Virus record (IMG/VR): IMGVR_UViG_3300014205_000174
Length of the DNA: 64,000 nucleotides
Reading direction: 5' to 3' (one strand)
Origin: a virus
Taxonomy: Duplodnaviria > Caudoviricetes
This document shows, piece after piece, positions 1 to 64,000 of this stretch (positions within the stretch are counted from its first letter, which is position 1; the number at the start of each line of letters is the position of its first letter). Both the position numbers and the translations under genes were made by a program. Below the pieces are notes generated by a model that was not told where the DNA came from, did not search any database, and saw only the letters and a program-made list of their open reading frames with translations.

Positions 1-12
1 TTATGTATACAG

Positions 13-792
13 TTAGCTTATTCCATTTTGATAAAACACATGGTCTCTTGGCCATACCTGGTGGAATGATATGCGACCATCCTGATTCAACACGTTCACA
101 TTTACATATCCAGGCAAGTCGCAGGTTGCTATATGATATTCTGCACCGTCTATGGCGTAGGCCTTACCTTTTATCAGGTAAATGTTTGCCGGTCTTATTT
201 TTGTACGCCCAGCTCCTTTCCTGTAATAGCCATTGCCTATTTTGACCCTGTTAGCAATATCCTTCGCGGTAACCGCATCGGACATTGGCTCATGGCTAGC
301 CTCCGTATACATCTCATGCATATCACGTATGCACTGGTGAAATTCCATTTTCCCTTTATTATTTATTGCGTTTATATTCACAAACCCAGGCAGTGAGCAG
401 GAAACTCTATTGTATCTAGTTAAATCTTTAGCGTACAGTTTACCCTTTATCATATAAACACCCTTCTGTACAGAATCAACGGATTCCCTGCTGTTGCTTA
501 TTGGGAAATAAGTACTCCCTACTTTTATTTTATTAGCTATATCCTGTTCCGTTACATTAACAGGCGCAGCTATTGAATTGTATTTATCTACGGCCTCCTT
601 TCTCTGCATGTAATTAAATGGATACGCTTCAGGATTCGAGCTATTATGCACTACAACCTCAAGGTAGCATGTACCCTTCCATGGATTAGCAACAACGCAC
701 AAATCCTTGTTTACCAACCCACGTGCAGATTGTATATAAGTGCGTACTTCTCCGGGGATATCGGTTATGTCTATTTTTTTTGGTGACGACAT
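13..792 (-). CDS. hypothetical protein with an internal tandem domain duplication
   Basis: 259-aa ORF with two copies of DIANxxKxG..Y...YxIKGKxYAxD...CxLPGxVNxNxxNxxGxxxFHQ. Confidence 0.75.
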   Translation of the reverse strand: MSSPKKIDITDIPGEVRTYIQSARGLVNKDLCVVANPWKGTCYLEVVVHNSSNPEAYPFNYMQRKEAVDKYNSIAAPVNVTEQDIANKIKVGSTYFPISNSRESVDSVQKGVYMIKGKLYAKDLTRYNRVSCSLPGFVNINAINNKGKMEFHQCIRDMHEMYTEASHEPMSDAVTAKDIANRVKIGNGYYRKGAGRTKIRPANIYLIKGKAYAIDGAEYHIATCDLPGYVNVNVLNQDGRISFHQVWPRDHVFYQNGIS

Positions 793-1001
793 TATTTTTG
801 ATTTTTATCTGTATCAGGAATTACTTTTTCTACTTTAATGATGGAGCAACCGGTATTGAATCTCTTAAACTTACTTCTGGCCCAGTTTTCGGATGTGGCC
901 GCAATCCGGTAAGGCTTAACCGCAGGCACACCGTATTTTTTATAAAACACGTCGTAATCCGGGTAGGTATTCTCTTTCTTTTCAGGAGCTTTATTTTGCA
1001 T
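792..1001 (-). CDS. hypothetical protein
   Basis: 69-aa ORF coupled to its neighbours. Confidence 0.6.
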   Translation of the reverse strand: MQNKAPEKKENTYPDYDVFYKKYGVPAVKPYRIAATSENWARSKFKRFNTGCSIIKVEKVIPDTDKNQK

Positions 1002-1572
1002 GCTTTTCTTTTATCGCACGAATTGCCATATCCCTTAGCTGGTCTAAAATGACGCTGGTCTTATACTTGCCGCCAGATAGTACTCCCACTTCAGTCAAGG
1101 CATCCTGGTATATCTGCTCTACTTCAGCGAGCTCCTTATTCATGGCGGCAACATCATCGGGCAATTCACTTAAATCTTCACACCCCACCTCTACTTCAAT
1201 AGTATCCCCATAGTTGCCGCCTCTGGCAATCCACGATTCTACATCACGTAAACTTATTGGAGACAAATCCTTATGTATAAACCCGTATGACGCCACTACT
1301 TTTTCCCACGCTGCATATATTATAGGTAGATGCCCACCTACTCGCACACGCTTCTTTACGGTCAAAACACCATTCTGCATGCCATAATACCAGTGACCTT
1401 CCATCACCTGGGCCTCTATATCAACTAGCACCATATTCATAGCCTGGTTACCAAGGTCATGCTTGCCAGCTATTGCCGGTTTACCTCCGACCATTATAAT
1501 ATCACCCGCCCTATTGGTAATATTCTCATAGCTCATAGGTACGAGCCGAACATAATACCTTTTTTTAGCCAT
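991..1572 (-). CDS. hypothetical phage protein (paralogous to 2285-3205 and 3207-3680)
   Basis: Shared VxAxY...IxxxDVxxWIxxG segment; sigma54 motif directly upstream. Confidence 0.7.
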   Translation of the reverse strand: MAKKRYYVRLVPMSYENITNRAGDIIMVGGKPAIAGKHDLGNQAMNMVLVDIEAQVMEGHWYYGMQNGVLTVKKRVRVGGHLPIIYAAWEKVVASYGFIHKDLSPISLRDVESWIARGGNYGDTIEVEVGCEDLSELPDDVAAMNKELAEVEQIYQDALTEVGVLSGGKYKTSVILDQLRDMAIRAIKEKHAK

Positions 1573-1592
1573 TGCTTGTTTTTTACCTGTAG

Positions 1593-1609
1593 TGCAATTT
1601 GCGTGCCAA
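1593..1609 (-). promoter_or_regulatory. sigma54-type -24/-12 promoter
   Basis: TTGGCACGCAAATTGCA, 20 bp upstream of ATG 1572. Confidence 0.8.
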
Positions 1610-1622
1610 ATTAGTTTTGCAA

Positions 1623-1796
1623 TCAGTTAGTGAGCGAATATTCTACCGTAGCATATGGCCGGTCATTAGGCCCTATAATCAATGACCCAGAGACCATACC
1701 TGCATGTATCTGCTCTACGACAACCTTACATACGTTTTCTAAGGTCAAATCGCTACCAGGCTCAATATTCATTTTTATTGTTAAAATATTTTCCAT
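1623..1796 (-). CDS. small hypothetical protein (57 aa, MENILTIKMN...)
   Basis: Translated manually; lies downstream of the sigma54 motif at 1822. Confidence 0.6.
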   Translation of the reverse strand: MENILTIKMNIEPGSDLTLENVCKVVVEQIHAGMVSGSLIIGPNDRPYATVEYSLTN

Positions 1797-1821
1797 TATC
1801 TGTTATTCTTTCCCTATATAG

Positions 1822-1838
1822 AGCAATTCCCGTGCCAA
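1822..1838 (-). promoter_or_regulatory. sigma54-type promoter (leftward member of a divergent pair)
   Basis: TTGGCACGGGAATTGCT. Confidence 0.8.
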
Positions 1839-1872
1839 ATAAAAAACTAAGTTTTTATTCTCTACCTATAAT

Positions 1873-1889
1873 CTGGCATGCAAATTGCA
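1873..1889 (+). promoter_or_regulatory. sigma54-type promoter (rightward member of a divergent pair)
   Basis: CTGGCATGCAAATTGCA upstream of ATG 1929. Confidence 0.75.
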
Positions 1890-1928
1890 TTACAGCCAAT
1901 ACATTCACAGTTTAGTAAATTTCATTTT

Positions 1929-2222
1929 ATGCCAGCATATGCATATCCAATAATAATTAAGAGGGAGCCGCAATTGGTTAGATTTCAGAAAGAAATAGAA
2001 CTAGGTAGCGGGAGCGATGGCGTGCTGACATTAGCCAAACTCCGTGAGTATGGCGTTACGGAAGAGCACGCATTTTGGACGCGCGAAACAGATGAAGGGC
2101 TGTATAGCACGACTCTTTTGATAATATCAGGGGCGAGGCTGGAAACACCCGAAGAGTTAAAAATAAGGGTTGAGAAAGAAGAGGCCTATATGGCTGAATA
2201 CAACAAGAGAAAGGCTATATAA
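1929..2222 (+). CDS. hypothetical protein
   Basis: ORF; start moved to ATG 1929, downstream of the promoter. Confidence 0.65.
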   Translation: MPAYAYPIIIKREPQLVRFQKEIELGSGSDGVLTLAKLREYGVTEEHAFWTRETDEGLYSTTLLIISGARLETPEELKIRVEKEEAYMAEYNKRKAI

Positions 2223-2242
2223 AAAACGCGATAGTAAATATT

Positions 2243-2259
2243 TTGGCACGCAAATTGCA
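2243..2259 (+). promoter_or_regulatory. sigma54-type promoter
   Basis: TTGGCACGCAAATTGCA upstream of ATG 2285. Confidence 0.8.
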
Positions 2260-2284
2260 TTACAGGAAATATATCTCAAATCAA

Positions 2285-3205
2285 ATGCACGAATTTATTT
2301 TAATACCAAACGATGGTATGCTACCGGAAGTCAACGATATCGTCAAAAGGGTCAAGGCGACTGGTATCAAGCGTTTTGACAAAGAGTCGCCTGTGGACAC
2401 CGTATCTATATCTACATGGAGCGCCGAGGCCGACAGCGGCACCCACTCACCAATGAACCTGCTGATTGTAGATACAAATTCCGATATTCAGGAGGGGGAT
2501 GTTTGTATGGAGGCCAGAACTGGCTATATAGGCCGCGCGTTCTTGCCTAAAAATGACGGTACAGTATCTGACGAAGTGTACAAAACTCTTATAGAGATAC
2601 AGTATTATAGCCATTATACCAGTGCTGGCTTTATCGGCAAGGCCGACCACTTTAAAGTAATTGCATCTTACCAGCCCATTATTGTGGAAGACATGGTAAT
2701 AAACGACCTCCCATCAATCCGGCTATCTGATGTACGCACATGGATAGATGCCGGTTGCCCAAAAGAGGCGTCGCTAGAATGTTTGATTAGCCCGAATCCG
2801 GCAGAGGATTTTAAACTTCAACCGAAAATCACAGACGGTCATGTAACAATTATCTGGCCATTGGAAGTCATGTTTGGTGGGCCATTACCGGATAAGCTAA
2901 AAGACTCCGCCGGTGCACCGCGAGCAAATAACACAGCGCAAGCATTACAAAACCAGGCGCACAACAGAGCAGACAGGACACCACCAAATAAATTATACTG
3001 GCTACCCATACCCGCCGAAAGAAAGAGCAATGAGCTGGAGATAGTATTAGCAAAGGACTCTGCAACAAATGGTACGCTTGTAGGCCGCCTTAAAAAAGAT
3101 GGCAATAGCTGGTATTGCGATAGCGGCAACAGATGGATGCATGCAGATGTATATATTCCAATGGAATACCTCACCTCTTTACCAACAAAAGAAACACAAT
3201 CATAA
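2285..3205 (+). CDS. hypothetical phage protein
   Basis: Long ORF; the tracked TTG start at 2243 is the promoter itself; shares WIxxGCPK motif with the next gene. Confidence 0.75.
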   Translation: MHEFILIPNDGMLPEVNDIVKRVKATGIKRFDKESPVDTVSISTWSAEADSGTHSPMNLLIVDTNSDIQEGDVCMEARTGYIGRAFLPKNDGTVSDEVYKTLIEIQYYSHYTSAGFIGKADHFKVIASYQPIIVEDMVINDLPSIRLSDVRTWIDAGCPKEASLECLISPNPAEDFKLQPKITDGHVTIIWPLEVMFGGPLPDKLKDSAGAPRANNTAQALQNQAHNRADRTPPNKLYWLPIPAERKSNELEIVLAKDSATNGTLVGRLKKDGNSWYCDSGNRWMHADVYIPMEYLTSLPTKETQS

Positions 3206-3206
3206 A

Positions 3207-3680
3207 ATGAACGAACAATACTCAATACAACCCATACCGATTGAACACAAATACTGTGCTATAGGGGAGCGGATATTTGCCTTTGACAAAACACTTGATA
3301 AGTGGGCATATAATTACCTCGACAAATTATCACATACTGAAATACCTCAGCGCTTTCTTGTGACGTCCGATGACCCGTTAGCCTTTGGCGGCTATGTATT
3401 GACGGAAAGCGGCGAGTTACATAAGCGCAGGCAATCTGACACCGATAGATTTGTCTTAGCTGCATACCCTGCATTACCAGGTATGCGCTTAATTAGCGAC
3501 TGGGATGTTAATAAGTGGATAGAGGAGGGCTGTCCCAAGAAAATACTTTTGGAGGTAAAAAGCCTGCATGTCCCAACCGATTCTGATACAGAATACGAAT
3601 CAGCAGACACCATGAAGAAATGGAATCGCATAACGCCAAAACTTAACCAAAATCACATCATCTGTATATGGATGCAATAG
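3207..3680 (+). CDS. hypothetical phage protein
   Basis: Paralogous C-terminal segment (VLAAYP...DVNKWIEEGCPK). Confidence 0.7.
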   Translation: MNEQYSIQPIPIEHKYCAIGERIFAFDKTLDKWAYNYLDKLSHTEIPQRFLVTSDDPLAFGGYVLTESGELHKRRQSDTDRFVLAAYPALPGMRLISDWDVNKWIEEGCPKKILLEVKSLHVPTDSDTEYESADTMKKWNRITPKLNQNHIICIWMQ

Positions 3681-3886
3681 TTGTAACCTACCGTAATAAT
3701 GGCTCCAACAATGGAGCCGGCGACTACCACGCCTGTTTCGAAAACGATACCGCAACGTGGGAATGCGGAAGAACGTCCGACGAGACCATAGGGAAGCTAA
3801 TGCGGTCTACGCAGCAGAGAACCGGTATAAAAATAGTTGACGCAGGCCCATTGAAACGAATCCCGGAAAGTCTTTTTAAAAAATAA
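3668..3886 (+). CDS. hypothetical protein
   Basis: 72-aa ORF in operon. Confidence 0.6.
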   Translation: MDAIVVTYRNNGSNNGAGDYHACFENDTATWECGRTSDETIGKLMRSTQQRTGIKIVDAGPLKRIPESLFKK

Positions 3887-3913
3887 TATGTAAACCAATA
3901 AAAAACACTGAAA

Positions 3914-4240
3914 ATGGACGCTATATCTGAAGCTGAATTGAAAAACCTGAGAACACAAGTGACATTACTTACGGACATAAACAAATGCTACTCGGATGTA
4001 ATGTACTGTATTGTTACGGCAGCATCACAGGCGCTGTCGGGCGAAAACGGCATAAATTATGACGGCTTGTATATTTCTCAGGCAGATGGCGACATTTCTT
4101 TACCGGTGAAAGACTTCAAAAAAATGAAAATATTGCTTGAGATTTTAGCAACCCGTAAAAATCATGATGAAATACCTGGCGCAAAGAGCGAGATTACGAA
4201 AATAAACCTGCTCACAAAGGTACTTGCACAATTACAATAA
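3914..4240 (+). CDS. hypothetical protein
   Basis: 108-aa ORF in operon. Confidence 0.65.
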   Translation: MDAISEAELKNLRTQVTLLTDINKCYSDVMYCIVTAASQALSGENGINYDGLYISQADGDISLPVKDFKKMKILLEILATRKNHDEIPGAKSEITKINLLTKVLAQLQ

Positions 4241-4402
4241 CAAAATAAACACGCACATGAAACAATTCAAATTATTGCACGTCGCCTTATACGCAAAAGG
4301 CCATTATGCACTAAGATACATGGACATGACCGAACTGGGAATTACTGAATTCCCTAAACCATCAATACCAGCATTATTTATACCAAAGCACAACCAATAA
4401 TC

Positions 4403-5614
4403 ATGAACATAACCATATTCGGCAAAGAAATAATAGATGAATCGACCATCATCCAGTTGCAAAACTGCATGGTAGATAATGCAATAGGCGTAATTACCGC
4501 CGACGCCCATAAGGGCTACTCCATGCCGGTTGGCGGGTGCATAGCCTACAAGGATATGATATCCCCGTCAGGCGTCGGATATGATATCGCATGTGGAAAT
4601 ATGGCCGTGCAAACCAATGTACTGGCCTCAGACATTAATGCCAGCCATGTAATGAATGAGATTGCACGACTTATATCTTTTGGTGTGGGCCGCCCAAACA
4701 ATGAGCCGGTAGACCATGAGGTGCTTGATAAGATATCTCAATCGAACTTTGCACCACAGCGCAAAATGGCACAGTTGGCCAAGAGCCAGTTGGGTACCGT
4801 CGGAAGCGGGAATCATTTCGTAGATATTTTCAAAGACGAAAATGGCTTAATCTGGATAGGCGTACACTTCGGCTCCCGTGGCTTCGGCCATAAGACAGCG
4901 TCAGGGTTTATGTCCATGGCCCAGGGGCTTGATTTCGATGAACGTGCCAAAGGCGAGTCCATGGATGCGCCACCTACGCTTTTCGCCACCAATACAGAAC
5001 TGGGGCAAGCTTATATAGACGCTATGAACCTTTGCGGGGAATACGCCTATGCGGGCCGGGAGACCGTTATCAATAAAGTATTGGGCATACTGGGTAATCC
5101 GGAAGTTACTTTCTCCGTACACAACCACCATAATTTCGCATGGAAGGAAAACCACTTTGGTGAAGACTACTGGGTAGTACGAAAAGGATGCACACCTGCC
5201 TTTCCAGGCCAACGAGGTTTTATCGGGGCCAACATGCGCGACATATCCGTTATCGTGGAAGGTGTAGATACGGAACAATCCCGTAATGGCCTGTATTCTA
5301 CCGTACACGGAGCGGGCCGCATTTTATCGCGCACACAGGCTGCCGGAAAGAAGAAGTGGGTCAAGGGGGCGGATGGCAAAAAAAAGCCCGTAACGGTTGG
5401 CAAGGGCGTTATTGACTTTGACCAGGTACGTCACGAACTCACAGAACGCAATGTTGAATTACGCGGAGCTGGTGCCGATGAGGCCCCCGGATGTTACAAG
5501 AACCTGTCAGACGTCTTAGCCTACCAAGGAGACACAATCAAGATACTGCATAAGCTTACGCCAATTGGCGTGGCCATGGCCGGAGGTAATGAATTTGACC
5601 CTTATAAAGACTAA
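4403..5614 (+). CDS. rtcB: RtcB-family RNA ligase
   Basis: Motifs DAHxGYxxPVGG, GVGYDIACG, LGTVGSGNHF, HFGSRGFG, HNHHN, RKG, HGAGR, DEAPxxYK. Confidence 0.95.
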   Translation: MNITIFGKEIIDESTIIQLQNCMVDNAIGVITADAHKGYSMPVGGCIAYKDMISPSGVGYDIACGNMAVQTNVLASDINASHVMNEIARLISFGVGRPNNEPVDHEVLDKISQSNFAPQRKMAQLAKSQLGTVGSGNHFVDIFKDENGLIWIGVHFGSRGFGHKTASGFMSMAQGLDFDERAKGESMDAPPTLFATNTELGQAYIDAMNLCGEYAYAGRETVINKVLGILGNPEVTFSVHNHHNFAWKENHFGEDYWVVRKGCTPAFPGQRGFIGANMRDISVIVEGVDTEQSRNGLYSTVHGAGRILSRTQAAGKKKWVKGADGKKKPVTVGKGVIDFDQVRHELTERNVELRGAGADEAPGCYKNLSDVLAYQGDTIKILHKLTPIGVAMAGGNEFDPYKD

Positions 5615-5617
5615 GAT

Positions 5618-6055
5618 ATGCCTTACAAAGAACCATTAACGATAACAATCAAAGAGCTACATGATAACTTCAGGAAGTTAATTCTTGAGGACAGGGCCAA
5701 AGGATTTAAAATAGGTGGGTTTGGGGAATTATATTGGAATGCATTTCCTGTCAGCAAGCTTAAATATGCTTCATATATCTCCGCTTCTATAAAAAAGAAC
5801 TGTAAAAGCCTTTATTGTTGCAGGTCACGCAGGAATTATAAAGGGAAATATGACCCTATTTTTATAAACAAAAACCAGAAGGTAACAATATACTATTACA
5901 AAAGAGTATCAAAAAAGATAGATTCCTTGTTTGAAAGAAAGATAGCTTTATACGATATGCCGCCTTTTCTGGCTATGGGCGTACTTGCGCTATTAGGTCT
6001 GGGTCATTTTATGAAGTTAAAAAACAAAGCAATCAATGAGCCATCAGGACTTTAA
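5618..6055 (+). CDS. hypothetical protein with C-terminal hydrophobic segment
   Basis: 145-aa ORF. Confidence 0.6.
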   Translation: MPYKEPLTITIKELHDNFRKLILEDRAKGFKIGGFGELYWNAFPVSKLKYASYISASIKKNCKSLYCCRSRRNYKGKYDPIFINKNQKVTIYYYKRVSKKIDSLFERKIALYDMPPFLAMGVLALLGLGHFMKLKNKAINEPSGL

Positions 6056-6416
6056 GTTAGCGCAGGATATACAATCCGCATTCATGTCTATAGGCCACTC
6101 AGCTATTAACGCTGATTTTGCCTGCAAGCTGCTTGCCTATACATATGTAATGGGTGGCGGCAACAAAGCAGTTGTATTAAACCCTGCAATGAATGCTGGC
6201 ATAGGTATGGCCACGCAGCTATTGAACCTGAAAGGTGGCGAAATCCCCAACGCTGATTTATTGCCTAATTTGCAGCAACGAATTGCCGAACTGGAGGAAG
6301 ATATGGAGAATACTGCCTGGCTGCCTGAAATAGGCGAGCGATATCACCTGACTATAAAATACGGCACCTATGTTAAACCAGTAAAGAAACCAAATGACAA
6401 AGAAAACCGAAAATAA
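6036..6416 (+). CDS. hypothetical protein
   Basis: 126-aa ORF. Confidence 0.65.
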   Translation: MSHQDFKLAQDIQSAFMSIGHSAINADFACKLLAYTYVMGGGNKAVVLNPAMNAGIGMATQLLNLKGGEIPNADLLPNLQQRIAELEEDMENTAWLPEIGERYHLTIKYGTYVKPVKKPNDKENRK

Positions 6417-6741
6417 AATTAATGAAATAATTACCCAGGTAACAGGGAAGATTTCCAGGCTCGAATGCGATGGCGCTACCAGAGTGCTTGCCCACCTGCT
6501 GACAAGGAATGAGATACAGCATTCAGTCATGGTTGGCAGTGCCTCTATGGGTGAAATCCACATCCCCGTACACTACTGGATTGTCATCGATGGTAAAATA
6601 TTGGACTTAAAAGCGAAAATGTGGTTTGGAGATAAGGCTACCGAAGGTATCTTTGCAGGCAGCCCGGTACAATATAATGGGCGAGCTATAGAGATGAAGA
6701 CGTCTGAGACTGTTTTTAATATTTTAATGAGAAATAGTTAA
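6394..6741 (+). CDS. possible transglutaminase/papain-like small protein
   Basis: Cys (ECDG), His (HYWI) and Asp (ILD) spaced like a transglutaminase-like triad. Confidence 0.4.
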   Translation: MTKKTENKINEIITQVTGKISRLECDGATRVLAHLLTRNEIQHSVMVGSASMGEIHIPVHYWIVIDGKILDLKAKMWFGDKATEGIFAGSPVQYNGRAIEMKTSETVFNILMRNS

Positions 6742-6752
6742 ACAAAACCAAC

Positions 6753-6941
6753 ATGCAAATAAAATTCAAAGAATACAATGAGGGCAATAAGCCGCAAAGA
6801 GGGGACATCTGCCTGTGCAAATGTCCTGGCTTTTGTGAAGAGGGCGTAATCACAGCCGAGTACACTAGAGATGGCTTTGTGTTTTCCGGACACGGGAACA
6901 TTGACAGGTACGTTACCGCTTACGTTGTTTTAGACCTTTAA
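6753..6941 (+). CDS. hypothetical protein
   Basis: 62-aa ORF in operon. Confidence 0.55.
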   Translation: MQIKFKEYNEGNKPQRGDICLCKCPGFCEEGVITAEYTRDGFVFSGHGNIDRYVTAYVVLDL

Positions 6942-6954
6942 AACCAACAATAAC

Positions 6955-7650
6955 TTGACCGACACAAGCACATACCCTGCGCATAGCGCCTACCAGAACC
7001 TCAGTCCCGATACCATGCCGGGAGAGGTATGGCATCACATGCGCACAGCACGGCTGTACAAGTTGTTTGACAAGCTGAATGTCGAAGTATATATTTCTAG
7101 CTATGGCCGTGTAAAGCAGGATAAAAAAGGGAAAGCCACCATACTGAAGCAAAAAACAAACAGCGACAAGTATTTATATGTCGTAATCGGCGCAACAAAG
7201 ATAGACATCACGCAAATGGTGGCAATAGCCTACGTGGCCAACCCGTTCGACCTTCCGGAAAGAACCCACATCAATGGGGTAAAAACAGACAACCGGAGAG
7301 ACAATATCCAATGGTGCGCCAGTAATTCGGACGACATCCTGCAACCGTACATTACCGGGCAGTATAAGAAGATACCGGTGATATCGAAAGGCACGGCAGT
7401 TGTAAAACTTGGTTATTACCGGGCAGAGCACCATCGCCTTGCTGTATATAAAACTATAAAAGAAGCCGCCGAGGCCAACAGGCTACCTGATAATAAAATA
7501 TCTGGCGCATGTTTGTCCGGGAAAACGCATGAAGGTTTCTACTGGATGCACCTGCGGGATTACCTTACCGGTAATGCGACATTTATCAGGCAGGCAAAGT
7601 ATATTACCAACGAGAACAAGCATATTTGGTTAAAAGTTGCCGGGGAATAG
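6955..7650 (+). CDS. NUMOD4-HNH-NUMOD1 homing endonuclease-like protein
   Basis: GEVW...YISSYGRVK (NUMOD4); HINGVKTDNRRDNIQW (HNH); YKTIKEAAE...ISGAC...GFYW (NUMOD1). Confidence 0.8.
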   Translation: MTDTSTYPAHSAYQNLSPDTMPGEVWHHMRTARLYKLFDKLNVEVYISSYGRVKQDKKGKATILKQKTNSDKYLYVVIGATKIDITQMVAIAYVANPFDLPERTHINGVKTDNRRDNIQWCASNSDDILQPYITGQYKKIPVISKGTAVVKLGYYRAEHHRLAVYKTIKEAAEANRLPDNKISGACLSGKTHEGFYWMHLRDYLTGNATFIRQAKYITNENKHIWLKVAGE

Positions 7651-7653
7651 CCA

Positions 7654-7956
7654 GTGGAAATAGACATAACTCCTCATCAAAGCCTGATAGGCAGAATTGC
7701 GAAACTGACGAAATATGGTGCGTTGTTGAGTAAAGAATATGAGGAATTATTTAAAATTGGAAACCCTGATTCAGATTACCGGGTTTATCAATATTGCCAC
7801 ATGGGCGGCAGATACGAAATGAGCCTTATGTTTATAGATGAACCGTCGTTTAAAATATCTGGCGTTACATTTTTTTGTTTGAAGGAAATTGGAGTGCAGG
7901 CATGCGGAGACTGGCACTGGTACTCGTTAAATCAACTTATTTTTTGTAAAGAATAA
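7654..7956 (+). CDS. hypothetical protein
   Basis: 100-aa ORF. Confidence 0.6.
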   Translation: MEIDITPHQSLIGRIAKLTKYGALLSKEYEELFKIGNPDSDYRVYQYCHMGGRYEMSLMFIDEPSFKISGVTFFCLKEIGVQACGDWHWYSLNQLIFCKE

Positions 7957-7970
7957 ACAATTAAGAAACT

Positions 7971-8462
7971 ATGATACTGGCAAGCGATTTAAGAGTAGGC
8001 AATAAATTCAGGGGCGTGGCGGGCGTACAAACCGTTTTGTCCATTGAGGATAACACCAACAGGAATACCCTCACCTATGTGGATGAAAACCATAAATTAA
8101 TGTACTCCCACCTTATCCTGTGTCTGGAGAACGAAAACCAATATAAGCCCTGCGAGATAGAGGGTATTGAGCTTACTGATGAAATATTGATGCAATATGG
8201 GTTTATAGGCGGTGGGCTGCATTCGTTTACTGGCATGTATCTCGAATGTAGTGACCATCCGAGAATATACAAGCATATTAGTATTAACTACAACAATGAC
8301 AAAAGCTATCCGCAGTATTATGCTTTCATGCGCGAAGGCAGAAAGGATGAGCCAAGAGAAAGCGATGGGGTGGTTTGTCTGCGAAGTGATTTAAGGTACT
8401 TACACCAGCTTCAAAACCTTTTTTACACCATTAATGGGACTGAATTACAAATCAAACTATAA
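7971..8462 (+). CDS. ELRxGN...HQLQNL family phage protein (copy 1 of 5)
   Basis: N-terminal LRVGN, central IELT, C-terminal YLHQLQNLFY..GTEL. Confidence 0.75.
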   Translation: MILASDLRVGNKFRGVAGVQTVLSIEDNTNRNTLTYVDENHKLMYSHLILCLENENQYKPCEIEGIELTDEILMQYGFIGGGLHSFTGMYLECSDHPRIYKHISINYNNDKSYPQYYAFMREGRKDEPRESDGVVCLRSDLRYLHQLQNLFYTINGTELQIKL

Positions 8463-8663
8463 TTATGAAATACATTGCTACAATAATAAGATTGCTTGGC
8501 GCTGTAGCTTCTTTGTTTTTGCTTCATTTGGTATGGCTGAGCAATAAAGAATGCAGAATAACGTACCAGGAAATACACAAGGTCTATAAAGGGCATTATG
8601 ACTCTACGAAAAACACCCCTATGCAAATAAGAAGTGGGTATTTCAAATAACTCAACCTATACC

Positions 8664-9029
8664 ATGCCTGACATCAAACCTGTACTAATTGGAAGCGGGA
8701 AAGGTACTTCGGTGGCCACGCTCGGGCCACAGGCTCCATTTATGGACGCTCATGGTGTACCGAGTGGCATACTGGAACGAGGCATACTACTAATTGAGGG
8801 GCCTGATTTCCCTGATTCGCAAATAATGACAGCAGGCTGCCTGAATTTAATGCTGGGTTCTATTGAGCACATAAACCCATCCAGGGTAGTAATGCCTAAC
8901 CCGCTCCCTGCAATTGAGATACAGGATAGTAAAACAACAAAAGCTCGTTATCCGCCATTCATTGACACCGTGCCTGGCGCATTCAAAAAGAAAAACCAGC
9001 GGCAAAAACGAAAGAGAAACAAATGGTAA
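8664..9029 (+). CDS. hypothetical protein with basic C-terminus
   Basis: ORF in operon. Confidence 0.55.
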   Translation: MPDIKPVLIGSGKGTSVATLGPQAPFMDAHGVPSGILERGILLIEGPDFPDSQIMTAGCLNLMLGSIEHINPSRVVMPNPLPAIEIQDSKTTKARYPPFIDTVPGAFKKKNQRQKRKRNKW

Positions 9030-9904
9030 ACAAAGAGGCATTCAAATATAAAAACCGCATTACTTCCTTATTCGGCATTATCATTCCGCCACGGAAGAAA
9101 AAAGTATACAAGGGATACCTGACCGTGCATTTTGTGCTAGAGAACACCCTGCCCAGTAAAAAGAATCAGTGGATAGCCGGCAACAACTTTAAGTTTCTCA
9201 AGTCAAAGGTAGACAAGACGAAGCCCGTCGAGGAGGTATTACAGCTTATAGAAGATAATTTAAAGGCATACATACGCCCTAACAACAACTACCTTGCTTT
9301 TGTCGCACGGACTATTCCCATCCTGGTAGAACAGGCAAGCTATTGGCACAAGAAATATGCTAAGTACGGATTGTCATTCCCTATAGACGCCTGCACCAGC
9401 TCCATATATTTCTACTGGGGCAACAACATGGGCCGCGATAGTACAAATAAGGCGGAAACAATTCATGACCTTTTAGTGGATTCCGGTATCATAAAAGATG
9501 ATACCTGGCAGAAATTAACACCTATTCACCTTGACGGTGAAGACTACCACGGCACCGTACTAAATAACATCATCTGCATTGACCTGACAGTAAAATTTGA
9601 TAAATCACTGAAGGAACTGGCCGAAATACATAAACACACCCAGCCGCAAGAGACTACCATAACTCCAAAGGTGAAAAAGTCAAAGAGAAAGAAAAAATCA
9701 CAATACGGCATTGAGAATCCAGACCTGATTACACTCGGTTGGTATGGATACACCTATTCTGAGATAGATGACGGGGAAACCGCCATAGATTGCACCCCAG
9801 ACCCTAAAGAATGGACGCTTGCACAGAAAGAAGCATTACGCGCAATGGGGTACAACACGGATATATTAGAAACATTTTACCTAAAAAAGGGTTTGAAGGA
9901 GTAA
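9023..9904 (+). CDS. RusA-like Holliday junction resolvase domain protein
   Basis: LPSKKN and RDSTNKAETIHDLLVDSGIIKDD resemble the RusA D-x-x-N...D...DD motif. Confidence 0.6.
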   Translation: MVNKEAFKYKNRITSLFGIIIPPRKKKVYKGYLTVHFVLENTLPSKKNQWIAGNNFKFLKSKVDKTKPVEEVLQLIEDNLKAYIRPNNNYLAFVARTIPILVEQASYWHKKYAKYGLSFPIDACTSSIYFYWGNNMGRDSTNKAETIHDLLVDSGIIKDDTWQKLTPIHLDGEDYHGTVLNNIICIDLTVKFDKSLKELAEIHKHTQPQETTITPKVKKSKRKKKSQYGIENPDLITLGWYGYTYSEIDDGETAIDCTPDPKEWTLAQKEALRAMGYNTDILETFYLKKGLKE

Positions 9905-9935
9905 AATCAAAAAAAACTTAGTTTACCTTGCTAAT

Positions 9936-9952
9936 TTGGCACGCCATTTGCT
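9936..9952 (+). promoter_or_regulatory. sigma54-type promoter
   Basis: TTGGCACGCCATTTGCT upstream of ATG 9976. Confidence 0.8.
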
Positions 9953-10129
9953 TTACAGTATCCAAACAAGCATTTATGGCTATATTATTCTTTTTTGCAC
10001 TTATAGCATCGGTATTAACAATTTATATAACAATCGAGCTCATTTTTCAAAAAAAATGCACCTTGGTGGGAGCTGGCCATAGTTCACTAATTCACAGAAA
10101 AGTATAGAAATCCACTTTTCCCATGTTTA

Positions 10130-11407
10130 TTAGCTTTTGGAGAGCGGGTTTAGGTTAGAGACCCTCCTTGGACGAACTACAACGCCCTGTATCCCATCGG
10201 CAAATGCGTTAGGGAATACCTTTCTGATAATATTGCCACTGCCATTACAGTCGGCATTAATCAACAAGCCATCTTTGCTCACAAACAAACCGCGCTTCAC
10301 CCGCTTACCAAGGTATTTATCCTGATGTTGTACCGGTTCATTGTCGATGAAGCTGCATTTGCTGGTGTGTGACTCTTCAACAAGAATCACGTCTATACCA
10401 ACCATATCAGCCTTGTACTGCAACATACCGACGAATCTCGCATGCGGAATCTGCACGAAGTTCTGGTTGTTTTTATCGCCGAGGTTGATTTGCTGCTTCC
10501 AGCCGATGTTCTTGCCAATAACCAGCGTTCCGATGTCGTTACTCACCAGGTGCTGCACAATGTACTTGCTTGCGCAATGCAGGTAATGGTCAATCTTGCT
10601 GTTGCGCTTTTCGGTCATCCGTCTGATTCTCTTTGATGTGCCAGTGCCAATAAGCGATTTCAGTCTTGCCAGTTTTTTGTTATAATAAGCGTTGATGCTC
10701 TTTAGCGCCCTGCCGTTAATGAGTAAGGGTGTCACCCCCTCTGCATTTGATGTTACAGCCGCAAGGTTGTCTACGCCGATATCTATGCCCGCTATGTTTT
10801 GTTTGAGCAGGCTTCGTATTACCTCCTTTGGTTTAATGTATACTATTTCTATTGTATAAAACCCGCATTCAGGCACTATGCGTACCTGCTGTATATTCTT
10901 TTGCTTTGTTGGTATTCTTATCATAGTGCCCGATAAGGATACGATGCTTTTCTCTAACGCCGTCTTTGATATAGCCTGTATGGTATAGGTGAGCACGTTG
11001 CGCCCATGGGCTTTGTCCTTATACTTAGGCAGGGCTGGCTGTCCGGTAAACTTATCCTTATTGGCCGACCATACCTTAATGGCGGTAAAGAATGACTTCC
11101 AGTTTTTATCAAGCAGCATTAATACCTGCTGGCTGACCTTGGCGGGGAGCGCCGTGTAGTCCGATTGCTTCTCATTCTGTAGCTGCTTTTGCAGGTCGCT
11201 GTACCGGAGCCAGAGCGCATGCTCCCGCTTGCCTTCCAGTTTCTCTTTACCGCTATCAATAAACAACTGACGGATACGGTAATTAGCGGCATTATACAGA
11301 TTCTTGGACAGAAAGCACAACCTGTCTATTTCTTCGAAATGAACATGACCGGCACCTATCTTATGCCGCTCAACCAATGTTATGCTATTCCCGCTTTTAT
11401 CCTTCAT
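10130..11407 (-). CDS. tnpB: IS200/IS605-family TnpB RNA-guided endonuclease (no tnpA nearby)
   Basis: SKNLYNAANY, GIDIGVDNL (RuvC-I), EESHTSKCS, INADCNGSGNI (RuvC-III); TATATTTG promoter at 11420-11427 favours ATG 11407. Confidence 0.9.
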   Translation of the reverse strand: MKDKSGNSITLVERHKIGAGHVHFEEIDRLCFLSKNLYNAANYRIRQLFIDSGKEKLEGKREHALWLRYSDLQKQLQNEKQSDYTALPAKVSQQVLMLLDKNWKSFFTAIKVWSANKDKFTGQPALPKYKDKAHGRNVLTYTIQAISKTALEKSIVSLSGTMIRIPTKQKNIQQVRIVPECGFYTIEIVYIKPKEVIRSLLKQNIAGIDIGVDNLAAVTSNAEGVTPLLINGRALKSINAYYNKKLARLKSLIGTGTSKRIRRMTEKRNSKIDHYLHCASKYIVQHLVSNDIGTLVIGKNIGWKQQINLGDKNNQNFVQIPHARFVGMLQYKADMVGIDVILVEESHTSKCSFIDNEPVQHQDKYLGKRVKRGLFVSKDGLLINADCNGSGNIIRKVFPNAFADGIQGVVVRPRRVSNLNPLSKS

Positions 11408-11433
11408 GTTGCAATACATCAAATATACAAAAT

Positions 11434-11450
11434 CCGGCACGATTGTTGCA
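11434..11450 (+). promoter_or_regulatory. sigma54-type promoter
   Basis: CCGGCACGATTGTTGCA heading the 11524-15099 gene block. Confidence 0.7.
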
Positions 11451-11523
11451 GATTTATACTAAAAGAATTCGTTTAATTACTTTGCTATTATTTTCTATAA
11501 ATATGTTTAATGGATGCAGGACT

Positions 11524-11793
11524 ATGTTTTACAAACCGATATACCGGAAGTCGAATTACAGGGTAAAGGAAAAATTTGCATGGCTACCTACGCAGGCTTA
11601 TGAAAAGCTTAATGATGACTCCGGGCAGCCTGGCAAGTGGGTGCATATATGGTTCAAGCCGTACTACATTATCCAGCAGCAAAAGAAATCCCTGTTTGGC
11701 GATATGACATGGGCGTACAAGACCGGGGATTACCTGCATAAAGCAGATGCCGAGGCGACCATGGCAACCATTATTGACAATAAAAACGTGTAA
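11524..11793 (+). CDS. hypothetical phage protein
   Basis: KFAWLPT...WxWxxxY pattern. Confidence 0.6.
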   Translation: MFYKPIYRKSNYRVKEKFAWLPTQAYEKLNDDSGQPGKWVHIWFKPYYIIQQQKKSLFGDMTWAYKTGDYLHKADAEATMATIIDNKNV

Positions 11794-11796
11794 CTG

Positions 11797-12006
11797 ATGG
11801 AATTACTCCCGGAAATATTACTTCGCATCTGCTTTGGGGCGTGCTTGTACCTGATGCTCAATACAGCGGTTAAGCAGCATCTTGCAGCAGGTACCATACC
11901 TACATATTACAAGCTGGTATTCACTTCGACGAAGTTGTTTTGCCTGCATCTATTGCTTGTGGGGTTGTCGGTGTATTGCGCGGTTACTATCGATATTATT
12001 AATTAA
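11797..12006 (+). CDS. small membrane protein
   Basis: Two hydrophobic segments. Confidence 0.55.
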   Translation: MELLPEILLRICFGACLYLMLNTAVKQHLAAGTIPTYYKLVFTSTKLFCLHLLLVGLSVYCAVTIDIIN

Positions 12007-12027
12007 ATCATAATTCAAACAAAACTA

Positions 12028-12420
12028 ATGATAGTCGCAAAAGAACTGAGAATAGGGAATAAGATATTTAACGGAACTGTTGTAGCGACAGGGCCTGACT
12101 ACTTTATTTTTGACGATGGCTTTACTAAGTGGGATAGTCGAAAACTGACAGATGGCAGCATTGAGCCTATTGAGCTAACACCTGAACTACTGCGAAATTG
12201 TCCGCAAGCATACGGTAAAAACTTTTTTGAATTAACGTCACTTGGAGAGGGCATCTATCTGTGTGTTGAGGAAGAGGGCATTTATTTTCAGTCGGAGCCG
12301 GCAGACTCTGTAGAGACGCACAGAACCAAGATAGATATTAAGTACCTGCATCAGTTCCAGAATCTTTACTTTGCACTTACCGGTACAGAGCTGGAGGTGG
12401 TTTTTAATAAAACACCATGA
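12028..12420 (+). CDS. ELRxGN...HQLQNL family phage protein (copy 2)
   Basis: ELRIGN...IELTPE...KYLHQFQNLYFALTGTEL. Confidence 0.75.
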   Translation: MIVAKELRIGNKIFNGTVVATGPDYFIFDDGFTKWDSRKLTDGSIEPIELTPELLRNCPQAYGKNFFELTSLGEGIYLCVEEEGIYFQSEPADSVETHRTKIDIKYLHQFQNLYFALTGTELEVVFNKTP

Positions 12421-12800
12421 AAAAAGAAGAATTAAGGGTAGGCAACAAGGTGCTTTATAAGGGCCGAAAAAACATACTCATAGATGAGGTGAAGGAAATT
12501 CACACCGCATCTGTGCGCTTGTGCATGAATCCGCTTGCCATTTATAGTTATGCTGACCTTAAACCGATACGGCTTACAAACAAACTACTGAAGAAATGCG
12601 GATTCTGGAGACAGTTTACCGGTGAGTACGTCTTCCTGGGGGATGGGCCGATGGAATTCTATTTTCACAATAAGGAGTTTTTTATTTCCGGAAGCGGGAA
12701 TTTTGATGAAAAAAAATACAAAGTAAACATTCAATATCTGCACCAGCTACAGAATCTATATTATATGCTTTGCGGAACAGAATTGGAGGTAAAGTTTTAA
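12417..12800 (+). CDS. ELRxGN...HQLQNL family phage protein (copy 3)
   Basis: ELRVGN...PIRLT...YLHQLQNLYY..GTEL. Confidence 0.75.
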   Translation: MKKEELRVGNKVLYKGRKNILIDEVKEIHTASVRLCMNPLAIYSYADLKPIRLTNKLLKKCGFWRQFTGEYVFLGDGPMEFYFHNKEFFISGSGNFDEKKYKVNIQYLHQLQNLYYMLCGTELEVKF

Positions 12801-12814
12801 TAAACCATTACATT

Positions 12815-15099
12815 ATGAAAAATATACCGCAGTATATTGCATATACAATAGTGGATGGAGAAAAGAGATACTTCCTGGAATCTTTAAGAACGGAAGAGGC
12901 TGATGTTATTTACTGGATAAACGACATGTACGACTACCAAGTAGAGCCAGTTTTAGTTACGATAAAGCCACAAAAGAAATCATAATTTCTAATTTTATAC
13001 TATGAAAGCAATATACAAAGACGCGAACGGATTAAACATGACCGTGAATATCCTGCAAATAGATTCGTTTGATGCCGTTTTTTTTGAAATTGAAATGGAA
13101 CCGCAGCAATTAGCGCAGGCCCATATAGAGGCCTTGCCTATGGGAGCATCGTTGCGCAAAGACAGCAACATTCTTATTTTACCAAAATCATATCTAATAC
13201 GAGTACTAAGATATAACTAACATGATGGAAGCTGCCGCCAGAGACAGAACATTACGCACACTGCTCAAATGGGTAAAGAGCGGAGAGACTTACAGAATGT
13301 CAAATACTATGGCCATTAAGTTGTTTCCTGCTATCATTGATTTACCAAATCGTATAGTAATTTCTGTGCCAGACAGGCTGAATGAGTTTGCAATATACAA
13401 TGATATAGAATGCGAATGGGACAACCAATTTATGGAGTATCATTTTAAAATATCAGAGGAAAAATGAGAAAACCAGTAGTCCTGAAATTAAAAAATTGCC
13501 GAACTTGCGGTGGGTGCTGGGCCTATGACGATAGCGCCGGTAATAAATTCAGCGCTAATTGCGTTTTAGGATTTAAGGTTGAGCAGCTACCGCCAGGTAA
13601 TCGGCCATCGGCCAGAATGGGAGGAGGAGATTACTGGACTTTCATTTGCAAGCCAGCAGAGCCCTGCCTGAAGCCATTAACCAGCAGGGAATATGTAGCG
13701 GCCATGAATTTTAAAATCGCCCAAAATAAGGAAAATAGCAAATTACCAACATCATGAAAAAATATAAGGAACCAACCGAATACAGGAATACCGGAGGTGA
13801 CAAACAGTCATTTGTAGTTGGTTACATTGGCCTCCCGGATATGCAATACCGGGATGTTCCCGTTTTGGCGTTCGACACAATAGAAGCCCGTAGCCTTGCG
13901 GATATAGAGTTGTTGGGTATTTATGGCATGGATAACTTCGACTGCCTTGGCGTTTGGGAAGGACTTACACATAATTTATTAGCCACATTACCAGACCAAC
14001 AGAACTAACAATGAAACTACTAAGCAAAGAGAGCAACTTCGTTATTTTTATCCGCCAATTGTACCTGCGCCTGCATATTGGGCTGGGCATTATCTTTGGC
14101 CGTAAAAATAATTTCTTCATCTGCTCAATCTCCCAGGACAACTTGGAGAACATGATAAAAGCCGACATGGCCGGCGATGGAGATTATAGTAAAGTTGAAA
14201 TCGAATTCACCTACCATAGGCTCCAGCCGTACAACGTCTATAAGATGGTGGAAATAATTTACGACCAAAGTGACGAAATCGATATGGCCCTGCATAAAGC
14301 TGAATACGAGGCAAATGCGGAGTTAAGAAAAAGACCATAGTATAAAAGCGAAAACAATTATGAAAACAGCGATAGAGCAATGCATTGATAAAATTAAGGA
14401 AAGGCAGTCGCAGTGCGATGGTAAGCCTAATGCGTATTCTGAATTGCAATTTGTTTTGGATATACTAACCGAACTGCTGAGTGTCGAAAAGGGGCAGATT
14501 TTAAACGCCTTTAACGCAGGTAGCGATAATGCATCGTGTGACGGAGATGGGTGTAAGGTCGCGGCGGATAGTTGGGACTTCGATAATTACTTCACGGAAA
14601 CATACGCTATAAAATAGCGATAGATAAAAACAACCATCATGAAAACAGCATTACAGACACTAAAATCAGAGTGTACAGAAACAGTGAATTCAGGTGCTGC
14701 TTCCACAGCATACAGAAATGCCATGCAGGATATCGTCAATAGAATTAACCAGCTTCTCCCAGTAGAGCAAGACCAAATTGAGTCGGCTTTTTTAACTGGA
14801 TGCACGGAATGGACAGGCATTAATTCCCTTGACATACCCGCTTCGAAGGATTACTATATAGACAATTTCATTACGCCAAATATCGAAAACCCATCCGCAT
14901 GATTCATTATAACCAACAGCAGCAGCACCTATTTGATACCGGCCAGTTTGTACCTATATCGGACGAATACGGTCGGGTAATAAGGTTTGAGCAAAGGGGA
15001 GAGCCCATAATTCTCAATGGCAGGTTACAGGGGCATAGGGTACACGTCTTCGACAAGCCTATTATACATAACGGCAGATGTCTAGGATTCCGGGAGTAG
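12815..15099 (+). other. run of nine small hypothetical phage genes (12815-12985, 13002-13220, 13222-13467, 13464-13757, 13754-14008, 14011-14340, 14360-14617, 14639-14902, 14899-15099)
   Basis: Abutting or overlapping ORFs on one strand; 14360 and 14639 are paralogues (MKTA...LLxVExxQIxxAF). Confidence 0.6.
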
Positions 15100-15105
15100 T
15101 GACCT

Positions 15106-15501
15106 TTAGAAAAAACAACTCTTCAGCGGCCCGAAAGCAGCATCTATAATATCCTTGCATGCATCAAAGCCATAACCCACCTGCGCATCCTGGCCATTGT
15201 TTATCAGGCCCGATATCCAACCTTCCTGTTCTTTTGACAATTCACCGGTAATAGTCTTCACCTCCAGGTATAACACCTCCCCTTTATAAACAAAGTAAAA
15301 ATCCGGGAATCCCTTACTTAGATTAAGGCCCAGCTTCTTGGCTTTATACTTTTCGAAATCGCTTCTTTTCCCCTCCAGCGGCGCGTGCATAATCAGTATG
15401 CCTGGGTAAGCAAGGCCCACATACGTAATAATGCTCGAATGAATTATATCTTCTTCGGAAAGAAACTTGTCGTATGGATTTACCCTTGTTGCCCGTCTCA
15501 T
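15106..15501 (-). CDS. VRR-NUC domain (PD-(D/E)xK) nuclease
   Basis: SEEDI...KGFPDF...LEVKT..GELSKEQ. Confidence 0.85.
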   Translation of the reverse strand: MRRATRVNPYDKFLSEEDIIHSSIITYVGLAYPGILIMHAPLEGKRSDFEKYKAKKLGLNLSKGFPDFYFVYKGEVLYLEVKTITGELSKEQEGWISGLINNGQDAQVGYGFDACKDIIDAAFGPLKSCFF

Positions 15502-15506
15502 GTAAC

Positions 15507-15854
15507 CTATGCCAATTCTTTATTCCTTGTGAAAATTAGGTTTATCCTGCTCTGTGTTATTAATATGTCGGCTCCGAACTCCTGCTCGAACTTATAGTAA
15601 TGCCCGCACACCGTCCCAGCAAACTTAACGGGCCTGCGGAAATATTCATACGACGTATTCTCATCAAAATATTCCGGCAAAGTGCAATGTACTGTTGCGT
15701 AATCAATATCACACTTGGCCCTGTCGTACTCATCCTTCATTTCCCGAAAGTCTGCATCAGAGCCTCCAACGTCCGGGTGTAGCCTTTTAGACCAGTGCCG
15801 ATATTCGCTTTGCAACTGGTCGTGCGTATGGCAGTTTGCGAAGTACTTGCCCAT
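15507..15854 (-). CDS. J-domain-containing protein
   Basis: YRHWSKRLHPDVGG...FREMKDEY (HPD motif). Confidence 0.8.
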   Translation of the reverse strand: MGKYFANCHTHDQLQSEYRHWSKRLHPDVGGSDADFREMKDEYDRAKCDIDYATVHCTLPEYFDENTSYEYFRRPVKFAGTVCGHYYKFEQEFGADILITQSRINLIFTRNKELA

Positions 15855-16303
15855 TACCCGTAAATATGCTTCAATAATACATCAACATGGCAAGGGAAAT
15901 GATTGCCAGCGTCATCCGTCAACTTACACCAGCACGCAAGATTATAGCCTTCCAGTTCATCTATCATATCCTGCACAGTAAACGGACATGGGATTACATT
16001 GTATGGATTTTTACCGGCAATCCAGTCCGCGTATAGTTCAATGGCGCGTTTCTGCGCCGCATCGCTACTTACAGCGTCTTCAAGAAAAAGAAACGGCTCC
16101 CCGCGATGGGAGGCATCACCATATATTTTCCCTTTAAATAACCTGAATGGATTGCCGAACTTAGTGGGTCGGCCAACGTACACTGTATTAGGCGGTTTCT
16201 TCCAGCCGCTCTTCCTGCTCCTTACTTCCCTTATTCCTTTCTGCATTTCCTGTTCTCTATTTTTTTGGCAACTACCGACCTGTTTTAGGTCAGTAGGTAC
16301 CAT
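15854..16303 (-). CDS. DUF4326 family protein
   Basis: VYVGRPTKFGNPF...LACWC...CHVDVL. Confidence 0.85.
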   Translation of the reverse strand: MVPTDLKQVGSCQKNREQEMQKGIREVRSRKSGWKKPPNTVYVGRPTKFGNPFRLFKGKIYGDASHRGEPFLFLEDAVSSDAAQKRAIELYADWIAGKNPYNVIPCPFTVQDMIDELEGYNLACWCKLTDDAGNHFPCHVDVLLKHIYG

Positions 16304-16312
16304 TGTTTTTTA

Positions 16313-17095
16313 TCAAATAACCAACCACCCTTCACAATACATATCCTGCGCAGATAGCACGCACTGAGGCATGAACCACTTTTCTGGCGCTATTACCTTT
16401 TTGTTTTGATTAGCATTAAACCATGCCCCCCACCAGGAAAAGGCACTGTTTGCTATGATATTATTGGCTCCCATCGTAAGCAAGGTCAGGTCATCTAGCT
16501 CCTCTGTAAATGGCGAGTAAAATATATTATCTCCGGAAAAGTTCTCTTTAACCCAGTCCATGTCTTTGTCGTATGCAACAAAAACAAAATTATTACCCGG
16601 CAATAATGCCATTGCCCTTTCGTAATAGTCTTTGTCGCAGATATAATAGATATCAGGAAACTGTAAATAATCTCCACGGCGGATATGAACGGTAGTAATT
16701 GGCTTATCTGTACCCACTGAATCAAAGTACTGCTGAATCTTCGTCTTAGTCTCCGGGTCAAAGTAAAACAAATTCCTGATATGCTCTTTGCAGTCACTGA
16801 AGTATTTTTCCGACTGGAAATACCCTTCCAGCACGATGTTATCCAAAAAAGGAATAGCATCATACGTGAATTTAGGCTCCTTGTAGATATTAGCACCGTC
16901 CAGCGAAATAGATGCGGACTTTATATTCAGATAAAAATTGTCCCTGTACTTCTCTGCCGCGTTGCCCTGGAGCTCCGTGCTGCATTTTTCAAGGTCAAAT
17001 ACCGCTTCTGTATTATTCCTTAATGCAAGTGCAATCGCGGCGGCCATCATGAAAATCTGGTTTCCAAGTCCGCCCATTAGTTTTGCCGATGTCAT
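16313..17095 (-). CDS. alpha-1,2-fucosyltransferase (GT11)
   Basis: GGLGNQIF, GYFQSEKYF, VHIRRGDY, NSAFSWWGAW. Confidence 0.92.
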   Translation of the reverse strand: MTSAKLMGGLGNQIFMMAAAIALALRNNTEAVFDLEKCSTELQGNAAEKYRDNFYLNIKSASISLDGANIYKEPKFTYDAIPFLDNIVLEGYFQSEKYFSDCKEHIRNLFYFDPETKTKIQQYFDSVGTDKPITTVHIRRGDYLQFPDIYYICDKDYYERAMALLPGNNFVFVAYDKDMDWVKENFSGDNIFYSPFTEELDDLTLLTMGANNIIANSAFSWWGAWFNANQNKKVIAPEKWFMPQCVLSAQDMYCEGWLVI

Positions 17096-17097
17096 TC

Positions 17098-18006
17098 TTA
17101 AATTTTTGTTTGACTTTTTATTATTTCAGTTAATCCTTGCTTCAGTGTATATGCTGGTTTCCACCCCATTTTCATAATACGGGTATTATCCATTATCTTT
17201 CTCATCGTCCCGTCCGGCTTAGTGGTATCGTATTGTATCTTACAATCGTCCATGCCTAATATATTAAGTATCATTTCCGCAAGGCCCGTTATTGATATCT
17301 CGCAACCGGTGCCTACATTTATATGGCCGGGGTCATTATAATTTTTCATTAAAAACACGCACGCCGATGCCAAATCATCCACATGCATAAATTCCCGGTA
17401 TGGCCGTCCGCTCCCCCACAATACATAATCCCCGCCCAGAAACTTTTTAATAAGCGCCGGTATAACATGTGAATTTTGCAAATGATAGGTGTCGCCAGGG
17501 CCATATAGATTACAGGGCATTGCTGATATAAAGTTGCTTTTGTATTGCGCCCTGTAGGCGTCACACATTTTAATACCCGCTATTTTCGCTATCGCATAGG
17601 TGTCATTAGTTGGTTCAAGAGGCCCGGTAAGCAGGTATTCCTCTTTGATAGGCTGTGGACAATCTTTGGGATATATGCAGCTACTCCCTAAAAACAATAG
17701 CTTTTTTACACCGTACAACCTCGATGCCTCGATAATATTGGCCTGTATCATAAGGTTATCATACAAAAAATCAGCCTTATATGTACTATTAGCAAGTATG
17801 CCTCCGACCTTTGCCGCCGCTAAGAATACATACTCATACCCCCCTGAATCAAAAGCGTCATTCACATCAGCTTGCTTTCTAAGGTCTAGCTCTTTACTGG
17901 AGAACCCAAATATATTAGTATACCCCTCACTGGTAAGATGCCGCTTTATTGCAGCGCCCACCATGCCATTTATCCCGGCTATGTATATCCGGCTATCCTT
18001 TTCCAT
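17098..18006 (-). CDS. fcl: GDP-L-fucose synthase
   Basis: [41 protein letters not shown]. Confidence 0.95.
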
Positions 18007-19033
18007 AAATTTTCATATCACTTTGAACCATTTCTTTTATAATACCAGCAAGGTCATACGCTGGTTTCCATCCCAGCACTTTCCTTGCTTTAGTTGAATC
18101 ACCAATAAGTAAGTCTACCTCCGCCGGCCTAAAATAACGCGGGTCTACTTCCACGACCGATTTACCCGTATTTATATCTACACCTACTTCATTTAGGCCC
18201 TCGTCACTGAATGCCAGCTTTATGCCAGCTTGACCAAATGCCATTATAGCAAAGTCCCTTACCGATGTAGTTATACCAGTGGATATCACATAATCGTCGG
18301 CTATATCCTGCTGAAGCATCAGCCACATGGCCATTACATAGTCTTTTGCGTGTCCCCAGTCCCTCTTTGCGTCAAGATTGCCCAGCCATAACTTCTCTTC
18401 TATACCTAATGCAATCTTTGCTGCCGCTATGGTTATTTTACGGGTAACGAAGGTTTCCCCTCGTCTAGGGGATTCATGGTTAAATAATATCCCATTACAT
18501 GCAAACAGGCCGTAAGACTCTCTATAATTAACCGTTAGCTGGTGAGCAAAGACCTTCGCAACAGCATATGGTGACCTCGGATAAAATGGAGTATTTTCAG
18601 TCTGTGGTGTTTGTTGTACTTTCCCATACTGCTCTGAAGACGATGCCTGGTAATACTTGATTTCATTCATTCTTCCGGAATTCCTGATAGCCTCCAATAG
18701 GCGCAATGTACCCATTGCCGCAACATCTGCCGTATACTCCGGAATCTCAAAACTAACTTTAACGTGACTCATTGCCGCCAGATTATATACCTCATCCGGC
18801 TTTAATTCTGTTATAAGCCGGAATAAGCTTGCGCCATCTGTCATGTCGCCGTAATGCATATGAAAATCACCCGCCTGGTGCGGGTCTATATATACCTGGT
18901 CAATACGCTCTGTATTTATTAAAGATGTCCTCCTCTTAAGGCCATGTACAGTGTATCCCTTACTTAATAAAAGCTCCACAAGATAACTTGCGGTTTGTCC
19001 CGTAACACCTGTAATAAATGCTATTTTGCCCAT
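17993..19033 (-). CDS. gmd: GDP-mannose 4,6-dehydratase
   Basis: [55 protein letters not shown]. Confidence 0.97.
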
Positions 19034-19055
19034 GCGCCGTATTTGTTTTTTAAAC

Positions 19056-19595
19056 TTATAAAATCAAATCCTCGTCTTTGTTGTACATTAAATTCGGTCG
19101 TTTGTTGTATGTATCCGAACTGTGCTTGTCCGGAAAACTACTTTTTTGTTCCCCACCTGGCCTCTTACTATCCCGCCTATCTACCCACCTCGTCTCGTCA
19201 ATTTCCTGCGCAATGCCGGCCCTGAATAAGTCCAGCCCGAATACTGGCACATGGAAGAACTCTTTGCGCAGATAATCAACAATTACGTAGGAAGCCATGT
19301 CTATATGCTCTATCAGGTGCTGGATATACTCATCGAGCTTAAAGTCACCATCCTCTTCAAATTTCTCACCCATAAGAGAAAACAACCGCTTCACAATATC
19401 TATGTCAATTTTAGTCAGCGGTTTCATGAACATCACACACTGCCTGTCAATAACCGCATGCATGGTCTTCAGGCCCACGCGGCCTATACGCCAGCCTCCA
19501 TCCTTTGCCTTATACTTACACGGACACCCCCAATACTTGCCGTATATCTTCTCCAGCGTGAATGGGTATATTTTTTCGCTTATGTTGGTTATCAT
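19056..19595 (-). CDS. hypothetical protein
   Basis: 179-aa ORF. Confidence 0.65.
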
Positions 19596-19626
19596 TGACG
19601 ATTGTATATTTAATTGAAAACTTTTC

Positions 19627-20007
19627 TCATGGGTGTGGTATTGAATTTGCGAGGTTTAGTAAGTTTTTTCTATATTTCTCAAGTGCGCGACAAAGTGCCA
19701 CGAGTGCATTATCTTCTTTGTGCTCGTAAGCGTAGATTTCATACTGCGGGTTCATGGCATTGGTATTGGCGCTGTGGCAAATATTAAGTTTTCCAATATC
19801 GCCGAAAGATACCGACTTCCCATTATCAACTGCGTCAAGGCAGTATCCGGAGCGGCTTTTAAATCTTACCGACTTTCTTTTTATCTTCTTGTCACCCATG
19901 ATGTACGAAAACTTAACTAGGCAAATATCTACCGGTATGCGCCTATTATCTAGCTTGCGGTCTATAGTGAACTCTGTAAAATCTGTTACCTGTGCGCTAT
20001 TTTCCAT
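19627..20007 (-). CDS. hypothetical protein
   Basis: 126-aa ORF. Confidence 0.6.
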   Translation of the reverse strand: MENSAQVTDFTEFTIDRKLDNRRIPVDICLVKFSYIMGDKKIKRKSVRFKSRSGYCLDAVDNGKSVSFGDIGKLNICHSANTNAMNPQYEIYAYEHKEDNALVALCRALEKYRKNLLNLANSIPHP

Positions 20008-20028
20008 ATCTTATGCTTTTTTGTTTTT

Positions 20029-20469
20029 TTATAATCCACCATCCCTTGCATTGCGCCTTGCTCTATAACCTCCGTCAAGCGGGTGTAGCATTCGCTCATA
20101 CCTTCTATGCATGGCACCGGCGTCAACACGCTTCCCTTTCGGCTCTGTAATGATGGGTGCAATATTTGTTGGAATGGCAAACCCATTGTACAGAGCAAAT
20201 TCAATTTTCCCATCCTCTTCAGGGAAAGCCCAGTACAATCCCGGATGAATTGGAATAACCTTGGCAAATTTCCAAGCTAATTCAGCATCCCACCAAGCGT
20301 TCCACATAAGGTTACCACCAGCGTGACGCATTGCGTATGTCATTTTAAAGGGTGGCCGGACATCACCTTCCCGTATTTCTTTTACACCGTTAATGCTTCT
20401 TATAAGATATCCCTTGTTTGCCATACTAAAACATAATTCTGGTAAAATATTAAACTCCCTGTTTTCCAA
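20029..20469 (-). CDS. hypothetical protein
   Basis: 146-aa ORF. Confidence 0.6.
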   Translation of the reverse strand: MENREFNILPELCFSMANKGYLIRSINGVKEIREGDVRPPFKMTYAMRHAGGNLMWNAWWDAELAWKFAKVIPIHPGLYWAFPEEDGKIEFALYNGFAIPTNIAPIITEPKGKRVDAGAMHRRYERMLHPLDGGYRARRNARDGGL

Positions 20470-20473
20470 CTTG

Positions 20474-21343
20474 TTAAGTTTCTAACATCATTTTTGCCAA
20501 ATCCCTGAATGAAGTTTTTGGTTTCCATCCTAAAGAAAAAATTAATGACGGGTCTGAAATAAGAATTTTATAATCTGAAGTAGGGTTTTCCTCCGGCAAA
20601 TAATAATCCTGCCAATTCTTACCAATCAAATCAAAACATGTAATCAGCCATTCTTTTATCGAAAAAACTTCCCCGGAACTTATGTTTGCTTCAAAGATGT
20701 TGTCCTGGTGCACCAATGTAAATATACCTTCTACTATATCACCAGCAAACGTCCATTCCTTTTTAACCTCTATATCTCTTATTACTATTTTTTCATCGCT
20801 CCCTTTAGCAATTCTCTGCACTGCATTGGTTATTTTTTTACTGATGAACCGTTCTTGCCGCAAAGGGCTTTCATGATGAAAAAAATAGCCGAAATAAACC
20901 TTTATCCCCAACGTTCTATAATACCTTGCAATATAAGCAGATTGTATTCTATTGACACAATAATTATTGGTTGGCATAAAAGAATCTGTTTCTTTTATGG
21001 GCAATCCCTTATTTACAAATTGCAGCCCGCTCCCGGAAAAAAAGACCTTAGTATTTGGTGATATGTTTTTTACTGCTTCTAATATATTCAGCGAGCCTGC
21101 GCTTATTGTATTGTGGTTTTCAAACAATGCTTCATGAACCATAGATGAGTTTGCAGCAAAATTGAATATATAGTCTGGTTTATATTGGTTTATTAAATCA
21201 GCAACTTCATCGTATTTGCTTATATCAGTATGCAGCCAATCACCAGAACGCGACACGCCTATCACCTCTATGTTTTTGGTTTTTAATAAGGCATTCATAT
21301 AAAAACCATCTTGCCCGTTGATACCGATAATTATAGCATTCAT
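20474..21343 (-). CDS. second GDP-mannose dehydratase-like NAD-dependent epimerase/dehydratase
   Basis: GINGQDG, HESPLR..FISKKIT; catalytic YxxxK appears as YCVNR. Confidence 0.8.
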   Translation of the reverse strand: MNAIIIGINGQDGFYMNALLKTKNIEVIGVSRSGDWLHTDISKYDEVADLINQYKPDYIFNFAANSSMVHEALFENHNTISAGSLNILEAVKNISPNTKVFFSGSGLQFVNKGLPIKETDSFMPTNNYCVNRIQSAYIARYYRTLGIKVYFGYFFHHESPLRQERFISKKITNAVQRIAKGSDEKIVIRDIEVKKEWTFAGDIVEGIFTLVHQDNIFEANISSGEVFSIKEWLITCFDLIGKNWQDYYLPEENPTSDYKILISDPSLIFSLGWKPKTSFRDLAKMMLET

Positions 21344-22332
21344 TACTTTACATTAATAAGTTTTAATATTTCTTCTATCCTGTTCAGATAAGTGTGGTGC
21401 GTTTTGACATAATTTATCTGTTCTGAAAGCAAATCATTGTGTTTATCTGAAAAGATAGCCTGTCTCCCAAGGTCAAACAATGCACTTTCATCATTTGAAT
21501 AAATCACTAAATCACCAAATATCATTTTTATTTCCGCTGAATTTGTTATACCTAAATTCCCATAACTAATGTTTTTGAAAATCCTGCATGGTACATATCC
21601 GTTTTCTTTTTGCCAGGTGCCTACTATAGCTGGTGCCAGATAGGATTCGCTTATCAAGCTCATATTTTCTTCTTCGCTGACATTGGCGTGATGCTTGAAT
21701 TCTATCCCATTATTATTACAAGCATCAATAAATGGCTGTAATTCATTTCTGTTACCAAATAAACCGTCACCGATGGTGCCAATCCAATTACTGATATTTT
21801 TTTTGCTCTGCCATGGCCTTGTGTTTATCTGGTGCGGCAAAAGATTTGTAGCCCATGGCATATATAAAGTAGTCCTCGGTATTGATTCATATTCCGGATT
21901 CCTGATAGTTTCATATACCCCACTCCTGTCTATATAGACGTAGTTGTTTATTTTTTCTATACCTTCTATTTTTGGCGTTTTATTCGAATATGTCTGTAAA
22001 GTGATAGAGGTATCTTTTACAGCATCGTATTTTTTATCATAGCAATTGTGGAGTATATAATGGCAATCTTGTCTTATCGGTATGTTTTTATCCACCTGCC
22101 CCTCTGTAATAAAAAGTGAATTTTCGAAATCAAACGACTCAGATAGGGCCGGCGAATCTTCCGGGCGCTCTATTGTTTGTTGCGCCTGAGCATCTATAAC
22201 CATATCACTATCATCAAACCAGTGTACTTCGTAGCCCAAATATTCAAATGCTTTGTAAAATGCACTATGCACATACGAACTCGTATGCGAATGCAGCTTA
22301 TGGCCCCAGATAATTACTTTTTTAAATGTCAT
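21343..22332 (-). CDS. putative GT-B glycosyltransferase (CgeB-like C-terminus)
   Basis: PCRIFKNISYG...HTYLNRI; paralogue of 28045-28959. Confidence 0.65.
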   Translation of the reverse strand: MTFKKVIIWGHKLHSHTSSYVHSAFYKAFEYLGYEVHWFDDSDMVIDAQAQQTIERPEDSPALSESFDFENSLFITEGQVDKNIPIRQDCHYILHNCYDKKYDAVKDTSITLQTYSNKTPKIEGIEKINNYVYIDRSGVYETIRNPEYESIPRTTLYMPWATNLLPHQINTRPWQSKKNISNWIGTIGDGLFGNRNELQPFIDACNNNGIEFKHHANVSEEENMSLISESYLAPAIVGTWQKENGYVPCRIFKNISYGNLGITNSAEIKMIFGDLVIYSNDESALFDLGRQAIFSDKHNDLLSEQINYVKTHHTYLNRIEEILKLINVK

Positions 22333-22997
22333 ATACCTTCTATTTTATATTGTTCACTTAGTACTATATAACCAAATATTCGCTCCAGGGCATGTATCTT
22401 ACCACCGTTTGAATAGGGCTCCAGCTCTTCGACTATCATCAATATATCTACGTCTTCAAATACTTTTTTATATATTGATGACCTGACAAAAAACATAGTG
22501 CCGCCTATGAAGCCGAAGGAATTAGTCTCGAAATTGTTTAGCTTCAGTATATCACAATAATAATCGCAATAATGAATAGGGTTGCCGTGCTCAACGCCGG
22601 GGTACAGGTTCCATTCCTTAACGCCGACCATGCCGGTCTTTTCGTTCCTGAATGCTTCTTCAACAAGAGGATACTTCTGCGGCGATATGATGCTTGAAAA
22701 CAAAGCCCTCAGCGTATCATCTTTCTTTGTTTGTATGAAAGCAATAAACTCTTCATTATGGCCGTGTTTCAGCCAATAATTCAGGGTTCTCAGTTGCCCG
22801 CCGCAATCCATCCCCTGGTTGGGCGATATGTTGATTATTGCGCCGGGAAATTCCGATAATATTTTGTTTGCCAAATGGTCGCTAACACCATCAACCAGGT
22901 TAACGTAAAGATTAAAAGCAAAGGGTGCTTTTTTAAACCGCTCAATCATATCATCGCATAAAAATGGATAATAGATATGTGCAAAAAGTGCTATCAT
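22329..22997 (-). CDS. rhamnan synthesis F (RgpF)-like protein
   Basis: HIYYP, NQGMD, QTKK, FIGGTMFFVR, HALERIFG. Confidence 0.75.
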   Translation of the reverse strand: MIALFAHIYYPFLCDDMIERFKKAPFAFNLYVNLVDGVSDHLANKILSEFPGAIINISPNQGMDCGGQLRTLNYWLKHGHNEEFIAFIQTKKDDTLRALFSSIISPQKYPLVEEAFRNEKTGMVGVKEWNLYPGVEHGNPIHYCDYYCDILKLNNFETNSFGFIGGTMFFVRSSIYKKVFEDVDILMIVEELEPYSNGGKIHALERIFGYIVLSEQYKIEGI

Positions 22998-23596
22998 GAG
23001 AATTTGCTTATTATTTGGTCAGGATACAAATTATTGCCGCCTTTTATTTTTTCAATGTCCGGGATTACAAAATCCTTATGCACCCACCAATCTTCAAAAG
23101 AGCAATCCGGTTTTGTATCATGCGTTATAGGAACCAGCACATCTTCAAACAACAATATATAGCCAGAAGCAGCAAGCAGCTTGCGCTGGGCATCCCTGTA
23201 TATGCCCCCATGTATGTAATAGTCATGCTCAATAGTTATTACATTGAACCTGTAATCATCCAAAGGTAGCCTTTCAAGAACTATGGTACTCAGATGGTCT
23301 ATATCAAGTGATAAATAATCTATGGTTTTGGGGGCGTTACTTTCTGCCAGTATGTGGCTATAATCCAATTTCGTTGCATCATCATTGATGTATTTGCATG
23401 TCCTTTTGCTATAACTATTATTATGAGCACCGTCTATTTCTATGCATATGCCCTTCCAGCCAAGGCCTTCAAAACAGAAGGTATTGTTGGTGGATATTGC
23501 ATCGCAGCTCCCAATATCCAAATAATAGCCGTCTCTCTTGAATTTGGTTATATTAGCTACAAACCTGTCCTGTAAAGCCTGTGATTGATAATTCAT
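22994..23596 (-). CDS. FkbM-family methyltransferase
   Basis: SQALQD, YLDIGS.D...NT, GWKGICIE, IDYLSLDID, ITIEH. Confidence 0.8.
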   Translation of the reverse strand: MNYQSQALQDRFVANITKFKRDGYYLDIGSCDAISTNNTFCFEGLGWKGICIEIDGAHNNSYSKRTCKYINDDATKLDYSHILAESNAPKTIDYLSLDIDHLSTIVLERLPLDDYRFNVITIEHDYYIHGGIYRDAQRKLLAASGYILLFEDVLVPITHDTKPDCSFEDWWVHKDFVIPDIEKIKGGNNLYPDQIISKFS

Positions 23597-24348
23597 AATT
23601 CCATTTGGCGGTTTAAAATTGTCAGCAATTGGTGTTTCTTTAAATTATATAAATCCTTGTCAGTACGCGCCCAGTTAGACCCGTTCCTGAAATGAATTAA
23701 AAAATCTTCACAAAGCTGGAACGGGTCTGCTTCGTTATATTGACCAGCTATTTGTTCTGTCAAAATATCCATATTGCCATGCTCCTGAGCTATGTTCACC
23801 AGGTTAAATGCCTTTATTTTAAGCTCGGGGTGCGCGGCAATATAATGATACCAGTTGCCACCCGAATCGCAGTCCGTGCCATATATTTTTTCTCCAACAA
23901 AATCAACAGTTTGCCGGTCTTTAAGTGTATTATTGATAATCATAAACCCCGGATGGAAGTATTGTATTTCTTCGCCACCCTGCCCAATCCTCGCCTGCAT
24001 GATACCACTAATGTCATGTTGCAAATCACAGCAAAATTCTTTAATCGGAAACATATCGTGGTCAATGATGATGTTTATGTCGTTGCTGCCTGCAATATAA
24101 TTTTTCCATATCCAATTAAGGGCCGTCTGGTGTGCATGGCCGCCTTGCCTGAAATCTGTTGGTGGAACCAGGTAATCAATACCAAGCTCTCTGGCCTTCC
24201 GCTCTATTGCTTCTTTTTCGGAAATATTATCAAAGGCATTATTGACACATATCAGCTTGTGCTCTTCCTTTAAAAATCTGCCGAAGGTCACAAATTGATA
24301 GTGCAGAAAATCAGCGTCATTAAATTGTATAGTGTAGATGTTCACCAT
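23593..24348 (-). CDS. putative GT-A glycosyltransferase
   Basis: IIDHDMF (DxD); lies in the glycan cluster. Confidence 0.55.
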   Translation of the reverse strand: MVNIYTIQFNDADFLHYQFVTFGRFLKEEHKLICVNNAFDNISEKEAIERKARELGIDYLVPPTDFRQGGHAHQTALNWIWKNYIAGSNDINIIIDHDMFPIKEFCCDLQHDISGIMQARIGQGGEEIQYFHPGFMIINNTLKDRQTVDFVGEKIYGTDCDSGGNWYHYIAAHPELKIKAFNLVNIAQEHGNMDILTEQIAGQYNEADPFQLCEDFLIHFRNGSNWARTDKDLYNLKKHQLLTILNRQMEL

Positions 24349-24983
24349 CAGGTATAAATTATTTTAGTTTTAAACAATTCACGGTGCAGGGCTGTTTTTT
24401 TATTGCTTATAAAGTCCTTATGAAACAACTCTAAATTCTCCTGCTCAAAATAGATACTGTCTATCTGGGATTTGAAAGAGGCCCGAAGTGTATTTATTTT
24501 TTCAGCATAGTAGCCGTCTATATCGATAAACACATCCGGCACCCAACTATGTAAAGAGCTTGATGTCCTGTATTCAAACACGGATATGGGCTTATTCCTC
24601 ACTAATGCCATAGAGGTATCATTTACAAGCCGGTGCTCGTAGTGTGAATCTTCACCGGACGGCACAAATATCGCATCGTATTTGTGTTTTCTTATTGTTA
24701 TGTTTTCAATAAGTGTTATTAGCTGCGCCTGATTCAGATTATCAAGCGACATGTTTTCCGGCATAATAAGGTTTATGTTTTTCATCCCGGATGTTTCCCA
24801 GAATAGCTGGACTTCTTTAATCCGTTCGTATGATGAGCTTATATCCGTAGACGTTCCGCAAGACAAACAAAATATATCAAAGGCTGTGCCCTTAAACCTG
24901 TTGATGGTGCCGGACATAGAATATTCCACGTCATCCGGATGTGGTGACAAACAAAGTACCCTATCAAACCCAAATAGTTTCAT
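24348..24983 (-). CDS. PIG-L/LmbE family deacetylase
   Basis: SPHPDDVE, DSHYEH. Confidence 0.88.
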   Translation of the reverse strand: MKLFGFDRVLCLSPHPDDVEYSMSGTINRFKGTAFDIFCLSCGTSTDISSSYERIKEVQLFWETSGMKNINLIMPENMSLDNLNQAQLITLIENITIRKHKYDAIFVPSGEDSHYEHRLVNDTSMALVRNKPISVFEYRTSSSLHSWVPDVFIDIDGYYAEKINTLRASFKSQIDSIYFEQENLELFHKDFISNKKTALHRELFKTKIIYT

Positions 24984-24988
24984 TATGC

Positions 24989-25834
24989 CTATTTTCTGTT
25001 TAAGTTAAAAATAAACCCCTGGGGGGCATAAATCCTGATACCGTATCTCCTTAAAAAATCCCTGAAAGCATCAGTCACCTTATCATGATTGCCAGAATAG
25101 GTAAACTTTTCTATATCTACAGTAAGTTCATTTATTCTTATAACCGGATACTGAAAATCAATTACACATTCGGCATCATAAAAGCACATCAGCTCTTTGA
25201 ATTCCTGAACAATTTTACTGCTTATTCCTATTTTTTCATGCAGTGTCGGTTCTTCAATAAGCCTGATAAGTTTTGCCGGCGTACCGCCATAGATACCGCT
25301 TGCTGTTATATTTTTTACGACTGTTGCATTTGCGCCAATAACCACGTTATCCGTTATCTGCACTCCTGCCATCACCGTAGATTTCCAGCCCAGTATGACG
25401 TTATTGCCAAGCTTAATGCCCTCAAAGATAGCCGGATACCCTTGCAGGACGGAGTACCAGAACCCGTGTGTGATTAAATCTACATCGTGCGATAGCCCTA
25501 CATCATTACCTATTTCTACACCCCTGGCTAGATTTATCTGACCGGTATGGCATACGCACCTGTCTCCAATAGTTAACCTTGAAAATGGAAGGTTACTGCC
25601 GCCGCCGCCGATGTTCATACCGCCGTTATCTGTTGGCTTATTGTAAAAATAATCCCCAATAGTTAACTGTTCGCAATTTGCCTTAAACCTATCCCCGATA
25701 TAGCTATTGTGGCCTATCGAAAACAATCCCCGCACTTTGATATTTATATCAGTACCAAACTTTACATTGTTGCCTATGTTTATTTCATCGGCTTCAATGT
25801 TTACATTTTTTTCAGGTATAGTATACGTTTTCAT
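24989..25834 (-). CDS. hexapeptide-repeat acyltransferase
   Basis: Left-handed beta-helix repeats, VIGANATV, YGGTPAK. Confidence 0.88.
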   Translation of the reverse strand: MKTYTIPEKNVNIEADEINIGNNVKFGTDINIKVRGLFSIGHNSYIGDRFKANCEQLTIGDYFYNKPTDNGGMNIGGGGSNLPFSRLTIGDRCVCHTGQINLARGVEIGNDVGLSHDVDLITHGFWYSVLQGYPAIFEGIKLGNNVILGWKSTVMAGVQITDNVVIGANATVVKNITASGIYGGTPAKLIRLIEEPTLHEKIGISSKIVQEFKELMCFYDAECVIDFQYPVIRINELTVDIEKFTYSGNHDKVTDAFRDFLRRYGIRIYAPQGFIFNLNRK

Positions 25835-26478
25835 AATCCGCCGCTTATTTCTATGTTTTGACCAGTGATGTATTCGTTGTTGATAAGGTATTCTATGGTT
25901 GAATACAGTTCAGTTATCTCACCGAAACGCTTCAACGGTATTGAATCTTTTATGGCGTCCCTGTTCTGCGGTGACATGCTGTTACACATGCCGCCCCCAA
26001 AATAACCAAGCTGAATGCTGTTGCAGGTAATCCCTTTGGCAATATTTTCCGCACTGGCCGTTTTTATAATATTATCTATGAAAGCTTTAGAAGCGCTATA
26101 TACCGATGTGCCAACCACCGTCTTCCTGGCAAGTACTGAGGATACCAGTATTATCCTTCCGTAATTCTGTTGCCGCATTTTTTTCAGTGCACAAGCGATG
26201 ATATTTAAAGAACCGATAGCATTGACATTGATTACCTTAAGTATATTTTCTATGTTCTCCTGCCCGATTTTATGCAGAAAAGAATCATGATTAAATCCGG
26301 CAAGCCCTATAACAACTCCGGGGTTCGTAGTTGCGAAAAAATCCGCTACTTCTTTAAATTTTGTCACATCAACCTGTTGTGATGATGGGCAGACAACATC
26401 ATATTTGCCCGCCATCAGCTTTACAAGCTCTGTCCCAAGCCCGCCGGAGCCACCGAATACTACTGTTTTATTATCCAT
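25831..26478 (-). CDS. short-chain dehydrogenase/reductase (FabG-like)
   Basis: GGSGGLG, YSASK, IPLKRFG, YITGQ. Confidence 0.88.
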   Translation of the reverse strand: MDNKTVVFGGSGGLGTELVKLMAGKYDVVCPSSQQVDVTKFKEVADFFATTNPGVVIGLAGFNHDSFLHKIGQENIENILKVINVNAIGSLNIIACALKKMRQQNYGRIILVSSVLARKTVVGTSVYSASKAFIDNIIKTASAENIAKGITCNSIQLGYFGGGMCNSMSPQNRDAIKDSIPLKRFGEITELYSTIEYLINNEYITGQNIEISGGL

Positions 26479-27448
26479 TTAGGCAACTAAAATTATTATT
26501 AAAAATCATTTCTATCAAGTCATCCTTTCTCAGGCGTGCATTATATTCCGGGCCGCCCGTATCAGGGCAGGCATTAATCATCCAATATTTTGCTTTTTCA
26601 ATATCTATATCGCACCCATGGCCAAACTGGTACATCCATGATAGGTACAGCGAATTTAAACAAAAATCATTTGGATTTTTATCACTGTTCAGAAAAAAGT
26701 CAAAAGTATCTTTTGGGGACTTCATAAACATACCCAGAAACCCTTTTATGAATGACCCACCACAACTGCCTACAGAGCTGTCTTTGTTGGCGTAGATGAG
26801 ATTGCCTTCCGTTGGGTTCAGGAAGTCTATATACCAGTCAAGATGCCTTGCTGCATACGGAGCCATTACCCTTATAGTGCTCATTTGCAGCCTTTTAAAT
26901 TCAGGGCTTCTTGGAAACAATACAAACGTAGTGTCTATAGCATCAGAGGAATAAAATATATCATCCCTGTGATGCGTCATCCTGCGTTTATATAAAATCC
27001 TGCTTTCGGTTATCATCATACGCGACCTCAGTGCGTAATTTTCAGGAATATTTATGGCATAATGCGGGCCAACAGCATAATTATACCTGTCACACAATTC
27101 AATGAAGACCTCCAGTGTGTCGTGTTTAGCTATATCCATACAACAGTCACAATCAGATACAACAAAATAAGGTGTGCTATGATTGTCGAAATAATTTTTA
27201 ACCGCATTATTTATATTCTGCGTCAATTCATCCATTGTGAAAATCTTGGGGCCGGTAAATATTTTATATTCTTTCCCAAGCTCTTCAAGCAGCGCTACGC
27301 ATTTTTCATTATCAGTACCGTTATCAACTATTACCACATCATAGTCACCGGTAAAATGCTTATAGGATTCCAGTGTTTCGCTTAAAACTTCCAGTCTGTT
27401 AAATGTCACAACAAAAATGGCGACTCTTGGATTGCTTGGATTAAACAT
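26471..27448 (-). CDS. GT2-family glycosyltransferase
   Basis: VVTFNR, IVDNGT, VSDCD, IDTTF, ARHLDWY. Confidence 0.8.
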   Translation of the reverse strand: MFNPSNPRVAIFVVTFNRLEVLSETLESYKHFTGDYDVVIVDNGTDNEKCVALLEELGKEYKIFTGPKIFTMDELTQNINNAVKNYFDNHSTPYFVVSDCDCCMDIAKHDTLEVFIELCDRYNYAVGPHYAINIPENYALRSRMMITESRILYKRRMTHHRDDIFYSSDAIDTTFVLFPRSPEFKRLQMSTIRVMAPYAARHLDWYIDFLNPTEGNLIYANKDSSVGSCGGSFIKGFLGMFMKSPKDTFDFFLNSDKNPNDFCLNSLYLSWMYQFGHGCDIDIEKAKYWMINACPDTGGPEYNARLRKDDLIEMIFNNNFSCLNG

Positions 27449-27503
27449 GCTTTGGTTTTATTTTGGTTTTTAAAGAAGATGTTGACGATAAACAGATTTC
27501 AAG

Positions 27504-28034
27504 TTATTTTCTGAATATTAAAATCCGGTTATCATCCACATTATCGTATGGGCAAAATTTAACCAATGTATATGGGATACCAAGCGCATCAAAATGTGGC
27601 CGCTGTCCAGTCACAACGTCTTCAACAACCAGGATACCGCCCGGAACCATTCTTGGGTATACCATTTTGACAAAATCCACCTGCCTGAGCACATCATGCG
27701 GGCCGTCATCAATAGCTATGGTGAGTTCAGGTAATTCATCTGGATTAATATTATAAAAGTCCTTGACAATTACTGTCGCCCTGTCAAATTTTATTTCAGG
27801 GGGGACTATATCATACCCTATGATATTTGCATTAACGAAGTAGTCCTCAAATAATTTGATTGACCCGCCTTTCGCAGTGCCAACCTCCAGGATATTTATG
27901 GGGCTATTCTCCCATTTACTAAATAGCTCACCATATGTTGTTAAGTAATTATGGTGCGTGTCTTTGTCTGTTGGATAATAACCGAATCCCTTTGACCAAA
28001 ATAATTCTTTTAAACTCATGCTATTTTTTCCCAT
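27504..28034 (-). CDS. class I SAM-dependent methyltransferase
   Basis: TDK..HNY, LEVGT..GGS, IDDGPH, GGILVVEDV. Confidence 0.85.
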   Translation of the reverse strand: MGKNSMSLKELFWSKGFGYYPTDKDTHHNYLTTYGELFSKWENSPINILEVGTAKGGSIKLFEDYFVNANIIGYDIVPPEIKFDRATVIVKDFYNINPDELPELTIAIDDGPHDVLRQVDFVKMVYPRMVPGGILVVEDVVTGQRPHFDALGIPYTLVKFCPYDNVDDNRILIFRK

Positions 28035-28044
28035 TTTTTTATTT

Positions 28045-28959
28045 TTAAGGTAAGTATTCAAAAATAAGATTTATCCTGTTTATGTAAGTGTGATTGTTTT
28101 TTACTTCCTCCATTGCAGACAATATGTTTTCATTGACACTATCGCTATTAGCTGCCTCGATTGATTTATTGAATAAGTCAATGCTGTCTGGTGCATAAAT
28201 TATCTGGCCATCAAATATTCCATCGACGGTCTTACTGTTTGTTATACCAAGATTGCCATAGCTTATATTCTTAAAAATCCTGCACGTCACGTACTGATTG
28301 GTAACCTGCCATTCACCCTGAATAGTTGGCGCTAATTTTGAAGACCTGACCAAATCATAATTTTCTTCAAATGATACAGGCGAGCCCCACGGGTCAATTT
28401 TTATAACAGGAATACCCTTTGCAGTACACTGGTCAAAAAATGGCTGTAACTGTCTGCCATTCTGGAATGTTCCTGTGAAATCACCAAAAGTTCCTATCCA
28501 CACACACTGGTTAAATCTTGTTTTTGGTAAATCAAAATTAAATTCTCCCGGCAATAAGTTTGTTGCCCAGGGCATAAATACTATATCAGAGATTTCACCC
28601 TTCAGGTATCCGGTACAATTACTAAGCTTGATTATATTGTCGTAGGCGAATACATCCTTATTAAAAGTCTGTATTGAAAGTACTTTACAGCCCGCATCAA
28701 TATACTTTGCCGGATTTATATTATGCAAAATATATCGTGATGTTTTGTTAAGGGGGATATTTCGCTCCTGCCCTTCGAATGCAAAAAACAAACAGTCATT
28801 GAAATTTTCCGCACTATGGTCTTCCTCATCGAAATACCATTTCGCATCATAACCCATATGCTCAAATGCCTTTTTGAACCCGGCATAAATGAATGAATTA
28901 GTGTGCGAGTATAGTTTATAGCCCCACAGTATAATTTTATTGAATTTTCGCATTATCAA
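28045..28959 (-). CDS. putative GT-B glycosyltransferase
   Basis: Paralogue of 21343-22332 (WG.KL.SHT, MPWATNLLP, CRIFKNISYG, HTY.NRI). Confidence 0.65.
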   Translation of the reverse strand: MIMRKFNKIILWGYKLYSHTNSFIYAGFKKAFEHMGYDAKWYFDEEDHSAENFNDCLFFAFEGQERNIPLNKTSRYILHNINPAKYIDAGCKVLSIQTFNKDVFAYDNIIKLSNCTGYLKGEISDIVFMPWATNLLPGEFNFDLPKTRFNQCVWIGTFGDFTGTFQNGRQLQPFFDQCTAKGIPVIKIDPWGSPVSFEENYDLVRSSKLAPTIQGEWQVTNQYVTCRIFKNISYGNLGITNSKTVDGIFDGQIIYAPDSIDLFNKSIEAANSDSVNENILSAMEEVKNNHTYINRINLIFEYLP

Positions 28960-29561
28960 CCTTTTGTTTTTAAACTACTTAATCTGTAATAAAATAAAAT
29001 TTCTGGCAGTATTTTAAATGAAGCCTTTTTTTCCCTGATTCTTTTCCACAATGCAAAATCATCTTTCGGTATTTCATGTGACTTTAATTTATCGCGATAT
29101 TCCAGAAACTTTTTCGTATATCCACAAGCAGGATGCGCTATTATATTGTGATTTTTAGCAAACTCCGTGTCTATATTTAATAAATGAAATGCTGTACAAT
29201 AATCACTATCCAGTATTTGGTAATTACCGGATATTATTGGTATGTTAGCATCAAAAGCTTTTATTTGCAAATCAACTCTTTCGGGAAAATAAACATCATC
29301 AACATTACTATTCAATACAAAATCATAACCCATTCTGAATGCTATATCAACCAGCCGATTATGGGCCTGCGCATGGTCTGTTAGATATACAGAGCTAAAT
29401 ATAGAATTTTCAAAAATCCGCTCTTTACCACCACCATAATTCAACTCTAATATATCAAAATTAGTATACGTTTGGCTAAGTATCGATTTCTTATACGAAT
29501 ATATCCAATCTTCTGGATATCTGTTTATATTTTTATGAAACGATATTATGGCTGTTTTCAT
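28956..29561 (-). CDS. putative GT2-like glycosyltransferase
   Basis: SILSQTY.NF, NVDD, DDFALW, EILFYYR. Confidence 0.65.
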   Translation of the reverse strand: MKTAIISFHKNINRYPEDWIYSYKKSILSQTYTNFDILELNYGGGKERIFENSIFSSVYLTDHAQAHNRLVDIAFRMGYDFVLNSNVDDVYFPERVDLQIKAFDANIPIISGNYQILDSDYCTAFHLLNIDTEFAKNHNIIAHPACGYTKKFLEYRDKLKSHEIPKDDFALWKRIREKKASFKILPEILFYYRLSSLKTKG

Positions 29562-30316
29562 TTACGCATTTCTTCATGATTCTTACTCAATAAAAGTATC
29601 TTGCATTCATATCCTACACCATTCCATAAACTATATATATGTGGGTTGTTTTCTGGATAATGATACCCTGGACTAAGCACAACACTTGGTGGATTGTCTA
29701 TCATATATTTGTTCATCATCGATTCATCATGCCATACGGGTATTATACCATTTGATTCATCAATATCTATTAACCTACTACACTCGGCAGACATTTTGAA
29801 AAACTCATTATTGCTGAATGAATAAAAGCCACCTCCGAAATAATTCCTTTCCGTTCCTGGCACAACATACGCCTTTGATTCAGGTCTTGTTTCAAAAGAC
29901 CCCATGTTATTTACAAAACCACAATGCTGCACTACGGTTCTTTCACTTAAAACCTCAGTCCCTACCGGACTTTTTATTAATGTATCCGCATCTATATAAA
30001 TTATCTGATTCTGGGTTAGGCTTTCTTTGTATTTATTAAAATAGTGGAATCTATATAAGGTGGGGTATGGGAAAGGTTTATGCGCTACATTATGAAATGA
30101 ATAGTTATCTCCTATGCCATCTACGACCCATGATTTATCGCTAAATATGTGATAATGCTTTTTATTGTTTGGCAGGAAATATTTTTCTATAGAATTTATC
30201 AAGGGCTGTATATATATACTGTATTTCCCGGTAGCAACCAACACAAATCCTATAGATATATTATACTTATCGACCTTTTCTTCCCTTTCGTCAACAAGAG
30301 GATAATAATTATGCAT
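29558..30316 (-). CDS. GT6-family (ABO-like alpha-1,3-Gal/GalNAc) glycosyltransferase
   Basis: VATGKY, YIDAD, YFGGGF, WHDESMMNKY, LSPGY.YPE, K.H. Confidence 0.88.
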   Translation of the reverse strand: MHNYYPLVDEREEKVDKYNISIGFVLVATGKYSIYIQPLINSIEKYFLPNNKKHYHIFSDKSWVVDGIGDNYSFHNVAHKPFPYPTLYRFHYFNKYKESLTQNQIIYIDADTLIKSPVGTEVLSERTVVQHCGFVNNMGSFETRPESKAYVVPGTERNYFGGGFYSFSNNEFFKMSAECSRLIDIDESNGIIPVWHDESMMNKYMIDNPPSVVLSPGYHYPENNPHIYSLWNGVGYECKILLLSKNHEEMRK

Positions 30317-30356
30317 GTAGCGTGTTTTTTAGCGTTCTTCGGTAATTAAGGTAAAG

Positions 30357-30728
30357 TTAGTTTATGTGTTTTTTGCGTTCTTCCATCATTGCTTTGGCCG
30401 CCTTCCATGAATGCGCAACTATTTGGTCTGCCGTCAGTTTAGCGGCCAGTTTGTTAGCAAACATGCCTCGCATTGCATGTGCCGCCACAAAATCTAATGG
30501 CGTTATCCCAACATATCCACCGAAATGTAAATCTACTAATTCCCGCTCCGCCATCATTTTGTCGGCAACAGTATATGAATGCTTTACTATTTCCTGCATT
30601 TCTAATTCGTCGGCGCGGTTATTAGCGAACATACCGTCCATTGCGTGCGTTGCAAAGAAATCAAGTATCGACATGTAATCCCCGATGTTTGCCCAGTGCA
30701 TACCTCCGCCTGTTTTTTCTTTATTCAT
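30357..30728 (-). CDS. phage protein with tandem LDFxAxHAM.GMFAN...A..MM.ER repeats
   Basis: Two internal repeats visible in the translation. Confidence 0.7.
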   Translation of the reverse strand: MNKEKTGGGMHWANIGDYMSILDFFATHAMDGMFANNRADELEMQEIVKHSYTVADKMMAERELVDLHFGGYVGITPLDFVAAHAMRGMFANKLAAKLTADQIVAHSWKAAKAMMEERKKHIN

Positions 30729-31093
30729 AAAAAATATGTTATCGCAATGTAATTGCAAATCAAATGAAAAATATTGTCAACAATAATAAACAGCCAAGTA
30801 GACATCCAGACAGGCTTTGCATCACTGTATCCGTAATTACCACTACTCCAATTCCAGTTTACAAGTTTTATCCAGTATATAGGCAGCCTGTATTTGTCAA
30901 TGAGGAAGTGAGTACCGAAAATGATTGATGCAGCAGGTAATGATTGATAATAAAGTGCAAATGGTAGCGTGTAAGCCATGCAATGTACCATGCATGCAAT
31001 ATACCCACGCTCTGATTTTTGCGCTTTATTTACGGCCATCCAGTCATTCTGGAATAAGTAATCACCAATAAGATGCAGTAGTATCTGTATCAT
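30725..31093 (-). CDS. DUF3307 family membrane protein
   Basis: HLIGDYLFQ.DWMA..K, THFLID, DNIFH. Confidence 0.85.
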   Translation of the reverse strand: MIQILLHLIGDYLFQNDWMAVNKAQKSERGYIACMVHCMAYTLPFALYYQSLPAASIIFGTHFLIDKYRLPIYWIKLVNWNWSSGNYGYSDAKPVWMSTWLFIIVDNIFHLICNYIAITYFL

Positions 31094-31095
31094 AG

Positions 31096-31610
31096 TTACA
31101 AACCGAGTTTATATACCCATACGTTATGAAAATTGTCCATGAATTTCCTGCCATATCCGTACCTGCCGGTAAACAACCACCTTGCAGGAAGTACAATCAA
31201 TAACGATATCAGCCAGTAGATAAAGAAAAACAGCAACGTCAGTCTCCATGCAGGGTATTTCTGCGCCTCTTTTTCTTCGTAAAAGTAAAAAGGAGCCGAC
31301 CTGACCACCTCGTCGTTTTTCATTTTCTCTTTTTGATATGGCGTCAGGTCTAGGCTTTCGGCTAGCCATTTTTCGACATTGCCATCCCAGGCCTTCTTTA
31401 AGTTTGAAAATCTCATGATTTTGGTTGTTTTACATCTATGGCATTCAAAGTTGATGCTACATAACTCCTAAAAGATAAGCTGGCTCCGGGGCTTATAGCG
31501 CCGAGAATTATATCAACAACGCCTACCAGCACTATTAATGCCGCCAGCAGAAAATATGCCACAAAAAGCAGGGCCGAAATCAATATCATTACTTTCAGAA
31601 ATCCTTCCAT
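31096..31610 (-). other. two small membrane-protein genes (31096-31416, 31413-31610)
   Basis: Hydrophobic ORFs in operon. Confidence 0.55.
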
Positions 31611-31612
31611 AA

Positions 31613-32419
31613 TTATTCTACATTGTATATTTCAAAAACTCTTTGCACTTCTATTACTTCCAGCAGGTTCTCTCCGGCCCACATTACCTTTTCCGGGTAC
31701 TTCCAGTTCTTATAATACTCCACTATCCTGTCAACACCAGCCTCTGTAAAGAAGCGCCTGGACGAATGGTTCCAGAGTTTTTTCTTGATGTCTTTTCTTA
31801 CAAAGGACAAATGGTGCATTTGGCACTCTTCCCTCGCGAATATACGATAGCCGCCGCCGTTGGCCACATTATTCGTCTTACGGGTTGGGTCTATAGGCAC
31901 CTCACACGCAATGTTATATATATACTGCGTGTCAGGTGTTATTTTCTCTATAGTGGCCACATATTCCTGCTCCGGATACTTTAGCCGGTATATTGAATCC
32001 TTGTAGTACTGAAGATGCTGGCAGTAGCCCGTTGCATAATTACCTCGCTCCATTTCTTCTTTCATGAACCGGAACTGCTCGTCAGTATAAAACTCATCGC
32101 AGTCTATGGTTAGATGATGAGTGCACCCAACCTCCCTAGATATCTCCAGCCCGATGTTGCGCTTCTTGGTCTCATTCAGGGAGGCATTTTCCCCGCCGGT
32201 GTTCTGAATGTCTGGTTCATAGATATGCAGCCTGTCGATAAGCCCCTCATCGCGCAGTCTCCGCAATAAAGGCTCAAGGCCCTCATTACACTGTTCGCCA
32301 TGGTTGGATATCTTCTGGTAGACCACAGATACATAGTTTACATTATTACGAATACTCTTTATCGAGTGCTCTAATAATTCTTCGCCGTCGAAAAGGCTGT
32401 ATGAGGCACCAAGTTTCAT
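31613..32419 (-). CDS. putative GT-A glycosyltransferase
   Basis: ETKKRN.GL, TIDCDEFY, MHHLSFVR. Confidence 0.6.
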   Translation of the reverse strand: MKLGASYSLFDGEELLEHSIKSIRNNVNYVSVVYQKISNHGEQCNEGLEPLLRRLRDEGLIDRLHIYEPDIQNTGGENASLNETKKRNIGLEISREVGCTHHLTIDCDEFYTDEQFRFMKEEMERGNYATGYCQHLQYYKDSIYRLKYPEQEYVATIEKITPDTQYIYNIACEVPIDPTRKTNNVANGGGYRIFAREECQMHHLSFVRKDIKKKLWNHSSRRFFTEAGVDRIVEYYKNWKYPEKVMWAGENLLEVIEVQRVFEIYNVE

Positions 32420-32497
32420 GTATGTTTTGTTTAATGTTTAAATTTATTCGGGAACTTTTGTCTCTGTGTCGTCAGGGGAAACGCTATTGGCCGGGAC

Positions 32498-33601
32498 TTA
32501 CGGCTTCGATAATTCAAGCCTGGGGTAAACATTAATAGTCACTTCCGTTTCAGGGAGCAGGTCGAATTCCAGTCTCGATAATCCATCCATCCGGTAGTTG
32601 TAGATGATGTTGTTAACGCCATTAGCTATGTCTACCGCCGTACCATCATCACAAACCAGCCTTTGATACGAATCTTTTTTGTTTATAATCCGACTTTTGT
32701 ACTGTCCACAACTATCCGCTGTGACATATGTGACTTGTTGAACCAATTGCAGTTTATTTGCGGATGTCAATTGCGTAAAGACAACATCAAACGGCCTGAC
32801 ATTGGAGTTATTAAGGATTTCATGATAACTCCTTCTTGAATCATTCGATGATATCGTACTCAATACTACCCCTTCTTTGGTTTTAACCGTGATGCCATTT
32901 GCATCATTGGCAACAAGAGGAGAATTATTATATAGCGCTGTCACAGCATGAAAAATACGGAAATCTTTAATCACTTTATTTGAATGATTCTGCACACAAA
33001 TAGAATATGGAATCCCTAGACTTTTCACATCTGCGGCATGCTGCATCACTGGTGGCATATCTAGCAACTCACTGTCTTCCTGAATATCCGCAAGCGTTAC
33101 AATAACCTCCGAGTTCGCCAAGACGCCGTCAAATCTTAACGAAATCCATACATATGGAGTGACGTCAATCTTCACCCCAACAACTTTTTTACTGTTTTGA
33201 GGAGCGGTATTAATCCTGTTGAATGTCGTTGGGGCAGCACCTGCATTATTGCTCCCAGCCATACTTGAGTCGATTGATTCAAATACCGGTAACACGTGAC
33301 GAATGTCCTGGTCGGCCTCAACGCCAACGTCATACCTATGTATAAGGCGATAAGGAATTGCCTTATCAATTATTAAATTGCAGTGAAATGCGCGGCCTTG
33401 ACAAAGCGCTATAAGCGCCTCAAAAGACAAGCCTTCTATATCAGATTCTATAATTATCCCGTCTTTATTCTGATTAACAATGTCTGTATCCCAGGCCGAT
33501 TCGTCTATAGCCATGTTATACAAGGCCAGTGTCACGTCATTAATATCCCTATCCGTAGTGTTTCTGATTTTGAACCGAAGTTCTTTTGGTAAGTTTTGCA
33601 T
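32498..33601 (-). CDS. hypothetical protein, probably two homologous halves
   Basis: FKIRNTT..DI / CVQNHS..VI and LRFDGVLANSEV / LEFDLLPETEV. Confidence 0.65.
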   Translation of the reverse strand: MQNLPKELRFKIRNTTDRDINDVTLALYNMAIDESAWDTDIVNQNKDGIIIESDIEGLSFEALIALCQGRAFHCNLIIDKAIPYRLIHRYDVGVEADQDIRHVLPVFESIDSSMAGSNNAGAAPTTFNRINTAPQNSKKVVGVKIDVTPYVWISLRFDGVLANSEVIVTLADIQEDSELLDMPPVMQHAADVKSLGIPYSICVQNHSNKVIKDFRIFHAVTALYNNSPLVANDANGITVKTKEGVVLSTISSNDSRRSYHEILNNSNVRPFDVVFTQLTSANKLQLVQQVTYVTADSCGQYKSRIINKKDSYQRLVCDDGTAVDIANGVNNIIYNYRMDGLSRLEFDLLPETEVTINVYPRLELSKP

Positions 33602-33638
33602 GCTTGGTTTGTTTTAAGATTTAAACTATTTTTTTTAT

Positions 33639-33794
33639 TTACTTCACTTTATCCCTTCCTGGATAATCATCCAGGAAAACTAAAATATTGTCAATGTTAT
33701 CAATCCTTTCTGCATTATCGGTAAGTTGCGCCTGTATTATCTTCTTCTCCTCCCCGCGCAGAAAATAGTCTTCGTCAAATCTGTTTTTACCCAT
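33639..33794 (-). CDS. small hypothetical protein (MGKNRFDEDY..., 51 aa)
   Basis: 3-prime part of the tracked 174-aa ORF, outside the array. Confidence 0.45.
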   Translation of the reverse strand: MGKNRFDEDYFLRGEEKKIIQAQLTDNAERIDNIDNILVFLDDYPGRDKVK

Positions 33795-33902
33795 TGTGTG
33801 TGATGTGATTTTTATGAATTCACTTTCCTTGTTTGTTGCACCTACTTTTTCATGCTTTAATTTCGTCTCCTTACCAAGGATAGTCAGGTAAGAGAGCGCA
33901 GT

Positions 33903-34190
33903 GTTGTAACTACCTTTTGAATGACCTGCAATTATAGTATTGCGACTTATTGTCTGGTTACTTAGTTCTAAAGGGTTGTAACTACCTTTTAAATTACCGA
34001 CTCTCACAACTAAATTTACCGCCAGGGGTTTTATTGTCCAGTTGTAACTACCTTTCAAATTAGGGCCTGCTACAACACATATTTTAATTGCCTGTTTGCA
34101 ATAGTAGTTGTAACTACCTTTCAAATTAGGGCCTTTTACAACTACTGACAGGGTAGCTATCATCTATCAGTTGCAACTACAACTACCTTA
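33903..34190 (-). CRISPR. mini CRISPR array 3 (half repeat, three full 36-nt repeats, one degenerate)
   Basis: Repeats at 34107-34142, 34041-34076, 33975-34010 and 33903-33938, e.g. GTTGTAAAAGGCCCTAATTTGAAAGGTAGTTACAAC; spacers 27-30 nt. Confidence 0.9.
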
Positions 34191-34295
34191 AAAGGCAAAT
34201 ATTTTAAAAAATAAAAAAAGTATTCGGGAGTGGCTAATAATCCCTCCCGCCAAGGACGTACAACCGCCCCACAAAATATTATGTCAAAGAACTTA
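34170..34295 (-). ncRNA. tracr/omegaRNA-like scaffold, copy 3
   Basis: Near-identical to 59107-59232 and 59694-59818; differences fall in the CGGGAG/CTCCCG loop and the linker. Confidence 0.8.
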
Positions 34296-34306
34296 GTTTA
34301 CTATAA

Positions 34307-35151
34307 TTACTGCCACTTCGACCGCCCGTATGTCTGAATCAATCTCATGGCCTTTTCTTCCATCCTGCTGATGCCCCTGCTACACGTATTCCTGTATTTG
34401 TTTCTGCACCTTTTTACGTAATAATGAAGCACTGACAGTAAGCTATAATTTTCACCTTTGCGAATACCTGCAATAGTCATGTTGTAGGCATTTATAAAGT
34501 TCCGCCACTGGCCCCGCATTATCATACTGCGGCAAATCTCCCGGCCTTCTATTTTTACTATTTGCGATATCTCCTTCGTAGTTATTACTGATAAGAACTT
34601 TCGTTTTCCTTACACTCAACACATACCTCAAACTCCTCGCTCATGTCCGACCGGACATTCCAGAAACCGCACCTTACGCACCGGTAAACAGCCGCCTTTA
34701 TCGCCTCGTGCTCCTGTTCGGTTAAAATGCCTATACCGTATCCTGGGTATACACTGTCAATAGCCTGGCTAATGCCATCCGTGGTTTGCGGCAATTGCTT
34801 GATGACCGCATTTACGTCAAAATTCGCTGGGCGCGTAATATTATGCTGCATAGTGTGTGATTTAAACAGAGAAAGAATTGCATGCAATCAAGCCAGAAGC
34901 TACTTCATCTCCGGCCAATCCCAATATCCCAACTGCCCCTGCTTCCAGTTTGATTTATGCGGCACATTTTCAACATAATTTACAGGGTCATTATAATTCG
35001 GGAGCAGCACGTGCAAATCAAGAAAAATGTCGGTAGAATCACTCGACACCGTGGCCGGAAATTTTACAAAGCCATTATTTTCGGATGGCGAACAATCCAT
35101 TGGAAAATAATGCACGGCCCTGCCGCATGTTGGAATTTTTACTTCACTCAT
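34307..35151 (-). other. three small hypothetical genes (34307-34525, 34585-34851 with CxxC...CxxC, 34900-35151)
   Basis: ORFs in the minus-strand operon upstream of cassette 3. Confidence 0.55.
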
Positions 35152-35194
35152 AGTTGGTTTGTTTTTCGATTTAAAATTAATAAATATATTTTAC

Positions 35195-35473
35195 TTAAGC
35201 AAAATCATTGTGCTTTGTCGGGGTCATTATTTCGTCAATCAGCTCATTCTGCATGGCGTACTTGCAAAATGTACATCCATGCACCCTTGTAGTTACTCCA
35301 TTGTTATAAAAATCAAGTATACCGTCAATATCACACAGCTTGAATTGGTCATTAACCCTGTATAGATTCTCTGGCGAAAGCTCTGCGCTGGGACAAACGT
35401 ATACATTTCCGTCCGTAAATACAAAAGGCTTTACCATATGCATGTAGCAGTTATGGTTCTTCCTTTCTCCCTT
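35195..35473 (-). pseudogene. probable C-terminal (SPASM-like) remnant of a radical SAM protein
   Basis: KGERKNHNCYMHMVKPFVFTDGNVYVCP...CTFCKY, with no N-terminal CxxxCxxC domain in frame. Confidence 0.45.
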
Positions 35474-35617
35474 TTAGACTTGATAACATCAACATTCAAC
35501 CTTTCAGCTATCCCAGCAAGATAAGCGGTGTCATAACGATAAATGTCAATTGACTTTAGCGTCTGTAGGCTAATATTCGAAATGTATACTATCGCTAGGT
35601 CTACTGTTTTCATGCGT

Positions 35618-35971
35618 TTAAGTTGTTGGTGTGGTTTTTGAATTATCGATTACATTAATGTCCAAATAAAAATCCGCCCAGATATTCATCGTGTATACAA
35701 CTCTCCCGTTCGGCTTGTCGTAATGAGGAACAGTGTGACTGTCCTTAAATGGATTGTCTGTAAAGCAACCAGATAATGCCGCAACCATTTCCTCTACCGG
35801 CCTAGCGTCTTCCGTCCAGGGCATAGCCATAATATCCATATCACTTGACAGGCTGCCGTGCAGACCCAACGCCCAACCACAATCAAGGGCAGCCTTTCGT
35901 AAGTCCTCAAAGATGCATGCATAAAATGCAGCCTTGCCATTGGTTACTATATGCTCCCTGCTTTTTGCCAT
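35618..35971 (-). CDS. hypothetical protein, minimal nucleotidyltransferase-like
   Basis: LHGSLSSDMDIMAMPW. Confidence 0.55.
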   Translation of the reverse strand: MAKSREHIVTNGKAAFYACIFEDLRKAALDCGWALGLHGSLSSDMDIMAMPWTEDARPVEEMVAALSGCFTDNPFKDSHTVPHYDKPNGRVVYTMNIWADFYLDINVIDNSKTTPTT

Positions 35972-35972
35972 A

Positions 35973-36560
35973 CTATTTTTCCCAGCCTAACTTTTTAGCC
36001 GTATTATTGAAAATATCTACAACCTGGTCAGATAAATTGAACCGCACTTGGTTTTTGATAATAGAAAGATAAATATCGCCATTGTCATGTCTTTCGCTGG
36101 CAGCTTTCCAGTCGAAAAACATTTCAATAAGGTCGAACAAGTCAAACCCATTCACGCCATTTTTATAATGCTCCGGGTGGTGGCTGTTATTGGCGTAATG
36201 ATGGTCTAGTGCGACTTTAAGTTCTTTGAGAAACCCTAAGTACTCCTCGCTACCATACGTAGCCCCTGCTAGCTTTGGCGTCCAGACATCAAACAACTCT
36301 TTTTCCGGGCTCGTTAGCTTGGAGTCATCGTGACACCCCGCACGCTTCAGTAATTCACCGGCGGCACCTGACAACAACTGGGCCACGCGCTTAATGTGCA
36401 GCATCGTATCTATCCTGCTGTCATAAACAAGCTCCACTTTCTCTAACTGCTCAAATGAGTGCTGCACAATAGCCCTGTCTGGCATGGATTGAGCCCATGC
36501 ATCCCAATACGTCTCAGCCGTGTAAATTTTATTCGTTTTTTTGTCTATGCGGTATTCCAT
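35973..36560 (-). CDS. DUF5662 family (HD-like) protein
   Basis: HDDSKL...HHY.NN.HHPEHY...EM..DW.AAS.R. Confidence 0.8.
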   Translation of the reverse strand: MEYRIDKKTNKIYTAETYWDAWAQSMPDRAIVQHSFEQLEKVELVYDSRIDTMLHIKRVAQLLSGAAGELLKRAGCHDDSKLTSPEKELFDVWTPKLAGATYGSEEYLGFLKELKVALDHHYANNSHHPEHYKNGVNGFDLFDLIEMFFDWKAASERHDNGDIYLSIIKNQVRFNLSDQVVDIFNNTAKKLGWEK

Positions 36561-36561
36561 T

Positions 36562-36849
36562 CTAAATCAGTTGGTTTTTAGCATGTGCCGAAGCGGCCTC
36601 ATCCTGGTCTCTTAATATTTTCAAACTTAGATTGTAGTCCTTAAACTTATTGTACAGCGTTCGCTCTGTGATACCGAGCTCATTGGCAATAAACGCAACA
36701 TCTTTGGTCGGGTGCCGCTTGAATGCACGCTGAATGGTGTCACACTCCATTCGCGCAAGGTTAAGCTTACCGTCACCAAAAGCATAGTAGTCGCCCTTGA
36801 TTCGACGATTTTCTACTACCGGAGTTCGACCGCTTACTGATTCCAACAA
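36562..36849 (-). CDS. stand-alone Fis/NtrC-type HTH (HTH_8) protein
   Basis: LNLARMECDTIQRAF....A.ELGITERTLYNKFKDYNL, like the C-terminal HTH of sigma54 activators. Confidence 0.75.
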   Translation of the reverse strand: MLESVSGRTPVVENRRIKGDYYAFGDGKLNLARMECDTIQRAFKRHPTKDVAFIANELGITERTLYNKFKDYNLSLKILRDQDEAASAHAKNQLI

Positions 36850-36872
36850 GATTTATTATTTAATAATTATGC

Positions 36873-36889
36873 TGCAATAATCGTGCCGG
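36873..36889 (-). promoter_or_regulatory. sigma54-type promoter
   Basis: CCGGCACGATTATTGCA directly upstream of the Fis-like HTH gene. Confidence 0.7.
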
Positions 36890-36900
36890 ATTTTAACATT

Positions 36901-37092
36901 TTAACCAGTAGATTCAATATATTCAATGTCTTTTTTAGGAATTGAGTCTATGGTCTTGTAGCTCTTGCTGCGGGCTCGGTGCGTGTAGCAATAGAAACCG
37001 TTCTTGTCCTGCGCAACAGAGACGCCTTTAGCCTTTGCTGTCTTTGCCAGGAACTTCGGAGTTTTCGAAACTGTTTTATGTGCTTTGCTCAT
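36901..37092 (-). CDS. small basic hypothetical protein
   Basis: 63-aa ORF. Confidence 0.6.
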   Translation of the reverse strand: MSKAHKTVSKTPKFLAKTAKAKGVSVAQDKNGFYCYTHRARSKSYKTIDSIPKKDIEYIESTG

Positions 37093-37121
37093 AAGCGTAT
37101 TATTGAATAGAAAAATGAAAC

Positions 37122-37757
37122 CTACTTTATAAGCCAGCCGTACTCCGCTTCCGCATTCAGAATATCACTAAACCCGGAGCGCTGTGTAACTATTGGCGTG
37201 GGTGCGCTGAAGCAATAGACATTGTGTATTTTTTGCAACTGCTCATAATAAACATCCAGCGGGCTTTGCGCGGGAGTTATTTTATCAATAATAGGCTGAT
37301 ACATTTGCGACCTGATTCCAATGCAGTGCGTGGAATAGGTGCTGTGTATCCGCAGCACCTTGTCATTAATGACATGCGGAGGCATAACACCTACAACATG
37401 CCCATTATGATTACCGGAGAAATAGACCATGTCCCAATTGGCAGGAAGCGCTTCAAAATAATCTGCAATTTTACTGAGCTCATGGCTGAATACAATATCG
37501 TCCTCCAGTATAAGGATATATTTATGATTTTTCGCCTTCGCGTCTTCCAGTATGCTGATATTTGTCTTCACAAGGCCCACAGCACCCAGAGAAAGCGTAT
37601 GCCCCTGGTTGGCAAGCGTATTGCCATCAACAGCAGAAACGCGCGTGACGATGATTTTATGTTTTAATACCTCTTCGTATACCTGCAACCACCGGTCTGT
37701 CCTCCGGTCAAGGTTAATCAGGTATATCTCATCGAATAATGAATTCAGTCTGTGCAT
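37122..37757 (-). CDS. GT25-family glycosyltransferase
   Basis: YLINLDRRTDR, SAVDG, LILEDD, QRSGFSDI. Confidence 0.88.
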   Translation of the reverse strand: MHRLNSLFDEIYLINLDRRTDRWLQVYEEVLKHKIIVTRVSAVDGNTLANQGHTLSLGAVGLVKTNISILEDAKAKNHKYILILEDDIVFSHELSKIADYFEALPANWDMVYFSGNHNGHVVGVMPPHVINDKVLRIHSTYSTHCIGIRSQMYQPIIDKITPAQSPLDVYYEQLQKIHNVYCFSAPTPIVTQRSGFSDILNAEAEYGWLIK

Positions 37758-37990
37758 GAGTAAACGGATTAAAAATTGTCGGCAGCATCGTGGCCCTGGG
37801 CAATACTTCCGGGATTATATGACTTTGAGCTATTCTTATGAACAGATACGACAGCTACGCTTACAATAGCTATCAATAAAACCACTACCAGCAAGTCCGA
37901 CCGTCCCTCTTTAGATAATTTAATGTCCATGATTCAAATTTTACATAAAGATACTGATTACGGATAAAAATAACATCAACTACATTGTTT

Positions 37991-38203
37991 CTATGGTACC
38001 GTCAATAAGCTTGTTGTGTAAGTCTGACCAAAACTAATGCTTTCAATGTCTCCTGCGTCCGCCCATGCGGTCAGTACCGCTTGGGCAAAACCGGGGAATT
38101 GCTTTGCAGAAGTTCTACTATGTAGCTGCTGGAATTTTTCTAAAGCAGCATTACGCGTGTAATCGTCGGCTATAGTCTCAATCCATTGTTTTATTGTTTT
38201 CAT
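37991..38203 (-). CDS. hypothetical protein, tandem paralogue of 38270-38518, possibly frameshifted
   Basis: MKTIKQWIETIADDYTRNAALEK versus MKTLKEWIELIADDYTRTAALEK. Confidence 0.65.
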   Translation of the reverse strand: MKTIKQWIETIADDYTRNAALEKFQQLHSRTSAKQFPGFAQAVLTAWADAGDIESISFGQTYTTSLLTVP

Positions 38204-38269
38204 CGAATGATTTCTGGTCAAATGTAATTATTAGTTTGTTTCAAAACAAATAGTTTGCTTTAAAACAAA

Positions 38270-38518
38270 CTAAAACTGCTGGAATAACACTATGATGCCT
38301 TTGTCATAGTCGCTTTTCATTTTAGACCAAAAATTCACACTCTCATTGGATTCCACCTGAGCCCATGTGAAAGCACGCAACAGGGACTGGTCAAAGCTGG
38401 CGACTTCTATTTTCGCCACACCGGCATTTCGGTCATCGAGCTTCTTAAGCTTCTCCAACGCGGCAGTGCGCGTATAATCATCGGCTATAAGCTCAATCCA
38501 TTCCTTTAGAGTTTTCAT
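38270..38518 (-). CDS. hypothetical protein, tandem paralogue
   Basis: See previous entry; upstream regions are duplicated too. Confidence 0.7.
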   Translation of the reverse strand: MKTLKEWIELIADDYTRTAALEKLKKLDDRNAGVAKIEVASFDQSLLRAFTWAQVESNESVNFWSKMKSDYDKGIIVLFQQF

Positions 38519-38585
38519 CGATAATGATTGATTGTCAAATGCAATTATTAGTTTGCTTTAAAACAAACGAAAGTAAATCAGGCGC

Positions 38586-40436
38586 TTAATAGACCTCGGG
38601 AAACTCCCGTACTGCAAATTCTTCGGGGAATTCGTTGATATCACTACCATGCCGCACTTTCATGCCCATTTTCTTACCAAGGTAAGTGCCCATCTGTTTT
38701 ATAAACACAGGCACGCCGGCTCTTTTACATTGCTGGATAATCTCGCCTATCCAATGACCCTCACAGGGCCGATATCCCCACTTGCCTATCTCGTTGCCGC
38801 TCTCCCCGCCAACAATAACCCAATGAATAAGCGTATAAATGCCTACATAGCCATGACCCCAGTCTTTTGGCGCGGTACCCAGCAGGCCCAAGTTAAGCGG
38901 GCTTAATAATGGCTCACAACTCAGGAAGCGGACTTTCGCCGGTACCTGGCATAGTAATGGCACCCTTTCCTCTGCACGTTCCTGATTCTCCACACTGGTG
39001 CCAAGCCATACATTTTCCCAACCATCACCCCAGTCCGCCGGTAAGTGTTCTAGAATTCGCTCCGGATGCTTTGTGAGTATTTGAAAGATAAGATGAGGAC
39101 ACTTGCGGATAATGTCCCAGGCCTCATGCCTAAAGGAATCAATTTCCGGGTGAAAGAAATCGGTGAGTGACGATGTAAACACCAGTGGCCTGCCACCCCA
39201 TGCCTCAGACTTAGTGCCCTTGTACTTCAGGGGCATATTGAATGTCGCAGGAGCCGTTCTTTTCACAATGCGACCATCATACTTAAACCTGTCACCCTCA
39301 CGCATCATATAGCAATTGTGAACTATAAATCCATTAGCTACAAATGTTTTTGAAGAGGTCTGTATATCAATCAACTCAGTTTCCCCAATATATTTTATGC
39401 CGTAAATAATTTGGTGGTTGGTAGCGGTTCTTTGGCCAGTAACAATGCAGTTTCTTAATAATGCCGGAGTAACTGTTGTAAAAAAATTTACTTTTTCAAC
39501 CAACCCACCGTGAAGAGTAAACACATTGCTAGCATAGCTGTATTTAAACCCCAGTTTATCCAGGCTTTTTGATATATTATCAACTACTTCCTTATTTGCG
39601 ACTACACCCTGAGCAATTCTTAAGGCATTAGTTCTTAATTTTTCGCGTTTTTTGGATTTATACGTACTCATATTCCCCTCTGCGTCAAACATTCCGGAAA
39701 TATAGCCCCTATGCCAATCTATGTCGTCTGTTGGATTATTATAACATTCCAATATTTTACTCAAAACTGGCTGGCTGCGGCTCTCAACTTTATTTATTTT
39801 AGTTTGCCCCTCCTCCGCACTAAATTCCTTTATGTCAAGCACCATATTGAACAATACTTTACAATATAGTACCACCCTGTCAAGTATTACTGTATCACAC
39901 AAAGCAATACGCCAATAACACTGTGGCGATTCCTTCTTCCATACGCTACCCCAGTCCGGACTATATTTGAATGTGCCATCTCCGTCAGTGACGCCAGCGA
40001 TATACCCTTTCATAAAAGTCTCAGTTATTGAATTCCCCTCGTATACATTCAATACATTAAGCTTCGTTTTTGAAACTTTGAGCAGGCTTAACGTCTTCCA
40101 TGGATTTCTTATTCCCAGAGAAAGGAATGGGTGGTCTTCGCTACACACAATTGTTCTGCCATTAGCTATACTTATTTCGAAAGCTGGCTTTACCACGCGA
40201 GATATCGCTTCAACGGTTGCGATTTCAAATTCTCTATATTGATTCGAAGCGTATTCCTGCACGGAAAAAACCTTGTCCCCTACTTGCAGCTCTGACATTT
40301 TTTTCCTTGTATAGTCCGCCATCAATATTATACTATCAGGGTGCAAGCAATTTTTACACCCTTCACTTTTGGGCGTACATCCCCTTGCAAGGTTATAAGT
40401 GATGTCTGTCCACGGTATGTTGGTTCTTGTTCCCAT
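38586..40436 (-). CDS. DUF5131 (phage Gp37/Gp68) protein containing an intein
   Basis: IPWTD.TYN..GC...SEGCKN/CY; SSLTDFFH, QILTK, VWLGTSVE, FLSCEPLL, WVIVGGESG, FIKQMG. Confidence 0.93.
   Translation of the reverse strand: MGTRTNIPWTDITYNLARGCTPKSEGCKNCLHPDSIILMADYTRKKMSELQVGDKVFSVQEYASNQYREFEIATVEAISRVVKPAFEISIANGRTIVCSEDHPFLSLGIRNPWKTLSLLKVSKTKLNVLNVYEGNSITETFMKGYIAGVTDGDGTFKYSPDWGSVWKKESPQCYWRIALCDTVILDRVVLYCKVLFNMVLDIKEFSAEEGQTKINKVESRSQPVLSKILECYNNPTDDIDWHRGYISGMFDAEGNMSTYKSKKREKLRTNALRIAQGVVANKEVVDNISKSLDKLGFKYSYASNVFTLHGGLVEKVNFFTTVTPALLRNCIVTGQRTATNHQIIYGIKYIGETELIDIQTSSKTFVANGFIVHNCYMMREGDRFKYDGRIVKRTAPATFNMPLKYKGTKSEAWGGRPLVFTSSLTDFFHPEIDSFRHEAWDIIRKCPHLIFQILTKHPERILEHLPADWGDGWENVWLGTSVENQERAEERVPLLCQVPAKVRFLSCEPLLSPLNLGLLGTAPKDWGHGYVGIYTLIHWVIVGGESGNEIGKWGYRPCEGHWIGEIIQQCKRAGVPVFIKQMGTYLGKKMGMKVRHGSDINEFPEEFAVREFPEVY
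39315..40349 (-). mobile_element. 345-aa intein with LAGLIDADG homing endonuclease
   Basis: Begins CLHPDS, block B CSEDHPF, GYIAGVTDGDG and GYISGMFDAEG, ends FVANGFIVHN followed by Cys+1. Confidence 0.93.
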
Positions 40437-40445
40437 TACAATAAA

Positions 40446-40962
40446 TTATGGCAATGAATTCATATGTTTTTCTATTATTTTCGCCGCATCTTCAATATCG
40501 CACGACATGGAGTCGTAACCAATGATTGATTTTACGAAAACTCCGACCCGGCCTACGCCGCATTTTTTTGCCGCATCAAGCTGCTTTAAAATAGCCTGTG
40601 CGTCCGTCCTGACCTCTATTGCATGTATGTATATTTCCATGTTTTTTGGAGTGTGTTTTATGAGCCGAATAATTGAGCTATTCGGCTCGCTTTACTTCTT
40701 TAGTCTTCTTATTAGGCCCTGGCTTCGGTTTCTTCATCAAATGGATTTCGGCAACGACCTCCCCCTCCAGCGTAACCGACAATATGTTTTCGTCTCCCTT
40801 CAACTGCGCCGCTGTCCATTCCATAATAGCTATCAGAAACTCAGGCCTGGTAATTTCTGCCCTGTCGTCAGACATAGTCCACTTGTTTCGCTTGGAATCC
40901 TTAGCAATGTACACGCTTCCAGAAAGTGGCGACACTAATAGTTTGTAATCTTTAGCACTCAT
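40446..40962 (-). other. two small hypothetical genes (40446-40640, 40678-40962)
   Basis: ORFs in operon. Confidence 0.55.
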
Positions 40963-41182
40963 ACTTTTTTTTTACAATGTTTTTAAAAAGGCTTTTGCAC
41001 TTTCCCACGCCTGCGGCTCCGTCCGGCCCTTCCCGGCTTTCTTTTTATGTTTCTTACCAGGTGGCATATAGTAGATGTTGTATTCACCGTTTATTACTCT
41101 GCACTCCGCACTGGGAGCCATACTTATTACAACGTCTTTGGTAGTCATTAATATTTTATGGTTTATAACTGTTTACCTGATA

Positions 41183-41893
41183 TCAATTGGTTGCATTAAA
41201 AGGCACTTCATAAGTTTCCGCTCCCGGAAGACCACCCCATTTTTTAATATAAAATTGTTTGTTTTCTTCAATGAGCGGTTGCAGGGATGGGTCTCTTAAC
41301 AACGATGAACTGCGGTTAAATACATTGGGATTTAAAAACGGAACCTGTGCCACTTCTATACCCATAAGCTTCATCCTGCGCATCATGTCGTTGTCGTTGT
41401 AGTAGATAGACAAGTCCGTATCAAACTCACCAACCTTAGCAAAAACCTCGTCGCTGATTAGAAATGCACACCAGTCGTATGCTTTCTCGCAAACGTAAAT
41501 TTTATTACCCAACTCCGGGTCATGTATCAGCAAAGACATTTCCTCCTGCGTCCTGTTGAGGTATATATCGTCATTGAGCACAAGGGCATGCGTATGCTCT
41601 TTGAAAGCCTCCTCCAGCAACGCGTTCCACGCTGCCGCAACGCCAATGTTTTTACTATTCCACGACCTGATTACTTTTATGTTCAGCAATGCTGATAGCA
41701 TTTGTTCATTCTTAGCAGCCCACCAATAATCCCTTAACATCGTCAGCAAGGGATAAATACTCTGAGGGCCATTTTCATAAATAATGATTTTGGTAGTAGG
41801 CATGTTGACCACATAGTACATCAAAGCAGGCAGTAATAAATCGGCCCTGTTCAATGTCGGAATGACTACGCAATATTTTATATCTTTTTGCAT
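41183..41893 (-). CDS. GT2-family glycosyltransferase
   Basis: VVIPTLNR, GVAAAWN, LVLNDD, VGEFD, YYNDND, KKWGG. Confidence 0.85.
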   Translation of the reverse strand: MQKDIKYCVVIPTLNRADLLLPALMYYVVNMPTTKIIIYENGPQSIYPLLTMLRDYWWAAKNEQMLSALLNIKVIRSWNSKNIGVAAAWNALLEEAFKEHTHALVLNDDIYLNRTQEEMSLLIHDPELGNKIYVCEKAYDWCAFLISDEVFAKVGEFDTDLSIYYNDNDMMRRMKLMGIEVAQVPFLNPNVFNRSSSLLRDPSLQPLIEENKQFYIKKWGGLPGAETYEVPFNATN

Positions 41894-41926
41894 GGGAATG
41901 TATTTATTTACGCTGCATCGGCAGCC

Positions 41927-42397
41927 TTACTGCGATGCTTTAATAAACCAATGATTGAAATTCAACCCGAACCCTGGGTGTCTTGGGTCTACTACTACCC
42001 CGTTATCGTCAGTAAAAAATACAGCATTAGCCCATCCGCAACAAGTACCATGCAGTTCGGATATCACACCGCATGCACATGTGGGCTGTTTTTGAACTGG
42101 AACGTATATCATGGCGGCCCGTCTCCAGTAATAATCCTGCTCAATAAGGGTGTACATAGAATTATCAGAACGGATAAACAGTACTTCGTCGTGGTTAAAT
42201 CGTAACGTACCGTACTTGGTTGCAAGTATATACAGTCCGTTATGCTCAAGGGAAACAGGTACACCCCTGAAGCTAAAGCTATAGTGCGGCTCTTCGCTAT
42301 TCCGCTTGGCGTAATCAACGAAATCCGCAAAGTTTATAACCTGGACTTCGTGTTTTTCTACTACTACTTTTTGCAAATTCATAAAGTGCTGCTCCAT
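41927..42397 (-). CDS. hypothetical protein
   Basis: ORF; start moved to MEQHF. Confidence 0.6.
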   Translation of the reverse strand: MEQHFMNLQKVVVEKHEVQVINFADFVDYAKRNSEEPHYSFSFRGVPVSLEHNGLYILATKYGTLRFNHDEVLFIRSDNSMYTLIEQDYYWRRAAMIYVPVQKQPTCACGVISELHGTCCGWANAVFFTDDNGVVVDPRHPGFGLNFNHWFIKASQ

Positions 42398-42419
42398 GTC
42401 TATATTCTTTCCGGGTTGA

Positions 42420-43034
42420 TTATTTGCCTTGGTATTGAAATGAAAGTTTGTTGTAGTGATTTGCTTCGTATGCCCGCATGCCGTCATCATGGTAAAGAAC
42501 AAAGGATACGATACCTGCATCCAGGGCCATCTTGCTGCACATCGTACAGTATGGCTCGCCGCAGCTCACCGGCTTGTCGTTTTCGTCTATGCGCACAAAA
42601 TAAAGCCTACAGCCTACGGTATTGAACTTGCCGGCATTCATTATAGCGCGTTGCTCCGCATGTATGCAGCAGGTGCGGTCGCTCTTGAAATCTTTTGGTA
42701 TACTGTCCTTGAAACAGGCCTCATCAACACACAATGGCATTGAATTAAAACCTTGGCCAACTATTACCCCATTCGGACTTACAATAACAGAACCGCACCG
42801 GGAACGTCTACAGGTGGCCATCTTAGCAAGCTCTATGCACTCGTGTATATAACGCTGCACCGACTCCAGCGGAACTACCCTGTAGTCGGAACCAGATTTA
42901 TGATTACTCTTTGCAGGCCGGCGGCGCTTAATGTACCGGAACAAGTCCTCCCCAAATCGAACTACAAATGTCAATACAGCGACAAATACAAATATTATAT
43001 AAAGTCGGTTTTCGGAAGTTGTTATGCTCATCAT
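42420..43034 (-). CDS. dCMP/cytidine deaminase-family protein with N-terminal hydrophobic segment
   Basis: ATC.R..CGSVIV, GFN, CIHAEQRAI, PYCTMCSK. Confidence 0.85.
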   Translation of the reverse strand: MMSITTSENRLYIIFVFVAVLTFVVRFGEDLFRYIKRRRPAKSNHKSGSDYRVVPLESVQRYIHECIELAKMATCRRSRCGSVIVSPNGVIVGQGFNSMPLCVDEACFKDSIPKDFKSDRTCCIHAEQRAIMNAGKFNTVGCRLYFVRIDENDKPVSCGEPYCTMCSKMALDAGIVSFVLYHDDGMRAYEANHYNKLSFQYQGK

Positions 43035-43246
43035 GCTACGTGCTTATATTGTTTACCGGTTAATTCCTTGTATTCATACTCCAGGTTAATGACCAACAGC
43101 GCATACTCCTTTACCAGATAATATTTCGCATATGCCCGCATATCCGGCGAGCTGTGATGCATGGAGCATATGATATATTTATCCAGCGCCTCATGCGCGT
43201 CGTATACTTCCTGCCGCAGCTTCTTCTGTTCTATTACTTTCATATT

Positions 43247-43543
43247 TTACGCGGCTATTGATAATGTCTCTTCAGGTAATAACTTCTGTAAATTATCCAA
43301 GTCCTTTTTATACGCCTCATCACAGCTCAGATATCCGGTCACAACATTCACGCCATGCTGTATGGTAGCCGTATCCATTTTAAAACGCTTGGCAATTACC
43401 GGGAAAGAATAATATTCTTCCTTGCAATGGCGCAGCAGATACCAGATAAACTGCCTGCACTTAATATATGGCGCGGCCCTGTTCCTCTGGAATGGATTTA
43501 CACCGAAGTAACCACTAACTGTCTGAATTATAACTGAAATCAT
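43247..43543 (-). CDS. DnaA C-terminal-like HTH protein
   Basis: IIQTVSGYFGV...R....RQ..WYL.R.....SFPVIA..F..D.ATI.HG. Confidence 0.75.
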   Translation of the reverse strand: MISVIIQTVSGYFGVNPFQRNRAAPYIKCRQFIWYLLRHCKEEYYSFPVIAKRFKMDTATIQHGVNVVTGYLSCDEAYKKDLDNLQKLLPEETLSIAA

Positions 43544-43557
43544 TGAAAAAATAAAGT

Positions 43558-43574
43558 CGCAACAATCGTGCCAG
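43558..43574 (-). promoter_or_regulatory. sigma54-type promoter
   Basis: CTGGCACGATTGTTGCG upstream of the DnaA_C-like gene. Confidence 0.75.
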
Positions 43575-43576
43575 AT

Positions 43577-43837
43577 TTAACCACGCTCCAAACCTTCCGG
43601 CCAGTCCAGCAGGTCATCAGCCTTCACGCCAAGCACAAAAGCAAATATCATTAGTGTGTCTGTGGTCATGAAGCTCTTCTTACCGGTAACGTGCTGGCTT
43701 ATATTGCTCTTGTTCATTACACAGTCGGTTTTTTCTTTTATCCTCAATATAAATTCCGCCTGGGAAATGTTTTGTTGCTCAAGTATAATAGAAAGTCGTG
43801 TTCGTTTTTTATTTCCCGCTACCGTGCCATTAGACAT
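43577..43837 (-). CDS. XRE/Cro-like HTH protein
   Basis: ISQAEF...KSNISQHVTGK...TL..FA.VLGV..DDLL. Confidence 0.75.
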   Translation of the reverse strand: MSNGTVAGNKKRTRLSIILEQQNISQAEFILRIKEKTDCVMNKSNISQHVTGKKSFMTTDTLMIFAFVLGVKADDLLDWPEGLERG

Positions 43838-43883
43838 CCGATTAATATTTTTGTTTGCTTCAAAGATAACAATGTTTCGAATA

Positions 43884-45866
43884 TTATATACTATGCGTCT
43901 TTTTTATTTGGTCAAAATAGTCCACTTCTTTTAACAATGATGCCGTATCCTGCCACCCATTCTTGGTTTTCTCGTAACCAACCCACGTATATTCGACGCC
44001 TTTCTCTGTTTTTGTGGTAACCCCTTCGACGGGGACAGTTACCGTTTCTCCAATAATAAAACTGGTGCTGTATTGCATGGGTAGCCTGTTCCAGACATCA
44101 TTCATAGCTTTTCGCGCAGCATCTAATGTCACCGCCTCAATGAGAATTGGGTCATTTATGCCAGAAAAGTAGAATTTATATATTTTAACCCCGTTGTAAT
44201 CTCTCATCACCATGTACCTTCCGGCCTGATTTTAAAATATACCGACCAATGCTCCTTTGGAAAACGCCCATGCCACATGCCCGTACCCGCACGGCTCCCG
44301 TCGCTATATTGGAGCGGCGTGCACTCGGAGCATAGTTGCTTGCCAATTAACTCGTCAGGCAGTGACCCTGGAGCAAAGGCAACCATACTTCGTCCCCAGT
44401 AATGACCGCAGGCCGTATTTTCAACACAATCGCATTTCGCACAAACAAATAGTGGCATTCTGTAAAGATATAATCCAATTCGTTAATAAACGTTCTGCGA
44501 CTTCCCATTATGTATTGTCGGCCTACTAAAAATTCGGTTTTTATTTTCTTTATCCCACTTAGCCTTCAATTCACAATGGTTTTTATACTCTTGCTTTTCA
44601 TACCTCAGTAAATACCCGTAGGTTCTAAACTGTTTCGCAAATGAAACCGCATCGGGAAAGCGCCTAAAGGATTTCACCTCATAATAAGAGGAATAGTATG
44701 GCGTGTTTTTATGGTCATAACCCACATAGGTTGCCTGATATTTTATAACGTCAGAATGCAACCAGTTATCATTAGTATAGAGTACTACATAATTATTAAC
44801 CCAAGCATCGCTTACCTGGTCTTTATGCACTGGATTTGGTATTACTTTCACATGATATTGAGCAGATGCTATCGCATGGTAAATCACAAAAATAAATGCA
44901 AGTGTTATTTTATTCATTGTTACTTAGTTTTTATTGTTCCTCAATAGCTATTCCTTCGTCAATCAAACTCCGGACAGGCCCCCAGCCGCAGTCGTAGTAT
45001 TCTCCGCGCAGAAAATCAAATATTGGTAGTGAGTATTCTATGATTTCAAAACTCTCCTCGTGAATGCGGATATTGCTCGGGGTAAAGTATATTTTAATGC
45101 TGCGTTTTTTATTTGATTTACCTATAGCTCCGTTGTCGCCATCAATATTAAGGCATTGCTCTGTACGTGTGATAACGGGATTGTGTATACCGGCCAATCT
45201 GGCTATTTCCAGTCCGTGCTCGTCCGTTATCGTATATAGGCGCTTGAGGATGAGCTTGTGTGGGCAATGACCAATGCTATATGCGTGCAATGAGCACCAT
45301 TGTCCTGTTTCTTTTACCTGGAAAGCAGAGCTATTTACGCTATACAAAGTAAGAATATGGTCGACATCTATTAAGGTAAAGGCGTCGTCGGAACCATCAT
45401 CTTTTGATGGCAATTCACCCATTTGTATGCGAGCCCCAATATAGGATGCAAAAATTCTATGCAATACGCCGTCTATCATGGTTTTTTAAAATAATTTCAG
45501 TAAAACAATAGCGTAATAATAAGGATTCACACCCACACTACGCGCCCTCGCGCATAGCGATTCATATGGATTTGCAAACCCTGCGTTATTTTCACCGTAA
45601 GACTGGTACAATTCATATGGAATATCCGAAATGCGCTCAGCTATACTTTGACAATATTCATGATTATCCCTAATTTTAGACAAGGAGCCAAGCAACCTCC
45701 ACCTGCCGGTCGGCAATAATATCACTTCCGATTCATTTGGGCCTTCGCAAAACGGGCCTAGCGGATATACTATATCTAACTTATTGTCATGCAAGTGCAC
45801 TGTAAGCGTAAATTGATTTAAACCCACAAACAACAAATTTCCTGCTTCTCTTAAACGATTATCCAT
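43884..45866 (-). other. five hypothetical genes (43884-44213, 44207-44458 Cys-rich, 44483-44917 with signal peptide, 44931-45479, 45486-45866)
   Basis: Tightly packed minus-strand ORFs. Confidence 0.6.
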
Positions 45867-45978
45867 TTTTTCATATTAAATATCAATAATACTCCCTACC
45901 TTTATGCTGCTTTTGTTTCCATTACCAAGGTAATTCTTTGTTGGATTTGTTCCCATAAAGGTATTTTAAGGTGTTTAC

Positions 45979-46011
45979 AAACAGGTCGCGCTTTGTAGTG
46001 CGGCCTGTTTT
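45979..46011. terminator. intergenic hairpin / probable terminator
   Basis: AAACAGGTCGCGCT-TTGT-AGTGCGGCCTGTTT followed by T-rich sequence. Confidence 0.5.
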
Positions 46012-46035
46012 GTTTTGCCTATTACCAGCATCTAC

Positions 46036-46052
46036 CGCAAATATCCTGCCAA
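46036..46052 (-). promoter_or_regulatory. sigma54-type promoter heading the long minus-strand block
   Basis: TTGGCAGGATATTTGCG. Confidence 0.6.
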
Positions 46053-46122
46053 ATTACATTCCGGTAGTGCCTCAGTTTGAATGTTAATGTTTTTTAACAA
46101 ATAGGAGTAGTAACTTTGTTGC

Positions 46123-46257
46123 ATGGCAAAGAAAGCACGTCCAGCACGTCCTAAAGATACAAATCAACTGGCAAAACGCATAGCTGATATAGCTACTGGC
46201 GAAATTACCGAACAAAAGATTCCAGCCCCAAAGCCAGCAAAGAAAAAGGCAAGCTGA
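46123..46257 (+). CDS. small basic IS-associated protein (RP.D.NQLAK.I.DIATGE type)
   Basis: Manual translation MAKKARPARPKDTNQLAKRIADIATGE...; TAACTTTG promoter at 46111. Confidence 0.65.
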   Translation: MAKKARPARPKDTNQLAKRIADIATGEITEQKIPAPKPAKKKAS

Positions 46258-46271
46258 TTTAATCCAGTTGA

Positions 46272-46574
46272 TTACTTAATGCGCCTACCCTGTTCGTCAT
46301 ATACTATTACAGGGGCAGAAATCTTTTCTCCTTTCACATTAAAAATGTATAGAGAGGCTGGTTGCGCGCCAATCATATAAACAGGAACCATGCCTTTATG
46401 CGTAAAATATTCGTAAGCACTTAGGATTTCCTCTTTGCTATAGTTACAATACGCTGTAAATATAAACCCTTCGCTATTATGCCTGCCAGTCTCAGTAAGC
46501 CCAATGCGCCAGTCGCTATATGGCTCCGTAGCCTTTTCGAGAATTCTATCTATCAATAGATTTTCATGTTTCAT
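46272..46574 (-). CDS. IS cargo hypothetical protein
   Basis: ORF MKHENLL... behind a structured leader. Confidence 0.6.
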   Translation of the reverse strand: MKHENLLIDRILEKATEPYSDWRIGLTETGRHNSEGFIFTAYCNYSKEEILSAYEYFTHKGMVPVYMIGAQPASLYIFNVKGEKISAPVIVYDEQGRRIK

Positions 46575-46595
46575 TTGTTTGTGTTTATGATGAGC

Positions 46596-46751
46596 AAAAA
46601 AATAGCGTAACCGAAATTCAGTTGCTCGTTCAAGGCTTACCACAGCCCGCTCAATACAACGAATACAGTTACGCCATTTTAGGGCGCATCATATCCATAG
46701 ATTGTATTGAGCTTGCCGATTTAAACTGTGGTAATTCTGAACGGGCAACTA
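46596..46751 (-). promoter_or_regulatory. structured leader RNA candidate
   Basis: Nested inverted repeats AGTTGCTCGTTCA/TGAACGGGCAACT, TTACCACAG/CTGTGGTAA, GCTCAATACAA/TTGTATTGAGC. Confidence 0.6.
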
Positions 46752-46899
46752 CTTCTATAATACTGAAAATCTTCCTTTTTATCTATCCATGCAGTTAGTT
46801 TTGGTAAATGATTTTGTTAGCTTTGAAGCAAACAACTTATTACAAATGTAATTACTTTCATTATAAATAGTCCATTGGTGCGAAAAAAATAAAGCCTGC

Positions 46900-47616
46900 A
46901 TGAATAACAAAGAACGAATACTAAATGACTACGAAATACTGGGGGTATTCTATGTTAAAAAGGAGTTGTATAGAGCATACGTGAAGTATTACAATGAAAT
47001 TGATGCCCTGCTGCTTTATGATAAGCCTATACCAGCCGCATTACTCAAACGCTTCATCGCATTAATCCATAAAGAGAACTGGATACAGTCTAAGCATATT
47101 CAAAAGCTACTGAAAGGTAAAAGCGTATATACCAAGAAAGTAATAGACTACTTTTCAAAGCCTGAAAATGAAGAGTATTTATTTGAGGGCGAATCAACAG
47201 AAAAAGTCATGCTGTTTGATATACTTTCCGAAACCACTACCGAGCAAATACAACACGTGCCGTATTCATTTAAGGCAATGATTGATACCTGCATCCATGC
47301 TTACTTCACAATTGGGCAGGTGATACAAATGGATAAAAATGATATTGTAGTGTTTTTCTTTAACGACATTCAGGAATATACGCAACGACACTTTACCGAA
47401 GAGCAGCTACGTCAATACAAGCCATTCAGAATGAAAGTAATTGCAGCGTATCTCACTATGAGTATTGGGATGAAATTATGGGAGCCTGGTACTGTTATTC
47501 CAATAATGAATAAAAAAGGCAAGTACGAAAACAAGAGCATTCATACCCACTTCCGGAACAAAGATTTGGAGAATGTCACAAAAAATGCGCTGAGAGCTAA
47601 AAAGAGAAAAGCCTGA
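46900..47616 (+). CDS. IS cargo hypothetical protein
   Basis: 238-aa ORF. Confidence 0.7.
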   Translation: MNNKERILNDYEILGVFYVKKELYRAYVKYYNEIDALLLYDKPIPAALLKRFIALIHKENWIQSKHIQKLLKGKSVYTKKVIDYFSKPENEEYLFEGESTEKVMLFDILSETTTEQIQHVPYSFKAMIDTCIHAYFTIGQVIQMDKNDIVVFFFNDIQEYTQRHFTEEQLRQYKPFRMKVIAAYLTMSIGMKLWEPGTVIPIMNKKGKYENKSIHTHFRNKDLENVTKNALRAKKRKA

Positions 47617-47704
47617 GTTTTCTCCCAGACTTTTCTCTTATACTGTGGCTTGACCCCAGTTCAAAATTATAAAATCCGACCCTAAAGTCAAAATACTATT
47701 TTTC

Positions 47705-47743
47705 GACCTTAGGTTCACTTTTTCAAAAAGTGAACCTAAGGTC
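47705..47743. repeat. perfect 39-bp palindrome among GACCyTAaGgTCA-like motifs
   Basis: GACCTTAGGTTCACTTTTT-C-AAAAAGTGAACCTAAGGTC. Confidence 0.85.
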
Positions 47744-47969
47744 AGTTTTTGTATTTCCCATCCTAAGGTCAAACCCATAAAAACCGATTTCTTTTTAATG
47801 ATTATTTGTGAATAGCCGGGCTATACTTTTGCTGCATGGCTGATTGGAGATAGTGGCAACATACTTTACTTGACCCTCAAAAAAAAACATTAAAAAATGA
47901 AAATAGATACCTCATAGCCCGAAAACAAAAAACCACCTGCTGTAACAAGTGGTTTTCCCGATTTCTTAT

Positions 47970-48041
47970 GCGCACGTAGTTTAATGGATAGAACTCGGGC
48001 TTCGGAGGCCGGCAGTTTGGGTTCGATTCCCAACGGGCGTA
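47970..48041 (+). tRNA. tRNA-Arg-like gene with irregular anticodon arm (possible pseudo-tRNA)
   Basis: Acceptor GCGCACG/CGGGCGT, D arm GTTT-AATGGATA-GAAC, T arm TTGGG-TTCGATT-CCCAA; imperfect anticodon arm; no encoded CCA. Confidence 0.65.
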
Positions 48042-48151
48042 CTATGTCACAAATGTAGGAAGTTGTATTTATGTGACCAAATAAAAATCATTGTTCATAA
48101 TTTCCAAAATAACTGGAAATATTTTTACTATTTCCAATAAAATGCACAAAT

Positions 48152-48168
48152 CTGGCACGCAATTTGAA
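48152..48168 (+). promoter_or_regulatory. sigma54-like motif upstream of the transposase (TTGA variant)
   Basis: CTGGCACGCAATTTGAA. Confidence 0.45.
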
Positions 48169-48197
48169 ATATATTGTTCACATACACGCACTAAGAA

Positions 48198-49082
48198 ATG
48201 AACAGGTTAAGCATTGCAGACAGGACTAAGATAGTTAGATTGTTGGTTGAGGGTAATTCTCTCCGTTCCTGCTCCCGGATAATGGACGTATCCATAAACA
48301 CAGTAACCAAGTTACTGGAAAAGGTAGGTGCCGCCTGCCTGAAGTTCCACCACGAGACCGTTATAAACGTGCCTGCAAAGCGGGTTGAATGTGATGAGAT
48401 TTGGTCGTTTGTCTACGCCAAAGAGAAAAACGTACCGTATTGCACTAAGCACGATGACACCAAAGTTGGCGATGCATGGACATTCGTAGGAATGGACGCT
48501 GATACCAAACTGGTTGTTTCCTGGCTTGTAGGTTGCAGGGATGCTATATCCGCAAATGATTTTATGCTGGAAGTATCAGCGAGGCTGCGCAACAGGGTGC
48601 AGCTTACTACCGATGGCTTTAAGCCTTACCTGAGAGCAGTAGAAACTGCATTTGATGATGAAATAGACTTTGCCCAGCTAATCAAGATTTACGGAGCCCC
48701 GGAAGGTAATGGTACGGAGAAAAGGTATAGTCCGGCAAAGTGTACAGGAATCGAAACTAAGCGGGTGTCTGGCGACCCAGACCCAGCATTCATATCTACC
48801 AGCTACATAGAGCGTCAAAACCTCACTATGCGTATGCAAATGCGTCGCTTTACGCGTTTGACCAATGGCTTCTCAAAGAAGATGGAAAACCATTGCCACG
48901 CTATAGCGCTGCACTTTGTTTACTGCAACTTTGTAAGAAGGCATACAACCCTGCGCGTAACACCAGCTATGGCAGCAGGATTAACAGACCGCTTTATGAA
49001 GCTTGAGGATATTGTATGCATGGCTTATGCTGATGAAATAGCACAGGAAGAAAAAATCAGAGCCAGATATAGGAGGGCGTAA
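48198..49082 (+). CDS. IS1-family DDE transposase
   Basis: N-terminal HTH (EGNSLRS..RI..VSINTV), ECDEIWSFV, TTDG, YIERQNLTMR..RRFTRLTNGFSKK. Confidence 0.92.
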   Translation: MNRLSIADRTKIVRLLVEGNSLRSCSRIMDVSINTVTKLLEKVGAACLKFHHETVINVPAKRVECDEIWSFVYAKEKNVPYCTKHDDTKVGDAWTFVGMDADTKLVVSWLVGCRDAISANDFMLEVSARLRNRVQLTTDGFKPYLRAVETAFDDEIDFAQLIKIYGAPEGNGTEKRYSPAKCTGIETKRVSGDPDPAFISTSYIERQNLTMRMQMRRFTRLTNGFSKKMENHCHAIALHFVYCNFVRRHTTLRVTPAMAAGLTDRFMKLEDIVCMAYADEIAQEEKIRARYRRA

Positions 49083-49114
49083 CGAAAGTATAAAATCCTA
49101 TTGTAGGACTACAT

Positions 49115-49639
49115 TCATTTTATGGATTCTAAGTAAGTTGCTGATACTGCTAATTGCGTAGCAAAATCAATATTTCTGTCGCCATGCTGATACATGTGCT
49201 TTAGCATTTCCATCTCAGTAACTCCTACTTTACTACGATGTTTCATTGCAATTAAGACATCTGAGCAAATTAATGTATTCTTATTGTTTATAACAATCTT
49301 GTACTGGTTCATCACTTCGACAAGTAATGGCTTTACCACTTCAATATCCGGCATCCCTTCAAAAGCATAGTGAATTGCTTCGTATGCTTCATCAGTATTA
49401 CCAGTCAGGCTATGGTGCAACTGAAAATCTTGCATTTCTTCATCTGTTGGCATTACGTAGTGTGTAGTATCTACATTCCTTTTCTCAACGATTACGCTAT
49501 CGTCATGCTCCAGACCCTCGCTATTTATCCATCGGTCTATATTCCTGTTAACTAGCATCCCTAATGCAATCCCGATTAAAACCGCTGAAAGAAGAGAAAT
49601 TTTTTTATGCCGAATAATCCACGTGTTTATTTTGTTCAT
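49115..49639 (-). CDS. IS cargo membrane-anchored protein
   Basis: N-terminal TM helix, 174 aa. Confidence 0.65.
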   Translation of the reverse strand: MNKINTWIIRHKKISLLSAVLIGIALGMLVNRNIDRWINSEGLEHDDSVIVEKRNVDTTHYVMPTDEEMQDFQLHHSLTGNTDEAYEAIHYAFEGMPDIEVVKPLLVEVMNQYKIVINNKNTLICSDVLIAMKHRSKVGVTEMEMLKHMYQHGDRNIDFATQLAVSATYLESIK

Positions 49640-49687
49640 TATGTAAAAGTATTATACCTTTCGGTAAAATTGTCAAAACAGAAAAAT

Positions 49688-49924
49688 ATGGAAGTTCTTT
49701 TACAGCAGTATCCGTACCCATCTAATAATTCCGACCAAACGTACTATGACTTTATAGGCAGAATAATAGAAATCAATTCAGAATCAATTCAGAAGTCGGA
49801 CGTAAAACTTTTACCTAAATTAGATATATATAAACTAGAGGTCAAGCTCTATTTAATTGGAGACAACATCACAGAAGAAATAAAAGAGGCTTACTTCAAT
49901 AAAATCAAAGATTGGGTTTTGTGA
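49688..49924 (+). CDS. IS cargo small hypothetical protein
   Basis: ORF MEVLLQQ... Confidence 0.45.
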   Translation: MEVLLQQYPYPSNNSDQTYYDFIGRIIEINSESIQKSDVKLLPKLDIYKLEVKLYLIGDNITEEIKEAYFNKIKDWVL

Positions 49925-50014
49925 GTACCGCTCTGCATAATTGCAATATGCACTTTGTTAAAAAACATTAACATTCAAACTGAGACACTACCTACATTCC
50001 TGTTTATTTTATTT

Positions 50015-50031
50015 TTGGCACGGGGTTTGAT
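50015..50031 (+). promoter_or_regulatory. sigma54-type promoter (TTGA variant)
   Basis: TTGGCACGGGGTTTGAT upstream of ATG 50043. Confidence 0.6.
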
Positions 50032-50042
50032 GTATGTGTACT

Positions 50043-50477
50043 ATGGAAGCGCACAAACTGATATTTATTGAAGCAAACAAGGTTGTAACTATAGAAGATG
50101 CTAATACCCCGTATGCATTTATTTATTTAAGAATCAGTAAAGTAATGGTTCCTTTGGGTGATAACCATATCGGCAGAGAGCACACCATCGCCTACCCGGT
50201 ACTTATATCAGAAAACGGCAAAATAAATAACGGAGACCGGTTTATCACCTGTTACGGCGCTATAGATATAGCAGATGAGAGCACAGACTGGGATACCATT
50301 ATCAATGACTGCCCGTACAAAGTAATCATGGCCCCTCACGAAATAAGAAAAAGGGATATCCAAAAGATACAAGACGAGGAGTATAAATACGGCGACAAAT
50401 TCTTTGTCAAGGATGATGGCTGTTTGATTTTACAAACCGACCTGGTTAATTACATGGAGGGGTTGAAAGCACAGTAA
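50043..50477 (+). CDS. hypothetical protein
   Basis: ORF. Confidence 0.65.
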   Translation: MEAHKLIFIEANKVVTIEDANTPYAFIYLRISKVMVPLGDNHIGREHTIAYPVLISENGKINNGDRFITCYGAIDIADESTDWDTIINDCPYKVIMAPHEIRKRDIQKIQDEEYKYGDKFFVKDDGCLILQTDLVNYMEGLKAQ

Positions 50478-50482
50478 AATAT

Positions 50483-50499
50483 TTGGCACGGGAATTGCT
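50483..50499 (+). promoter_or_regulatory. sigma54-type promoter
   Basis: TTGGCACGGGAATTGCT. Confidence 0.8.
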
Positions 50500-50761
50500 T
50501 TTATAACATTAATAAAACAGATACAATGTATATACCACCAGACTACTGCACTATTTGCGAAAATTACATCAAAGGAGATTCCGACCTTTTTATAAAAGGG
50601 GTTAAGCTCCTAACACCGCTTCAATTATTGGAATGCATGGATACCCTTACAAAGTATGATACCGTTGATGACATGAATACAAAGTATTCCCTCTTCGATG
50701 CTTTTGATATTTTCAGAACCGCTCTTCGGCCAAATAAATGGCCCTTCAATAAAAACAACTA

Positions 50762-51214
50762 ATGGCCTCAGACTTCAGAGAACGTACCGATTGCCCACTG
50801 GGATTACGCAATAATAACCCAGGCTTCCTTGTAACAAATAGTGAGGCGCTTAGATTTCCCGGATACCGTGACGGCAACCATGGATTTTGCATATTCGAAG
50901 ACGTGTCATGGGGTATCTGCGCCTTTTTGTGGTATTACTACAGGCACGTGCAACGCAATCCTGGCGCTACCATTGGCAGCTACCTTAAAATGTACACTGC
51001 CGATACCAGAAAATATATCGCTACTGTAGTTGCCAGCTCAGGGCTTTCCGCTGATGACCTATTACCTATAGACCCCGATACGATAATAAAAGTCATGCGG
51101 GGCCAGTTCGAGGCGGAATTAGGAGGCAAGGAATATGCAGACCTGATTAGTGATGCGGATATCCTTGATGGCTTCGCGCTGCTGCTATTATTACCGGAGG
51201 ATGTGGTTTCATAA
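50762..51214 (+). CDS. RNNNPG-family lysozyme-like/virion protein (diverged paralogue)
   Basis: MASDFR...GLRNNNPG...WGI.AFL..Y...MRGQFE.ELG shared with 60751-61329. Confidence 0.7.
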   Translation: MASDFRERTDCPLGLRNNNPGFLVTNSEALRFPGYRDGNHGFCIFEDVSWGICAFLWYYYRHVQRNPGATIGSYLKMYTADTRKYIATVVASSGLSADDLLPIDPDTIIKVMRGQFEAELGGKEYADLISDADILDGFALLLLLPEDVVS

Positions 51215-51230
51215 CGATAATAATTCACTT

Positions 51231-52973
51231 ATGAATAACTCAACAACAGCCACTCAGAAGTTCGCAACCAATACGCTGGTTACGCATAATAAAAAAACCA
51301 AGCTTGGTATTGGATGCATCGTGAAGGTGCTTGCTAAAAACGTCAAGGTTATTTTTGGTGACCGGTATATAATAACCTGCACGTCCCGTCAATTAACTGA
51401 AGTAGACACATCGAAATGCAGCACCATGACCTTTAATGCATTTCAAAACAGGAATATCGGAAATACATGGGAGGGCAGCAATAACATTGTCATTATAGGT
51501 AATGAGGTTAGACAATATGTAGGAATTGGCTGGGTTACTCTGCGTGTAGTGACAGGAAATGACTTATTAAAATACCCGAGAATAATTCATTAAATACAAA
51601 CAAAAACATGAGCGCAAAAATATTAAAGCCTTCACACCTTAACGGTATTTTCCCATTAGATTCCGTAATGCAATGCGGCCAAGACGAGAACAATATGCAG
51701 TGGTTAGTAATGCAGCTCCACAAGAGCGGAGACGTCTTCCGGCGCATAGCATACGACGAATATGTATCCTGGGGTGGCCGCCGTAACGAATCGCGCTTTA
51801 GCGAACTGGCTAAATACTGTGAATCGGAAGAAGCGATTATCTTGTTCTCCCCGGCATACAAGTCGGTACATAATAAACTGCAATTGATTTAATTATGGAG
51901 CCATTTACTTTCATAGATAAAAGTGAGATAGATGAGCGTGCCGCTTTTGCTAATGCGGTCTGTCAATTACTGTATGATAAGCACTATGGCAACCTGGACG
52001 TCTTGGCTACTGTTGTAGAACCGATTTACAATAATTTTCAAGGGTGCGTAAGAAATATTTACGAATTAATAGGTAGCCAAATCCCGCTATTTGCGCTGTA
52101 CGAATTAAAAACATACGGGGCGAAAAATTGGGATTTTACGAAAAAGGAATATGCTGACGCGCTTTCCAGGGCCGAAAAGGCGTGTCGTGATTATTATGAA
52201 AATTAAATACACTACTATGAATGAAGAGCAAATAATAGACGGGGACAATTTGATAGCTGGCTTTATGGAGCTTACTTACGGGAAAATATGGCACCCAAAA
52301 GACAGTCCCGAAATAGGCTACGAATGGACATGCGGGGACAATTTGGACAGTGCCGCTATGCACCCTTTATATAGGTTTGCACATTGCTCTAAATATCTCT
52401 ATTTCAATACATCTTTTGACTGGCTTATGCCCGTAGTTGAAAAAATAGAATCCCTCAACGACGACATAGTTAACAAAGTCTATGTAAACATAAGCGAACG
52501 GAAGTGCGCAATGTGGACATACTTTGACGTAACGGAGGTACTAAGAGAAGATGTCGGCGATGGAGGCATGAGCGATATGCTAAAAAATGAGGTAGGCGGC
52601 AAGTTCAAGGTGCGAATATCATCCAAGGTCTCTAAAATAGATGCCGTATACCGGGCCGTGGTGCAATTCATCACATGGTATAATAACCAAAAAAAATACG
52701 CGACCCATGAAACCGAAGCAAAAGGCAAAAGAGCTAGTTGAGAAGTTCCTGACCATCACCTCGCCTCAGTACCGGCTCACAATGCAGATTTCCATAAACG
52801 AGCAGCTAACTACTGCCAAAAAATGCGCTGAATACGCATGTCTGGAGATACTTAATGCCAACCCGCACAGCAACGTACTGAACGCTACCCAGCCGGCATT
52901 CAACACTACCGCATACTGGCGTGAAGTAAAAAAAGAAGTGGCCAATATAACCATTAAGAACTTTGGCACGTAA
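51231..52973 (+). other. five hypothetical genes (51231-51593, 51608-51892, 51895-52206, 52217-52741, 52707-52973)
   Basis: Packed plus-strand ORFs; 52217 carries the phage-type SFDWLMPVVEKIE motif. Confidence 0.6.
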
Positions 52974-52979
52974 ATTGCT
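52963..52979 (+). promoter_or_regulatory. sigma54-type promoter
   Basis: TTGGCACGTAAATTGCT. Confidence 0.8.
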
Positions 52980-53013
52980 TTACACAATGTCTACAAAACA
53001 ACAAGCAAAGATT

Positions 53014-54117
53014 ATGAACGATTCATCAAAAACTACGCTGTCCAATATTGCCGACAAGCTTTCTTTACAGCATGCGCAGAAAAAGGACTTCATTGCTCCG
53101 AGCAGCTTATTAAGCTACAGCGATGGCAGCATTTTCGTAAAACTGAAAGAGGATGAGGAGCCCGCTTCATTCAAAGTGAATGAGTACTGCCATGAGCAGA
53201 TAGCGGAAAAGCTGGATATCCCGGCCAAGTACTATAACCGCATGCGGGCCAAAAACAAGGAGCTGCTGGAGAGTAACATTAACTCCTGGCTGGTAAAAAA
53301 CACTAACGGCAAGTATATGCTTCGCTGCCTGCAAACCGAAGAAAATGCCGTGGCGCGCGCTTTCCTTTCCAACTCTTTTAACTGCATCGACAATTATGAT
53401 GTACTGTACGCAGCCCTGGATGCCATCAAGCGCATGCGCGTGGATATAGAAGTAGTCAAGGCAGAGGTTACCGACAAGAAAATGTACCTGAAAGTCATAT
53501 GCCCCCAAATAGAAATACAGGCCAAAGAATTCCTTAAGGGTTATCTTGAAAAAGGCGGCGAAGTTAATCATGGGATTGTTTCCGGCATGGTCATAAGCAA
53601 TTCAGAAATAGGATGCGGTCAGTTTATTGTTGCGCCCATGGGCTGGCTTGGCGTGTGCAACAACGGTTTAATGGTTATGGATGACGCCATAAGCCAGATA
53701 CACTTGGGCCAGCGCCTACCGGCAGGAGAAATAATGTGGAGCGAAGAGACGAAATCCAAAAACAGGGAACTGGTAATCTCCCAGGTTCAGGACGCCGTTG
53801 CCACTTTCCTGAATAAAGACTACCTGGGCAAACTGATTAATAAGTATGCCGCAACACGAGACATCCCACTTAGTCATCCTTACGATGCCGCTCAGAACAT
53901 CTGCAAGGAACTGTCCATACCGGACAACCACAGGGCCAATATCCTGAAGTACTTCCTTGAAGATGGCGTACATGACGCCTCGGGCATAATTCATGCCGTG
54001 ACCAGGGAGTCGCAGAACATGACCCCGGATATGCAGTATGATGTTGAGTCCTCAATACTGGGTCACATAAACAAAATCGATAAATACGATAAGATTTTCA
54101 AAGTAGGCAAAAACTAA
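53014..54117 (+). CDS. DUF932/DUF945-like phage protein
   Basis: QIAEKLDIP.KYY.RM, ARAFLS....IDN, GMVISNSE.G.G, CNNG. Confidence 0.7.
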   Translation: MNDSSKTTLSNIADKLSLQHAQKKDFIAPSSLLSYSDGSIFVKLKEDEEPASFKVNEYCHEQIAEKLDIPAKYYNRMRAKNKELLESNINSWLVKNTNGKYMLRCLQTEENAVARAFLSNSFNCIDNYDVLYAALDAIKRMRVDIEVVKAEVTDKKMYLKVICPQIEIQAKEFLKGYLEKGGEVNHGIVSGMVISNSEIGCGQFIVAPMGWLGVCNNGLMVMDDAISQIHLGQRLPAGEIMWSEETKSKNRELVISQVQDAVATFLNKDYLGKLINKYAATRDIPLSHPYDAAQNICKELSIPDNHRANILKYFLEDGVHDASGIIHAVTRESQNMTPDMQYDVESSILGHINKIDKYDKIFKVGKN

Positions 54118-54140
54118 GTTTCTTTTCACTTGTATTAGTA

Positions 54141-54169
54141 AAAAGCCCGCCCATCCGGCGGGCTTTTTT
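54141..54169 (+). terminator. rho-independent (bidirectional) terminator
   Basis: AAAAGCCCGCC-CATCC-GGCGGGCTTTTTT. Confidence 0.85.
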
Positions 54170-54173
54170 ATTT

Positions 54174-54190
54174 TTGGCACGCCGTTTGCA
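54174..54190 (+). promoter_or_regulatory. sigma54-type promoter
   Basis: TTGGCACGCCGTTTGCA. Confidence 0.8.
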
Positions 54191-54225
54191 TTACATTAGT
54201 AAACCGGGTATAAAACCGGATTCAA

Positions 54226-54756
54226 ATGGGACAGGATAGAAAAGAACAGATATTAAGCAAATATTTAGGGTTAACGGGGTTTGAAATAAGGAAGCTCCCT
54301 TTTGGCGCTGTGCTATTAGGCTACAGGTCGGTAATCAAGCCTTATCCTTTCAAAACATTTTATCCGGTTGAATCCATTATAGACAAGAGGGCGATGTGCA
54401 AACAAGTAGATGCGGCAATGGCTGACTGCATAAAAAAGTTAAAGGCAGACCCTGCGTTAATGAAAAAGCTTGCAAAATAAGTACCCATGTCATTCATAGC
54501 AATATTTTATACGAACGTATCAACACCGGGATTTAAAGTAGGGGATTACCTGAACTACAGTTACTTCAACGCACCAGTCGATGAAAACAACTATCATTGG
54601 CGATATGATTACTATAATGCAACCAATGGCAAGGCTAAAGGAGGCATGCGCGTGCGGTTTATGAAAAACATTCCAAATAACCTTACCCAGGAAAATCTGC
54701 GACTACTTGAAAAGACAAAATACTCTGACTTGAAAAACATAAAAGGCAACTACTGA
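54226..54756 (+). other. two small hypothetical genes (54226-54480, 54487-54756)
   Basis: ORFs. Confidence 0.6.
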
Positions 54757-55113
54757 CCTGTTTGGCGGAAAGAAATTGCTAATATGACGCAAGTTAAGCC
54801 AATCCTGCAATACGGGGTATGCAGTTTAAAAAAAGTTATTCATAAAATTTGGTTTGAAACCGGCAGCATCTTGCAACTAACCGGTTGGAGTTATTTGCGG
54901 AATGTGTAGGTATTATTGCCTCTGCTTATTGTGACTTTGGAAAATGTTTCTTCTTTACAGCCACTTGCGTGTCTTAAAATCTTGAAGTGATTGTCTCCTA
55001 CACAGAATGTATTATTACCTTTTTCTGAATTCTGTATAGCCTCATGTAAGTATATAACATCGTTGTCTATCCCTAATTCATCTATGTCTATGGTATAAAA
55101 GTCGCTGGCTGCT

Positions 55114-56121
55114 ATGTACCGCTATAAGAAACGTGCTATGCTTATGCAGGGACTTATTGACCGCAGTGAAGTATTTAGTCCGCTTCCGGGGAAGATAAAT
55201 ATTTTCAACCTTGAGGAATCTAAAGACATGGTGAACTTCGTTTATGACGATGAGGCCACGCTTCCTTCAGGCCGTTTATCCTTTAAAGACTGGCACAAAA
55301 ATCTTAACAGCACTATTACCCACGGCAGCAGAATACTCATTACAGCAGAATACGCGAACACCTTCAGTGGTAAATATGGAGCTGAAGAGCAGCAGAGTAG
55401 AAGCTTTGGTATTTTAAAGCAAAGCCGAAACCTACCTTACCTTCCCGATAAAGGCATCTATGACGTGGAGCTTTACAAGGAAAAATGTGACGGATGGCTG
55501 TCCGAGCCAAAGTTCCTTGATTATGAGCAGAGGGGACTTATTATCAGTAGAGGAAAATCACGTAAAGGCAATACAGTCAAAAACTACCACCCACCGGCTA
55601 ATAAGCATGAGCAAGATTGGCCAAGGGTAAATGAAATGTACGACGATATTTACTGTGAATATTTAGAACCGCACCTGACTATTATGTATTTACCCACCAG
55701 AGAGACATGGTACAGGTATGATGAGCGAAAAAACAAGGTGCGCTTTGAAATATACCAGGATGATGACTTTGTGCTGCACTGGGACAGACTATCACTGGAG
55801 GACATTGATTTTTACCTGGAGTCCCGCGTTGACCGCCCTAACTACCTGGATATGATGCCCGTACTGGTGAGCACTAAGGCACTGATACATGAAGAACAGG
55901 CGAAAGAGGCCCCGTTCATTCAAATGCTCGTAGGGGGAATAATGAAAGAACAAACTGCGCTCTCCATGGATGAGATTAAGACCAGGGTCATAAGGTGTGT
56001 GCATTGGTGGAAATGGAAGAATATGATAAAACGACCCATCGACAAGGATGATGTACTGGCTGTTCGCATGATACAAAAGCGTGTTTTGTCCAAAAACTAT
56101 GATGAGCTGAAGTGGGAGTGA
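55114..56121 (+). CDS. hypothetical phage protein, possibly N-terminally truncated
   Basis: 335-aa ORF with no obvious promoter or A-rich start; abuts a headless opposite-strand frame. Confidence 0.65.
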   Translation: MYRYKKRAMLMQGLIDRSEVFSPLPGKINIFNLEESKDMVNFVYDDEATLPSGRLSFKDWHKNLNSTITHGSRILITAEYANTFSGKYGAEEQQSRSFGILKQSRNLPYLPDKGIYDVELYKEKCDGWLSEPKFLDYEQRGLIISRGKSRKGNTVKNYHPPANKHEQDWPRVNEMYDDIYCEYLEPHLTIMYLPTRETWYRYDERKNKVRFEIYQDDDFVLHWDRLSLEDIDFYLESRVDRPNYLDMMPVLVSTKALIHEEQAKEAPFIQMLVGGIMKEQTALSMDEIKTRVIRCVHWWKWKNMIKRPIDKDDVLAVRMIQKRVLSKNYDELKWE

Positions 56122-56127
56122 TTTTAT

Positions 56128-56144
56128 TTGGCACGGGATTTGCA
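56128..56144 (+). promoter_or_regulatory. sigma54-type promoter heading the operon that ends in dCas12f-like gene and arrays
   Basis: TTGGCACGGGATTTGCA. Confidence 0.8.
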
Positions 56145-56171
56145 CTACACCCGATATAACCATTCGTTAAG

Positions 56172-57937
56172 ATGAAGAAGAAGATTAGAACTATTGAGCA
56201 CGCCAGCGGCGCTTATAAAACGATGACCCTGCAAATTCTTGGCCTCCGGTTCCCGGAATCTAATTCTGATACCCTTGAAACAATTGGCTGCATAACTTTT
56301 CAGTGTGATGCCGGCGAAGACCGCTGGTACGGTCGCAGCTATAAGGTTGAAACCGACAATCCAGATAATCTTTTGAAAATGGGCAAGTTAGCGACATTCA
56401 TTAAAAACAATGCCGATTCAGAGGCCCAGCCGCAGGAAATAAAGCTGCTTATTGGCGCTGAAGAGCACATATATCATTGCGGCCAGTACATACCGGTATC
56501 CTGCATTGGTATGAGGTATTACAAGGTGATGGATGGGGCCTCTTTTTATTCAAGCATCATTGCACCAAACGATATCATTGCCGAAAAACAACTGGTTGCC
56601 AAAAAGTGGGAGCACATGAAACTGGTTTATACTCATACCATAGCTGCATAAAAATAATAATAATATCTAAAAACATGGCAAAGTCAAACACTCCGAATCC
56701 GGACATAATAATGTTACAAAACAAACTTGCTGATATCCTCCTGCGAGTAGACGAGGGCGACGACCTTGTAATAACCGGTGTGATTGGCGGCTCTATTGCC
56801 ATGAACACAACACATATTCAGAGCGATTGTGTGGCTGAATTTGTAAACAATATCATTACTCTTTACCCGGAAATAAGGGCCTCTATAAAATGAACAACTT
56901 AAAAACAAGCGACCTGAAAACAAATATCATGGTTCGGGATTACCGGCATGACCTCCTAATGTTTGCTGCATATAAGGAATCAGTTCTCGGCCAGTTGAGC
57001 GCGCACATTCTGTCACTCCCGGACAATCCGGAAATTACCAGGGTGGGCAATGGCAACTCTTTTACCATGAGTATTTCCAGCCTTGGGAAATCATTGTCGC
57101 TGTCTGCCGAATCCTATGATTTTAAGTTCCAGTATGGTGTTATTGTTGAAAAAATAAAGAGTGCCGATGATTGCCTGTCTGCTTTGCAGAAAATAGTAGC
57201 CGATGGCTTTATTAAAACCGATAATTACGGCAAGGTTACTTTACATGAGACGGTAGTGGCATACATTAAAGATATCATTGCATAATAATGGAGCGTGACT
57301 ATAAATTCGCTATTGGGCAAACTGTATACACCTATGATGAAGACGAATACCAGTTCATAAAGGGCATAGTAACAGACAAAACCTCTGCTACAGTTTGCAT
57401 ACAATGGGAAAATAGAAAGACCGCGACCGACTACCAGCAATACGATTACGATAAATTAAAAACAGTAAAGCCAAAAAATTATAAGAAATAATGCTAACCG
57501 CAGAAACACTACTTGTACGACCTATTGATGCAGATAAAATAGCTGCATTAATTACAGCTACGCTACCTGCATTACCAGAAGGCGAGACGTACTATGTATC
57601 TCCGTATGTGGCGATAGTACCGGAATATGATAACTGCATATTGACGCCGGACTGCGATTATGACTTTTCAGTAAGCAAGATGTACATAGATGGTGCTTTT
57701 CAGCCTGTTTTTACCGTCAGTGTAAATAAGCGTATCCCTTTTACCACTGAGGACAAATTACCAGGCTACACCGAGAAACATGCATGCCTGTTTAATCTAG
57801 GCATACATACACAGGTTATTCCTTCCCTGCTAAAACAACCGGTAAGTTTACGTGAGTTTATGGGCAGTCAGTACAATTCCAATCCATGCATTAAAAAGAA
57901 CATGAAAGATTGTTTATCCGAAATCAATAATCCATAA
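56172..57937 (+). other. five hypothetical genes upstream of the dCas12f-like gene (56172-56651, 56675-56893, 56890-57285, 57288-57491, 57491-57937)
   Basis: Abutting ORFs; none recognisable as Cas1/2/4 or a sigma factor. Confidence 0.6.
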
Positions 57938-57942
57938 AAATA

Positions 57943-59094
57943 ATGGCTGAAAAACGTATAGTTATTACCCGGAAAGTAAAAATAGACTTTGACGTTGCCG
58001 ACAAGGCCGCATTAAAGGAGTGCTATAATACCGTGTTCTCATGGAACCGGATAGTGCACAAGGCCGCAAACTGGATAATCACGCACCAGTACATGCAGGA
58101 AAACGTAAAGGACTTCTTCTACATTACAGATGCGATAAAGCTGAAGCTGGCCAACATCGACAAAGACGAGGACGGCATACTCACCACCAGCAAGGACAAT
58201 ACCACCTACCAGTTGCTTAGCAAAGCATTTAAGGGGGAATGCCCGATGGGTATGCTATCCGGCCTTAATACGGTTGTGTGCAAGAAATACAAGTCCGATG
58301 CCTTCAAAATAAAGAAAGGCGAAGTCTCCCTTGCCTCTTACCGCAGAAATATCCCTATGCCCATCCGGAGCGCGGATATCTCTTCCTGGGAAAAGCAAAG
58401 TGATGGCAACTATTCATTTTTCGTATACGGCCTGGCTTTCAAAACATGGTTTGGCAAAGACCTGAGCGACAACCAGTCAATATTCGACCGCGCACTGCAA
58501 ACCGGCGAGTATAAGCTTTGTGATTCATCCTTTCAACTGGAAAAGAAAGACGGTAAGTGGAAGATGTTTTTCCTGGCAGTATTCTCCTTTGACAAGGAGC
58601 TTGTTAAGGTGGATGAAAATAAAGCCGCTGTTTGCCGGCTTAGTATACAATACCCGATTGTTATTGCAGAAAAGAAAGACAAGTTCTGGCATATCGGCAC
58701 CGCTGAAGAATATATGCACCGCAGGCTGGCCATACGCGGCGCTTTACACAGGGTTCAAAAAGCCTGTAAGTATAATAAAGGGGGTAAGGGCCGGGACAAA
58801 AAGCTACATGCCATAGAGCGCTTTGAAGACGCTGAAAGCAATTACATTAATAGCCGCATGCACCTTTATAGCCGACAGCTAATTGATTACTGCATAAAGC
58901 GCGGTATCGGCAAGATTGTACTCGACAACTACAAGGAGGTTGTTGACAAGACACATCAGGAGAATGAGGAAAGTAAATTTTTGCTGAGCTCATGGAGTTA
59001 CTTTAATTTAGCTGATAAAATAAAATACAAGGCTGCAAAAGTGGGCATATTGGTGGAGATGGAAGGAGACCCGGAGCCCGAGCCAGTAATTTAG
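57943..59094 (+). CDS. nuclease-dead Cas12f/TnpB-like RNA-guided DNA-binding protein
   Basis: ITRKVKI N-terminus, GEVSLASYR..IPMP, LCDSS.Q; RuvC-I read as AVCRLSIQYP (no Asp), bridge helix KGGKGRDKKL, HLYSRQLID, RuvC-II IVLDN, WSYFNL..KI.YKA..GI.V then stop (no Zn finger or RuvC-III); scaffold and array follow directly. Confidence 0.85.
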   Translation: MAEKRIVITRKVKIDFDVADKAALKECYNTVFSWNRIVHKAANWIITHQYMQENVKDFFYITDAIKLKLANIDKDEDGILTTSKDNTTYQLLSKAFKGECPMGMLSGLNTVVCKKYKSDAFKIKKGEVSLASYRRNIPMPIRSADISSWEKQSDGNYSFFVYGLAFKTWFGKDLSDNQSIFDRALQTGEYKLCDSSFQLEKKDGKWKMFFLAVFSFDKELVKVDENKAAVCRLSIQYPIVIAEKKDKFWHIGTAEEYMHRRLAIRGALHRVQKACKYNKGGKGRDKKLHAIERFEDAESNYINSRMHLYSRQLIDYCIKRGIGKIVLDNYKEVVDKTHQENEESKFLLSSWSYFNLADKIKYKAAKVGILVEMEGDPEPEPVI

Positions 59095-59106
59095 TTTGTT
59101 TTTCAG

Positions 59107-59232
59107 TAAGTTCTTTGACATAATATTTTGTGGGGCGGTTGTACGTCCTTGGCGGGAGGGATTCTTTTCCACTCCCGAATACTTTTTTTATTTTTTAATG
59201 ATATTTGCCTTTGTTTGAAAGGTAGCTACAAC
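59107..59232 (+). ncRNA. tracr/omegaRNA-like scaffold fused to half repeat, copy 1
   Basis: Hairpin GGGGCG-GTTGTA-CGTCCT with loop complementary to repeat end TACAAC; CGGGAG/CTCCCG stem; TGCCTTT anti-repeat pairing with AAAGGTA. Confidence 0.8.
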
Positions 59233-59460
59233 GGTAAGCCGTCGTCTACGGGCACTGTGAGTTGTAAATGACCAGGATTTGAAAGGTAGCTACAACCTTA
59301 GTCGCACAAAAGGGAGCGACCTGCATGGCTGTAAAAGACCGGAATTTGAAAGGTAGTTACAACAACCAGAGGATAACGGTTTCACGATATTGTGAATGAC
59401 CATAATTTGAAAGGTAGTTACAACGAATGGTAACGGTTTTACTTAAACAGAAAGTTGTTT
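59214..59460 (+). CRISPR. mini CRISPR array 1
   Basis: Half repeat ending 59232; 36-nt repeats 59261-59296, 59328-59363, 59389-59424; spacers 28, 31, 25 and ~29 nt; degenerate GTTGTT at 59454. Confidence 0.9.
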
Positions 59461-59461
59461 T

Positions 59462-59677
59462 ATGAATAATGTGCGAAAAATTGGTCGCTGTTTTAATGGG
59501 GCCGAAAGAGACGGAGGAAAGACGGTACATGCTATTGACTCCGAAAAGCCAAATGGAGACTGGTTTGGGAAGGCCGTTTGCGGAACAGAACCAGGGTATC
59601 GGGGAAACGGCTGGGCGAAAACAGATAAACCAGTAAGTTGTACACGGTGTATAAATAAAATGGCGAAACGCACGTAG
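59462..59677 (+). CDS. small Cys/His-containing hypothetical protein between cassettes 1 and 2
   Basis: 71 aa; VHA...AVCG...VSCTRC. Confidence 0.65.
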   Translation: MNNVRKIGRCFNGAERDGGKTVHAIDSEKPNGDWFGKAVCGTEPGYRGNGWAKTDKPVSCTRCINKMAKRT

Positions 59678-59693
59678 AGCGTGTGTGGCTTTT

Positions 59694-59818
59694 TAAGTTC
59701 TTTGACATAATATTTTGTGGGGCGGTTGTACGTCCTTGGCGGGAGGGATTCTTTTCCACTCCCGAATACTTTTTTATTTTTTAAGGTATTTGCCTTTGTT
59801 TTGAAAGGTAGTTACAAC
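59694..59818 (+). ncRNA. tracr/omegaRNA-like scaffold, copy 2
   Basis: Nearly identical to copy 1. Confidence 0.8.
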
Positions 59819-60092
59819 GATTAATAGTTCAAGTTCACTGATTTTTAGTTGTATAAGACCATAATTTGAAGGGTAGTTACAACACATAAGCTACTACAAG
59901 AAGCATTTTCACTGTTGTGAAAGACCCGAATTTAAAAGGTAGTTACAACGTACATTCATTGGGCTAAATTTTGATTTGGCTGTAAAAGACCCAAATTCAA
60001 AAAGTAGCTACAACTAAAGCAGTGATATAAAACATCATGGGCCTGTGTTCACGTTACGTGAACGACCATTAAACCAGTTTAAGTAGCTACAC
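59800..60092 (+). CRISPR. mini CRISPR array 2
   Basis: Half repeat ending 59818; 36-nt repeats 59848-59883, 59914-59949, 59979-60014; spacers 29, 30, 29 nt; degenerate end AAGTAGCTACAC 60081-60092. Confidence 0.9.
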
Positions 60093-60111
60093 CCAAAAAC
60101 AATAAGAACGA

Positions 60112-60642
60112 ATGAGAATAATATTCCTTGACATAGACGGAGTCTTAAACAGCCAGCTTTTTTACACTGAAAGAAGTCAATGCCAAAGGGCCAGTGATGG
60201 CGCAGGAGCCGACATTGACGAGCGGTGCGTTAATTACCTAAACAGCCTGATTGCAGAAACCGGAGCAAAGGTTGTGATAAGCTCCACCTGGCGGTCAGAT
60301 GGCCTTGAATATTGCAAGACGGCATTGGAGGCAAAGGGCTTTGTTGGCGAGATAATCGATGTCACTCCTCACTTACGCCACGAAGGCTGTCTCAGAGGCA
60401 ATGAAATCTACCACTGGATACAGAAAAACAGCGAGATGCTATGCGGGAGCACAAATGGCAGCGACTTCAAGGAATATGTAATATTTGACGATGATAGCGA
60501 TATGCTGTACTGGCAACGCAACAACTACATCCAGATTGACGCCTATTGCGGACTCACTCCGAATCAATGCTACAGGGCCAAATTTATTCTCTGCCGTGAT
60601 ATGACTTTCGGAGACAGTTTTGGAAATAATATAAAAAAGTAA
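60112..60642 (+). CDS. HAD-domain protein (Swiss Army Knife RNA repair-like)
   Basis: IFLDIDGVLN, VVISSTWR, RG.EI..W, YVIFDDD.DM, GLT. Confidence 0.88.
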   Translation: MRIIFLDIDGVLNSQLFYTERSQCQRASDGAGADIDERCVNYLNSLIAETGAKVVISSTWRSDGLEYCKTALEAKGFVGEIIDVTPHLRHEGCLRGNEIYHWIQKNSEMLCGSTNGSDFKEYVIFDDDSDMLYWQRNNYIQIDAYCGLTPNQCYRAKFILCRDMTFGDSFGNNIKK

Positions 60643-60750
60643 CTACAACACTATAAATTAAGGTCAGGTGGGGCAAAAAACTAAGTTTTGGCCCAGAAAT
60701 ATGTTTTATTTGATATTATCACATATCTTTGGCCCTTAATCCACCCCTTC

Positions 60751-61329
60751 ATGGCTTCTGATTTTAGAAAACAGACAAGTTATCCGCGCGGGATTCGAAA
60801 TAATAATCCTGGTAATCTGGTAGAGGTATCATCCGGATGGCTGGGCCAGTCAGGCAGCGATGGCAGATTTGCCGTATTTGAGAGCATGCCATGGGGTATC
60901 CGGGCTTTTTTAATGAATTACTACTCTTCTATAGAGAGGCATAAGATTTCCACCCTTACTGATTACATACACCGGTATGCACCGCCATTCGAAAATGACA
61001 CCACCAAGTATATTAATACCGTTGCGGCCCGTGCAGGCATTGACGCAAACGGGCCTATACCTACAGACCGGGATACGGTAACCAAAATCATGCGGGGCCA
61101 GTTCGAAGTAGAATTAGGCAAGAAGTATGCCGACATGATTACGGATGATGATATAAATGGCGGCTTTGAGCTCCTGAGCAGCCCGCTGAAGACCTTTTTT
61201 AATTCCATAACAATTTTCTATCACAGCAACCCAGCCGCAACATACGGCATAGCAACTGCCTTGGCCATTGGCGCAAGCATGCTGGTCTTTGGTGGCATAA
61301 AGCTTATCCGCTCCGCCAGGAAGAAGTAA
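60751..61329 (+). CDS. RNNNPGN-family lysozyme-like/virion protein with C-terminal TM
   Basis: RGIRNNNPGNL, RFAVF...GIRA, RYAPP.ENDT..Y; TATCTTTG promoter at 60724. Confidence 0.75.
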   Translation: MASDFRKQTSYPRGIRNNNPGNLVEVSSGWLGQSGSDGRFAVFESMPWGIRAFLMNYYSSIERHKISTLTDYIHRYAPPFENDTTKYINTVAARAGIDANGPIPTDRDTVTKIMRGQFEVELGKKYADMITDDDINGGFELLSSPLKTFFNSITIFYHSNPAATYGIATALAIGASMLVFGGIKLIRSARKK

Positions 61330-61344
61330 TAACGCCCATAAAGT

Positions 61345-61361
61345 TTGGCACACTATTTGCG
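61345..61361 (+). promoter_or_regulatory. sigma54-type promoter
   Basis: TTGGCACACTATTTGCG. Confidence 0.7.
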
Positions 61362-61385
61362 CTATGATGGGAAAATATATTCAGG

Positions 61386-62256
61386 ATGTTGATTTCAGAT
61401 TTATCAAAGGAAAATTATATGGTTGTCTGCGAAGGGGCGGCAGAATTATTAAATGTAGCACAAGCCCTAGCCAGGACGGACGCAAAATTTTATGCAGCCG
61501 TAATTAACCACCATGAGTCCTTTATTGAAGCGCCGGACTGTATTCGCCAGACTGTGCTGGCCTCCGAATTGGATACTATCGATACCGAATCTGACATTGA
61601 CCTGGAGACACACCCGTATCTCCAGTACCTGCTCAATGAAATCAGCGCCTATGAGACGAAGTACAATGCAACGAAAGTAAAGGAGCTGGAAGCCACTACA
61701 GAGCAATTGAAAGATTACTATTCCAGTTCCGCATCTACCTTATGGGAAAGAAAATGCGATACGGAGCGTCATTACAGGAAAGCCGCACCCTACTTCCCGG
61801 ACATTGTAAATAACAATGTGGTCTCATCGCCAAGTGCTGCCGGAATGAGAAAAATGGCCGCCGGTTTAGCTAATTAACTATTTTTGTTTTTACTTAAAGC
61901 AATTCATGACAGATAATTTATATTTCGGGAAGGATACTACTGAGGAGCGATTAAATAATGAGCGCAATCAGCGTTCTTTTATAAAAGAACTAAAACAGGC
62001 ATTGCCGGACATCCTCATGTACGACGCCTACAGCCCGACATTAGGCTTCCGGATAAGTGTATTTGTTGATGATTTACAAAAATTCAACTACTGTTCATGG
62101 CTGCTTTCTACCGACTGGTATTCGCATTCAGAATATCTTACCAGTCTACAGAATGATGATGCCGGCCAAGGTGAATTAAAGTCGTTTCTCGAATTTTCGA
62201 TGCTGCAATACCCGCAAGCTTACGGCGAGGAGCGCCTGAAGAAACTACCGATATAA
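61386..62256 (+). other. two hypothetical genes (61386-61877, 61906-62256)
   Basis: ORFs. Confidence 0.6.
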
Positions 62257-62306
62257 CCGCTATATTTGCTTTCTTCCATTTTAAAACCAAATAAAAAAAA
62301 CAACCA

Positions 62307-62645
62307 ATGAAAAAAACATTATTAGCAGTCGCTTTATTAGCATTGGCGTCCACGACGTCTACATTTGCCCAGTCGAATACCCCGGCATCCGACACTACGA
62401 AAAACGCTGCTTCGGTTACGGGCCAGCCGCAGCAGCCAGAGAGAAAATACGTCATCTACCTTACCGCACAGCAAATCTCCTTACTGGGCCAGATTATGTC
62501 ATCGTCCACCGCGCCGTATGTTAATGTAATCGCCCTGGAGAAGATACTTAACGAGCAACTGGGGCCGCAATCAACCCCCGATAATACCAACGCCAACGCA
62601 ACCCCGGTAAAAACGCCGCCAGCGCCGCCTGCTAAGAAGAAATAA
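62307..62645 (+). CDS. secreted low-complexity protein
   Basis: Signal peptide MKKTLLAVALLALA...FAQ; TATATTTG promoter at 62261. Confidence 0.7.
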   Translation: MKKTLLAVALLALASTTSTFAQSNTPASDTTKNAASVTGQPQQPERKYVIYLTAQQISLLGQIMSSSTAPYVNVIALEKILNEQLGPQSTPDNTNANATPVKTPPAPPAKKK

Positions 62646-62648
62646 AGT

Positions 62649-62665
62649 TTGGCACGGGAATTGCT
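62649..62665 (+). promoter_or_regulatory. sigma54-type promoter
   Basis: TTGGCACGGGAATTGCT. Confidence 0.8.
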
Positions 62666-62677
62666 TTATAACCTGTT

Positions 62678-63061
62678 ATGAAAGCAACTGAAATTCGGCT
62701 TGGCAACCTTATACAGACCAATGATACGCATTGGTCACCAGGACTTCAGCACAAGCACACTCTTGTTAATTTAAGTATTTTTTGCAGTTTAGTTACTACG
62801 GAATGTTCTCCCTACGAGGGCATTCCGTTGACTTATAATTTAGTTTGCGACCTGCTTAACTTTGAACTATATCATGGAAACCCAAGACTTGAAAGCTTTT
62901 ACGTTAACAAGCAGGGCTACTATCCTTTTCATATCTACGAGCACCGAGACCAGACTTTTTGGTTTAATGAGCATTTGCAAATAAAGTACGTACATCAAAT
63001 GCAAAATCTTTATTTTGCCCTTACCGGGGAAGAGTTAATCATTTCAACCAATGAGCGATAA
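62678..63061 (+). CDS. ELRxGN...HQLQNL family phage protein (copy 4)
   Basis: EIRLGN...GIPLT...KYVHQMQNLYFALTGEEL. Confidence 0.75.
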   Translation: MKATEIRLGNLIQTNDTHWSPGLQHKHTLVNLSIFCSLVTTECSPYEGIPLTYNLVCDLLNFELYHGNPRLESFYVNKQGYYPFHIYEHRDQTFWFNEHLQIKYVHQMQNLYFALTGEELIISTNER

Positions 63062-63440
63062 AATTATACGGGCTATAACACCGGCAGAAGTACGATACGG
63101 AAATAAGCTTCTGTATAAAAACAAGATTGTGCCTATAATTGGCATCCACGAAACGACGCTCCGCGTGAAGGGCCTTGGTGATATTTCTATTTTAGACTTT
63201 AAGCCCATCCCTATTACTCCTGGCCTACTGAAGCGTTACGGCTTTACTTTTAACAAGAGGGCCAACGAGTATACCCATTATGACGAGCATGCTTTTATAC
63301 TTCGGGGCTCTCCGTCTGGCAGGCTGGGATATTATATAACTTATGGGGTACAGCGCGATGGATTTAAATATATCCAGTACTTTCATGAACTACAAAATGT
63401 TTTCTTTTTACTTACCGGTATAGAGTTAGCTACCAAATAA
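63051..63440 (+). CDS. ELRxGN...HQLQNL family phage protein (copy 5)
   Basis: EVRYGN...PIPIT...YFHELQNVFFLLTGIEL. Confidence 0.75.
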   Translation: MSDKIIRAITPAEVRYGNKLLYKNKIVPIIGIHETTLRVKGLGDISILDFKPIPITPGLLKRYGFTFNKRANEYTHYDEHAFILRGSPSGRLGYYITYGVQRDGFKYIQYFHELQNVFFLLTGIELATK

Positions 63441-63443
63441 TTT

Positions 63444-64000
63444 ATGTTTAATAGCGTATCAAAAATAAATCCTGTTATAGCCTGGTGGAGCGGCGGAGCC
63501 GATAGTGCCATCACCTGCTGGTTTTGCCTGCAATGGTTTGGGAAAGAGAATGTGCGGGTTATTTTCATTGATACCAAAAATGAAGATAAAGACACCTATC
63601 GCTTTAAAGCAGACTGCGAGCGATGGCTTGGTGTTCCCATAGAAACAATCAGCACTGATAAATGGGAAACCATTGAAGAAGTATGGGAACATTACTTATC
63701 GCTTAATGTGGCTACCGGCGCGATATGCTCAACAGAGCTTAAAAGAGTGGTACGACAGAACTTTCAAATGAAAAATGCTTATTCCTATCAGGCATTTGGG
63801 TTTGATGCAAAAGAAATAAACAGGGCGCGGAACATGAAACGCAATTACCCGGATTCTAATCCCATTTTCCCGCTTATTTACCAATTGATAGACAAGGGAG
63901 AGTCAATTAAAATGCTTCAAAAGCACGGCATAGAAGTCCCTGATTCTTACAAAATGGGATATTCGAACAATAATTGCCTTGAAACAGGATGCGTAAAGGG
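63444..64000 (+). CDS. PAPS-reductase/PP-loop family phage protein (runs off the window)
   Basis: Manual translation: IAWWSGGADSA...NED.DT.RF...CSTELK...GY.NNNC..GCVK. Confidence 0.8.
   Translation, partial: MFNSVSKINPVIAWWSGGADSAITCWFCLQWFGKENVRVIFIDTKNEDKDTYRFKADCERWLGVPIETISTDKWETIEEVWEHYLSLNVATGAICSTELKRVVRQNFQMKNAYSYQAFGFDAKEINRARNMKRNYPDSNPIFPLIYQLIDKGESIKMLQKHGIEVPDSYKMGYSNNNCLETGCVK

Follow-up and report, generated by a model that had tools for sequence, protein, structure and literature searches.

Sigma-54-type (-24/-12) promoter motifs head most transcription units in a 64-kb window of a large virus-like contig

Introduction

To our knowledge, no bacterial transcription system other than sigma-54 stays completely silent until it is opened by an ATPase, a property that would suit a virus as a timing switch. 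Cellular sigma-54 regulons comprise only a few sites per Mb, with a specific activator for each. The locus described here raises the question of whether a virus can place most of its transcription units behind promoters of this type and, if so, what would open them.

The window is a 64-kb stretch of DNA corresponding to bases 32001-96000 of a 211,455-bp virus-like metagenomic contig. The portion analysed, window included, amounts to 131.6 kb (record 13165-144754; 62% of the contig). Most proteins encoded in this portion have no Pfam family assignment. Megablast found no close relatives among 50,697 phage records, and scanning IMG/VR for exact peptides of the window's DUF932-like protein gave no match.

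Motif and enrichment

The pattern YGGCACG-N4-TTGC, with at most one mismatch, has 18 matches in the 64-kb window, compared with 1.56 ± 1.36 expected from 100 dinucleotide-preserving shuffles, whose maximum was 7 and none of which reached 18. The comparison with shuffled controls, proposed in an earlier note on this window, thus came out clearly on the side of enrichment. Twelve of the 18 matches are exact, and five one-mismatch sites are placed as promoters. All 17 sites listed in the earlier note are present, each starting one base further to the right than it had been given. In the 131.6 kb, to which all counts with the strict pattern refer, there are 26 sites (~0.2/kb), against 0.006/kb in 80 other viral loci (1.11 Mb). 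GGCACGC and TGGCACG are the 7-mers most enriched in intergenic DNA.

The GG and GC dinucleotides of the motif lie exactly 10 nt apart within TGGCAC-N5-TTGC. In the position matrix of the 26 sites (131.6 kb), the base before TGG is T or C in 24, a G follows CAC in 22, and W follows TTGC in 20. Conservation extends beyond the letters of the search to an A/T-rich -4..-1 stretch and to a TA 3-4 bases past TTGC (T at +18 in 19 sites, A at +19 in 18). A semi-conserved TAYA lies 3-6 nt past TTGC, a feature shared with G005, a complete IMG/VR virus of 50.5 kb (see below). The extended sigma-54 consensus, which Barrios and co-workers reportedly gave in 1999 as mrNrYTGGCACG-N4-TTGCWNNw, agrees with this matrix. 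The identification as an RpoN consensus made in the earlier note is therefore sustained, since the -24/-12 consensus is matched at every informative position.

E. coli-type sigma-70 patterns occur no more often than expected (47 against 52.6). For the Bacteroidota sigma-A promoter (-33 TTTG / -7), the definition used was TAnnTTTG at ~7 nt from the start, preceded by TTG at a distance of 17-21 nt; in the motif, the two elements are separated by 10 nt instead of ~19-21.

Placement of the sites relative to genes

The matches are given below in window coordinates, together with an insertion sequence (IS) that separates two of them.

1594..1608, minus: sigma-54-type promoter, exact (TGGCACGCAAATTGC); 21 nt before the ATG of ORF 991-1572 (minus)
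1823..1837, minus: sigma-54-type promoter, exact; left half of a divergent pair, separated by 26 nt from a small ORF and by 36 bp from 1874 (plus)
1874..1888, plus: sigma-54-type promoter, TGGCATG variant; right half of that pair, an ATG in ORF 1878-2222 following after 40 nt
2244..2258, plus: sigma-54-type promoter, exact; 26 nt before the ATG of a 306-aa ORF, heads a plus-strand block containing RtcB (4403-5614)
9937..9951, plus: sigma-54-type promoter, exact; 28 nt before the ATG of a 42-aa ORF, palindrome AAACTTAGTTT 13 nt upstream
11435..11449, plus: sigma-54-type promoter, sub-variant atcCGGCACGATTGTTGC; heads plus-strand block 11503-15099, divergent from TnpB 10130-11440 (minus)
36874..36888, minus: sigma-54-type promoter, sub-variant atcCGGCACGATTATTGC; 24 nt before the TTG start of a 95-aa ORF, 36562-36849
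37610..37624, plus: one-mismatch match TGGCAAG, probably chance; antisense within ORF 37122-37757 (minus)
43559..43573, minus: sigma-54-type promoter, sub-variant atcTGGCACGATTGTTGC; 15 nt before ORF 43247-43543 (Bac_DnaA_C helix-turn-helix, E 1e-7)
46037..46051, minus: weaker sigma-54-type site, TGGCAGG; left half of an IS-split pair, gene 45486-45866 (minus) ~170 nt away with hairpin 45979-46010 between
46063..49992, no strand assigned: IS1-family insertion sequence with cargo, DDE_Tnp_IS1 transposase; sits between two back-to-back promoters
48153..48167, plus: sigma-54-type site, TTGA variant, within the IS; ahead of transposase 48198-49082
50016..50030, plus: sigma-54-type promoter, TTGA variant; right half of the IS-split pair, ATG 3 nt and in-frame ATG 12 nt past the motif (ORF 50034-50477)
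50484..50498, plus: sigma-54-type promoter, exact; begins 7 nt past the stop codon of the ORF ahead of it, ORF 50526-50762 following after 27 nt
52964..52978, plus: sigma-54-type promoter, exact; ahead of the DUF932-like gene 53014-54117
54175..54189, plus: sigma-54-type promoter, exact; directly behind intrinsic terminator 54140-54168, 36 nt before ORF 54226-54480
56129..56143, plus: sigma-54-type promoter, exact; heads run 56172-59094, which ends in a degenerate TnpB-like gene
61346..61360, plus: sigma-54-type promoter, TGGCACA variant; 25 nt before ORF 61386-61877
62650..62664, plus: sigma-54-type promoter, exact; 13 nt before ORF 62678-63061

The window sites are intergenic and co-oriented with the next gene, usually 3-53 nt ahead of its ATG. 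This placement, already described in the earlier note, is borne out across the 131.6 kb: 21 of the 26 strict-pattern sites have a same-strand ORF (ATG-initiated, ≥45 aa) starting within 60 nt downstream, as opposed to 25.5% of random positions. Many motifs begin no more than 10 nt past the preceding stop codon, and most of the spacers that carry the motif hold no competing promoter motif. Divergent pairs had been said to mark both divergent strand switches; such pairs exist at 1823(-)/1874(+) and, once the IS is removed, at 46037(-)/50016(+), whereas the third divergent junction, 11440/11435, bears a single motif. The co-oriented run behind 56129 does include the TnpB-like gene ('dCas12f', 57943-59094). 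The three genes that follow the ATTR sub-variant are not paralogues of one another. The 95-aa ORF 36562-36849 was considered as the DNA-binding module of a split bacterial enhancer-binding protein (bEBP) and rejected, its HTH_8 match (E 0.0011) being below the cut-off.

Related and unrelated viruses

Three relatives (L089, L090, L321) keep the motif despite 48-55% protein identity and a different G+C content. L089 has four sites in 21 kb, and L321 has three in 21 kb, each 24-28 nt ahead of an ATG. L090 has two in 3 kb, one of them at an orthologous gene: the motif at 1574 precedes gene 1635-2723 in the same position as 52964 precedes the DUF932-like gene. As negative controls rather than relatives, 80 IMG/VR loci related via the DUF932-like protein (≤42% identity) and 80 related via DnaB (34-60%) were inspected, and neither set showed motif enrichment.

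A pattern search of IMG/VR also revealed other viral contigs with similar motif arrays. In the complete virus G005, five co-oriented sites share this extended form, and both PF00158 and PF04552 are absent; thus, such promoters occur in at least one virus that has no recognisable factor itself. A true bEBP AAA+ domain (PF00158, E 6e-63) is encoded by a 350-aa ORF of the 74.7-kb viral contig G006, whose promoters are of the same type. The RpoN DNA-binding domain is absent from all five other viral records with these motifs.

The consensus match, the promoter-like placement and the conservation in related viruses together make the reading of the motif as a sigma-54-type promoter well supported by sequence. 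The suggestion in the earlier note that sigma-54 serves a phage gene class can be kept as far as the promoter type goes; the motifs do not define a minor class, since they head nearly every transcription unit of the window.

Search for RpoN, activators and enhancers

Sigma-54 closed complexes do not open without an ATP-driven activator. The earlier note had called for RpoN or bEBP homologues to be sought in the rest of the genome. Pfam scans, precomputed Pfam assignments, regular expressions for GAFTGA and the RpoN box, and tblastn with host and viral bEBP and RpoN sequences revealed neither an RpoN domain nor a bEBP (PF00158, GAFTGA), whether in the window or elsewhere in record 13165-144754; the result covers 131.6 kb of the 211,455-bp contig. 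The 45 kb of L089, L090 and L321 likewise contain neither. Within the portion analysed, the virus therefore lacks a recognisable form of the canonical activator that such promoters would require. Two weak tblastn matches of host RpoN were discarded as RpoN homologues: one (E 0.016) lies in a frame interrupted by stops, and the other, in a 218-aa ORF of no Pfam family, is a local likeness over 56 aa.

The lineage also has a conserved AAA_5 (MoxR-like) ATPase (L089 16761-18002, L321 15275-17815), which was weighed as a possible non-canonical activator. It matches AAA_5 best (E 1.8e-14) and reaches 19.5 bits with PF00158, short of the cut-off of 20.2. The GAFTGA loop is missing, the protein reading GYQEGELIKA where a bEBP reads GHEKGAFTGA. 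It is a low-odds candidate only. As for enhancers, which at sigma-54 promoters are expected ~80-150 bp upstream, no 7- to 9-mer is common to the 210 nt upstream of the sites beyond the random maximum. The palindrome AAACTWAGTTT is enriched (4 found, 0.14 expected) but was rejected as a general enhancer, since no more than 3-4 promoters have it nearby and it lies mostly where genes end.

Probable host

From promoters, rare Shine-Dalgarno sequences and IS relatives, we infer that the host probably belongs to the Bacteroidota/Chitinophagaceae. A tRNA cluster just left of the window is preceded by a TTG ... TACTTTTG promoter (TAnnTTTG type), only 10 of 240 genes have a Shine-Dalgarno-like sequence, and the IS1 transposase is 77-78% identical to copies in Flavipsychrobacter MAGs. 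In these MAGs, the nearest in terms of IS similarity, there are 2-3 rpoN genes containing the RRTVAKYR box as well as 5-6 strong matches to bEBPs; both of the bEBPs that were extracted carry GAFTGA. Their rpoN-bEBP cassettes were considered as misbinned viral DNA, an idea dropped on finding no motif array and no likeness to proteins of the virus. Only 4-7 exact sites occur per 4-5 Mb genome of the presumed host, fewer than in the 64-kb window alone, so there may be little sigma-54 to serve a virus with ~0.2 sites/kb.

Proposed mode of transcription

We give a probability of roughly 0.6 to the reading that the motifs are working sigma-54 promoters, constitute the main promoter type of the virus and are read by the RpoN RNA polymerase of the host. 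The use of host RpoN, the position of the starts and the nature of the activator we infer as follows. The RpoN-containing polymerase of the host would bind TGGCACG-N4-TTGCW and start transcription ~12 nt past the GC, giving leaders of ~1-45 nt on mRNAs without a Shine-Dalgarno sequence. The site at 62650, 13 nt before its ORF, leads to a predicted leader of 1-2 nt. At 50016, with ATGs 3 and 12 nt past the motif, there would be hardly any leader or none at all, and for both 50016 and 52964 a start at this distance requires a downstream in-frame ATG. A second, smaller set of units, such as the tRNA cluster, would depend on ordinary Bacteroidota sigma-A promoters (TTG ... TAnnTTTG).

Given spacers too short for enhancers and no common upstream sequence, the activator is most likely a factor without a promoter-specific binding site. 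It could be a virus protein unlike bEBPs, a virus protein encoded outside the 131.6 kb analysed, or a host bEBP acting from solution. Some bEBPs have no DNA-binding domain and act from solution, namely Helicobacter pylori FlgR and Chlamydia CtcC. Activators of this kind would explain many enhancer-less promoters; no such protein was found in the 131.6 kb of this virus. A more far-reaching version is tentatively put forward: a lineage of giant Bacteroidota viruses may run its genome mostly on sigma-54 without RpoN or a recognisable bEBP, by means of a new GAFTGA-free opener or a captured host bEBP. The latter would be activated by infection and act from solution on dozens of enhancer-less promoters.

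Alternative explanations

Rather than borrowing from the host, the virus could have a sigma-54 system of its own, with an RpoN paralogue and/or a stripped-down bEBP encoded in record 1-13164 or 144755-211455. The true bEBP AAA+ domain of G006 provides a precedent, and the portion analysed is 62% of the contig; nonetheless, nothing of the kind appears in the 131.6 kb or in the 45 kb of relatives, and none of the five other motif-bearing viral records has the RpoN DNA-binding domain. We regard this explanation as unlikely.

Slightly less probable still is convergence, in which a viral factor unrelated to sigma-54 (a new sigma, RNA polymerase or activator) reads a motif that merely resembles that of RpoN. 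The missing activator in the 131.6 kb, the additional TAYA shared with G005 and the many proteins without family assignment would fit such a factor. All 11 defining bases are matched with exact spacing, however, as are the flanking Y, W and w; the motif recurs in unrelated viral contigs, one with a genuine bEBP, and no RNA polymerase or sigma domain was seen in the 131.6 kb.

It is very improbable that the sites bind sigma-54 holoenzyme or another protein without firing, as roadblocks, insulators or a sink for host sigma-54. The holoenzyme does form stable silent closed complexes, with many non-productive sites known in E. coli (PMC4591121), and exact sites in the window outnumber those of the presumed host genome. 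Against this stand the strict co-orientation, a start codon that follows at a short and regular distance, the back-to-back arrangement where genes diverge and spacers mostly free of competing promoter motifs.

Comparison with known systems

The sites resemble bacterial RpoN -24/-12 promoters, which are served by bEBPs of the NtrC/PspF family, in TGGCACG-N4-TTGCW and in position relative to the gene. They differ in occurring on a virus at ~0.2/kb, in heading most units, and in having neither an upstream enhancer nor a linked bEBP gene in 131.6 kb. In this last respect the virus also differs from G006 with its 350-aa bEBP.

The earlier note had supposed the strategy to be uncommon among phages. 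In the literature searched, the sole published case found is one sigma-54-like promoter, P015 of Pseudomonas phage YuA, backed by promoter-trap and start-site data (Ceyssens et al. 2008, as cited in PMC10914365); the IMG/VR pattern search, however, shows similar arrays on other viral contigs. The YuA promoter stands alone beside sigma-70-type and phage-specific ones, whereas in the present 211-kb virus the type, as predicted from sequence, is the dominant class. Late transcription of T4 (gp55/gp33/gp45; PMC2988020) may be likened to the proposed scheme in its virus-wide simple promoters and its activator without a promoter-specific site. It differs in sigma family and motif (TATAAATA), and the link to the clamp is a T4 feature; the comparison is an analogy only.

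If the preferred reading holds, a 211-kb virus with sigma-54-type main promoters would make enhancer-free, genome-wide sigma-54 activation a testable question, as well as the dependence of Bacteroidota phages on host rpoN, which would be a possible determinant of resistance or host range. The motif also offers a handle for annotating transcription units in an uncultured lineage.

Insertion sequence between back-to-back promoter motifs

The IS at 46063-49992 is bounded by 39-nt terminal inverted repeats (97% complementary) and an 8-bp target duplication, TACATTCC; a tRNA-Pro lies inside it at 47970-48042. When the element is removed in silico, 26 bp separate the motifs 46037(-) and 50016(+). 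In its closest copies (L110, L111, L113), TTGGCACG-N4-TTGG stands where the 48153 site sits.

Sequence and frequency of the motif

By all features that sequence alone can test, the recurrent motif of this virus belongs to the sigma-54 promoter class; it differs from that class in that neither an enhancer nor a linked activator was found in the 131.6 kb read, 62% of the contig (record 13165-144754). An earlier note had proposed -24/-12 promoters at 17 sites across the window, and all 17 were recovered by our pattern search, each starting one base later. The 64-kb window holds 18 matches to YGGCACG-N4-TTGC with at most one mismatch, 12 of them exact, against 1.56 expected and a maximum of 7 in 100 dinucleotide-preserving shuffles. 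The 18th match (37610+) lies antisense within a gene and is probably due to chance.

Conservation extends beyond the searched letters: an A/T-rich run with a final T or C precedes TGG, and TTGC is followed by W and, three to four bases on, by TA. A position matrix of 26 strict-pattern sites from the 131.6 kb confirmed these flanks and agrees at each position with the extended RpoN (sigma-54) consensus, reportedly given by Barrios et al. 1999 as mrNrYTGGCACG-N4-TTGCWNNw. Sites at 70174, 76947, 77950, 93810 and 96215, in other windows of the contig, were also recovered, and GGCACGC and TGGCACG are its top intergenic-enriched 7-mers. Patterns of the E. coli sigma-70 type showed no enrichment (47 found, 52.6 expected). 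A sub-variant, atcYGGCACGATTRTTGC, precedes small genes at 11435, 36874 and 43559; because two of these genes encode predicted helix-turn-helix proteins, there are hints of a separately controlled regulatory subset.

Placement relative to genes

The promoter-like placement described earlier was upheld: a same-strand ATG ORF of at least 45 aa begins within 60 nt downstream of 21 of the 26 sites, compared with 25.5% of random positions. Several motifs start less than 10 nt past the preceding stop codon (e.g., 50484), and a strong intrinsic terminator (54140-54168) directly precedes site 54175. Every co-oriented gene block in the window is headed by a motif.

Gene blocks of the window and the motifs that head them
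2244: RtcB block
11435: small-gene block
46037, 43559, 36874 (minus strand): long block with the glycan genes
50016 to 62650: seven successive units

Both divergent pairs also hold. One, 1823/1874, stands back to back at a divergent junction; the other, 46037/50016, is seen once an IS1-family element (46063-49992; 39-nt inverted ends, 8-bp target duplication TACATTCC) is removed, whereupon 26 bp separate the motifs.

Conservation in relatives and other viruses

Three relatives, recognized by a DUF932-like protein of 53-55% identity, carry the motif in promoter-like positions.

Motif sites in the relatives
L089 (JGI, 53-kb contig): 4 sites in 21 kb
L090 (JGI): 2 sites in 3 kb, of which one immediately precedes the orthologous gene, compare 52964 here
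L321 (ENA, 160-kb contig, 36% G+C): 3 sites in 21 kb, all followed by an ATG at a distance of 24-28 nt

Across 80 DnaB-related IMG/VR loci, strict-pattern matches number 7 in 1.11 Mb, or 0.006/kb versus 0.2/kb here. An exact-pattern scan of IMG/VR revealed arrays of the extended motif on other, unrelated viral contigs. One of them, G006, carries the AAA+ domain of a true bEBP, the enhancer-binding activator of sigma-54 (PF00158, E 6e-63); another, the complete 50.5-kb genome G005 with five co-oriented sites, lacks both a bEBP and an RpoN domain. L205 and L208 (IMG/VR 3300043446_002903 and 3300046804_002424), likewise unrelated viral contigs, have 9-11 sigma-54-type motifs in 13 kb, many as divergent pairs; the 44%-complete record yielded no bEBP.

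The virus and its presumed host

The window corresponds to bases 32001-96000 of ENA ERZ27247358 contig k141_2451761 (211,455 bp), near-identical pieces of which occur in SRR6484325. The gene content is virus-like: it includes RtcB, HNH and GIY-YIG endonucleases, VRR-NUC, dCMP deaminase, a lysozyme-like domain, DnaB, YopX, TnpB copies, an intein-bearing DUF5131 protein, a tRNA cluster, a glycan-synthesis cluster and numerous small ORFs without a family. No structural genes were seen in the parts read, and no close relative was found in the phage collection or IMG/VR.

We infer a host among the Bacteroidota (Chitinophagaceae). The tRNA cluster immediately left of the window has a Bacteroidota sigma-A-type promoter, TTG ... 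TACTTTTG; Shine-Dalgarno-like sequences are present at only 10 of 240 genes; and the IS transposase shares 77-78% identity with copies from MAGs of Flavipsychrobacter (Chitinophagaceae). In these MAGs, rpoN is present in 2-3 copies bearing the RRTVAKYR box, and strong bEBP matches number 5-6, with GAFTGA in the two extracted. Exact TGGCACG-N4-TTGC occurs in them only 4-7 times per 4-5 Mb, less than in this 64-kb window alone. In the presumed-host MAGs a second rpoN lies directly beside a bEBP gene, an arrangement that one MAG has twice; none of these cassettes is similar to the virus.

rpoN-bEBP cassettes
G001:C6 224119-225607
G002:C13 78467-79985
G003:C1 88797-90318
G003:C62 19241-20715

Within the tRNA region (L005 3280-3520, which lies about 1.7-1.9 kb to the left of the window), the TTG ... 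TACTTTTG promoter, a short leader ORF including TTC TGT TGG TTT, and a terminator directly precede tRNA-Phe, tRNA-Trp and tRNA-Cys.

Activator, enhancer and mode of use

Sigma-54 holoenzyme requires an AAA+ enhancer-binding protein, and the earlier note took the motifs to imply a phage-encoded activator or a bypass. Such an activator did not emerge: Pfam scans of all window ORFs from 60 aa upward, Pfam annotation precomputed for the flanks, six-frame GAFTGA and RpoN-box pattern searches, and tblastn queries with RpoN and bEBP from the presumed host and the bEBP from viral contig G006 yielded no credible RpoN or bEBP in record 13165-144754, nor was any found in 45 kb of relatives. Two weak RpoN matches on the contig failed on inspection. 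The conserved AAA_5 (MoxR-like) ATPase of the lineage (L321 15275-17815; L089 16761-18002) was discarded as a bEBP, having no GAFTGA loop; in L321 an intein interrupts it at the Walker A motif, and in L089 it is intein-free and follows a Strawberry-notch-type helicase. Comparison of the 210-nt stretches that precede the promoters revealed no k-mer shared more often than expected at random, and therefore there is no common enhancer.

The most likely reading, at a probability of about 0.6, is that host RpoN polymerase uses these sites, opened by a factor without a promoter-specific site. Host RpoN-RNA polymerase would bind the motifs and initiate about 12 nt past the GC; the resulting leaders would be very short, at some sites only 1-3 nt by prediction (62650, 43559). 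Opening would be driven by a virus protein that either escaped recognition or is encoded outside the part read, or by a host bEBP acting from solution.

That the virus encodes its own RpoN or bEBP, in the 38% of the contig outside record 13165-144754, is unlikely. Somewhat less probable still is a non-sigma-54 virus factor whose specificity has converged on the motif, given a matrix that follows the RpoN consensus throughout. Sites that are bound and do not fire are very improbable.

Pseudomonas phage YuA is credited with a single sigma-54-like promoter (PMC10914365). This was the only published phage case in the literature searched, which held nothing on phage-wide sigma-54 promoter use. The interest of the present virus lies in scale, with one promoter class dominating a genome of 211 kb, in the conservation of the motif within the lineage, and in the lack of any recognisable activator or enhancer in the part read.

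Other features of the contig

Further elements of the virus
15106-33601, minus strand: large glycan-synthesis cluster with GDP-mannose 4,6-dehydratase, three epimerase/dehydratase-family genes, RgpF, glycosyltransferase families 2, 6, 11 and 25, PIG-L deacetylase, hexapeptide acyltransferase and methyltransferases
38586-40436, minus strand: DUF5131 (phage Gp37/Gp68-like) protein, split by an intein containing a LAGLIDADG-type homing endonuclease
10130-11440 (-), 57943-59094 (+), L005 2262-3104 and L109 5697-6896: TnpB/Cas12f-like genes

The TnpB/Cas12f-like set comprises two full-length copies (436 and 399 aa) and a shorter one of 280 aa, all with OrfB_IS605 and TNB domains, and a degenerate one of 383 aa with weak PHROG matches only. 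The IS1-family element contains several passenger ORFs as well as a tRNA-Pro(CGG) at 47970-48042, and a separate sigma-54-like motif (48153) precedes its transposase; at the equivalent place, the closest copies (L110, L111 and L113, on Flavipsychrobacter/Bacteroidetes MAG contigs) have TTGGCACG-N4-TTGG. The palindrome AAACTWAGTTT occurs four times in the window (1844, 9914, 54111, 60678; 0.14 expected), with a further copy at window-equivalent 80392, about 16.4 kb past the window end. As it mostly overlaps gene ends, it was rejected as a general promoter enhancer. Two of its copies have a longer block in common, AGGTGGGG(C/T)AAAAAACTAAGTTTT.

Follow-up and report, generated by a model that had tools for sequence, protein, structure and literature searches.

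The non-coding cassette at 33903-34294 on the minus strand is very probably a third guide-RNA module of the nuclease-dead Cas12f (dCas12f) of a 211-kb phage (211,455 bp), and it lies 24 kb away from the dCas12f gene. Within the 64-kb (64,000-nt) stretch of phage DNA analysed here, hereafter the window, this cassette (cassette 3) consists of an 87-nt scaffold, a truncated repeat, and an array of four 36-nt repeats whose spacers are new. Two cassettes of the same layout (cassettes 1 and 2) follow the dCas12f gene on the plus strand. If this reading is correct, a jumbo phage disperses multi-guide modules for a 383-residue protein that is predicted to bind DNA under RNA guidance without cutting it, implying that one very small protein could be programmed to control several targets, be it in the host, among defence genes, or in rival phages.

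Layout of cassette 3

All elements of cassette 3 lie on the minus strand. The scaffold core (34208-34294; 85.4 bits, E 8e-17 with the covariance model R1 described below) opens with the 5' motif AAGUUCUUUGA, followed by two hairpins and the start of a U-rich linker, which together would make up a tracrRNA-like scaffold. Hairpin 1 (34254-34269) is predicted to fold into a 5-bp stem with the 6-nt loop GUUGUA (34259-34264), and hairpin 2 (34225-34249), identified by folding and alignment, contains in its loop three bases unlike those of cassettes 1 and 2. Fused to the scaffold is a truncated first repeat (34170-34203), which contributes a short anti-repeat/repeat hairpin ending in UGCAAC and is directly followed by guide 0 (34143-34169, 27 nt). 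This arrangement, in which the scaffold would run through a short hairpin into the 3' half of a repeat and then into the first guide, places guide 0 where a natural single-guide RNA would carry its guide.

The single guide would be followed by a mini CRISPR-like array of four more repeat-guide units, consisting of repeat 1 (34107-34142, 36 nt) with guide 1 (34077-34106, 30 nt), repeat 2 (34041-34076, 36 nt) with guide 2 (34011-34040, 30 nt), repeat 3 (33975-34010, 36 nt) with guide 3 (33939-33974, 36 nt), and repeat 4 (33903-33938), in which the 5' half is degenerate and the 3' 16 nt are intact, with the trailing guide 4 (33871-33902). The spacing of the four 36-nt repeats (66-72 nt) and the unique spacers of 27-36 nt have the regularity of a CRISPR array, and an earlier reading of the DNA from sequence alone (hereafter the sequence-only reading), which had described a half repeat followed by four repeats with new spacers, was accurate on this point. 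A decayed terminal repeat may follow in register at 33835-33870 (-), a weak candidate that matches the 3' half of the repeat at 13 of 20 positions, a score equalled by 2.7% of random stretches. A possible decayed terminal repeat is also seen after cassette 2, at about 60058-60093 (+).

Compared to cassettes 1 and 2, the truncated repeat of cassette 3 is decayed, with a 3-nt deletion in the loop, a 6-nt duplication, and a change of the terminal UACAAC to UGCAAC. Because the fused junction has thus acquired a smaller hairpin loop, a duplication, and an altered end, guide 0 of cassette 3 may not work.

Cassette 3 occupies a non-coding gap of approximately 510 nt between small hypothetical phage ORFs on the minus strand. 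The listed ORF 33639-34163 is spurious in the stretch that overlaps the array, and the real gene downstream of the cassette probably starts at 33794. No homologue of dCas12f was detected near cassette 3, the window containing a single dCas12f copy, which bears out the earlier description of a minus-strand operon with no effector gene. A 72-aa ORF upstream of the cassette was considered as a remnant of a dCas12f C-terminus and rejected, as it shows no similarity.

Comparison of the three cassettes

Cassette 1 (59108-59424, +; R1 87.6 bits) comprises a scaffold (59108-59194), a truncated repeat (59197-59232), and repeats starting at 59261, 59328, and 59389. Cassette 2 (59695-60014, +; R1 88.3 bits) is built in the same way (scaffold 59695-59781, truncated repeat 59783-59818, repeats at 59848, 59914, and 59979). 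Between them lies a 71-aa ORF with several cysteines (59462-59677, +) that matches no family. All three cassettes share the 87-nt element, a 5'-truncated repeat, and full 36-nt repeats 61-72 nt apart, with three full repeats in each of the first two cassettes, four in cassette 3, and a different sequence in every spacer. The 3' motif of the repeats occurs 12 times in the window (0.5 expected), in each case within one of the three cassettes. Conservation is uneven along the repeats (95% in the 3' 20 nt, 78% in the 5' 16 nt), a pattern that fits a handle located directly before the guide, as in type V systems.

The scaffold cores of cassettes 1 and 2 are identical over 69 nt, and that of cassette 3 is 96% identical to both in a gapless alignment. 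The claim of the sequence-only reading that the scaffold is the same, with identical stems, was confirmed: the core of cassette 3 differs at three bases, all within the loop of hairpin 2, and a few more differences are found in the linker.

Such near-identity within one genome could also reflect recent duplication or gene conversion, and cassette 3 could accordingly be a decaying, non-functional duplicate derived from the dCas12f locus and retained only through its recency. The decay of the fused first unit and the lack of an intact 5' half in repeat 4 are compatible with this explanation, as is the failure to find a target for any guide. None of the 13 guides matched the 64-kb window above chance, either over the full spacer length or over the first 16 nt, and the same was true of searches against GenBank phages (E up to 10) and 401 Chitinophagales genomes, and of comparisons between the phage guides and 75 loci and between 485 spacers of other loci and the window; guide 0 of cassette 3 likewise had no target in any of these sets. 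However, the scaffold core is 96% identical with all stem positions intact, whereas no two spacers are the same and the repeats are only 79% alike, indicating that the scaffold was held constant while the rest diverged. Furthermore, the similarity among the three cassettes has a sharp 5' edge, one base before AAGTTC, with the 200 nt upstream being unrelated, and thus stops exactly at the 5' end of the RNA. The 3' handle is intact in all four repeats (4/4), and relatives as a rule have several cassettes in their genome. We therefore consider a non-functional duplicate unlikely and retain the guide-module reading.

A covarying scaffold RNA linked to dCas12f genes

The MAFFT alignment of 12 scaffolds from eight loci yielded a two-hairpin fold with compensatory double changes in 9 of 14 pairs and was used to build the covariance model R1. 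In the window, R1 gives exactly three matches (85-88 bits), the next best hit scoring 12.9 bits. Outside of it, 36 copies were found beside dCas12f genes, and the scaffold was present next to the gene in 19 of 19 distinct dCas12f loci examined, both phage and bacterial. The loci with matches comprise phage-like contigs (L060-L064, L066), IMG/VR viral contigs (L069-L071), a 371-kb contig with a Gp23 capsid gene (L067), a Chitinophagaceae MAG (L068), and Sphingobacteriaceae genomes. No copy of the scaffold was detected by R1 in seven Cas13b loci. The covariance-model scan proposed in the sequence-only reading, here performed with a model from eight loci, thus recovered the three copies in the window and further copies in related phage loci. 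A search of IMG/VR with an exact 32-nt scaffold string gave no match.

Across loci, compensatory changes affect 4 of the 5 pairs of hairpin 1 and 7 of the 9 pairs of hairpin 2. Among 31 distinct scaffolds, 96% of the stem cells are paired (38-48% with partners slid), and compensatory changes are seen at 11 of the 14 stem pairs; this 31-sequence alignment was fitted to R1 and hence favours it, and the MAFFT-based count of 9 of 14 is independent of that. Selection on RNA structure, as proposed from the sequence alone, could not have been argued from three near-identical copies of the same genome and is shown here by the comparison across loci. On this comparative evidence, the 87-nt element is a structured RNA under selection that we interpret as the guide-RNA scaffold of dCas12f, and among the loci examined its linkage appears to be exclusive to dCas12f genes.

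Homologous elements also occur beside dCas12f genes linked to sigma factors. In Parapedobacter and Pedobacter, where the dCas12f gene comes directly after a sigma-factor gene, the AAGTTCTTTGA motif opens the sequence right after the dcas12f stop codon, followed by the same two hairpins, an ACAAC end, and then a variable stretch. The scaffold was alternatively considered as the terminator of the upstream gene combined with a promoter for the array. This was rejected, since a terminator scan made no call at hairpin 2 (the T run begins 5 nt past the stem), the stems co-vary across loci, and the element is homologous to the scaffold in sigma-E-linked loci.

The combination of scaffold and array is also found in L060, L067, L069, L070, and L068, and such units are present in multiple copies per locus in related phages and bacteria. 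With the scaffold tied to dCas12f in 19 of 19 loci and with units in several copies, the comparison supports the earlier idea of a portable module that would act in trans. In L068, three tandem scaffold-plus-array cassettes (4764-6760) lie downstream of a 422-aa dCas12f belonging to the phage clade. In the phage-like contig L062 (dCas12f 59% identical), the scaffolds are located upstream of the gene (3600-3990), and the repeats are reduced to approximately 16-18 nt of the 3' end, with periods of 44 and 26 nt that imply guides of approximately 10-25 nt. This reduction to the 3' end would fit a handle directly in front of the guide.

Predicted pairing between scaffold and repeat

The six bases that immediately precede the guide, at the end of the repeat or of the fused scaffold, are complementary to the 6-nt loop of hairpin 1. 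The loop GUUGUA is combined with the repeat end UACAAC in the window, L060, L062, L067, and L070; in the viral contig L071, GUUGUG is matched by CACAAC, and in the Niabella locus L073, CUUGCA by UGCAAC. The altered junction of cassette 3 (UGCAAC) can still pair with its loop via a G-U pair, and the one exception is L068, whose loop GUUUAA does not fit this pairing. The co-variation suggests a pseudoknot in the fused guide and, for the array-derived units, a way in which the scaffold RNA could hold them in trans. It also provides a concrete rule for guide design.

A second contact between scaffold and repeat is plausible: in both the window and L068, a short run of pyrimidines in the linker base-pairs with AAAGGU of the truncated repeat, forming a hairpin. 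In L070, a change in the repeat is accompanied by one in the linker. For a longer anti-repeat, a duplex-energy test gave mixed results, with z = -4.2 for L070a, -3.7 for cassette 3, and -3.1 for L060b, and no such anti-repeat for cassette 1 or L069.

A repeat family shared with type VI-B systems

The repeats of the phage also have the form of type VI-B (Cas13b) repeats, being 36 nt long, with GTTG and CAAC ends and spacers of approximately 30 nt. In the species-representative genomes scanned, the repeat 3' motif together with the start of the following repeat was found at 59 loci, nearly all in Bacteroidota. Approximately 22 of these adjoin Cas13b (including Segatella buccae ATCC 33574), and six adjoin dCas12f. 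The repeat closest to the phage consensus, with 32 of 36 identical positions, belongs to a Niabella array beside Cas13b (NF038190, 785 bits). Thus, a family of 36-nt repeats (GTTG, then TTTGAAAGGTA, 3 nt, ACAAC) adjoins both Cas13b and dCas12f genes in Bacteroidota, with representatives at L054, L041 (Niabella), L010 (Segatella buccae), L001, L022, L031, L036, L043, and L053. We did not find this shared family stated in the literature cited here.

These similarities raise the possibility that the phage arrays were copied from host type VI-B units and are loaded by a host Cas13b that would thereby be turned on competitors or be occupied by decoys, i.e. by RNA anti-CRISPRs, in which case the scaffold would be a mere leader. 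The length, ends, and spacers of the repeats, the association of the motif with Cas13b at about 22 of 59 loci, the near-identical Niabella repeat, and the precedent of viral mini-arrays and RNA anti-CRISPRs (PMC11656645) all agree with this explanation. However, the covarying scaffold occurs only beside dCas12f and in 0 of 7 Cas13b loci, and the repeat motif flanks dCas12f in six Sphingobacteriaceae loci. In the five dCas12f genomes with such arrays that were searched (Sphingobacteriaceae), no Cas13b was detected, and the positive control worked. The part of the phage repeats that is degenerate is moreover the 5' half, which would be needed for a Cas13b repeat hairpin, and related phages keep the order of dCas12f, scaffold, and array while their repeats drift from the VI-B consensus, with the linker of L070 changing along with the repeat. 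The window itself encodes no ORF of Cas13b size and none above 616 aa. An origin as VI-B units serving the host Cas13b is therefore quite improbable compared to guide modules of the phage dCas12f.

Both effectors are present in a Niabella sp. and in Sphingobacterium hungaricum. Since the repeats are nearly those of host VI-B systems and some Bacteroidota carry both Cas13b and dCas12f, the phage arrays might be read by two effectors, with the phage's own dCas12f using them for silencing and a host Cas13b being occupied or redirected by them. We regard this dual use as doubtful; if true, it would mean that dCas12f guide RNAs and VI-B arrays share an origin and still cross-talk.

The dCas12f protein and its phage clade

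The presumed protein partner of the cassettes is encoded at 57943-59094 on the plus strand (383 aa) and was assigned by its match to a PDB entry and by a family profile. It matches 9n9c ("Nuclease-deactivated Cas12f") over residues 5-369 of 383 with an E value of 6.5e-81, and a profile of 34 relatives matches the same structure with an E value of 5e-152. The core also aligns with structures of active Cas12f (E 6.8e-38 for 9nzo). In the alignment to the active proteins 9nzo and 9nzr, the Asp of RuvC-I is replaced by Arg and the Glu of RuvC-II by Asp, and the phage protein ends approximately 90 residues early, lacking the zinc finger and RuvC-III. From these substitutions and the truncation, we infer a loss of activity and assign the protein as a nuclease-dead Cas12f. 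Pfam yielded no above-threshold match and NCBIfam only weak TnpB and Cas12f matches.

The family is large (820 clusters at E up to 0.001), including 131 close relatives of 255-422 aa, some on contigs of 200-560 kb and others on Bacteroidota chromosomes. As the 34-member family profile was too diverse, a narrower profile was used for the locus search. The dCas12f locus of the window itself had no match among GenBank phages. In a quick maximum likelihood tree of 38 proteins, the eight dCas12f from phage contexts fall into one clade (SH-aLRT 99), which further includes L068 and four proteins of unknown context, and the sigma-E-linked dCas12f form a separate clade (SH-aLRT 96).

The sequence-only reading had assumed a single dCas12f-like protein. 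This holds for the nuclease-dead Cas12f, which is present in one copy in the window, but the TnpB family is represented there by a canonical member as well. The gene at 10130-11440 (-) encodes an RNA-guided TnpB of 436 aa with OrfB_IS605 and zinc-ribbon domains and the RuvC motifs, which is apparently intact. That the cassettes serve this full-length RNA-guided TnpB (NF040570, 180.7 bits, cut-off 100) instead of dCas12f is highly implausible, as no such scaffold lies within 1 kb of its gene, it shares only 23% identity with dCas12f over 92 residues, and the scaffold accompanies the dCas12f gene in every dCas12f locus examined.

Several other genes of the window were identified. Functions in RNA repair are indicated by an RtcB ligase (4403-5614, +; 205 bits) and by a HAD domain of the "Swiss Army Knife" RNA-repair proteins (60112-60642, +; 91 bits). 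A DUF5131 protein of 616 aa (38586-40436, -) is interrupted by an intein (matches to Intein_splicing and Hint), and a GDP-mannose 4,6-dehydratase, an epimerase, and three glycosyltransferases form a sugar-modification block (17098-19033, -, and 26471-30316, -).

Expression context and proposed mode of action

Sigma-54-type -24/-12 motifs (TGGCACG, 4 nt, TTGC) occur 18 times in the window, compared to 1.1 expected, for example at 1594, 2244, 9937, 36874, 50484, 52964, 54175, 56129, and 62650, and most of them precede gene strings. The phage therefore seems to rely on promoters of the sigma-54 type. One of the motifs (36874-36888, -) heads the minus-strand gene string that contains cassette 3 and is a candidate promoter that may drive it; another (56129-56143, +) heads the operon ending in dCas12f and cassettes 1 and 2, which it may drive in turn. 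Both gene strings thus lie downstream of the same motif, and the suggestion that cassette 3 acts at a different infection stage found no support.

A sigma-E (rpoE) partner was detected neither in the 64-kb window nor in L060-L071 with an HMM built from five dCas12f-linked sigma factors, and no conserved protein neighbour of dCas12f is common to the phage loci. The rpoE partner marks the activator subgroup, not the dCas12f protein family. Because sigma-E is absent from the window and the related phage loci, repression by the complex is likelier than activation, with the use of a host sigma factor being possible.

For cassette 3, we propose a sequence of transcription, processing, loading in trans, DNA binding, and a regulatory effect, each step being deduced from the features described above. 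The cassette would be co-transcribed with the surrounding minus-strand genes, and the transcript would be cut into units, each retaining the conserved 3' 20 nt of a repeat ahead of the guide. The repeat end UACAAC would then pair with the loop of hairpin 1, and the purine-rich centre of the repeat with the pyrimidine-rich anti-repeat of the scaffold, in both cases either in cis or with a scaffold RNA in trans. The resulting RNA would be loaded onto a dimer of the dCas12f encoded at 57943-59094, and the complex would bind matching DNA without cutting it and alter transcription there, more likely by repression.

Comparison with known systems

In Bacteroidota, dCas12f binds guide RNAs of 85-105 nt, which are encoded immediately downstream of its gene and end, on the 3' side, in a 14-16-nt guide; with a genetically linked sigma-E, the protein initiates transcription where the guide directs it (Hoffmann et al., Nature 2026, PMC13472631). 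Some of these loci contain several tandem guide RNAs, some guide RNAs are located elsewhere in the genome, and in a Sphingobacterium locus they occur together with vestigial CRISPR arrays (PMC13472631). The phage system shares with these dCas12f-sigmaE systems (PMC13472631; 9n9c, 9n9m, bioRxiv 10.1101/2025.06.10.658880) the protein family, the dead RuvC, and the truncated C-terminus, as well as a homologous scaffold, which starts a few bases past the stop codon and has in common the 5' motif and the two covarying hairpins. In both, the guide is at the 3' end, and several guide RNAs are present per genome, some of them distant from the gene. In contrast, the phage system has no sigma-E or HTH partner in the window and seven related phage or viral loci, its proteins cluster in a clade separate from the sigma-E-linked dCas12f, its scaffold has an additional anti-repeat/half-repeat hairpin followed by a CRISPR-like array, and its carrier is a 211-kb phage. 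By these comparisons, we classify it as a phage-borne, sigma-less, array-bearing form of dCas12f systems, and its function is most likely guide-directed repression.

A cluster of rpoE-less dCas12f whose genes neighbour CRISPR arrays preceded by a covarying RNA has been described and predicted to consist of repressors (PMC13472631, Extended Data Fig. 1a,b). These loci resemble the phage system in the order of dCas12f, structured ncRNA, and array, in the lack of a sigma factor, and in the predicted repression. As described, they differ in being bacterial and in having guides aimed at efflux-pump promoters, whereas the present system belongs to a phage and has three cassettes, one of them an orphan 24 kb away. 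Phages are discussed neither in PMC13472631 nor in PMC10691335, and the papers on huge phages report Cas12f- and TnpB-like proteins in general terms only.

TldR proteins of temperate phages (bioRxiv 10.1101/2023.11.30.569447; PMC13418256) are likewise phage-encoded, nuclease-dead, RNA-guided members of the TnpB family, and their role as DNA binders that regulate transcription is the one also proposed here for the phage dCas12f. Unlike the latter, TldR derived straight from TnpB and not via Cas12f, uses one omega-RNA-like guide and no array, and is known from Enterobacteria and Enterococci, with flagellin and opp genes as known targets.

With type VI-B systems, the phage arrays have in common the length, ends, and 3' motif of the repeats, with 32 of 36 positions identical to the Niabella VI-B repeat, and like viral mini-arrays and RNA anti-CRISPRs they are short, phage-borne, and devoid of cas genes. 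They differ from type VI-B in the absence of a Cas13b-size ORF from the window, in the dCas12f scaffold that precedes the arrays, and in the degenerate 5' half of the repeats.

Finally, type V-F CRISPR-Cas12f systems (9nzo, 9nzr, 8hr5, 7l48) share with the phage system the homologous protein core, 36-nt repeats, spacers of approximately 30 nt, a tracr-like RNA between gene and array, and the lack of adaptation genes nearby. The phage effector, in contrast, is predicted not to cut. Compact natural systems of this CRISPRi type with natural multiplex arrays may also serve as tools. Altae-Tran et al. proposed an order of events in which Cas12f is inactivated, only a half repeat of the array is left next to the tracrRNA, and tracrRNA and half repeat finally become fused (PMC10691335). 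The phage tracr-like RNA, fused to a half repeat, would correspond to the intermediate stage of this scenario, as the phage clade keeps a fused single guide together with a CRISPR-like array. Since both guide forms are retained in the phage loci, they make the proposed fusion of the Cas12f tracrRNA and repeat to an omega-RNA-like guide testable.

Follow-up and report, generated by a model that had tools for sequence, protein, structure and literature searches.

A phage-borne dead Cas12f with three cassettes of scaffold-fused and arrayed guides, related to the dCas12f–sigmaE systems of Bacteroidota

Introduction

[quoted passage not shown] The same study contains a cluster of sigmaE-less dCas12f linked to CRISPR arrays (PMC13472631, Extended Data Fig. 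1a,b); it also shows one Sphingobacterium locus in which full guides and discontinuous arrays occur together (PMC13472631). A scenario leading from Cas12f to sigma-TnpB has been proposed by Altae-Tran et al. 2023 (PMC10691335). The sigmaE-less, array-linked dCas12f cluster (PMC13472631) and the fusion of tracrRNA with a half repeat (PMC10691335) are already in print. The example target in this prior work on the array-linked cluster is a chromosomal efflux promoter (PMC13472631; PMC10691335), and text searches of both papers returned no mention of a phage setting for these proteins. Phage-encoded, nuclease-dead repressors are known as TldR (PMC10705468; PMC13418256), which originated separately from TnpB, use one guide encoded at the end of the gene and have fliC as a known host target.

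Here we compare with these systems a locus in the window, by which we mean the whole 64-kb stretch of DNA that was analysed, part of a phage-like 211-kb contig.

Results

A sequence-only reading of this DNA had proposed a nuclease-dead Cas12f-like effector, to be checked by comparison with Cas12f1 and dCas12f. The gene in question is the last of a tightly packed plus-strand run, which begins behind a sigma54-type site (56129–56144), and none of the genes in the 8 kb preceding it was assigned a Pfam family.

57943–59094, plus strand: dCas12f gene; 383 aa, predicted to be nuclease-dead, truncated before the Zn finger and RuvC-III

Residues 5–369 of the encoded protein align with residues 5–360 of the 365-aa characterised dCas12f (PDB 9n9c_A, 'Nuclease-deactivated Cas12f', E 6.5e-81), making it a clear homologue, and sequence matches were also obtained to the active Cas12f 9nzo_B (E 6.8e-38) and, over the WED/REC and RuvC regions, to further Cas12f/TnpB structures (8hr5, 7wju, 8j12, 7c7l and others). 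In the alignment to active Cas12f, 'avcRLSIQYPi' of the window protein lies over 'vgvDLGINIPl' at RuvC-I and 'ivlDn' over 'iqmEr' at RuvC-II, so the Arg for Asp and the Asp for Glu that had been read from the letters are both borne out. Of the 506 residues of the nuclease, this alignment reaches only to about 415, so the window protein lacks the Zn finger (TNB domain) and RuvC-III, as had also been suggested, and neither the D-E-D RuvC triad nor the C-terminal Zn finger of the active nuclease is present. The RuvC-I Asp was found in 0 of 45 aligned relatives; because all 45 end just past an 'IKYKAxKxGI' motif, RuvC-III and the Zn finger have been lost family-wide. Judged from these alignments, the window protein is a dead derivative and not an active Cas12f, and like the dCas12f–sigmaE proteins it combines full-length homology to this family with the same C-terminal truncation before the Zn finger and RuvC-III, which removes part of the RuvC site. 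Three residues reported to contact the target-adjacent motif differ in the alignment to 9n9c (M85 to D, R90 to Q and H110 to T), and the motif may therefore differ from that of dCas12f–sigmaE.

A conserved non-coding block begins at 59107, 12 nt past the stop codon of the dCas12f gene, and has further copies at 59694 (98% identity over 89 nt) and at 34295–34200 on the minus strand; its start and its recurrence had been noticed in the sequence-only reading. Each copy opens a cassette of one and the same plan, consisting of a 5' box, a two-hairpin scaffold, a fused half repeat with guide, and then 3–4 full 36-nt repeats. Cassettes A and B lie 3' of the dCas12f gene, and cassette C lies at 34.3–33.8 kb on the minus strand.

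59107–59131, plus strand: 5' box of cassette A; all three scaffolds are preceded by an identical 23 nt, without a further copy in the window
59126–59199, plus strand: scaffold A; hairpin 1, hairpin 2 and a U-rich stretch (81.8 bits, E 3e-22)
59200–59260, plus strand: fused half repeat (third hairpin, ends at 59232) and guide A1 (59233–59260)
59261–59456, plus strand: mini-array A; repeats at 59261–59296, 59328–59363 and 59389–59424; guides A2 (59297–59327), A3 (59364–59388) and A4 (from 59425)
59462–59677, plus strand: 71-aa Cys-containing ORF, between cassettes A and B
59694–59847, plus strand: cassette B; 5' box, scaffold (59713–59786), half repeat ending at 59818 and guide B1 (59819–59847)
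59848–60125, plus strand: mini-array B; repeats at 59848–59883, 59914–59949 and 59979–60014; guides B2, B3 and B4
33800–34295, minus strand: cassette C, 24 kb off on the other strand; 5' box, scaffold (34276–34203) and fused half repeat; guides C1 (34169–34143), C2–C5 (firm) and C6 (doubtful); full 36-nt repeats at 34142, 34076 and 34010, and an additional degenerate repeat ending at 33903

Scaffold A, the fused half repeat and guide A1 form a natural single-guide unit, and the conserved 5' box probably acts as a promoter or marks where the RNA begins. Eleven copies of the 3' repeat half are present in the window, versus 0.04 expected by chance. Thirteen guides are firm (A1–A4, B1–B4 and C1–C5) and every one of them is different, which agrees with the at least 13 guides, all with different spacers, that had been assigned earlier to multiple scaffold-plus-mini-array cassettes. 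Two more guides (60093 and 33835) are doubtful; they follow degenerate repeat-like stretches, the first of which, at the tail of mini-array B, ends at 60092 and is followed by guide B5 running into a HAD-phosphatase gene (60112). Cassette C stands at the head of a minus-strand gene run that includes a glycan-synthesis block. The spacers are 25–31 nt long and all unique, as in a regular repeat–spacer array, whereas 14–16-nt guides have been reported for dCas12f–sigmaE. Degeneracy affects the 5' halves of the repeats, of which each array has just 3–4 in full. As stated before, the window shows no cas1, cas2 or cas4: no such domain was found in the ~45 window ORFs scanned (Pfam or PHROGs; small ORFs partly covered). 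The degenerate repeats and the lack of visible adaptation genes agree better with regulatory guides that are fixed than with a working immune array, and to this extent they count against the reading favoured below.

The structure of the scaffold RNA was evaluated with 15 scaffolds from 10 loci, in which 96.4% of the cells were consistent with pairing, compared with 41–46% when the partners were slid. Changes on both sides were observed at 8 of 13 scaffold pairs, covariation was present in both hairpins, and the observed covariation score was reached in none of 500 shuffles. The loop of hairpin 1 is complementary to the last six bases of the repeat, and it follows the guide-adjacent repeat end when that end changes (TTGTA loops go with downstream TACAA in 42 of 57 cases, CTGTA loops with TACAG in 6 of 9, foreign loop/repeat combinations reaching ~2–16%). 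A covariance model built from the phage-type scaffolds detects the guide scaffolds of sigmaE-linked dCas12f loci, and by this measure the window scaffold is homologous to those of the published dCas12f–sigmaE loci; in both, a two-hairpin scaffold comes first, then a short motif pairing with the loop of hairpin 1, and the guide at the 3' end. The earlier comparison with Bacteroidota dCas12f was thus right for the protein, which matches the solved one directly, as well as for the RNA. The conserved two-hairpin scaffold, which together with its 3' guide has the form expected of a cognate guide RNA, is ~100 nt long (~117–130 nt including the guide), and no Rfam family was found for it. Hairpin 2 and its T run were considered as an intrinsic terminator and rejected, as the terminator scan did not call them because five bases lie between the stem and the T run; the same stretch is also found inside the guide units of sigmaE-type loci, and the scaffold is not firmly taken to end at this point.

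Homology of both protein and RNA to a published activator raises the question of whether the phage protein could dock a sigma factor, be it a host sigmaE that has the special C-terminal domain or one encoded by the phage outside the window, and start transcription downstream of each guide target as in the Flagellimonas dCas12f–sigmaE system. Pairs of sigmaE and dCas12f that a phage might exploit are present in Chitinophaga, Sphingobacterium and Pedobacter genomes. Against this, the link to sigmaE, which is adjacent in 127 of 166 dCas12f loci, is confined to a separate part of the family: in a tree of 72 rows the sigmaE-adjacent genes form one clade (SH-aLRT 98), whereas the window protein lies outside it, in a fully supported group with L003, L005, L006 and P0023. 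An rpoE gene (sigmaE with C-terminal extension) in operon with dcas12f is absent from the window and its nearest relatives, and the sigmaE-less group has no protein-coding neighbour in common. The sequence-only reading had recognised no sigma gene nearby, and none was found by Pfam or PHROGs in the ~45 window ORFs (small ORFs partly covered), while a profile of 48 dCas12f-adjacent sigmaE genes gave a best E of 1.2 in the window and nothing in the loci of the nearest relatives. A sigma factor, or target sites, may sit in the other 147 kb of the contig. The published docking needs a C-terminal domain found almost only in linked sigmaE (PMC13472631; 10.1101/2025.06.10.658880) and reported not to occur beyond the sigmaE-linked clade (PMC13472631), and repression was suggested for the array-linked cluster (PMC13472631). 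The idea of a borrowed sigma factor, also raised in the sequence-only reading, is weakened by these results; we regard such activation as quite unlikely, and as less likely than silencing. Its general form, in which dead Cas12f would give Bacteroidota phages a programmable transcription factor able to dock sigmaE from the host or a sigma factor of the phage, with guides switching on host or phage genes without a promoter, we rate slightly lower again; were it true, the three cassettes would amount to a multiplexed activation programme for host take-over.

All relatives with more than 50% identity were found on metagenomic or IMG/VR contigs, and the top match among 185,579 species genomes had 47% identity. 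Two of the relatives, L090 (a 76.6-kb phage record, CheckV 100% complete, with terminase, portal and tail genes) and L085 (77.6 kb, rated 100% complete), have spacers nearly matching their own genomes, and it is in these two complete phages that arrays of 22 and 33 repeats occur. One L090 spacer matches its own terminase gene at 28 of 30 positions, both mismatches being synonymous, another matches the gene adjoining a tail gene (27 of 30, two of three mismatches synonymous), and one L085 spacer matches the gene immediately upstream of its own dCas12f (29 of 30). All three targets are on the coding strand and point towards the next gene, and two of them start exactly 174 bp before its start codon, an arrangement that is in favour of activation.

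These matches, one of them directly upstream of dCas12f itself, also point to self-regulation, in which the window guides would bind their own phage genome outside the window and time its expression or hold down the effector gene. Published dCas12f loci likewise include guides against their own locus (PMC13472631), the cassettes lie in leaders of downstream genes, and guide B4 has a 14/16 match within the dCas12f gene. On the other hand, ~0.5 matches of the B4 type are expected by chance, and no convincing self match was found in the 64 kb. Moreover, the mismatches in L090 fall at synonymous positions (guide positions 3 and 9, near the guide 5' end), a pattern that resembles a spacer from another allele and not one kept matched to its own gene. 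We take self-regulation to be fairly improbable. With regard to a source in other phages, the L090 and L085 arrays had no matches in deposited phages, and a rival phage with a perfect match to the L090 terminase spacer was not found, the nearest IMG/VR alleles matching at 19 of 30 positions.

The window's own 13–15 guides had no target in any of the data sets searched, the spacer search in phage and host genomes suggested earlier included. Matches were at chance level when the first 12–24 nt of the guides were compared with the 64-kb window at 0–6 mismatches, and likewise when the guides were compared as translated 8-mers (up to one mismatch) with the window and L001, L003, L005–L007, L085 and L088. 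Nothing better than E 0.3 was obtained against 50,697 deposited phage records, three related virus records gave no target, and exact 22-mers of guides A1 and A2 did not occur in IMG/VR. Matches crossing spacer–repeat borders or lying in T-rich scaffold stretches were dismissed. The Chitinophagaceae genomes searched numbered ~520 for cassettes A and B and ~400 for cassette C. Here guide B3 had a 26-of-29 match in one genome, to a site at the 3' end of a gene of outer-membrane type. Such a match would suit host take-over, in which guides silence host genes, for instance those for defence, surface receptors or competing pathways, while the phage infects or is carried; fixed and diverse guides with degenerate repeats and no adaptation genes seen suit it as well, and the repression of host flagellin by phage-encoded TldR is a precedent (PMC13418256). 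The B3 match is nevertheless borderline because ~0.02–0.2 are expected across the genomes searched, it was not recovered in 120 relatives of the matched genome, and the other guides had no credible match in these genomes, so that we hold host take-over to be unlikely. As no target was found for any window guide, the claim that the phage uses them to 'silence or redirect host or competitor genes' stays an inference.

Discussion

We favour, with a confidence a little above even, a binding-only, RNA-guided silencer directed against close rival phages or host genes as the best reading of this locus. If it behaves like its solved homologue, the nuclease-dead Cas12f would act as a dimer carrying one guide RNA. 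The three cassettes are probably separate transcription units; the product of each would be processed into one scaffold-fused single guide and several repeat–guide units, and for the latter the scaffold would have to be provided in trans, as a tracrRNA is. With its guide, the protein is expected to bind matching DNA without cutting it, and roadblocks at the bound sites would silence transcription and perhaps replication too; roadblock silencing appears likeliest because the locus lacks a linked sigma factor and falls within the CRISPR-array-linked branch. Silencing of plasmids without cutting has its precedent in Cas12m (cited in PMC10691335), and regulation by a phage-encoded dead protein in TldR, with host flagellin as target (PMC13418256). 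Close relatives among rival phages, or other mobile elements, would be the likeliest targets, with host genes in second place. The near-self spacers of L090 (terminase and tail-adjacent gene) and L085 support silencing of rivals, but they can also be read as self-regulation.

Binding-only type V interference is known from Cas12c, and virus-borne CRISPR mini-arrays are used against related viruses. The window protein resembles these and Cas12m in being a predicted RNA-guided, non-cutting binder with relatives whose spacers come near genes of near-identical phages, but it belongs to a different Cas12 lineage and its interference is putative. With TldR it shares a phage-carried, nuclease-dead, RNA-guided DNA binder as a putative regulator, but it derives from Cas12f and has at least 13 guides in three cassettes. 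Unlike the dCas12f–sigmaE systems, the window has neither a linked sigmaE nor an HTH gene, full CRISPR repeats follow each fused guide, and the setting is a phage. A further likeness is to the sigmaE-less cluster (PMC13472631), which also has nuclease-dead Cas12f adjoining CRISPR arrays, although the carriers here are phages and spacers of relatives nearly match terminase and a tail-adjacent gene. In the Cas12f-to-sigma-TnpB scenario (PMC10691335), a tracrRNA-like scaffold joined to a half repeat is exactly the proposed intermediate; these cassettes preserve in living form the proposed transition from a separate tracrRNA and array to one fused guide.

Until now, dead Cas12f proteins were known as gene regulators of bacteria; the window and its relatives place an entire branch of this family on phages, and some of these phages carry arrays of 20–33 spacers with near matches to packaging and tail-region genes. 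If silencing by binding only is true, phages would be using a silencing, non-cutting CRISPR tool to combat close relatives or to control their hosts. A 383-aa protein with a ~100-nt scaffold and natural multiplexing is also of interest for compact CRISPRi tools.

The 71-aa Cys-containing ORF between cassettes A and B was considered as the missing Zn-finger piece of the effector and rejected: no RuvC-III motif is present in it, and in the related phage contig L005 its homologue lies 6 kb from the module. The ORF is not bound to the module. A terminator-like hairpin (59668–59686) with a T run is found directly after this ORF.

Homology and predicted nuclease loss of the 383-aa protein

The ORF at 57943–59094 (+) encodes a protein of 383 aa, for which a Pfam search returned no family. 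When it was searched against the sequences of solved structures, 9n9c_A, 'Nuclease-deactivated Cas12f' (365 aa), matched window residues 5–369 with E 6.5e-81, and active Cas12f and TnpB proteins also matched, from 9nzo (E 6.8e-38) down to Cas14a.1. In the alignment with active Cas12f, the Asp of RuvC-I is replaced by Arg (avcRLSIQYP over vgvDLGINIP) and the Glu of RuvC-II by Asp (ivlDn over iqmEr), whereas the Zn finger and RuvC-III are absent, the match to the active enzyme ending near residue 415 of 506. The sequence-only reading had described the protein in these same terms and was right throughout. Among the 45 relatives aligned, the RuvC-I residue was R, H, N, Y, E, W, S, K, T, C, I or F and never Asp (0/45), and the C-terminus lay a few residues past 'IKYKAxKxGI' in all 45. 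Of the three catalytic positions, two have been lost or changed and one is deleted, so that the protein is predicted to be unable to cut DNA, and it is very probably an RNA-guided, non-cutting DNA binder of some kind.

The window has a second TnpB-like ORF (10130–11437, −, 435 aa) that is not closely related to the nuclease-dead Cas12f (dCas12f). It is probably an intact nuclease, because both OrfB_IS605 and Cas12f1-like TNB (Zn finger) domains are present.

Guide cassettes and scaffold RNA

A conserved block downstream of the dCas12f gene recurs twice, defining cassettes A, B and C:

59107 onward (+): cassette A, beginning 12 nt past the dCas12f stop codon; downstream, a 71-aa ORF
59668–59686: terminator-like hairpin with a T run, closing the stretch ahead of cassette B
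59694 onward (+): cassette B, block copy with 98% identity over 89 nt; downstream, a HAD phosphatase gene
34295–34200 (−): block copy of cassette C; downstream, a long minus-strand gene run

Each cassette is composed of a 23-nt box found at only three places in the window, namely the three cassettes; a two-hairpin scaffold that also has a U-rich stretch; a half repeat forming a third hairpin, whose 3′ end (...TACAAC) is directly followed by a guide; and three or four complete repeats of 36 nt, whose spacers measure 25–31 nt. The 3′ half of the repeat occurs 11 times in the window (0.04 expected by chance). We counted 13 firm guides, no two alike, and two more that are doubtful, in agreement with the earlier claim of multiple scaffold-plus-mini-array cassettes with at least 13 guides and no spacer used twice. 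Because of the terminator-like hairpin before cassette B, the cassettes look like separate transcription units, each of them continuing into the gene downstream of it. Guides A3 (59364–59388) and A4 (59425–59448) have a nine-base core, TAACGGTTT, in common at different offsets, and may be aimed at related sites.

In an alignment of 15 scaffolds from 10 loci, hairpin pairing was observed in 96.4% of cells, versus 41–46% when the 3′ partners were slid by 1–3 columns; changes on both sides occurred in 8 of 13 pairs, and none of 500 shuffles reached the observed score. As judged from this alignment, the scaffold is a real, conserved RNA, for which an Rfam search found no family. A guide-adjacent pseudoknot is expected in TnpB and Cas12f RNAs. 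Hairpin 1 has a six-base loop that can pair with the final repeat bases beside the guide, and loop and repeat end covary across loci (TTGTA loop with TACAA downstream, 42/57; CTGTA with TACAG, 6/9; TTGTG with CACAA, 10/25; foreign combinations, ~2–16%), so that they are predicted to form a pseudoknot of this type.

A covariance model built from phage-type scaffolds only detected 133 scaffold copies in the compared dCas12f loci, including tandem units downstream of sigmaE-linked dCas12f genes, in which the order is scaffold, short linker, ...ATACAAT and guide. This order makes the first unit of each window cassette the counterpart of the published dCas12f single guide of 85–105 nt (PMC13472631). 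The window differs from the published form in having full repeats behind that unit, which are ordinary CRISPR units without scaffold. In the long-array relatives L085, L087, L090 and L010, a single scaffold lies apart from the array, which has a leader of ~60–110 nt, and must therefore act in trans like a tracrRNA; by analogy, the later units of the window cassettes would likewise be served by a scaffold in trans.

Family position and linkage to sigmaE

A large protein search returned 131 relatives with E-values of 1e-10 or below, and those above 50% identity came from metagenome assemblies and IMG/VR contigs only. Among genomes taken one per species (185,579 species), the best match was a Chitinophagaceae MAG (47%), followed by 45% matches beside efflux genes and then by 37–42% matches in Sphingobacterium, Pedobacter, Chitinophaga and others, where a sigma factor of 250–300 aa, showing hits to sigma-70 region 4, is encoded directly upstream. 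With a profile made from 48 of these dCas12f-adjacent sigma factors, an adjacent sigmaE was found in 127 of 166 loci, and none in the phage-type relatives or in the window (best E 1.2); the absence of a recognisable sigma gene near dCas12f, remarked on earlier, is thus borne out. A tree of 72 rows (IQ-TREE in quick mode, with SH-aLRT as the sole support measure and a midpoint root, from which no order of events is drawn) placed 26 sigmaE-adjacent rows, plus a few from truncated contigs, in a single clade (SH-aLRT 98), next to the efflux-adjacent group. The window protein falls in the remaining part of the tree, which is sigmaE-less, and clusters there with L003, L005, L006 and P0023 at full support. 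No protein-coding neighbour common to the whole sigmaE-less group was found; the protein and its RNA genes make up the whole module.

This position bears on how the protein may act. By homology to the solved complex, guide and DNA target would be bound by an asymmetric dimer (10.1101/2025.06.10.658880). The truncated RuvC domain of the published activator is the docking site for a special C-terminal domain of the linked sigmaE, which is reported almost only from linked sigmaE factors (PMC13472631). Since the window's branch is without this partner, sigma-dependent activation of transcription is improbable here, and the simplest outcome of binding without cutting would be a roadblock. Such action has been proposed for the array-linked dCas12f cluster (PMC13472631) and, according to a citation in PMC10691335, reported for Cas12m. 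Sigma54-type TGGCAC-N5-TTGCW sites number 18 in the window against 2.55 expected, mostly directly upstream of genes (for instance 56129–56144, 61346–61361 and 62650–62665), and one heads the gene run ending with dCas12f.

Phage setting and carriers

The window belongs to a phage-like contig of 211,455 bases. Its virus-type or accessory genes include members of PHROG families (RtcB-type ligase, HNH and NUMOD4 endonucleases, endolysin-like protein, PAPS-reductase family protein), the intact-looking TnpB and the glycan-synthesis block; many small ORFs are family-less, and no hallmark structural genes lie within the window. The phage setting is firmer in the relatives: the L090 (76.6 kb) and L085 (77.6 kb) records are both 100% complete by CheckV, and the former encodes a terminase large subunit as well as portal and tail proteins. 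The three-cassette layout is also present at 7200–9300 of L092, a Chitinophagaceae MAG (495-kb contig, 47% identity), so that the branch is not confined to phages. There the repeats number 10, 2 and 4 per cassette, the 3′ end of the dCas12f gene is part of the duplicated units, the neighbours are ordinary ECF sigma and FecR genes, and the spacers gave no self match at E 0.05.

The glycan-synthesis block (~17 kb, 15100–32500, −), with cassette C at the head of that minus-strand gene run, encodes GT11 and GT6 glycosyltransferases, two GDP-mannose dehydratase-type proteins, epimerases, RgpF, a PIG-L deacetylase, a hexapeptide transferase and a short-chain dehydrogenase. The sole tRNA of the window, tRNA-Pro (CGG), adjoins an IS1-like transposase ORF (48198–49082; region 47970–49082).

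The dCas12f family, its sigmaE-linked mechanism, a cluster that is without sigmaE and adjoins CRISPR arrays, a proposed path from tracrRNA and half repeat to a fused guide, and phage-borne dead TnpB repressors are already known (PMC13472631, PMC10691335 and PMC13418256 jointly). In these three papers we found neither a phage setting for dCas12f, nor scaffold-plus-mini-array cassettes recurring at scattered positions of a 211-kb phage genome, nor phage arrays nearly matching packaging or tail-region genes.

Candidate targets

No target of the window guides was found in the 64-kb window, 50,697 deposited phage records and three related virus records, nor in Chitinophagaceae genomes (~520 for cassettes A and B, ~400 for C), and exact 22-mers of two guides gave none in IMG/VR. 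The first 16 nt of guide B4 match at 14 positions inside the dCas12f gene (58013–58028, +), 70 nt past its start codon. Chance alone would give about 0.5 matches of this kind in the window, and we regard this as a weak lead for auto-regulation.

Near-self spacers were found in relatives. An L085 spacer matches the gene immediately preceding dCas12f in L085 itself (29/30), and L090 spacers match its own terminase gene (28/30) and a 414-aa gene beside a tail gene (27/30). The two terminase mismatches, which lie at positions 3 and 9 of the guide, each fall on a synonymous third codon position, and two of the three in the 414-aa gene are synonymous, suggesting that the spacers derive from a slightly divergent allele, i.e. 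a very close phage relative. This fits rivalry of near-identical phages, the own copy being spared by mismatches near the guide 5′ end, and we lean towards silencing, aimed at rival phages or other mobile elements or at host genes, rivals being likelier targets than host genes. That the guides instead act on their own phage genome is less likely in view of the allele origin, yet such self-regulation keeps some probability, since no perfectly matching rival was found (L085 and L090 arrays against deposited phages; L090 terminase spacer against IMG/VR) and published dCas12f targets tolerate 2–3 mismatches in 16 (PMC13472631).

All three near-self protospacers occupy the coding strand and are oriented towards the following gene. 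In two cases (L085:5759–5788 and, in the phage of L090, L181:2001–2030) the protospacer starts exactly 174 bp before the next start codon, that of dCas12f and of an HNH endonuclease, respectively; this shared distance may be chance. Among other relatives, L009–L012 represent the same dCas12f locus in four metagenome samples, and the L011 copy is without the second of seven spacers.

Follow-up and report, generated by a model that had tools for sequence, protein, structure and literature searches.

A putative natural single guide followed by a CRISPR array at a sigma-less dCas12f locus of a virus-like contig

Nuclease-dead Cas12f (dCas12f) has been described in a large sigmaE-linked group that carries out RNA-guided transcription with single guides, and in a distinct cluster that lies beside CRISPR arrays and lacks rpoE; the putative guides of this cluster precede the arrays, and its members are suggested to be repressors (Hoffmann, 2026; Nature, PMC13472631). 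By RIP-seq the guides of dCas12f are scaffold-then-guide RNAs, and the sigma-less cluster is placed inside Cas12f (Fig. 1b of that paper). Altae-Tran (2023; 'Sigma-TnpB', PNAS, PMC10691335, section 12) proposed that Cas12f lost its activity and RuvC-III, that of the array only a half repeat next to the tracrRNA was left, and that the fusion of these two gave an omega-like RNA in which the repeat's 3' end is retained. The later paper gives the same direction, from Cas12f tracrRNA plus array to a fused omega-like guide. Canonical Cas12f1 guides combine a long repeat:anti-repeat (R/AR) stem with a short R/AR pseudoknot of 5-7 bp (PMC11246509).

We analysed a 64,000-nt stretch of viral DNA (hereafter the window; IMG/VR record IMGVR_UViG_3300014205_000174), in which a dcas12f gene is accompanied by three guide cassettes, A and B on the plus strand and C on the minus strand, with 13 spacers altogether (Table 1). 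Its nearest described counterparts are the array-linked, non-rpoE dCas12f loci (PMC13472631, Extended Data Fig. 1a,b), which likewise have a truncated, dead protein, no sigma gene, arrays and a covarying putative scaffold upstream of the array. The window differs from them in the large, virus-like nature of the element, in its three cassettes, of which one is at a distance of 24 kb from the gene, and in a scaffold that runs on into a half repeat and first guide and has an array behind it. Viral carriage is not discussed in PMC13472631, where the word 'phage' appears once, in a reference. The dCas12f-sigmaE systems (PMC13472631; 9n9c, bioRxiv 10.1101/2025.06.10.658880) have a homologous protein, a homologous scaffold and a guide at the 3' end, and single guides occur together with arrays in some Sphingobacterium loci as well. 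In those systems, however, an operonic rpoE, coding for a sigmaE with a C-terminal extension, lies directly upstream, and none is present in the window; their guides of 14-16 nt match sites upstream of regulated genes.

The more distant systems can be set against the locus in the same way. In canonical type V-F Cas12f1 the crRNA likewise carries its spacer on the 3' side of the repeat part, and the window matches the combination of long R/AR stem and short R/AR pseudoknot; unlike Cas12f1, the window effector is predicted to be dead and lacks the Zn finger and RuvC-III, and its short scaffold of ~60 nt lies on the same strand immediately ahead of the array and is fused to the first array unit. 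TldR (bioRxiv 10.1101/2023.11.30.569447; some prophage-encoded) is a functional analogy: the RuvC protein is again small, truncated and dead, its guide is at the 3' end, and mobile elements use it to repress transcription. But TldRs arose directly out of transposon TnpB, rely on a single omega-derived guide and go with fliC or oppF, while the window protein is Cas12f-derived by homology and has arrays. The omega RNA of TnpB (IS200/IS605) overlaps the 3' end of the ORF and runs up to a transposon end, whereas the window scaffold starts past the stop codon; neither TnpA nor transposon or IS ends were seen at the locus, the neighbours of which are ORFans in synteny with the relative L176. The fused half repeat predicted in the Altae-Tran scenario is seen in the window, but here it occurs next to an array remnant that looks functional and without a sigma partner, a stage that is not spelled out in the part of that paper considered here. 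The locus may be described as a Cas12f CRISPR system partly collapsed towards a fused guide, with the array still present. Its protein family, its scaffold and the evolutionary route are already published and it is no new category; it is a concrete example of the inferred stage at which the tracrRNA is fused to a half repeat and an array still follows, and with it the collapse from dual guide to single guide becomes testable on one small locus.

The 383-aa protein matches PDB entry 9n9c_A ('Nuclease-deactivated Cas12f') in a phmmer search with E 6.5e-81, collinearly over residues 5-369 against 5-360, and the next PDB matches are active Cas12f structures; the family profile matches it with E 3e-142, and a Pfam search of the ORF gave no match. 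Hundreds of homologues of 360-400 aa were found. In 31 of the 31 aligned homologues the C-terminal end comes directly after the W-Y..YKA..GI motif, leaving no Zn finger and no RuvC-III, and the window protein stops 14 residues past YKAAKVGI. The columns of the RuvC-I Asp and the RuvC-II Glu are not conserved in the dCas12f family: active Cas12f (9nzo) has 'DLG' and 'ME', the window protein R and D. Because of the homology to 9n9c, the profile match and the replacement of the catalytic columns, we identify the product of 57943-59094, on sequence grounds, as dCas12f, a nuclease-dead Cas12f; the active RuvC nuclease of canonical type V-F is missing by truncation after RuvC-II and by substitutions.

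No sigma-70 r2/r4 gene was found upstream of dcas12f, nor any sigma-like match below E 0.3 across the window, and the ORFs upstream of dcas12f had no Pfam match and no similarity to six Pfam-confirmed sigma ORFs. The fetched bacterial loci (Sphingobacterium, Pedobacter, Chitinophaga and others; ~40% identity) have an ORF of ~270 aa with sigma-70 r2/r4 directly upstream. In a maximum-likelihood (ML) tree obtained by a quick search and rooted only by six longer Cas12f-like homologues, which fall outside both groups, the sigma-linked proteins form one clade (126 rows, support 100), and the window protein falls in a sigma-less group of 23 rows together with array-bearing viral and metagenomic loci. 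It is thereby positioned between the full-length Cas12f-like proteins and the sigma-linked single-guide clade, which is compatible with the published direction from Cas12f to fused guide. By these comparisons the window protein belongs to the described sigma-less, array-linked dCas12f cluster. A 148-aa upstream ORF was considered as a conserved partner and rejected, being common only to the syntenic L176 and not to other sigma-less loci.

The guide block at 59107-59296, which opens the repeat block, begins 13 nt past the stop codon of the 383-aa ORF, and the conserved block starts 16 nt past it, outside the ORF. Each cassette consists of a scaffold, a half repeat, a first spacer and an array, and A and B end in degenerate repeats (from ~59454 in A, about 60048-60085 in B). 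In cassette C the first unit ends with TGCAAC (34175-34170), in the form GTTGTAGTTGCAAC, and the loop of stem 2 is ATTATTAGCC. A mechanical ORF call at 33639-34163 overlaps cassette C and is probably spurious. The GTTCTTTGACA element at the head of each cassette may be part of a promoter or a boxA-like signal; its spacings misfit a plain Bacteroidota -33/-7 promoter. An element GTTCTTTGA[AC]AT stands ahead of the scaffold in L063, L073, L076, L087, L091, L093, L114, L176 and L180, and was found in loci of both dCas12f groups, sigma-linked and sigma-less. Between cassettes A and B there is a 71-aa ORF (59462-59677) that has no family match and overlaps the degenerate last repeat of A; a terminator-like hairpin (59668-59686) follows this ORF just ahead of cassette B. 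Spacers A3 (59364-59388) and A4 (59425-59453) have the 9-mer TAACGGTTT in common, which may reflect related target sites or chance.

Table 1. Position of the dcas12f gene and of the parts of its guide cassettes in the window.
Feature	Position	Strand	Basis or remark
dcas12f; 383-aa, C-terminally truncated Cas12f, predicted nuclease-dead	57943..59094	+	phmmer, family profile
Conserved GTTCTTTGACA element, head of each cassette	59110..59120	+	identical in cassettes A, B (59697-59707) and C (34292-34282, minus strand)
Stem 1 (strands GGGGCG 59132-59137, CGTCCT 59144-59149) with 6-nt loop GTTGTA (59138-59143), putative pseudoknot/short anti-repeat site	59132..59149	+	folds, compensatory changes, loop-repeat covariation
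Stem 2 (CGGGAGGGA...TCC.CTCCCG)	59153..59177	+	folds, compensatory changes
U-rich anti-repeat TACTTTTT (59180-59187), directly 3' of stem 2; may also be a stop for some transcripts	59180..59189	+	pairing and covariation with repeat
Local hairpin TGCCTTT (59206-59212), loop GTTTG (59213-59217), AAAGGTA (59218-59224); links second anti-repeat to half repeat	59206..59224	+	MFE folds
TACAAC, predicted 3' pseudoknot strand, adjoins guide 1	59227..59232	+	perfect loop complement, unpaired in MFE folds
Guide/spacer A1, between half repeat and first full repeat	59233..59260	+	sequence layout
Array A: full 36-nt repeats 59261-96, 59328-63, 59389-424; spacers A2-A4	59261..59480	+
Cassette B scaffold and half repeat, nearly identical to A	59697..59818	+	pairwise alignment, nhmmer, fold
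Array B: spacers B1-B4; repeats 59848-83, 59914-49, 59979-60014	59819..60085	+
Cassette C: same scaffold, half repeat, four further repeats, five spacers	33874..34292	-	24 kb from effector gene

The minimum free energy (MFE) folds of the three cassettes agree in four elements: stem 1, the hexaloop of which is free, stem 2, the TGCCTTT/AAAGGTA hairpin, and a TACAAC strand that stays unpaired (z -3.1, -3.9 and -1.6). A scaffold profile built from 11 scaffolds gave 266 nhmmer matches in 146 of 167 sequences, all of them on the strand of dcas12f, and the window scaffold is homologous to the guide scaffolds that adjoin ~145 dCas12f genes; an Rfam search of 57000-61000 with E up to 1 found no match. 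Among 39 diverse scaffolds compensatory changes occur in 10 of the 13 pairs of the two stems (3/5 in stem 1, 7/8 in stem 2). Judged by this covariation, which preserves the stems and not the sequence, the scaffold is a real conserved RNA. As in the described dCas12f loci, a structured putative scaffold thus stands beside the gene with a guide at its 3' end. Stem 2 with the U tract escapes the simple terminator scan because the T run lies 6 nt away from the stem; we therefore only infer that a short form of the scaffold may end at the U tract.

The scaffold would pair with the repeat at two sites. The loop GTTGTA is perfectly complementary to TACAAC, the last six bases of the repeats, and the variants read from the 266 homologous scaffolds show the loop (positions 2-6) changing together with its downstream complement: TTGTA with TACAA, TTGTG with CACAA, TTGCA with TGCAA, CTGTA with TACAG, CTGCG with CGCAG and, in L083, TTCGG with TCGAA. 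Where loops end in T, just 4 repeat bases are paired. When loops were compared with their own repeat ends, taken from repeat alignments only and with automatic, rough repeat boundaries, shuffled partners equalled the observed pairing in 12 of 5000 trials, in a test that ignores relatedness among loci. By that measure the predicted pairing of loop and repeat end exceeds chance. The second site is the U-rich TACTTTTT (59180-59187), which makes 8 contiguous pairs with GAAAGGTA of the repeat and is an anti-repeat conserved throughout the family. It covaries with the repeat across loci (GTACCCTA/TAGGGTAT, TGACCTT/AAGGTTG, ATACCTTTT/GAAAGGTAT, and ATTTTT-type tracts with AGAAAT), and shuffled partners equalled the observed value in 5 of 5000 trials, relatedness among loci again being left out of account. 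Taken together, the two predicted pairings match the long and the short repeat:anti-repeat pairings described for Cas12f tracrRNAs; as in canonical tracrRNAs of this type, a long and a short anti-repeat are complementary to the repeat, and in the dCas12f loci both covary with it.

TGCCTTT is a further anti-repeat, private to the three near-identical cassettes of this element and without independent covariation; its hairpin has the loops GTTTG, GTTTTG and TT(TA) across the cassettes and is absent or decayed in L176, the closest syntenic relative. Over 10 full repeats conservation is 0.95 in the 3' half against 0.79 in the 5' half, a pattern that would fit selection on the 3' half only. Much of this had been noticed in a first-pass annotation of the sequence. 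Its hairpin GGGGCG[GTTGTA]CGTCCT at 59132-59149 is correct in letters and coordinates; the complementarity it saw between loop and repeat end holds, with covariation in homologues as added support; the repeat copy it reported with TGCAAC exists and is the first unit of the minus-strand cassette C; its pairing of TGCCTTT with AAAGGTA across a short loop returns as an MFE hairpin in all three cassettes; and the 5' halves of the repeats do drift while the 3' halves are kept. The second pairing site had been missed.

The cassettes are probably the source of guide RNA for the adjacent dCas12f; we hold this reading, including its use of guides in cis and in trans and a repressive function, with moderate confidence. 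The scaffold of ~60 nt would correspond to the Cas12f tracrRNA. The loop GUUGUA of stem 1 would pair with the repeat-terminal UACAAC as the short repeat:anti-repeat, forming a pseudoknot that adjoins the guide, and after stem 2 the U-rich UACUUUUU would pair with GAAAGGUA of the repeat as the long one. With half repeat and first guide following the scaffold in cis, and the local hairpin UGCCUUU/AAAGGUA in addition, the first unit could act as a natural single guide; it contains every part of the single guides established by RIP-seq for the sigma-linked group. The three to four trailing repeat-spacer units might be loaded by pairing with the scaffold in trans, which is possible because the later repeats keep both pairing sites in their 3' halves. 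The trans scaffold would be either a short form ended at the U tract or one supplied by the other cassettes, and the complexes, once bound to DNA, would silence genes of the host, of rivals or of the element itself. The presence of three such cassettes in the window makes the arrangement of a natural single guide plus an array plausible. A scaffold fused to the first guide with an array behind it is found in the window, L087a and L089; L001, L002 and L092 have single guides only, and Pedobacter loci have tandem guides. Several observations count against the preferred reading: one scaffold per 4-5 guides is a stoichiometry problem, stem 2 plus the U tract is not called as a terminator, TGCCTTT lacks independent covariation, the spacer searches yielded no target, and the decaying terminal repeats and 5' halves could mean that the arrays are on their way out.

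Alternatively, the scaffold may be a separate tracrRNA that ends at ~59189 and is followed by an independently transcribed ordinary array, the half repeat being a first repeat with a decayed 5' half, so that there is no cis guide. We consider this unlikely, though it keeps an appreciable chance. L081, L083, L091 and L176 have the scaffold apart from a full first repeat, with the anti-repeat and T run, then 20-77 nt, then the repeat, and the family-conserved anti-repeat precedes the T run and is not at TGCCTTT. Such a division fits poorly with the window, where the half repeat comes ~17 nt past the T/A-rich tract and forms, in 3 of 3 cassettes, a 7-bp hairpin together with an anti-repeat of its own, and where no terminator or promoter is called between scaffold and half repeat. 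Single-guide transcripts with such a layout are known from related sigma-linked systems (PMC13472631). It is improbable, in our view, that only the fused first guide of each cassette works and that the trailing repeats and spacers are decaying CRISPR relics. The drift of the 5' halves and the degenerate terminal repeats would be explained, array minimisation is expected in the published scenario (PMC10691335), and no match to adaptation genes (cas1, cas2, cas4) was found among the ORFs near the locus. But the 3' halves are 95% identical over 10 repeats and three cassettes, with both pairing sites intact. In a related sediment-metagenome contig the scaffold recurs at ~93% identity and the spacers between the repeats behind it are different, which argues for spacer turnover and not for a fossil array. 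L176 has kept 10 uniform repeats while its half repeat has decayed, which argues that arrays are served by a scaffold in trans, and one of the internal spacers of L081 matches the virus's own genome almost perfectly (see below).

The layout alone would fit either direction of evolution, and the first-pass annotation had labelled it an omegaRNA-to-CRISPR intermediate. Its comparison with a Cas12f- or dCas12f-type scaffold, having a pseudoknot by the guide and a repeat:anti-repeat duplex, stands; the label does not. That an ancestral omega-RNA single guide is here starting to grow a CRISPR array is very improbable, even though TnpB-to-CRISPR intermediates (TranC) are mentioned in parts of the literature for other lineages. 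The protein is truncated and predicted to be dead, and falls in the tree between full-length Cas12f-like proteins and the sigma-linked clade; the scaffold begins past the stop codon, with neither transposon ends nor TnpA; and PMC13472631 and PMC10691335 both infer the opposite course, from Cas12f to a dead effector to a fused guide. Least credible of all, we think, is that the conserved block is an ordinary CRISPR leader, holding a promoter and adaptation signals and having no role as RNA. The block does lie, leader-like, at the end of the array opposite the degenerate repeats, but the covariation keeps RNA stems and not sequence, changes in the repeat are matched by changes in both loop and U tract, and in many loci the same scaffold stands directly before single guides that have no array.

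The searches for targets of the 13 window spacers were all negative. Against the window itself there were chance-level matches only; against GenBank phages and against all fetched loci no match or target was found; 401 Bacteroidota genomes gave repeat matches and marginal hits only; and exact 20-mers of A1, A2 and C3 had no match in IMG/VR. The first 16 nt of spacer B4 (60015-60030) match the 5' coding region of dcas12f (58013-58028) at 14 of 16 positions on the sense strand, where shuffled spacers have a mean of 0.47 hits; this partial match is no better than chance, but its position parallels the self target of L081. Spacers of the viral relatives L081 and L083 had self matches only in IMG/VR. 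L081, from the sigma-less group, is a complete 77.6-kb IMG/VR virus with a dCas12f array, and an internal spacer matches its own DNA at 29 of 30 positions (L081:4636-4665 and L081:2821-2850). This target falls within the 97-aa ORF that immediately precedes dcas12f, with the crRNA in coding-strand sense. Such a self match is tolerable only with a non-cutting effector, and suggests autoregulation by roadblock. In a Chitinophagaceae metagenome-assembled genome (L181:1501-1516, G001) with a sigma-less dCas12f, the only guide is 16 nt long and has its matching site, with the 5' flank CGTTTT, ~20 bp ahead of an outer-membrane efflux gene (OEP, TolC-like) and just downstream of a response-regulator gene; the same efflux example is given in PMC13472631.

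By analogy with these two relatives, which make repression the best guess for the window, the function of the system is probably RNA-guided repression. Activation through sigmaE cannot be assumed, and repression is likelier, since there is no sigma partner and the sigma-linked proteins form a separate clade. More tentatively, and with less than even confidence, we propose that a large virus-like element uses a dead Cas12f for a multiplexed natural CRISPRi, in which one promoter would yield both a fused guide and a trans scaffold, and 13 guides in three dispersed cassettes would silence genes of the host, of rival viruses or of the element itself. If true, this would be a working hybrid of the single-guide and dual-guide modes within one transcript. 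The near-perfect self-targeting spacer beside the effector gene of L081 points to RNA-guided gene regulation by viruses. For tool development, a programmable DNA binder of 383 aa could be of interest, as it may work with fused guides and with guides derived from arrays. In the viral contig L083 the same 36-nt spacer occurs twice in an 18-repeat array (4582-4617 and 5022-5057), suggesting that duplication or recombination, and not acquisition, enlarged this array.

The window is part of a 211-kb contig from a landfill metagenome. It has PHROG matches, many ORFans, RtcB and a HAD RNA-repair gene, and relatives in IMG/VR, and the carrier is likely a virus or other large mobile element. Sigma-less dCas12f with arrays is carried by viral or virus-like genomes. 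The separate 435-aa, full-length TnpB-like ORF (10130-11437, minus strand), with OrfB_IS605 and a Cas12f1-like TNB domain, is unrelated to the dCas12f locus. The RtcB-type RNA ligase and the HAD domain of the 'Swiss Army Knife' RNA-repair type (4403-5614 and 60112-60642) suggest RNA-repair functions on the element.
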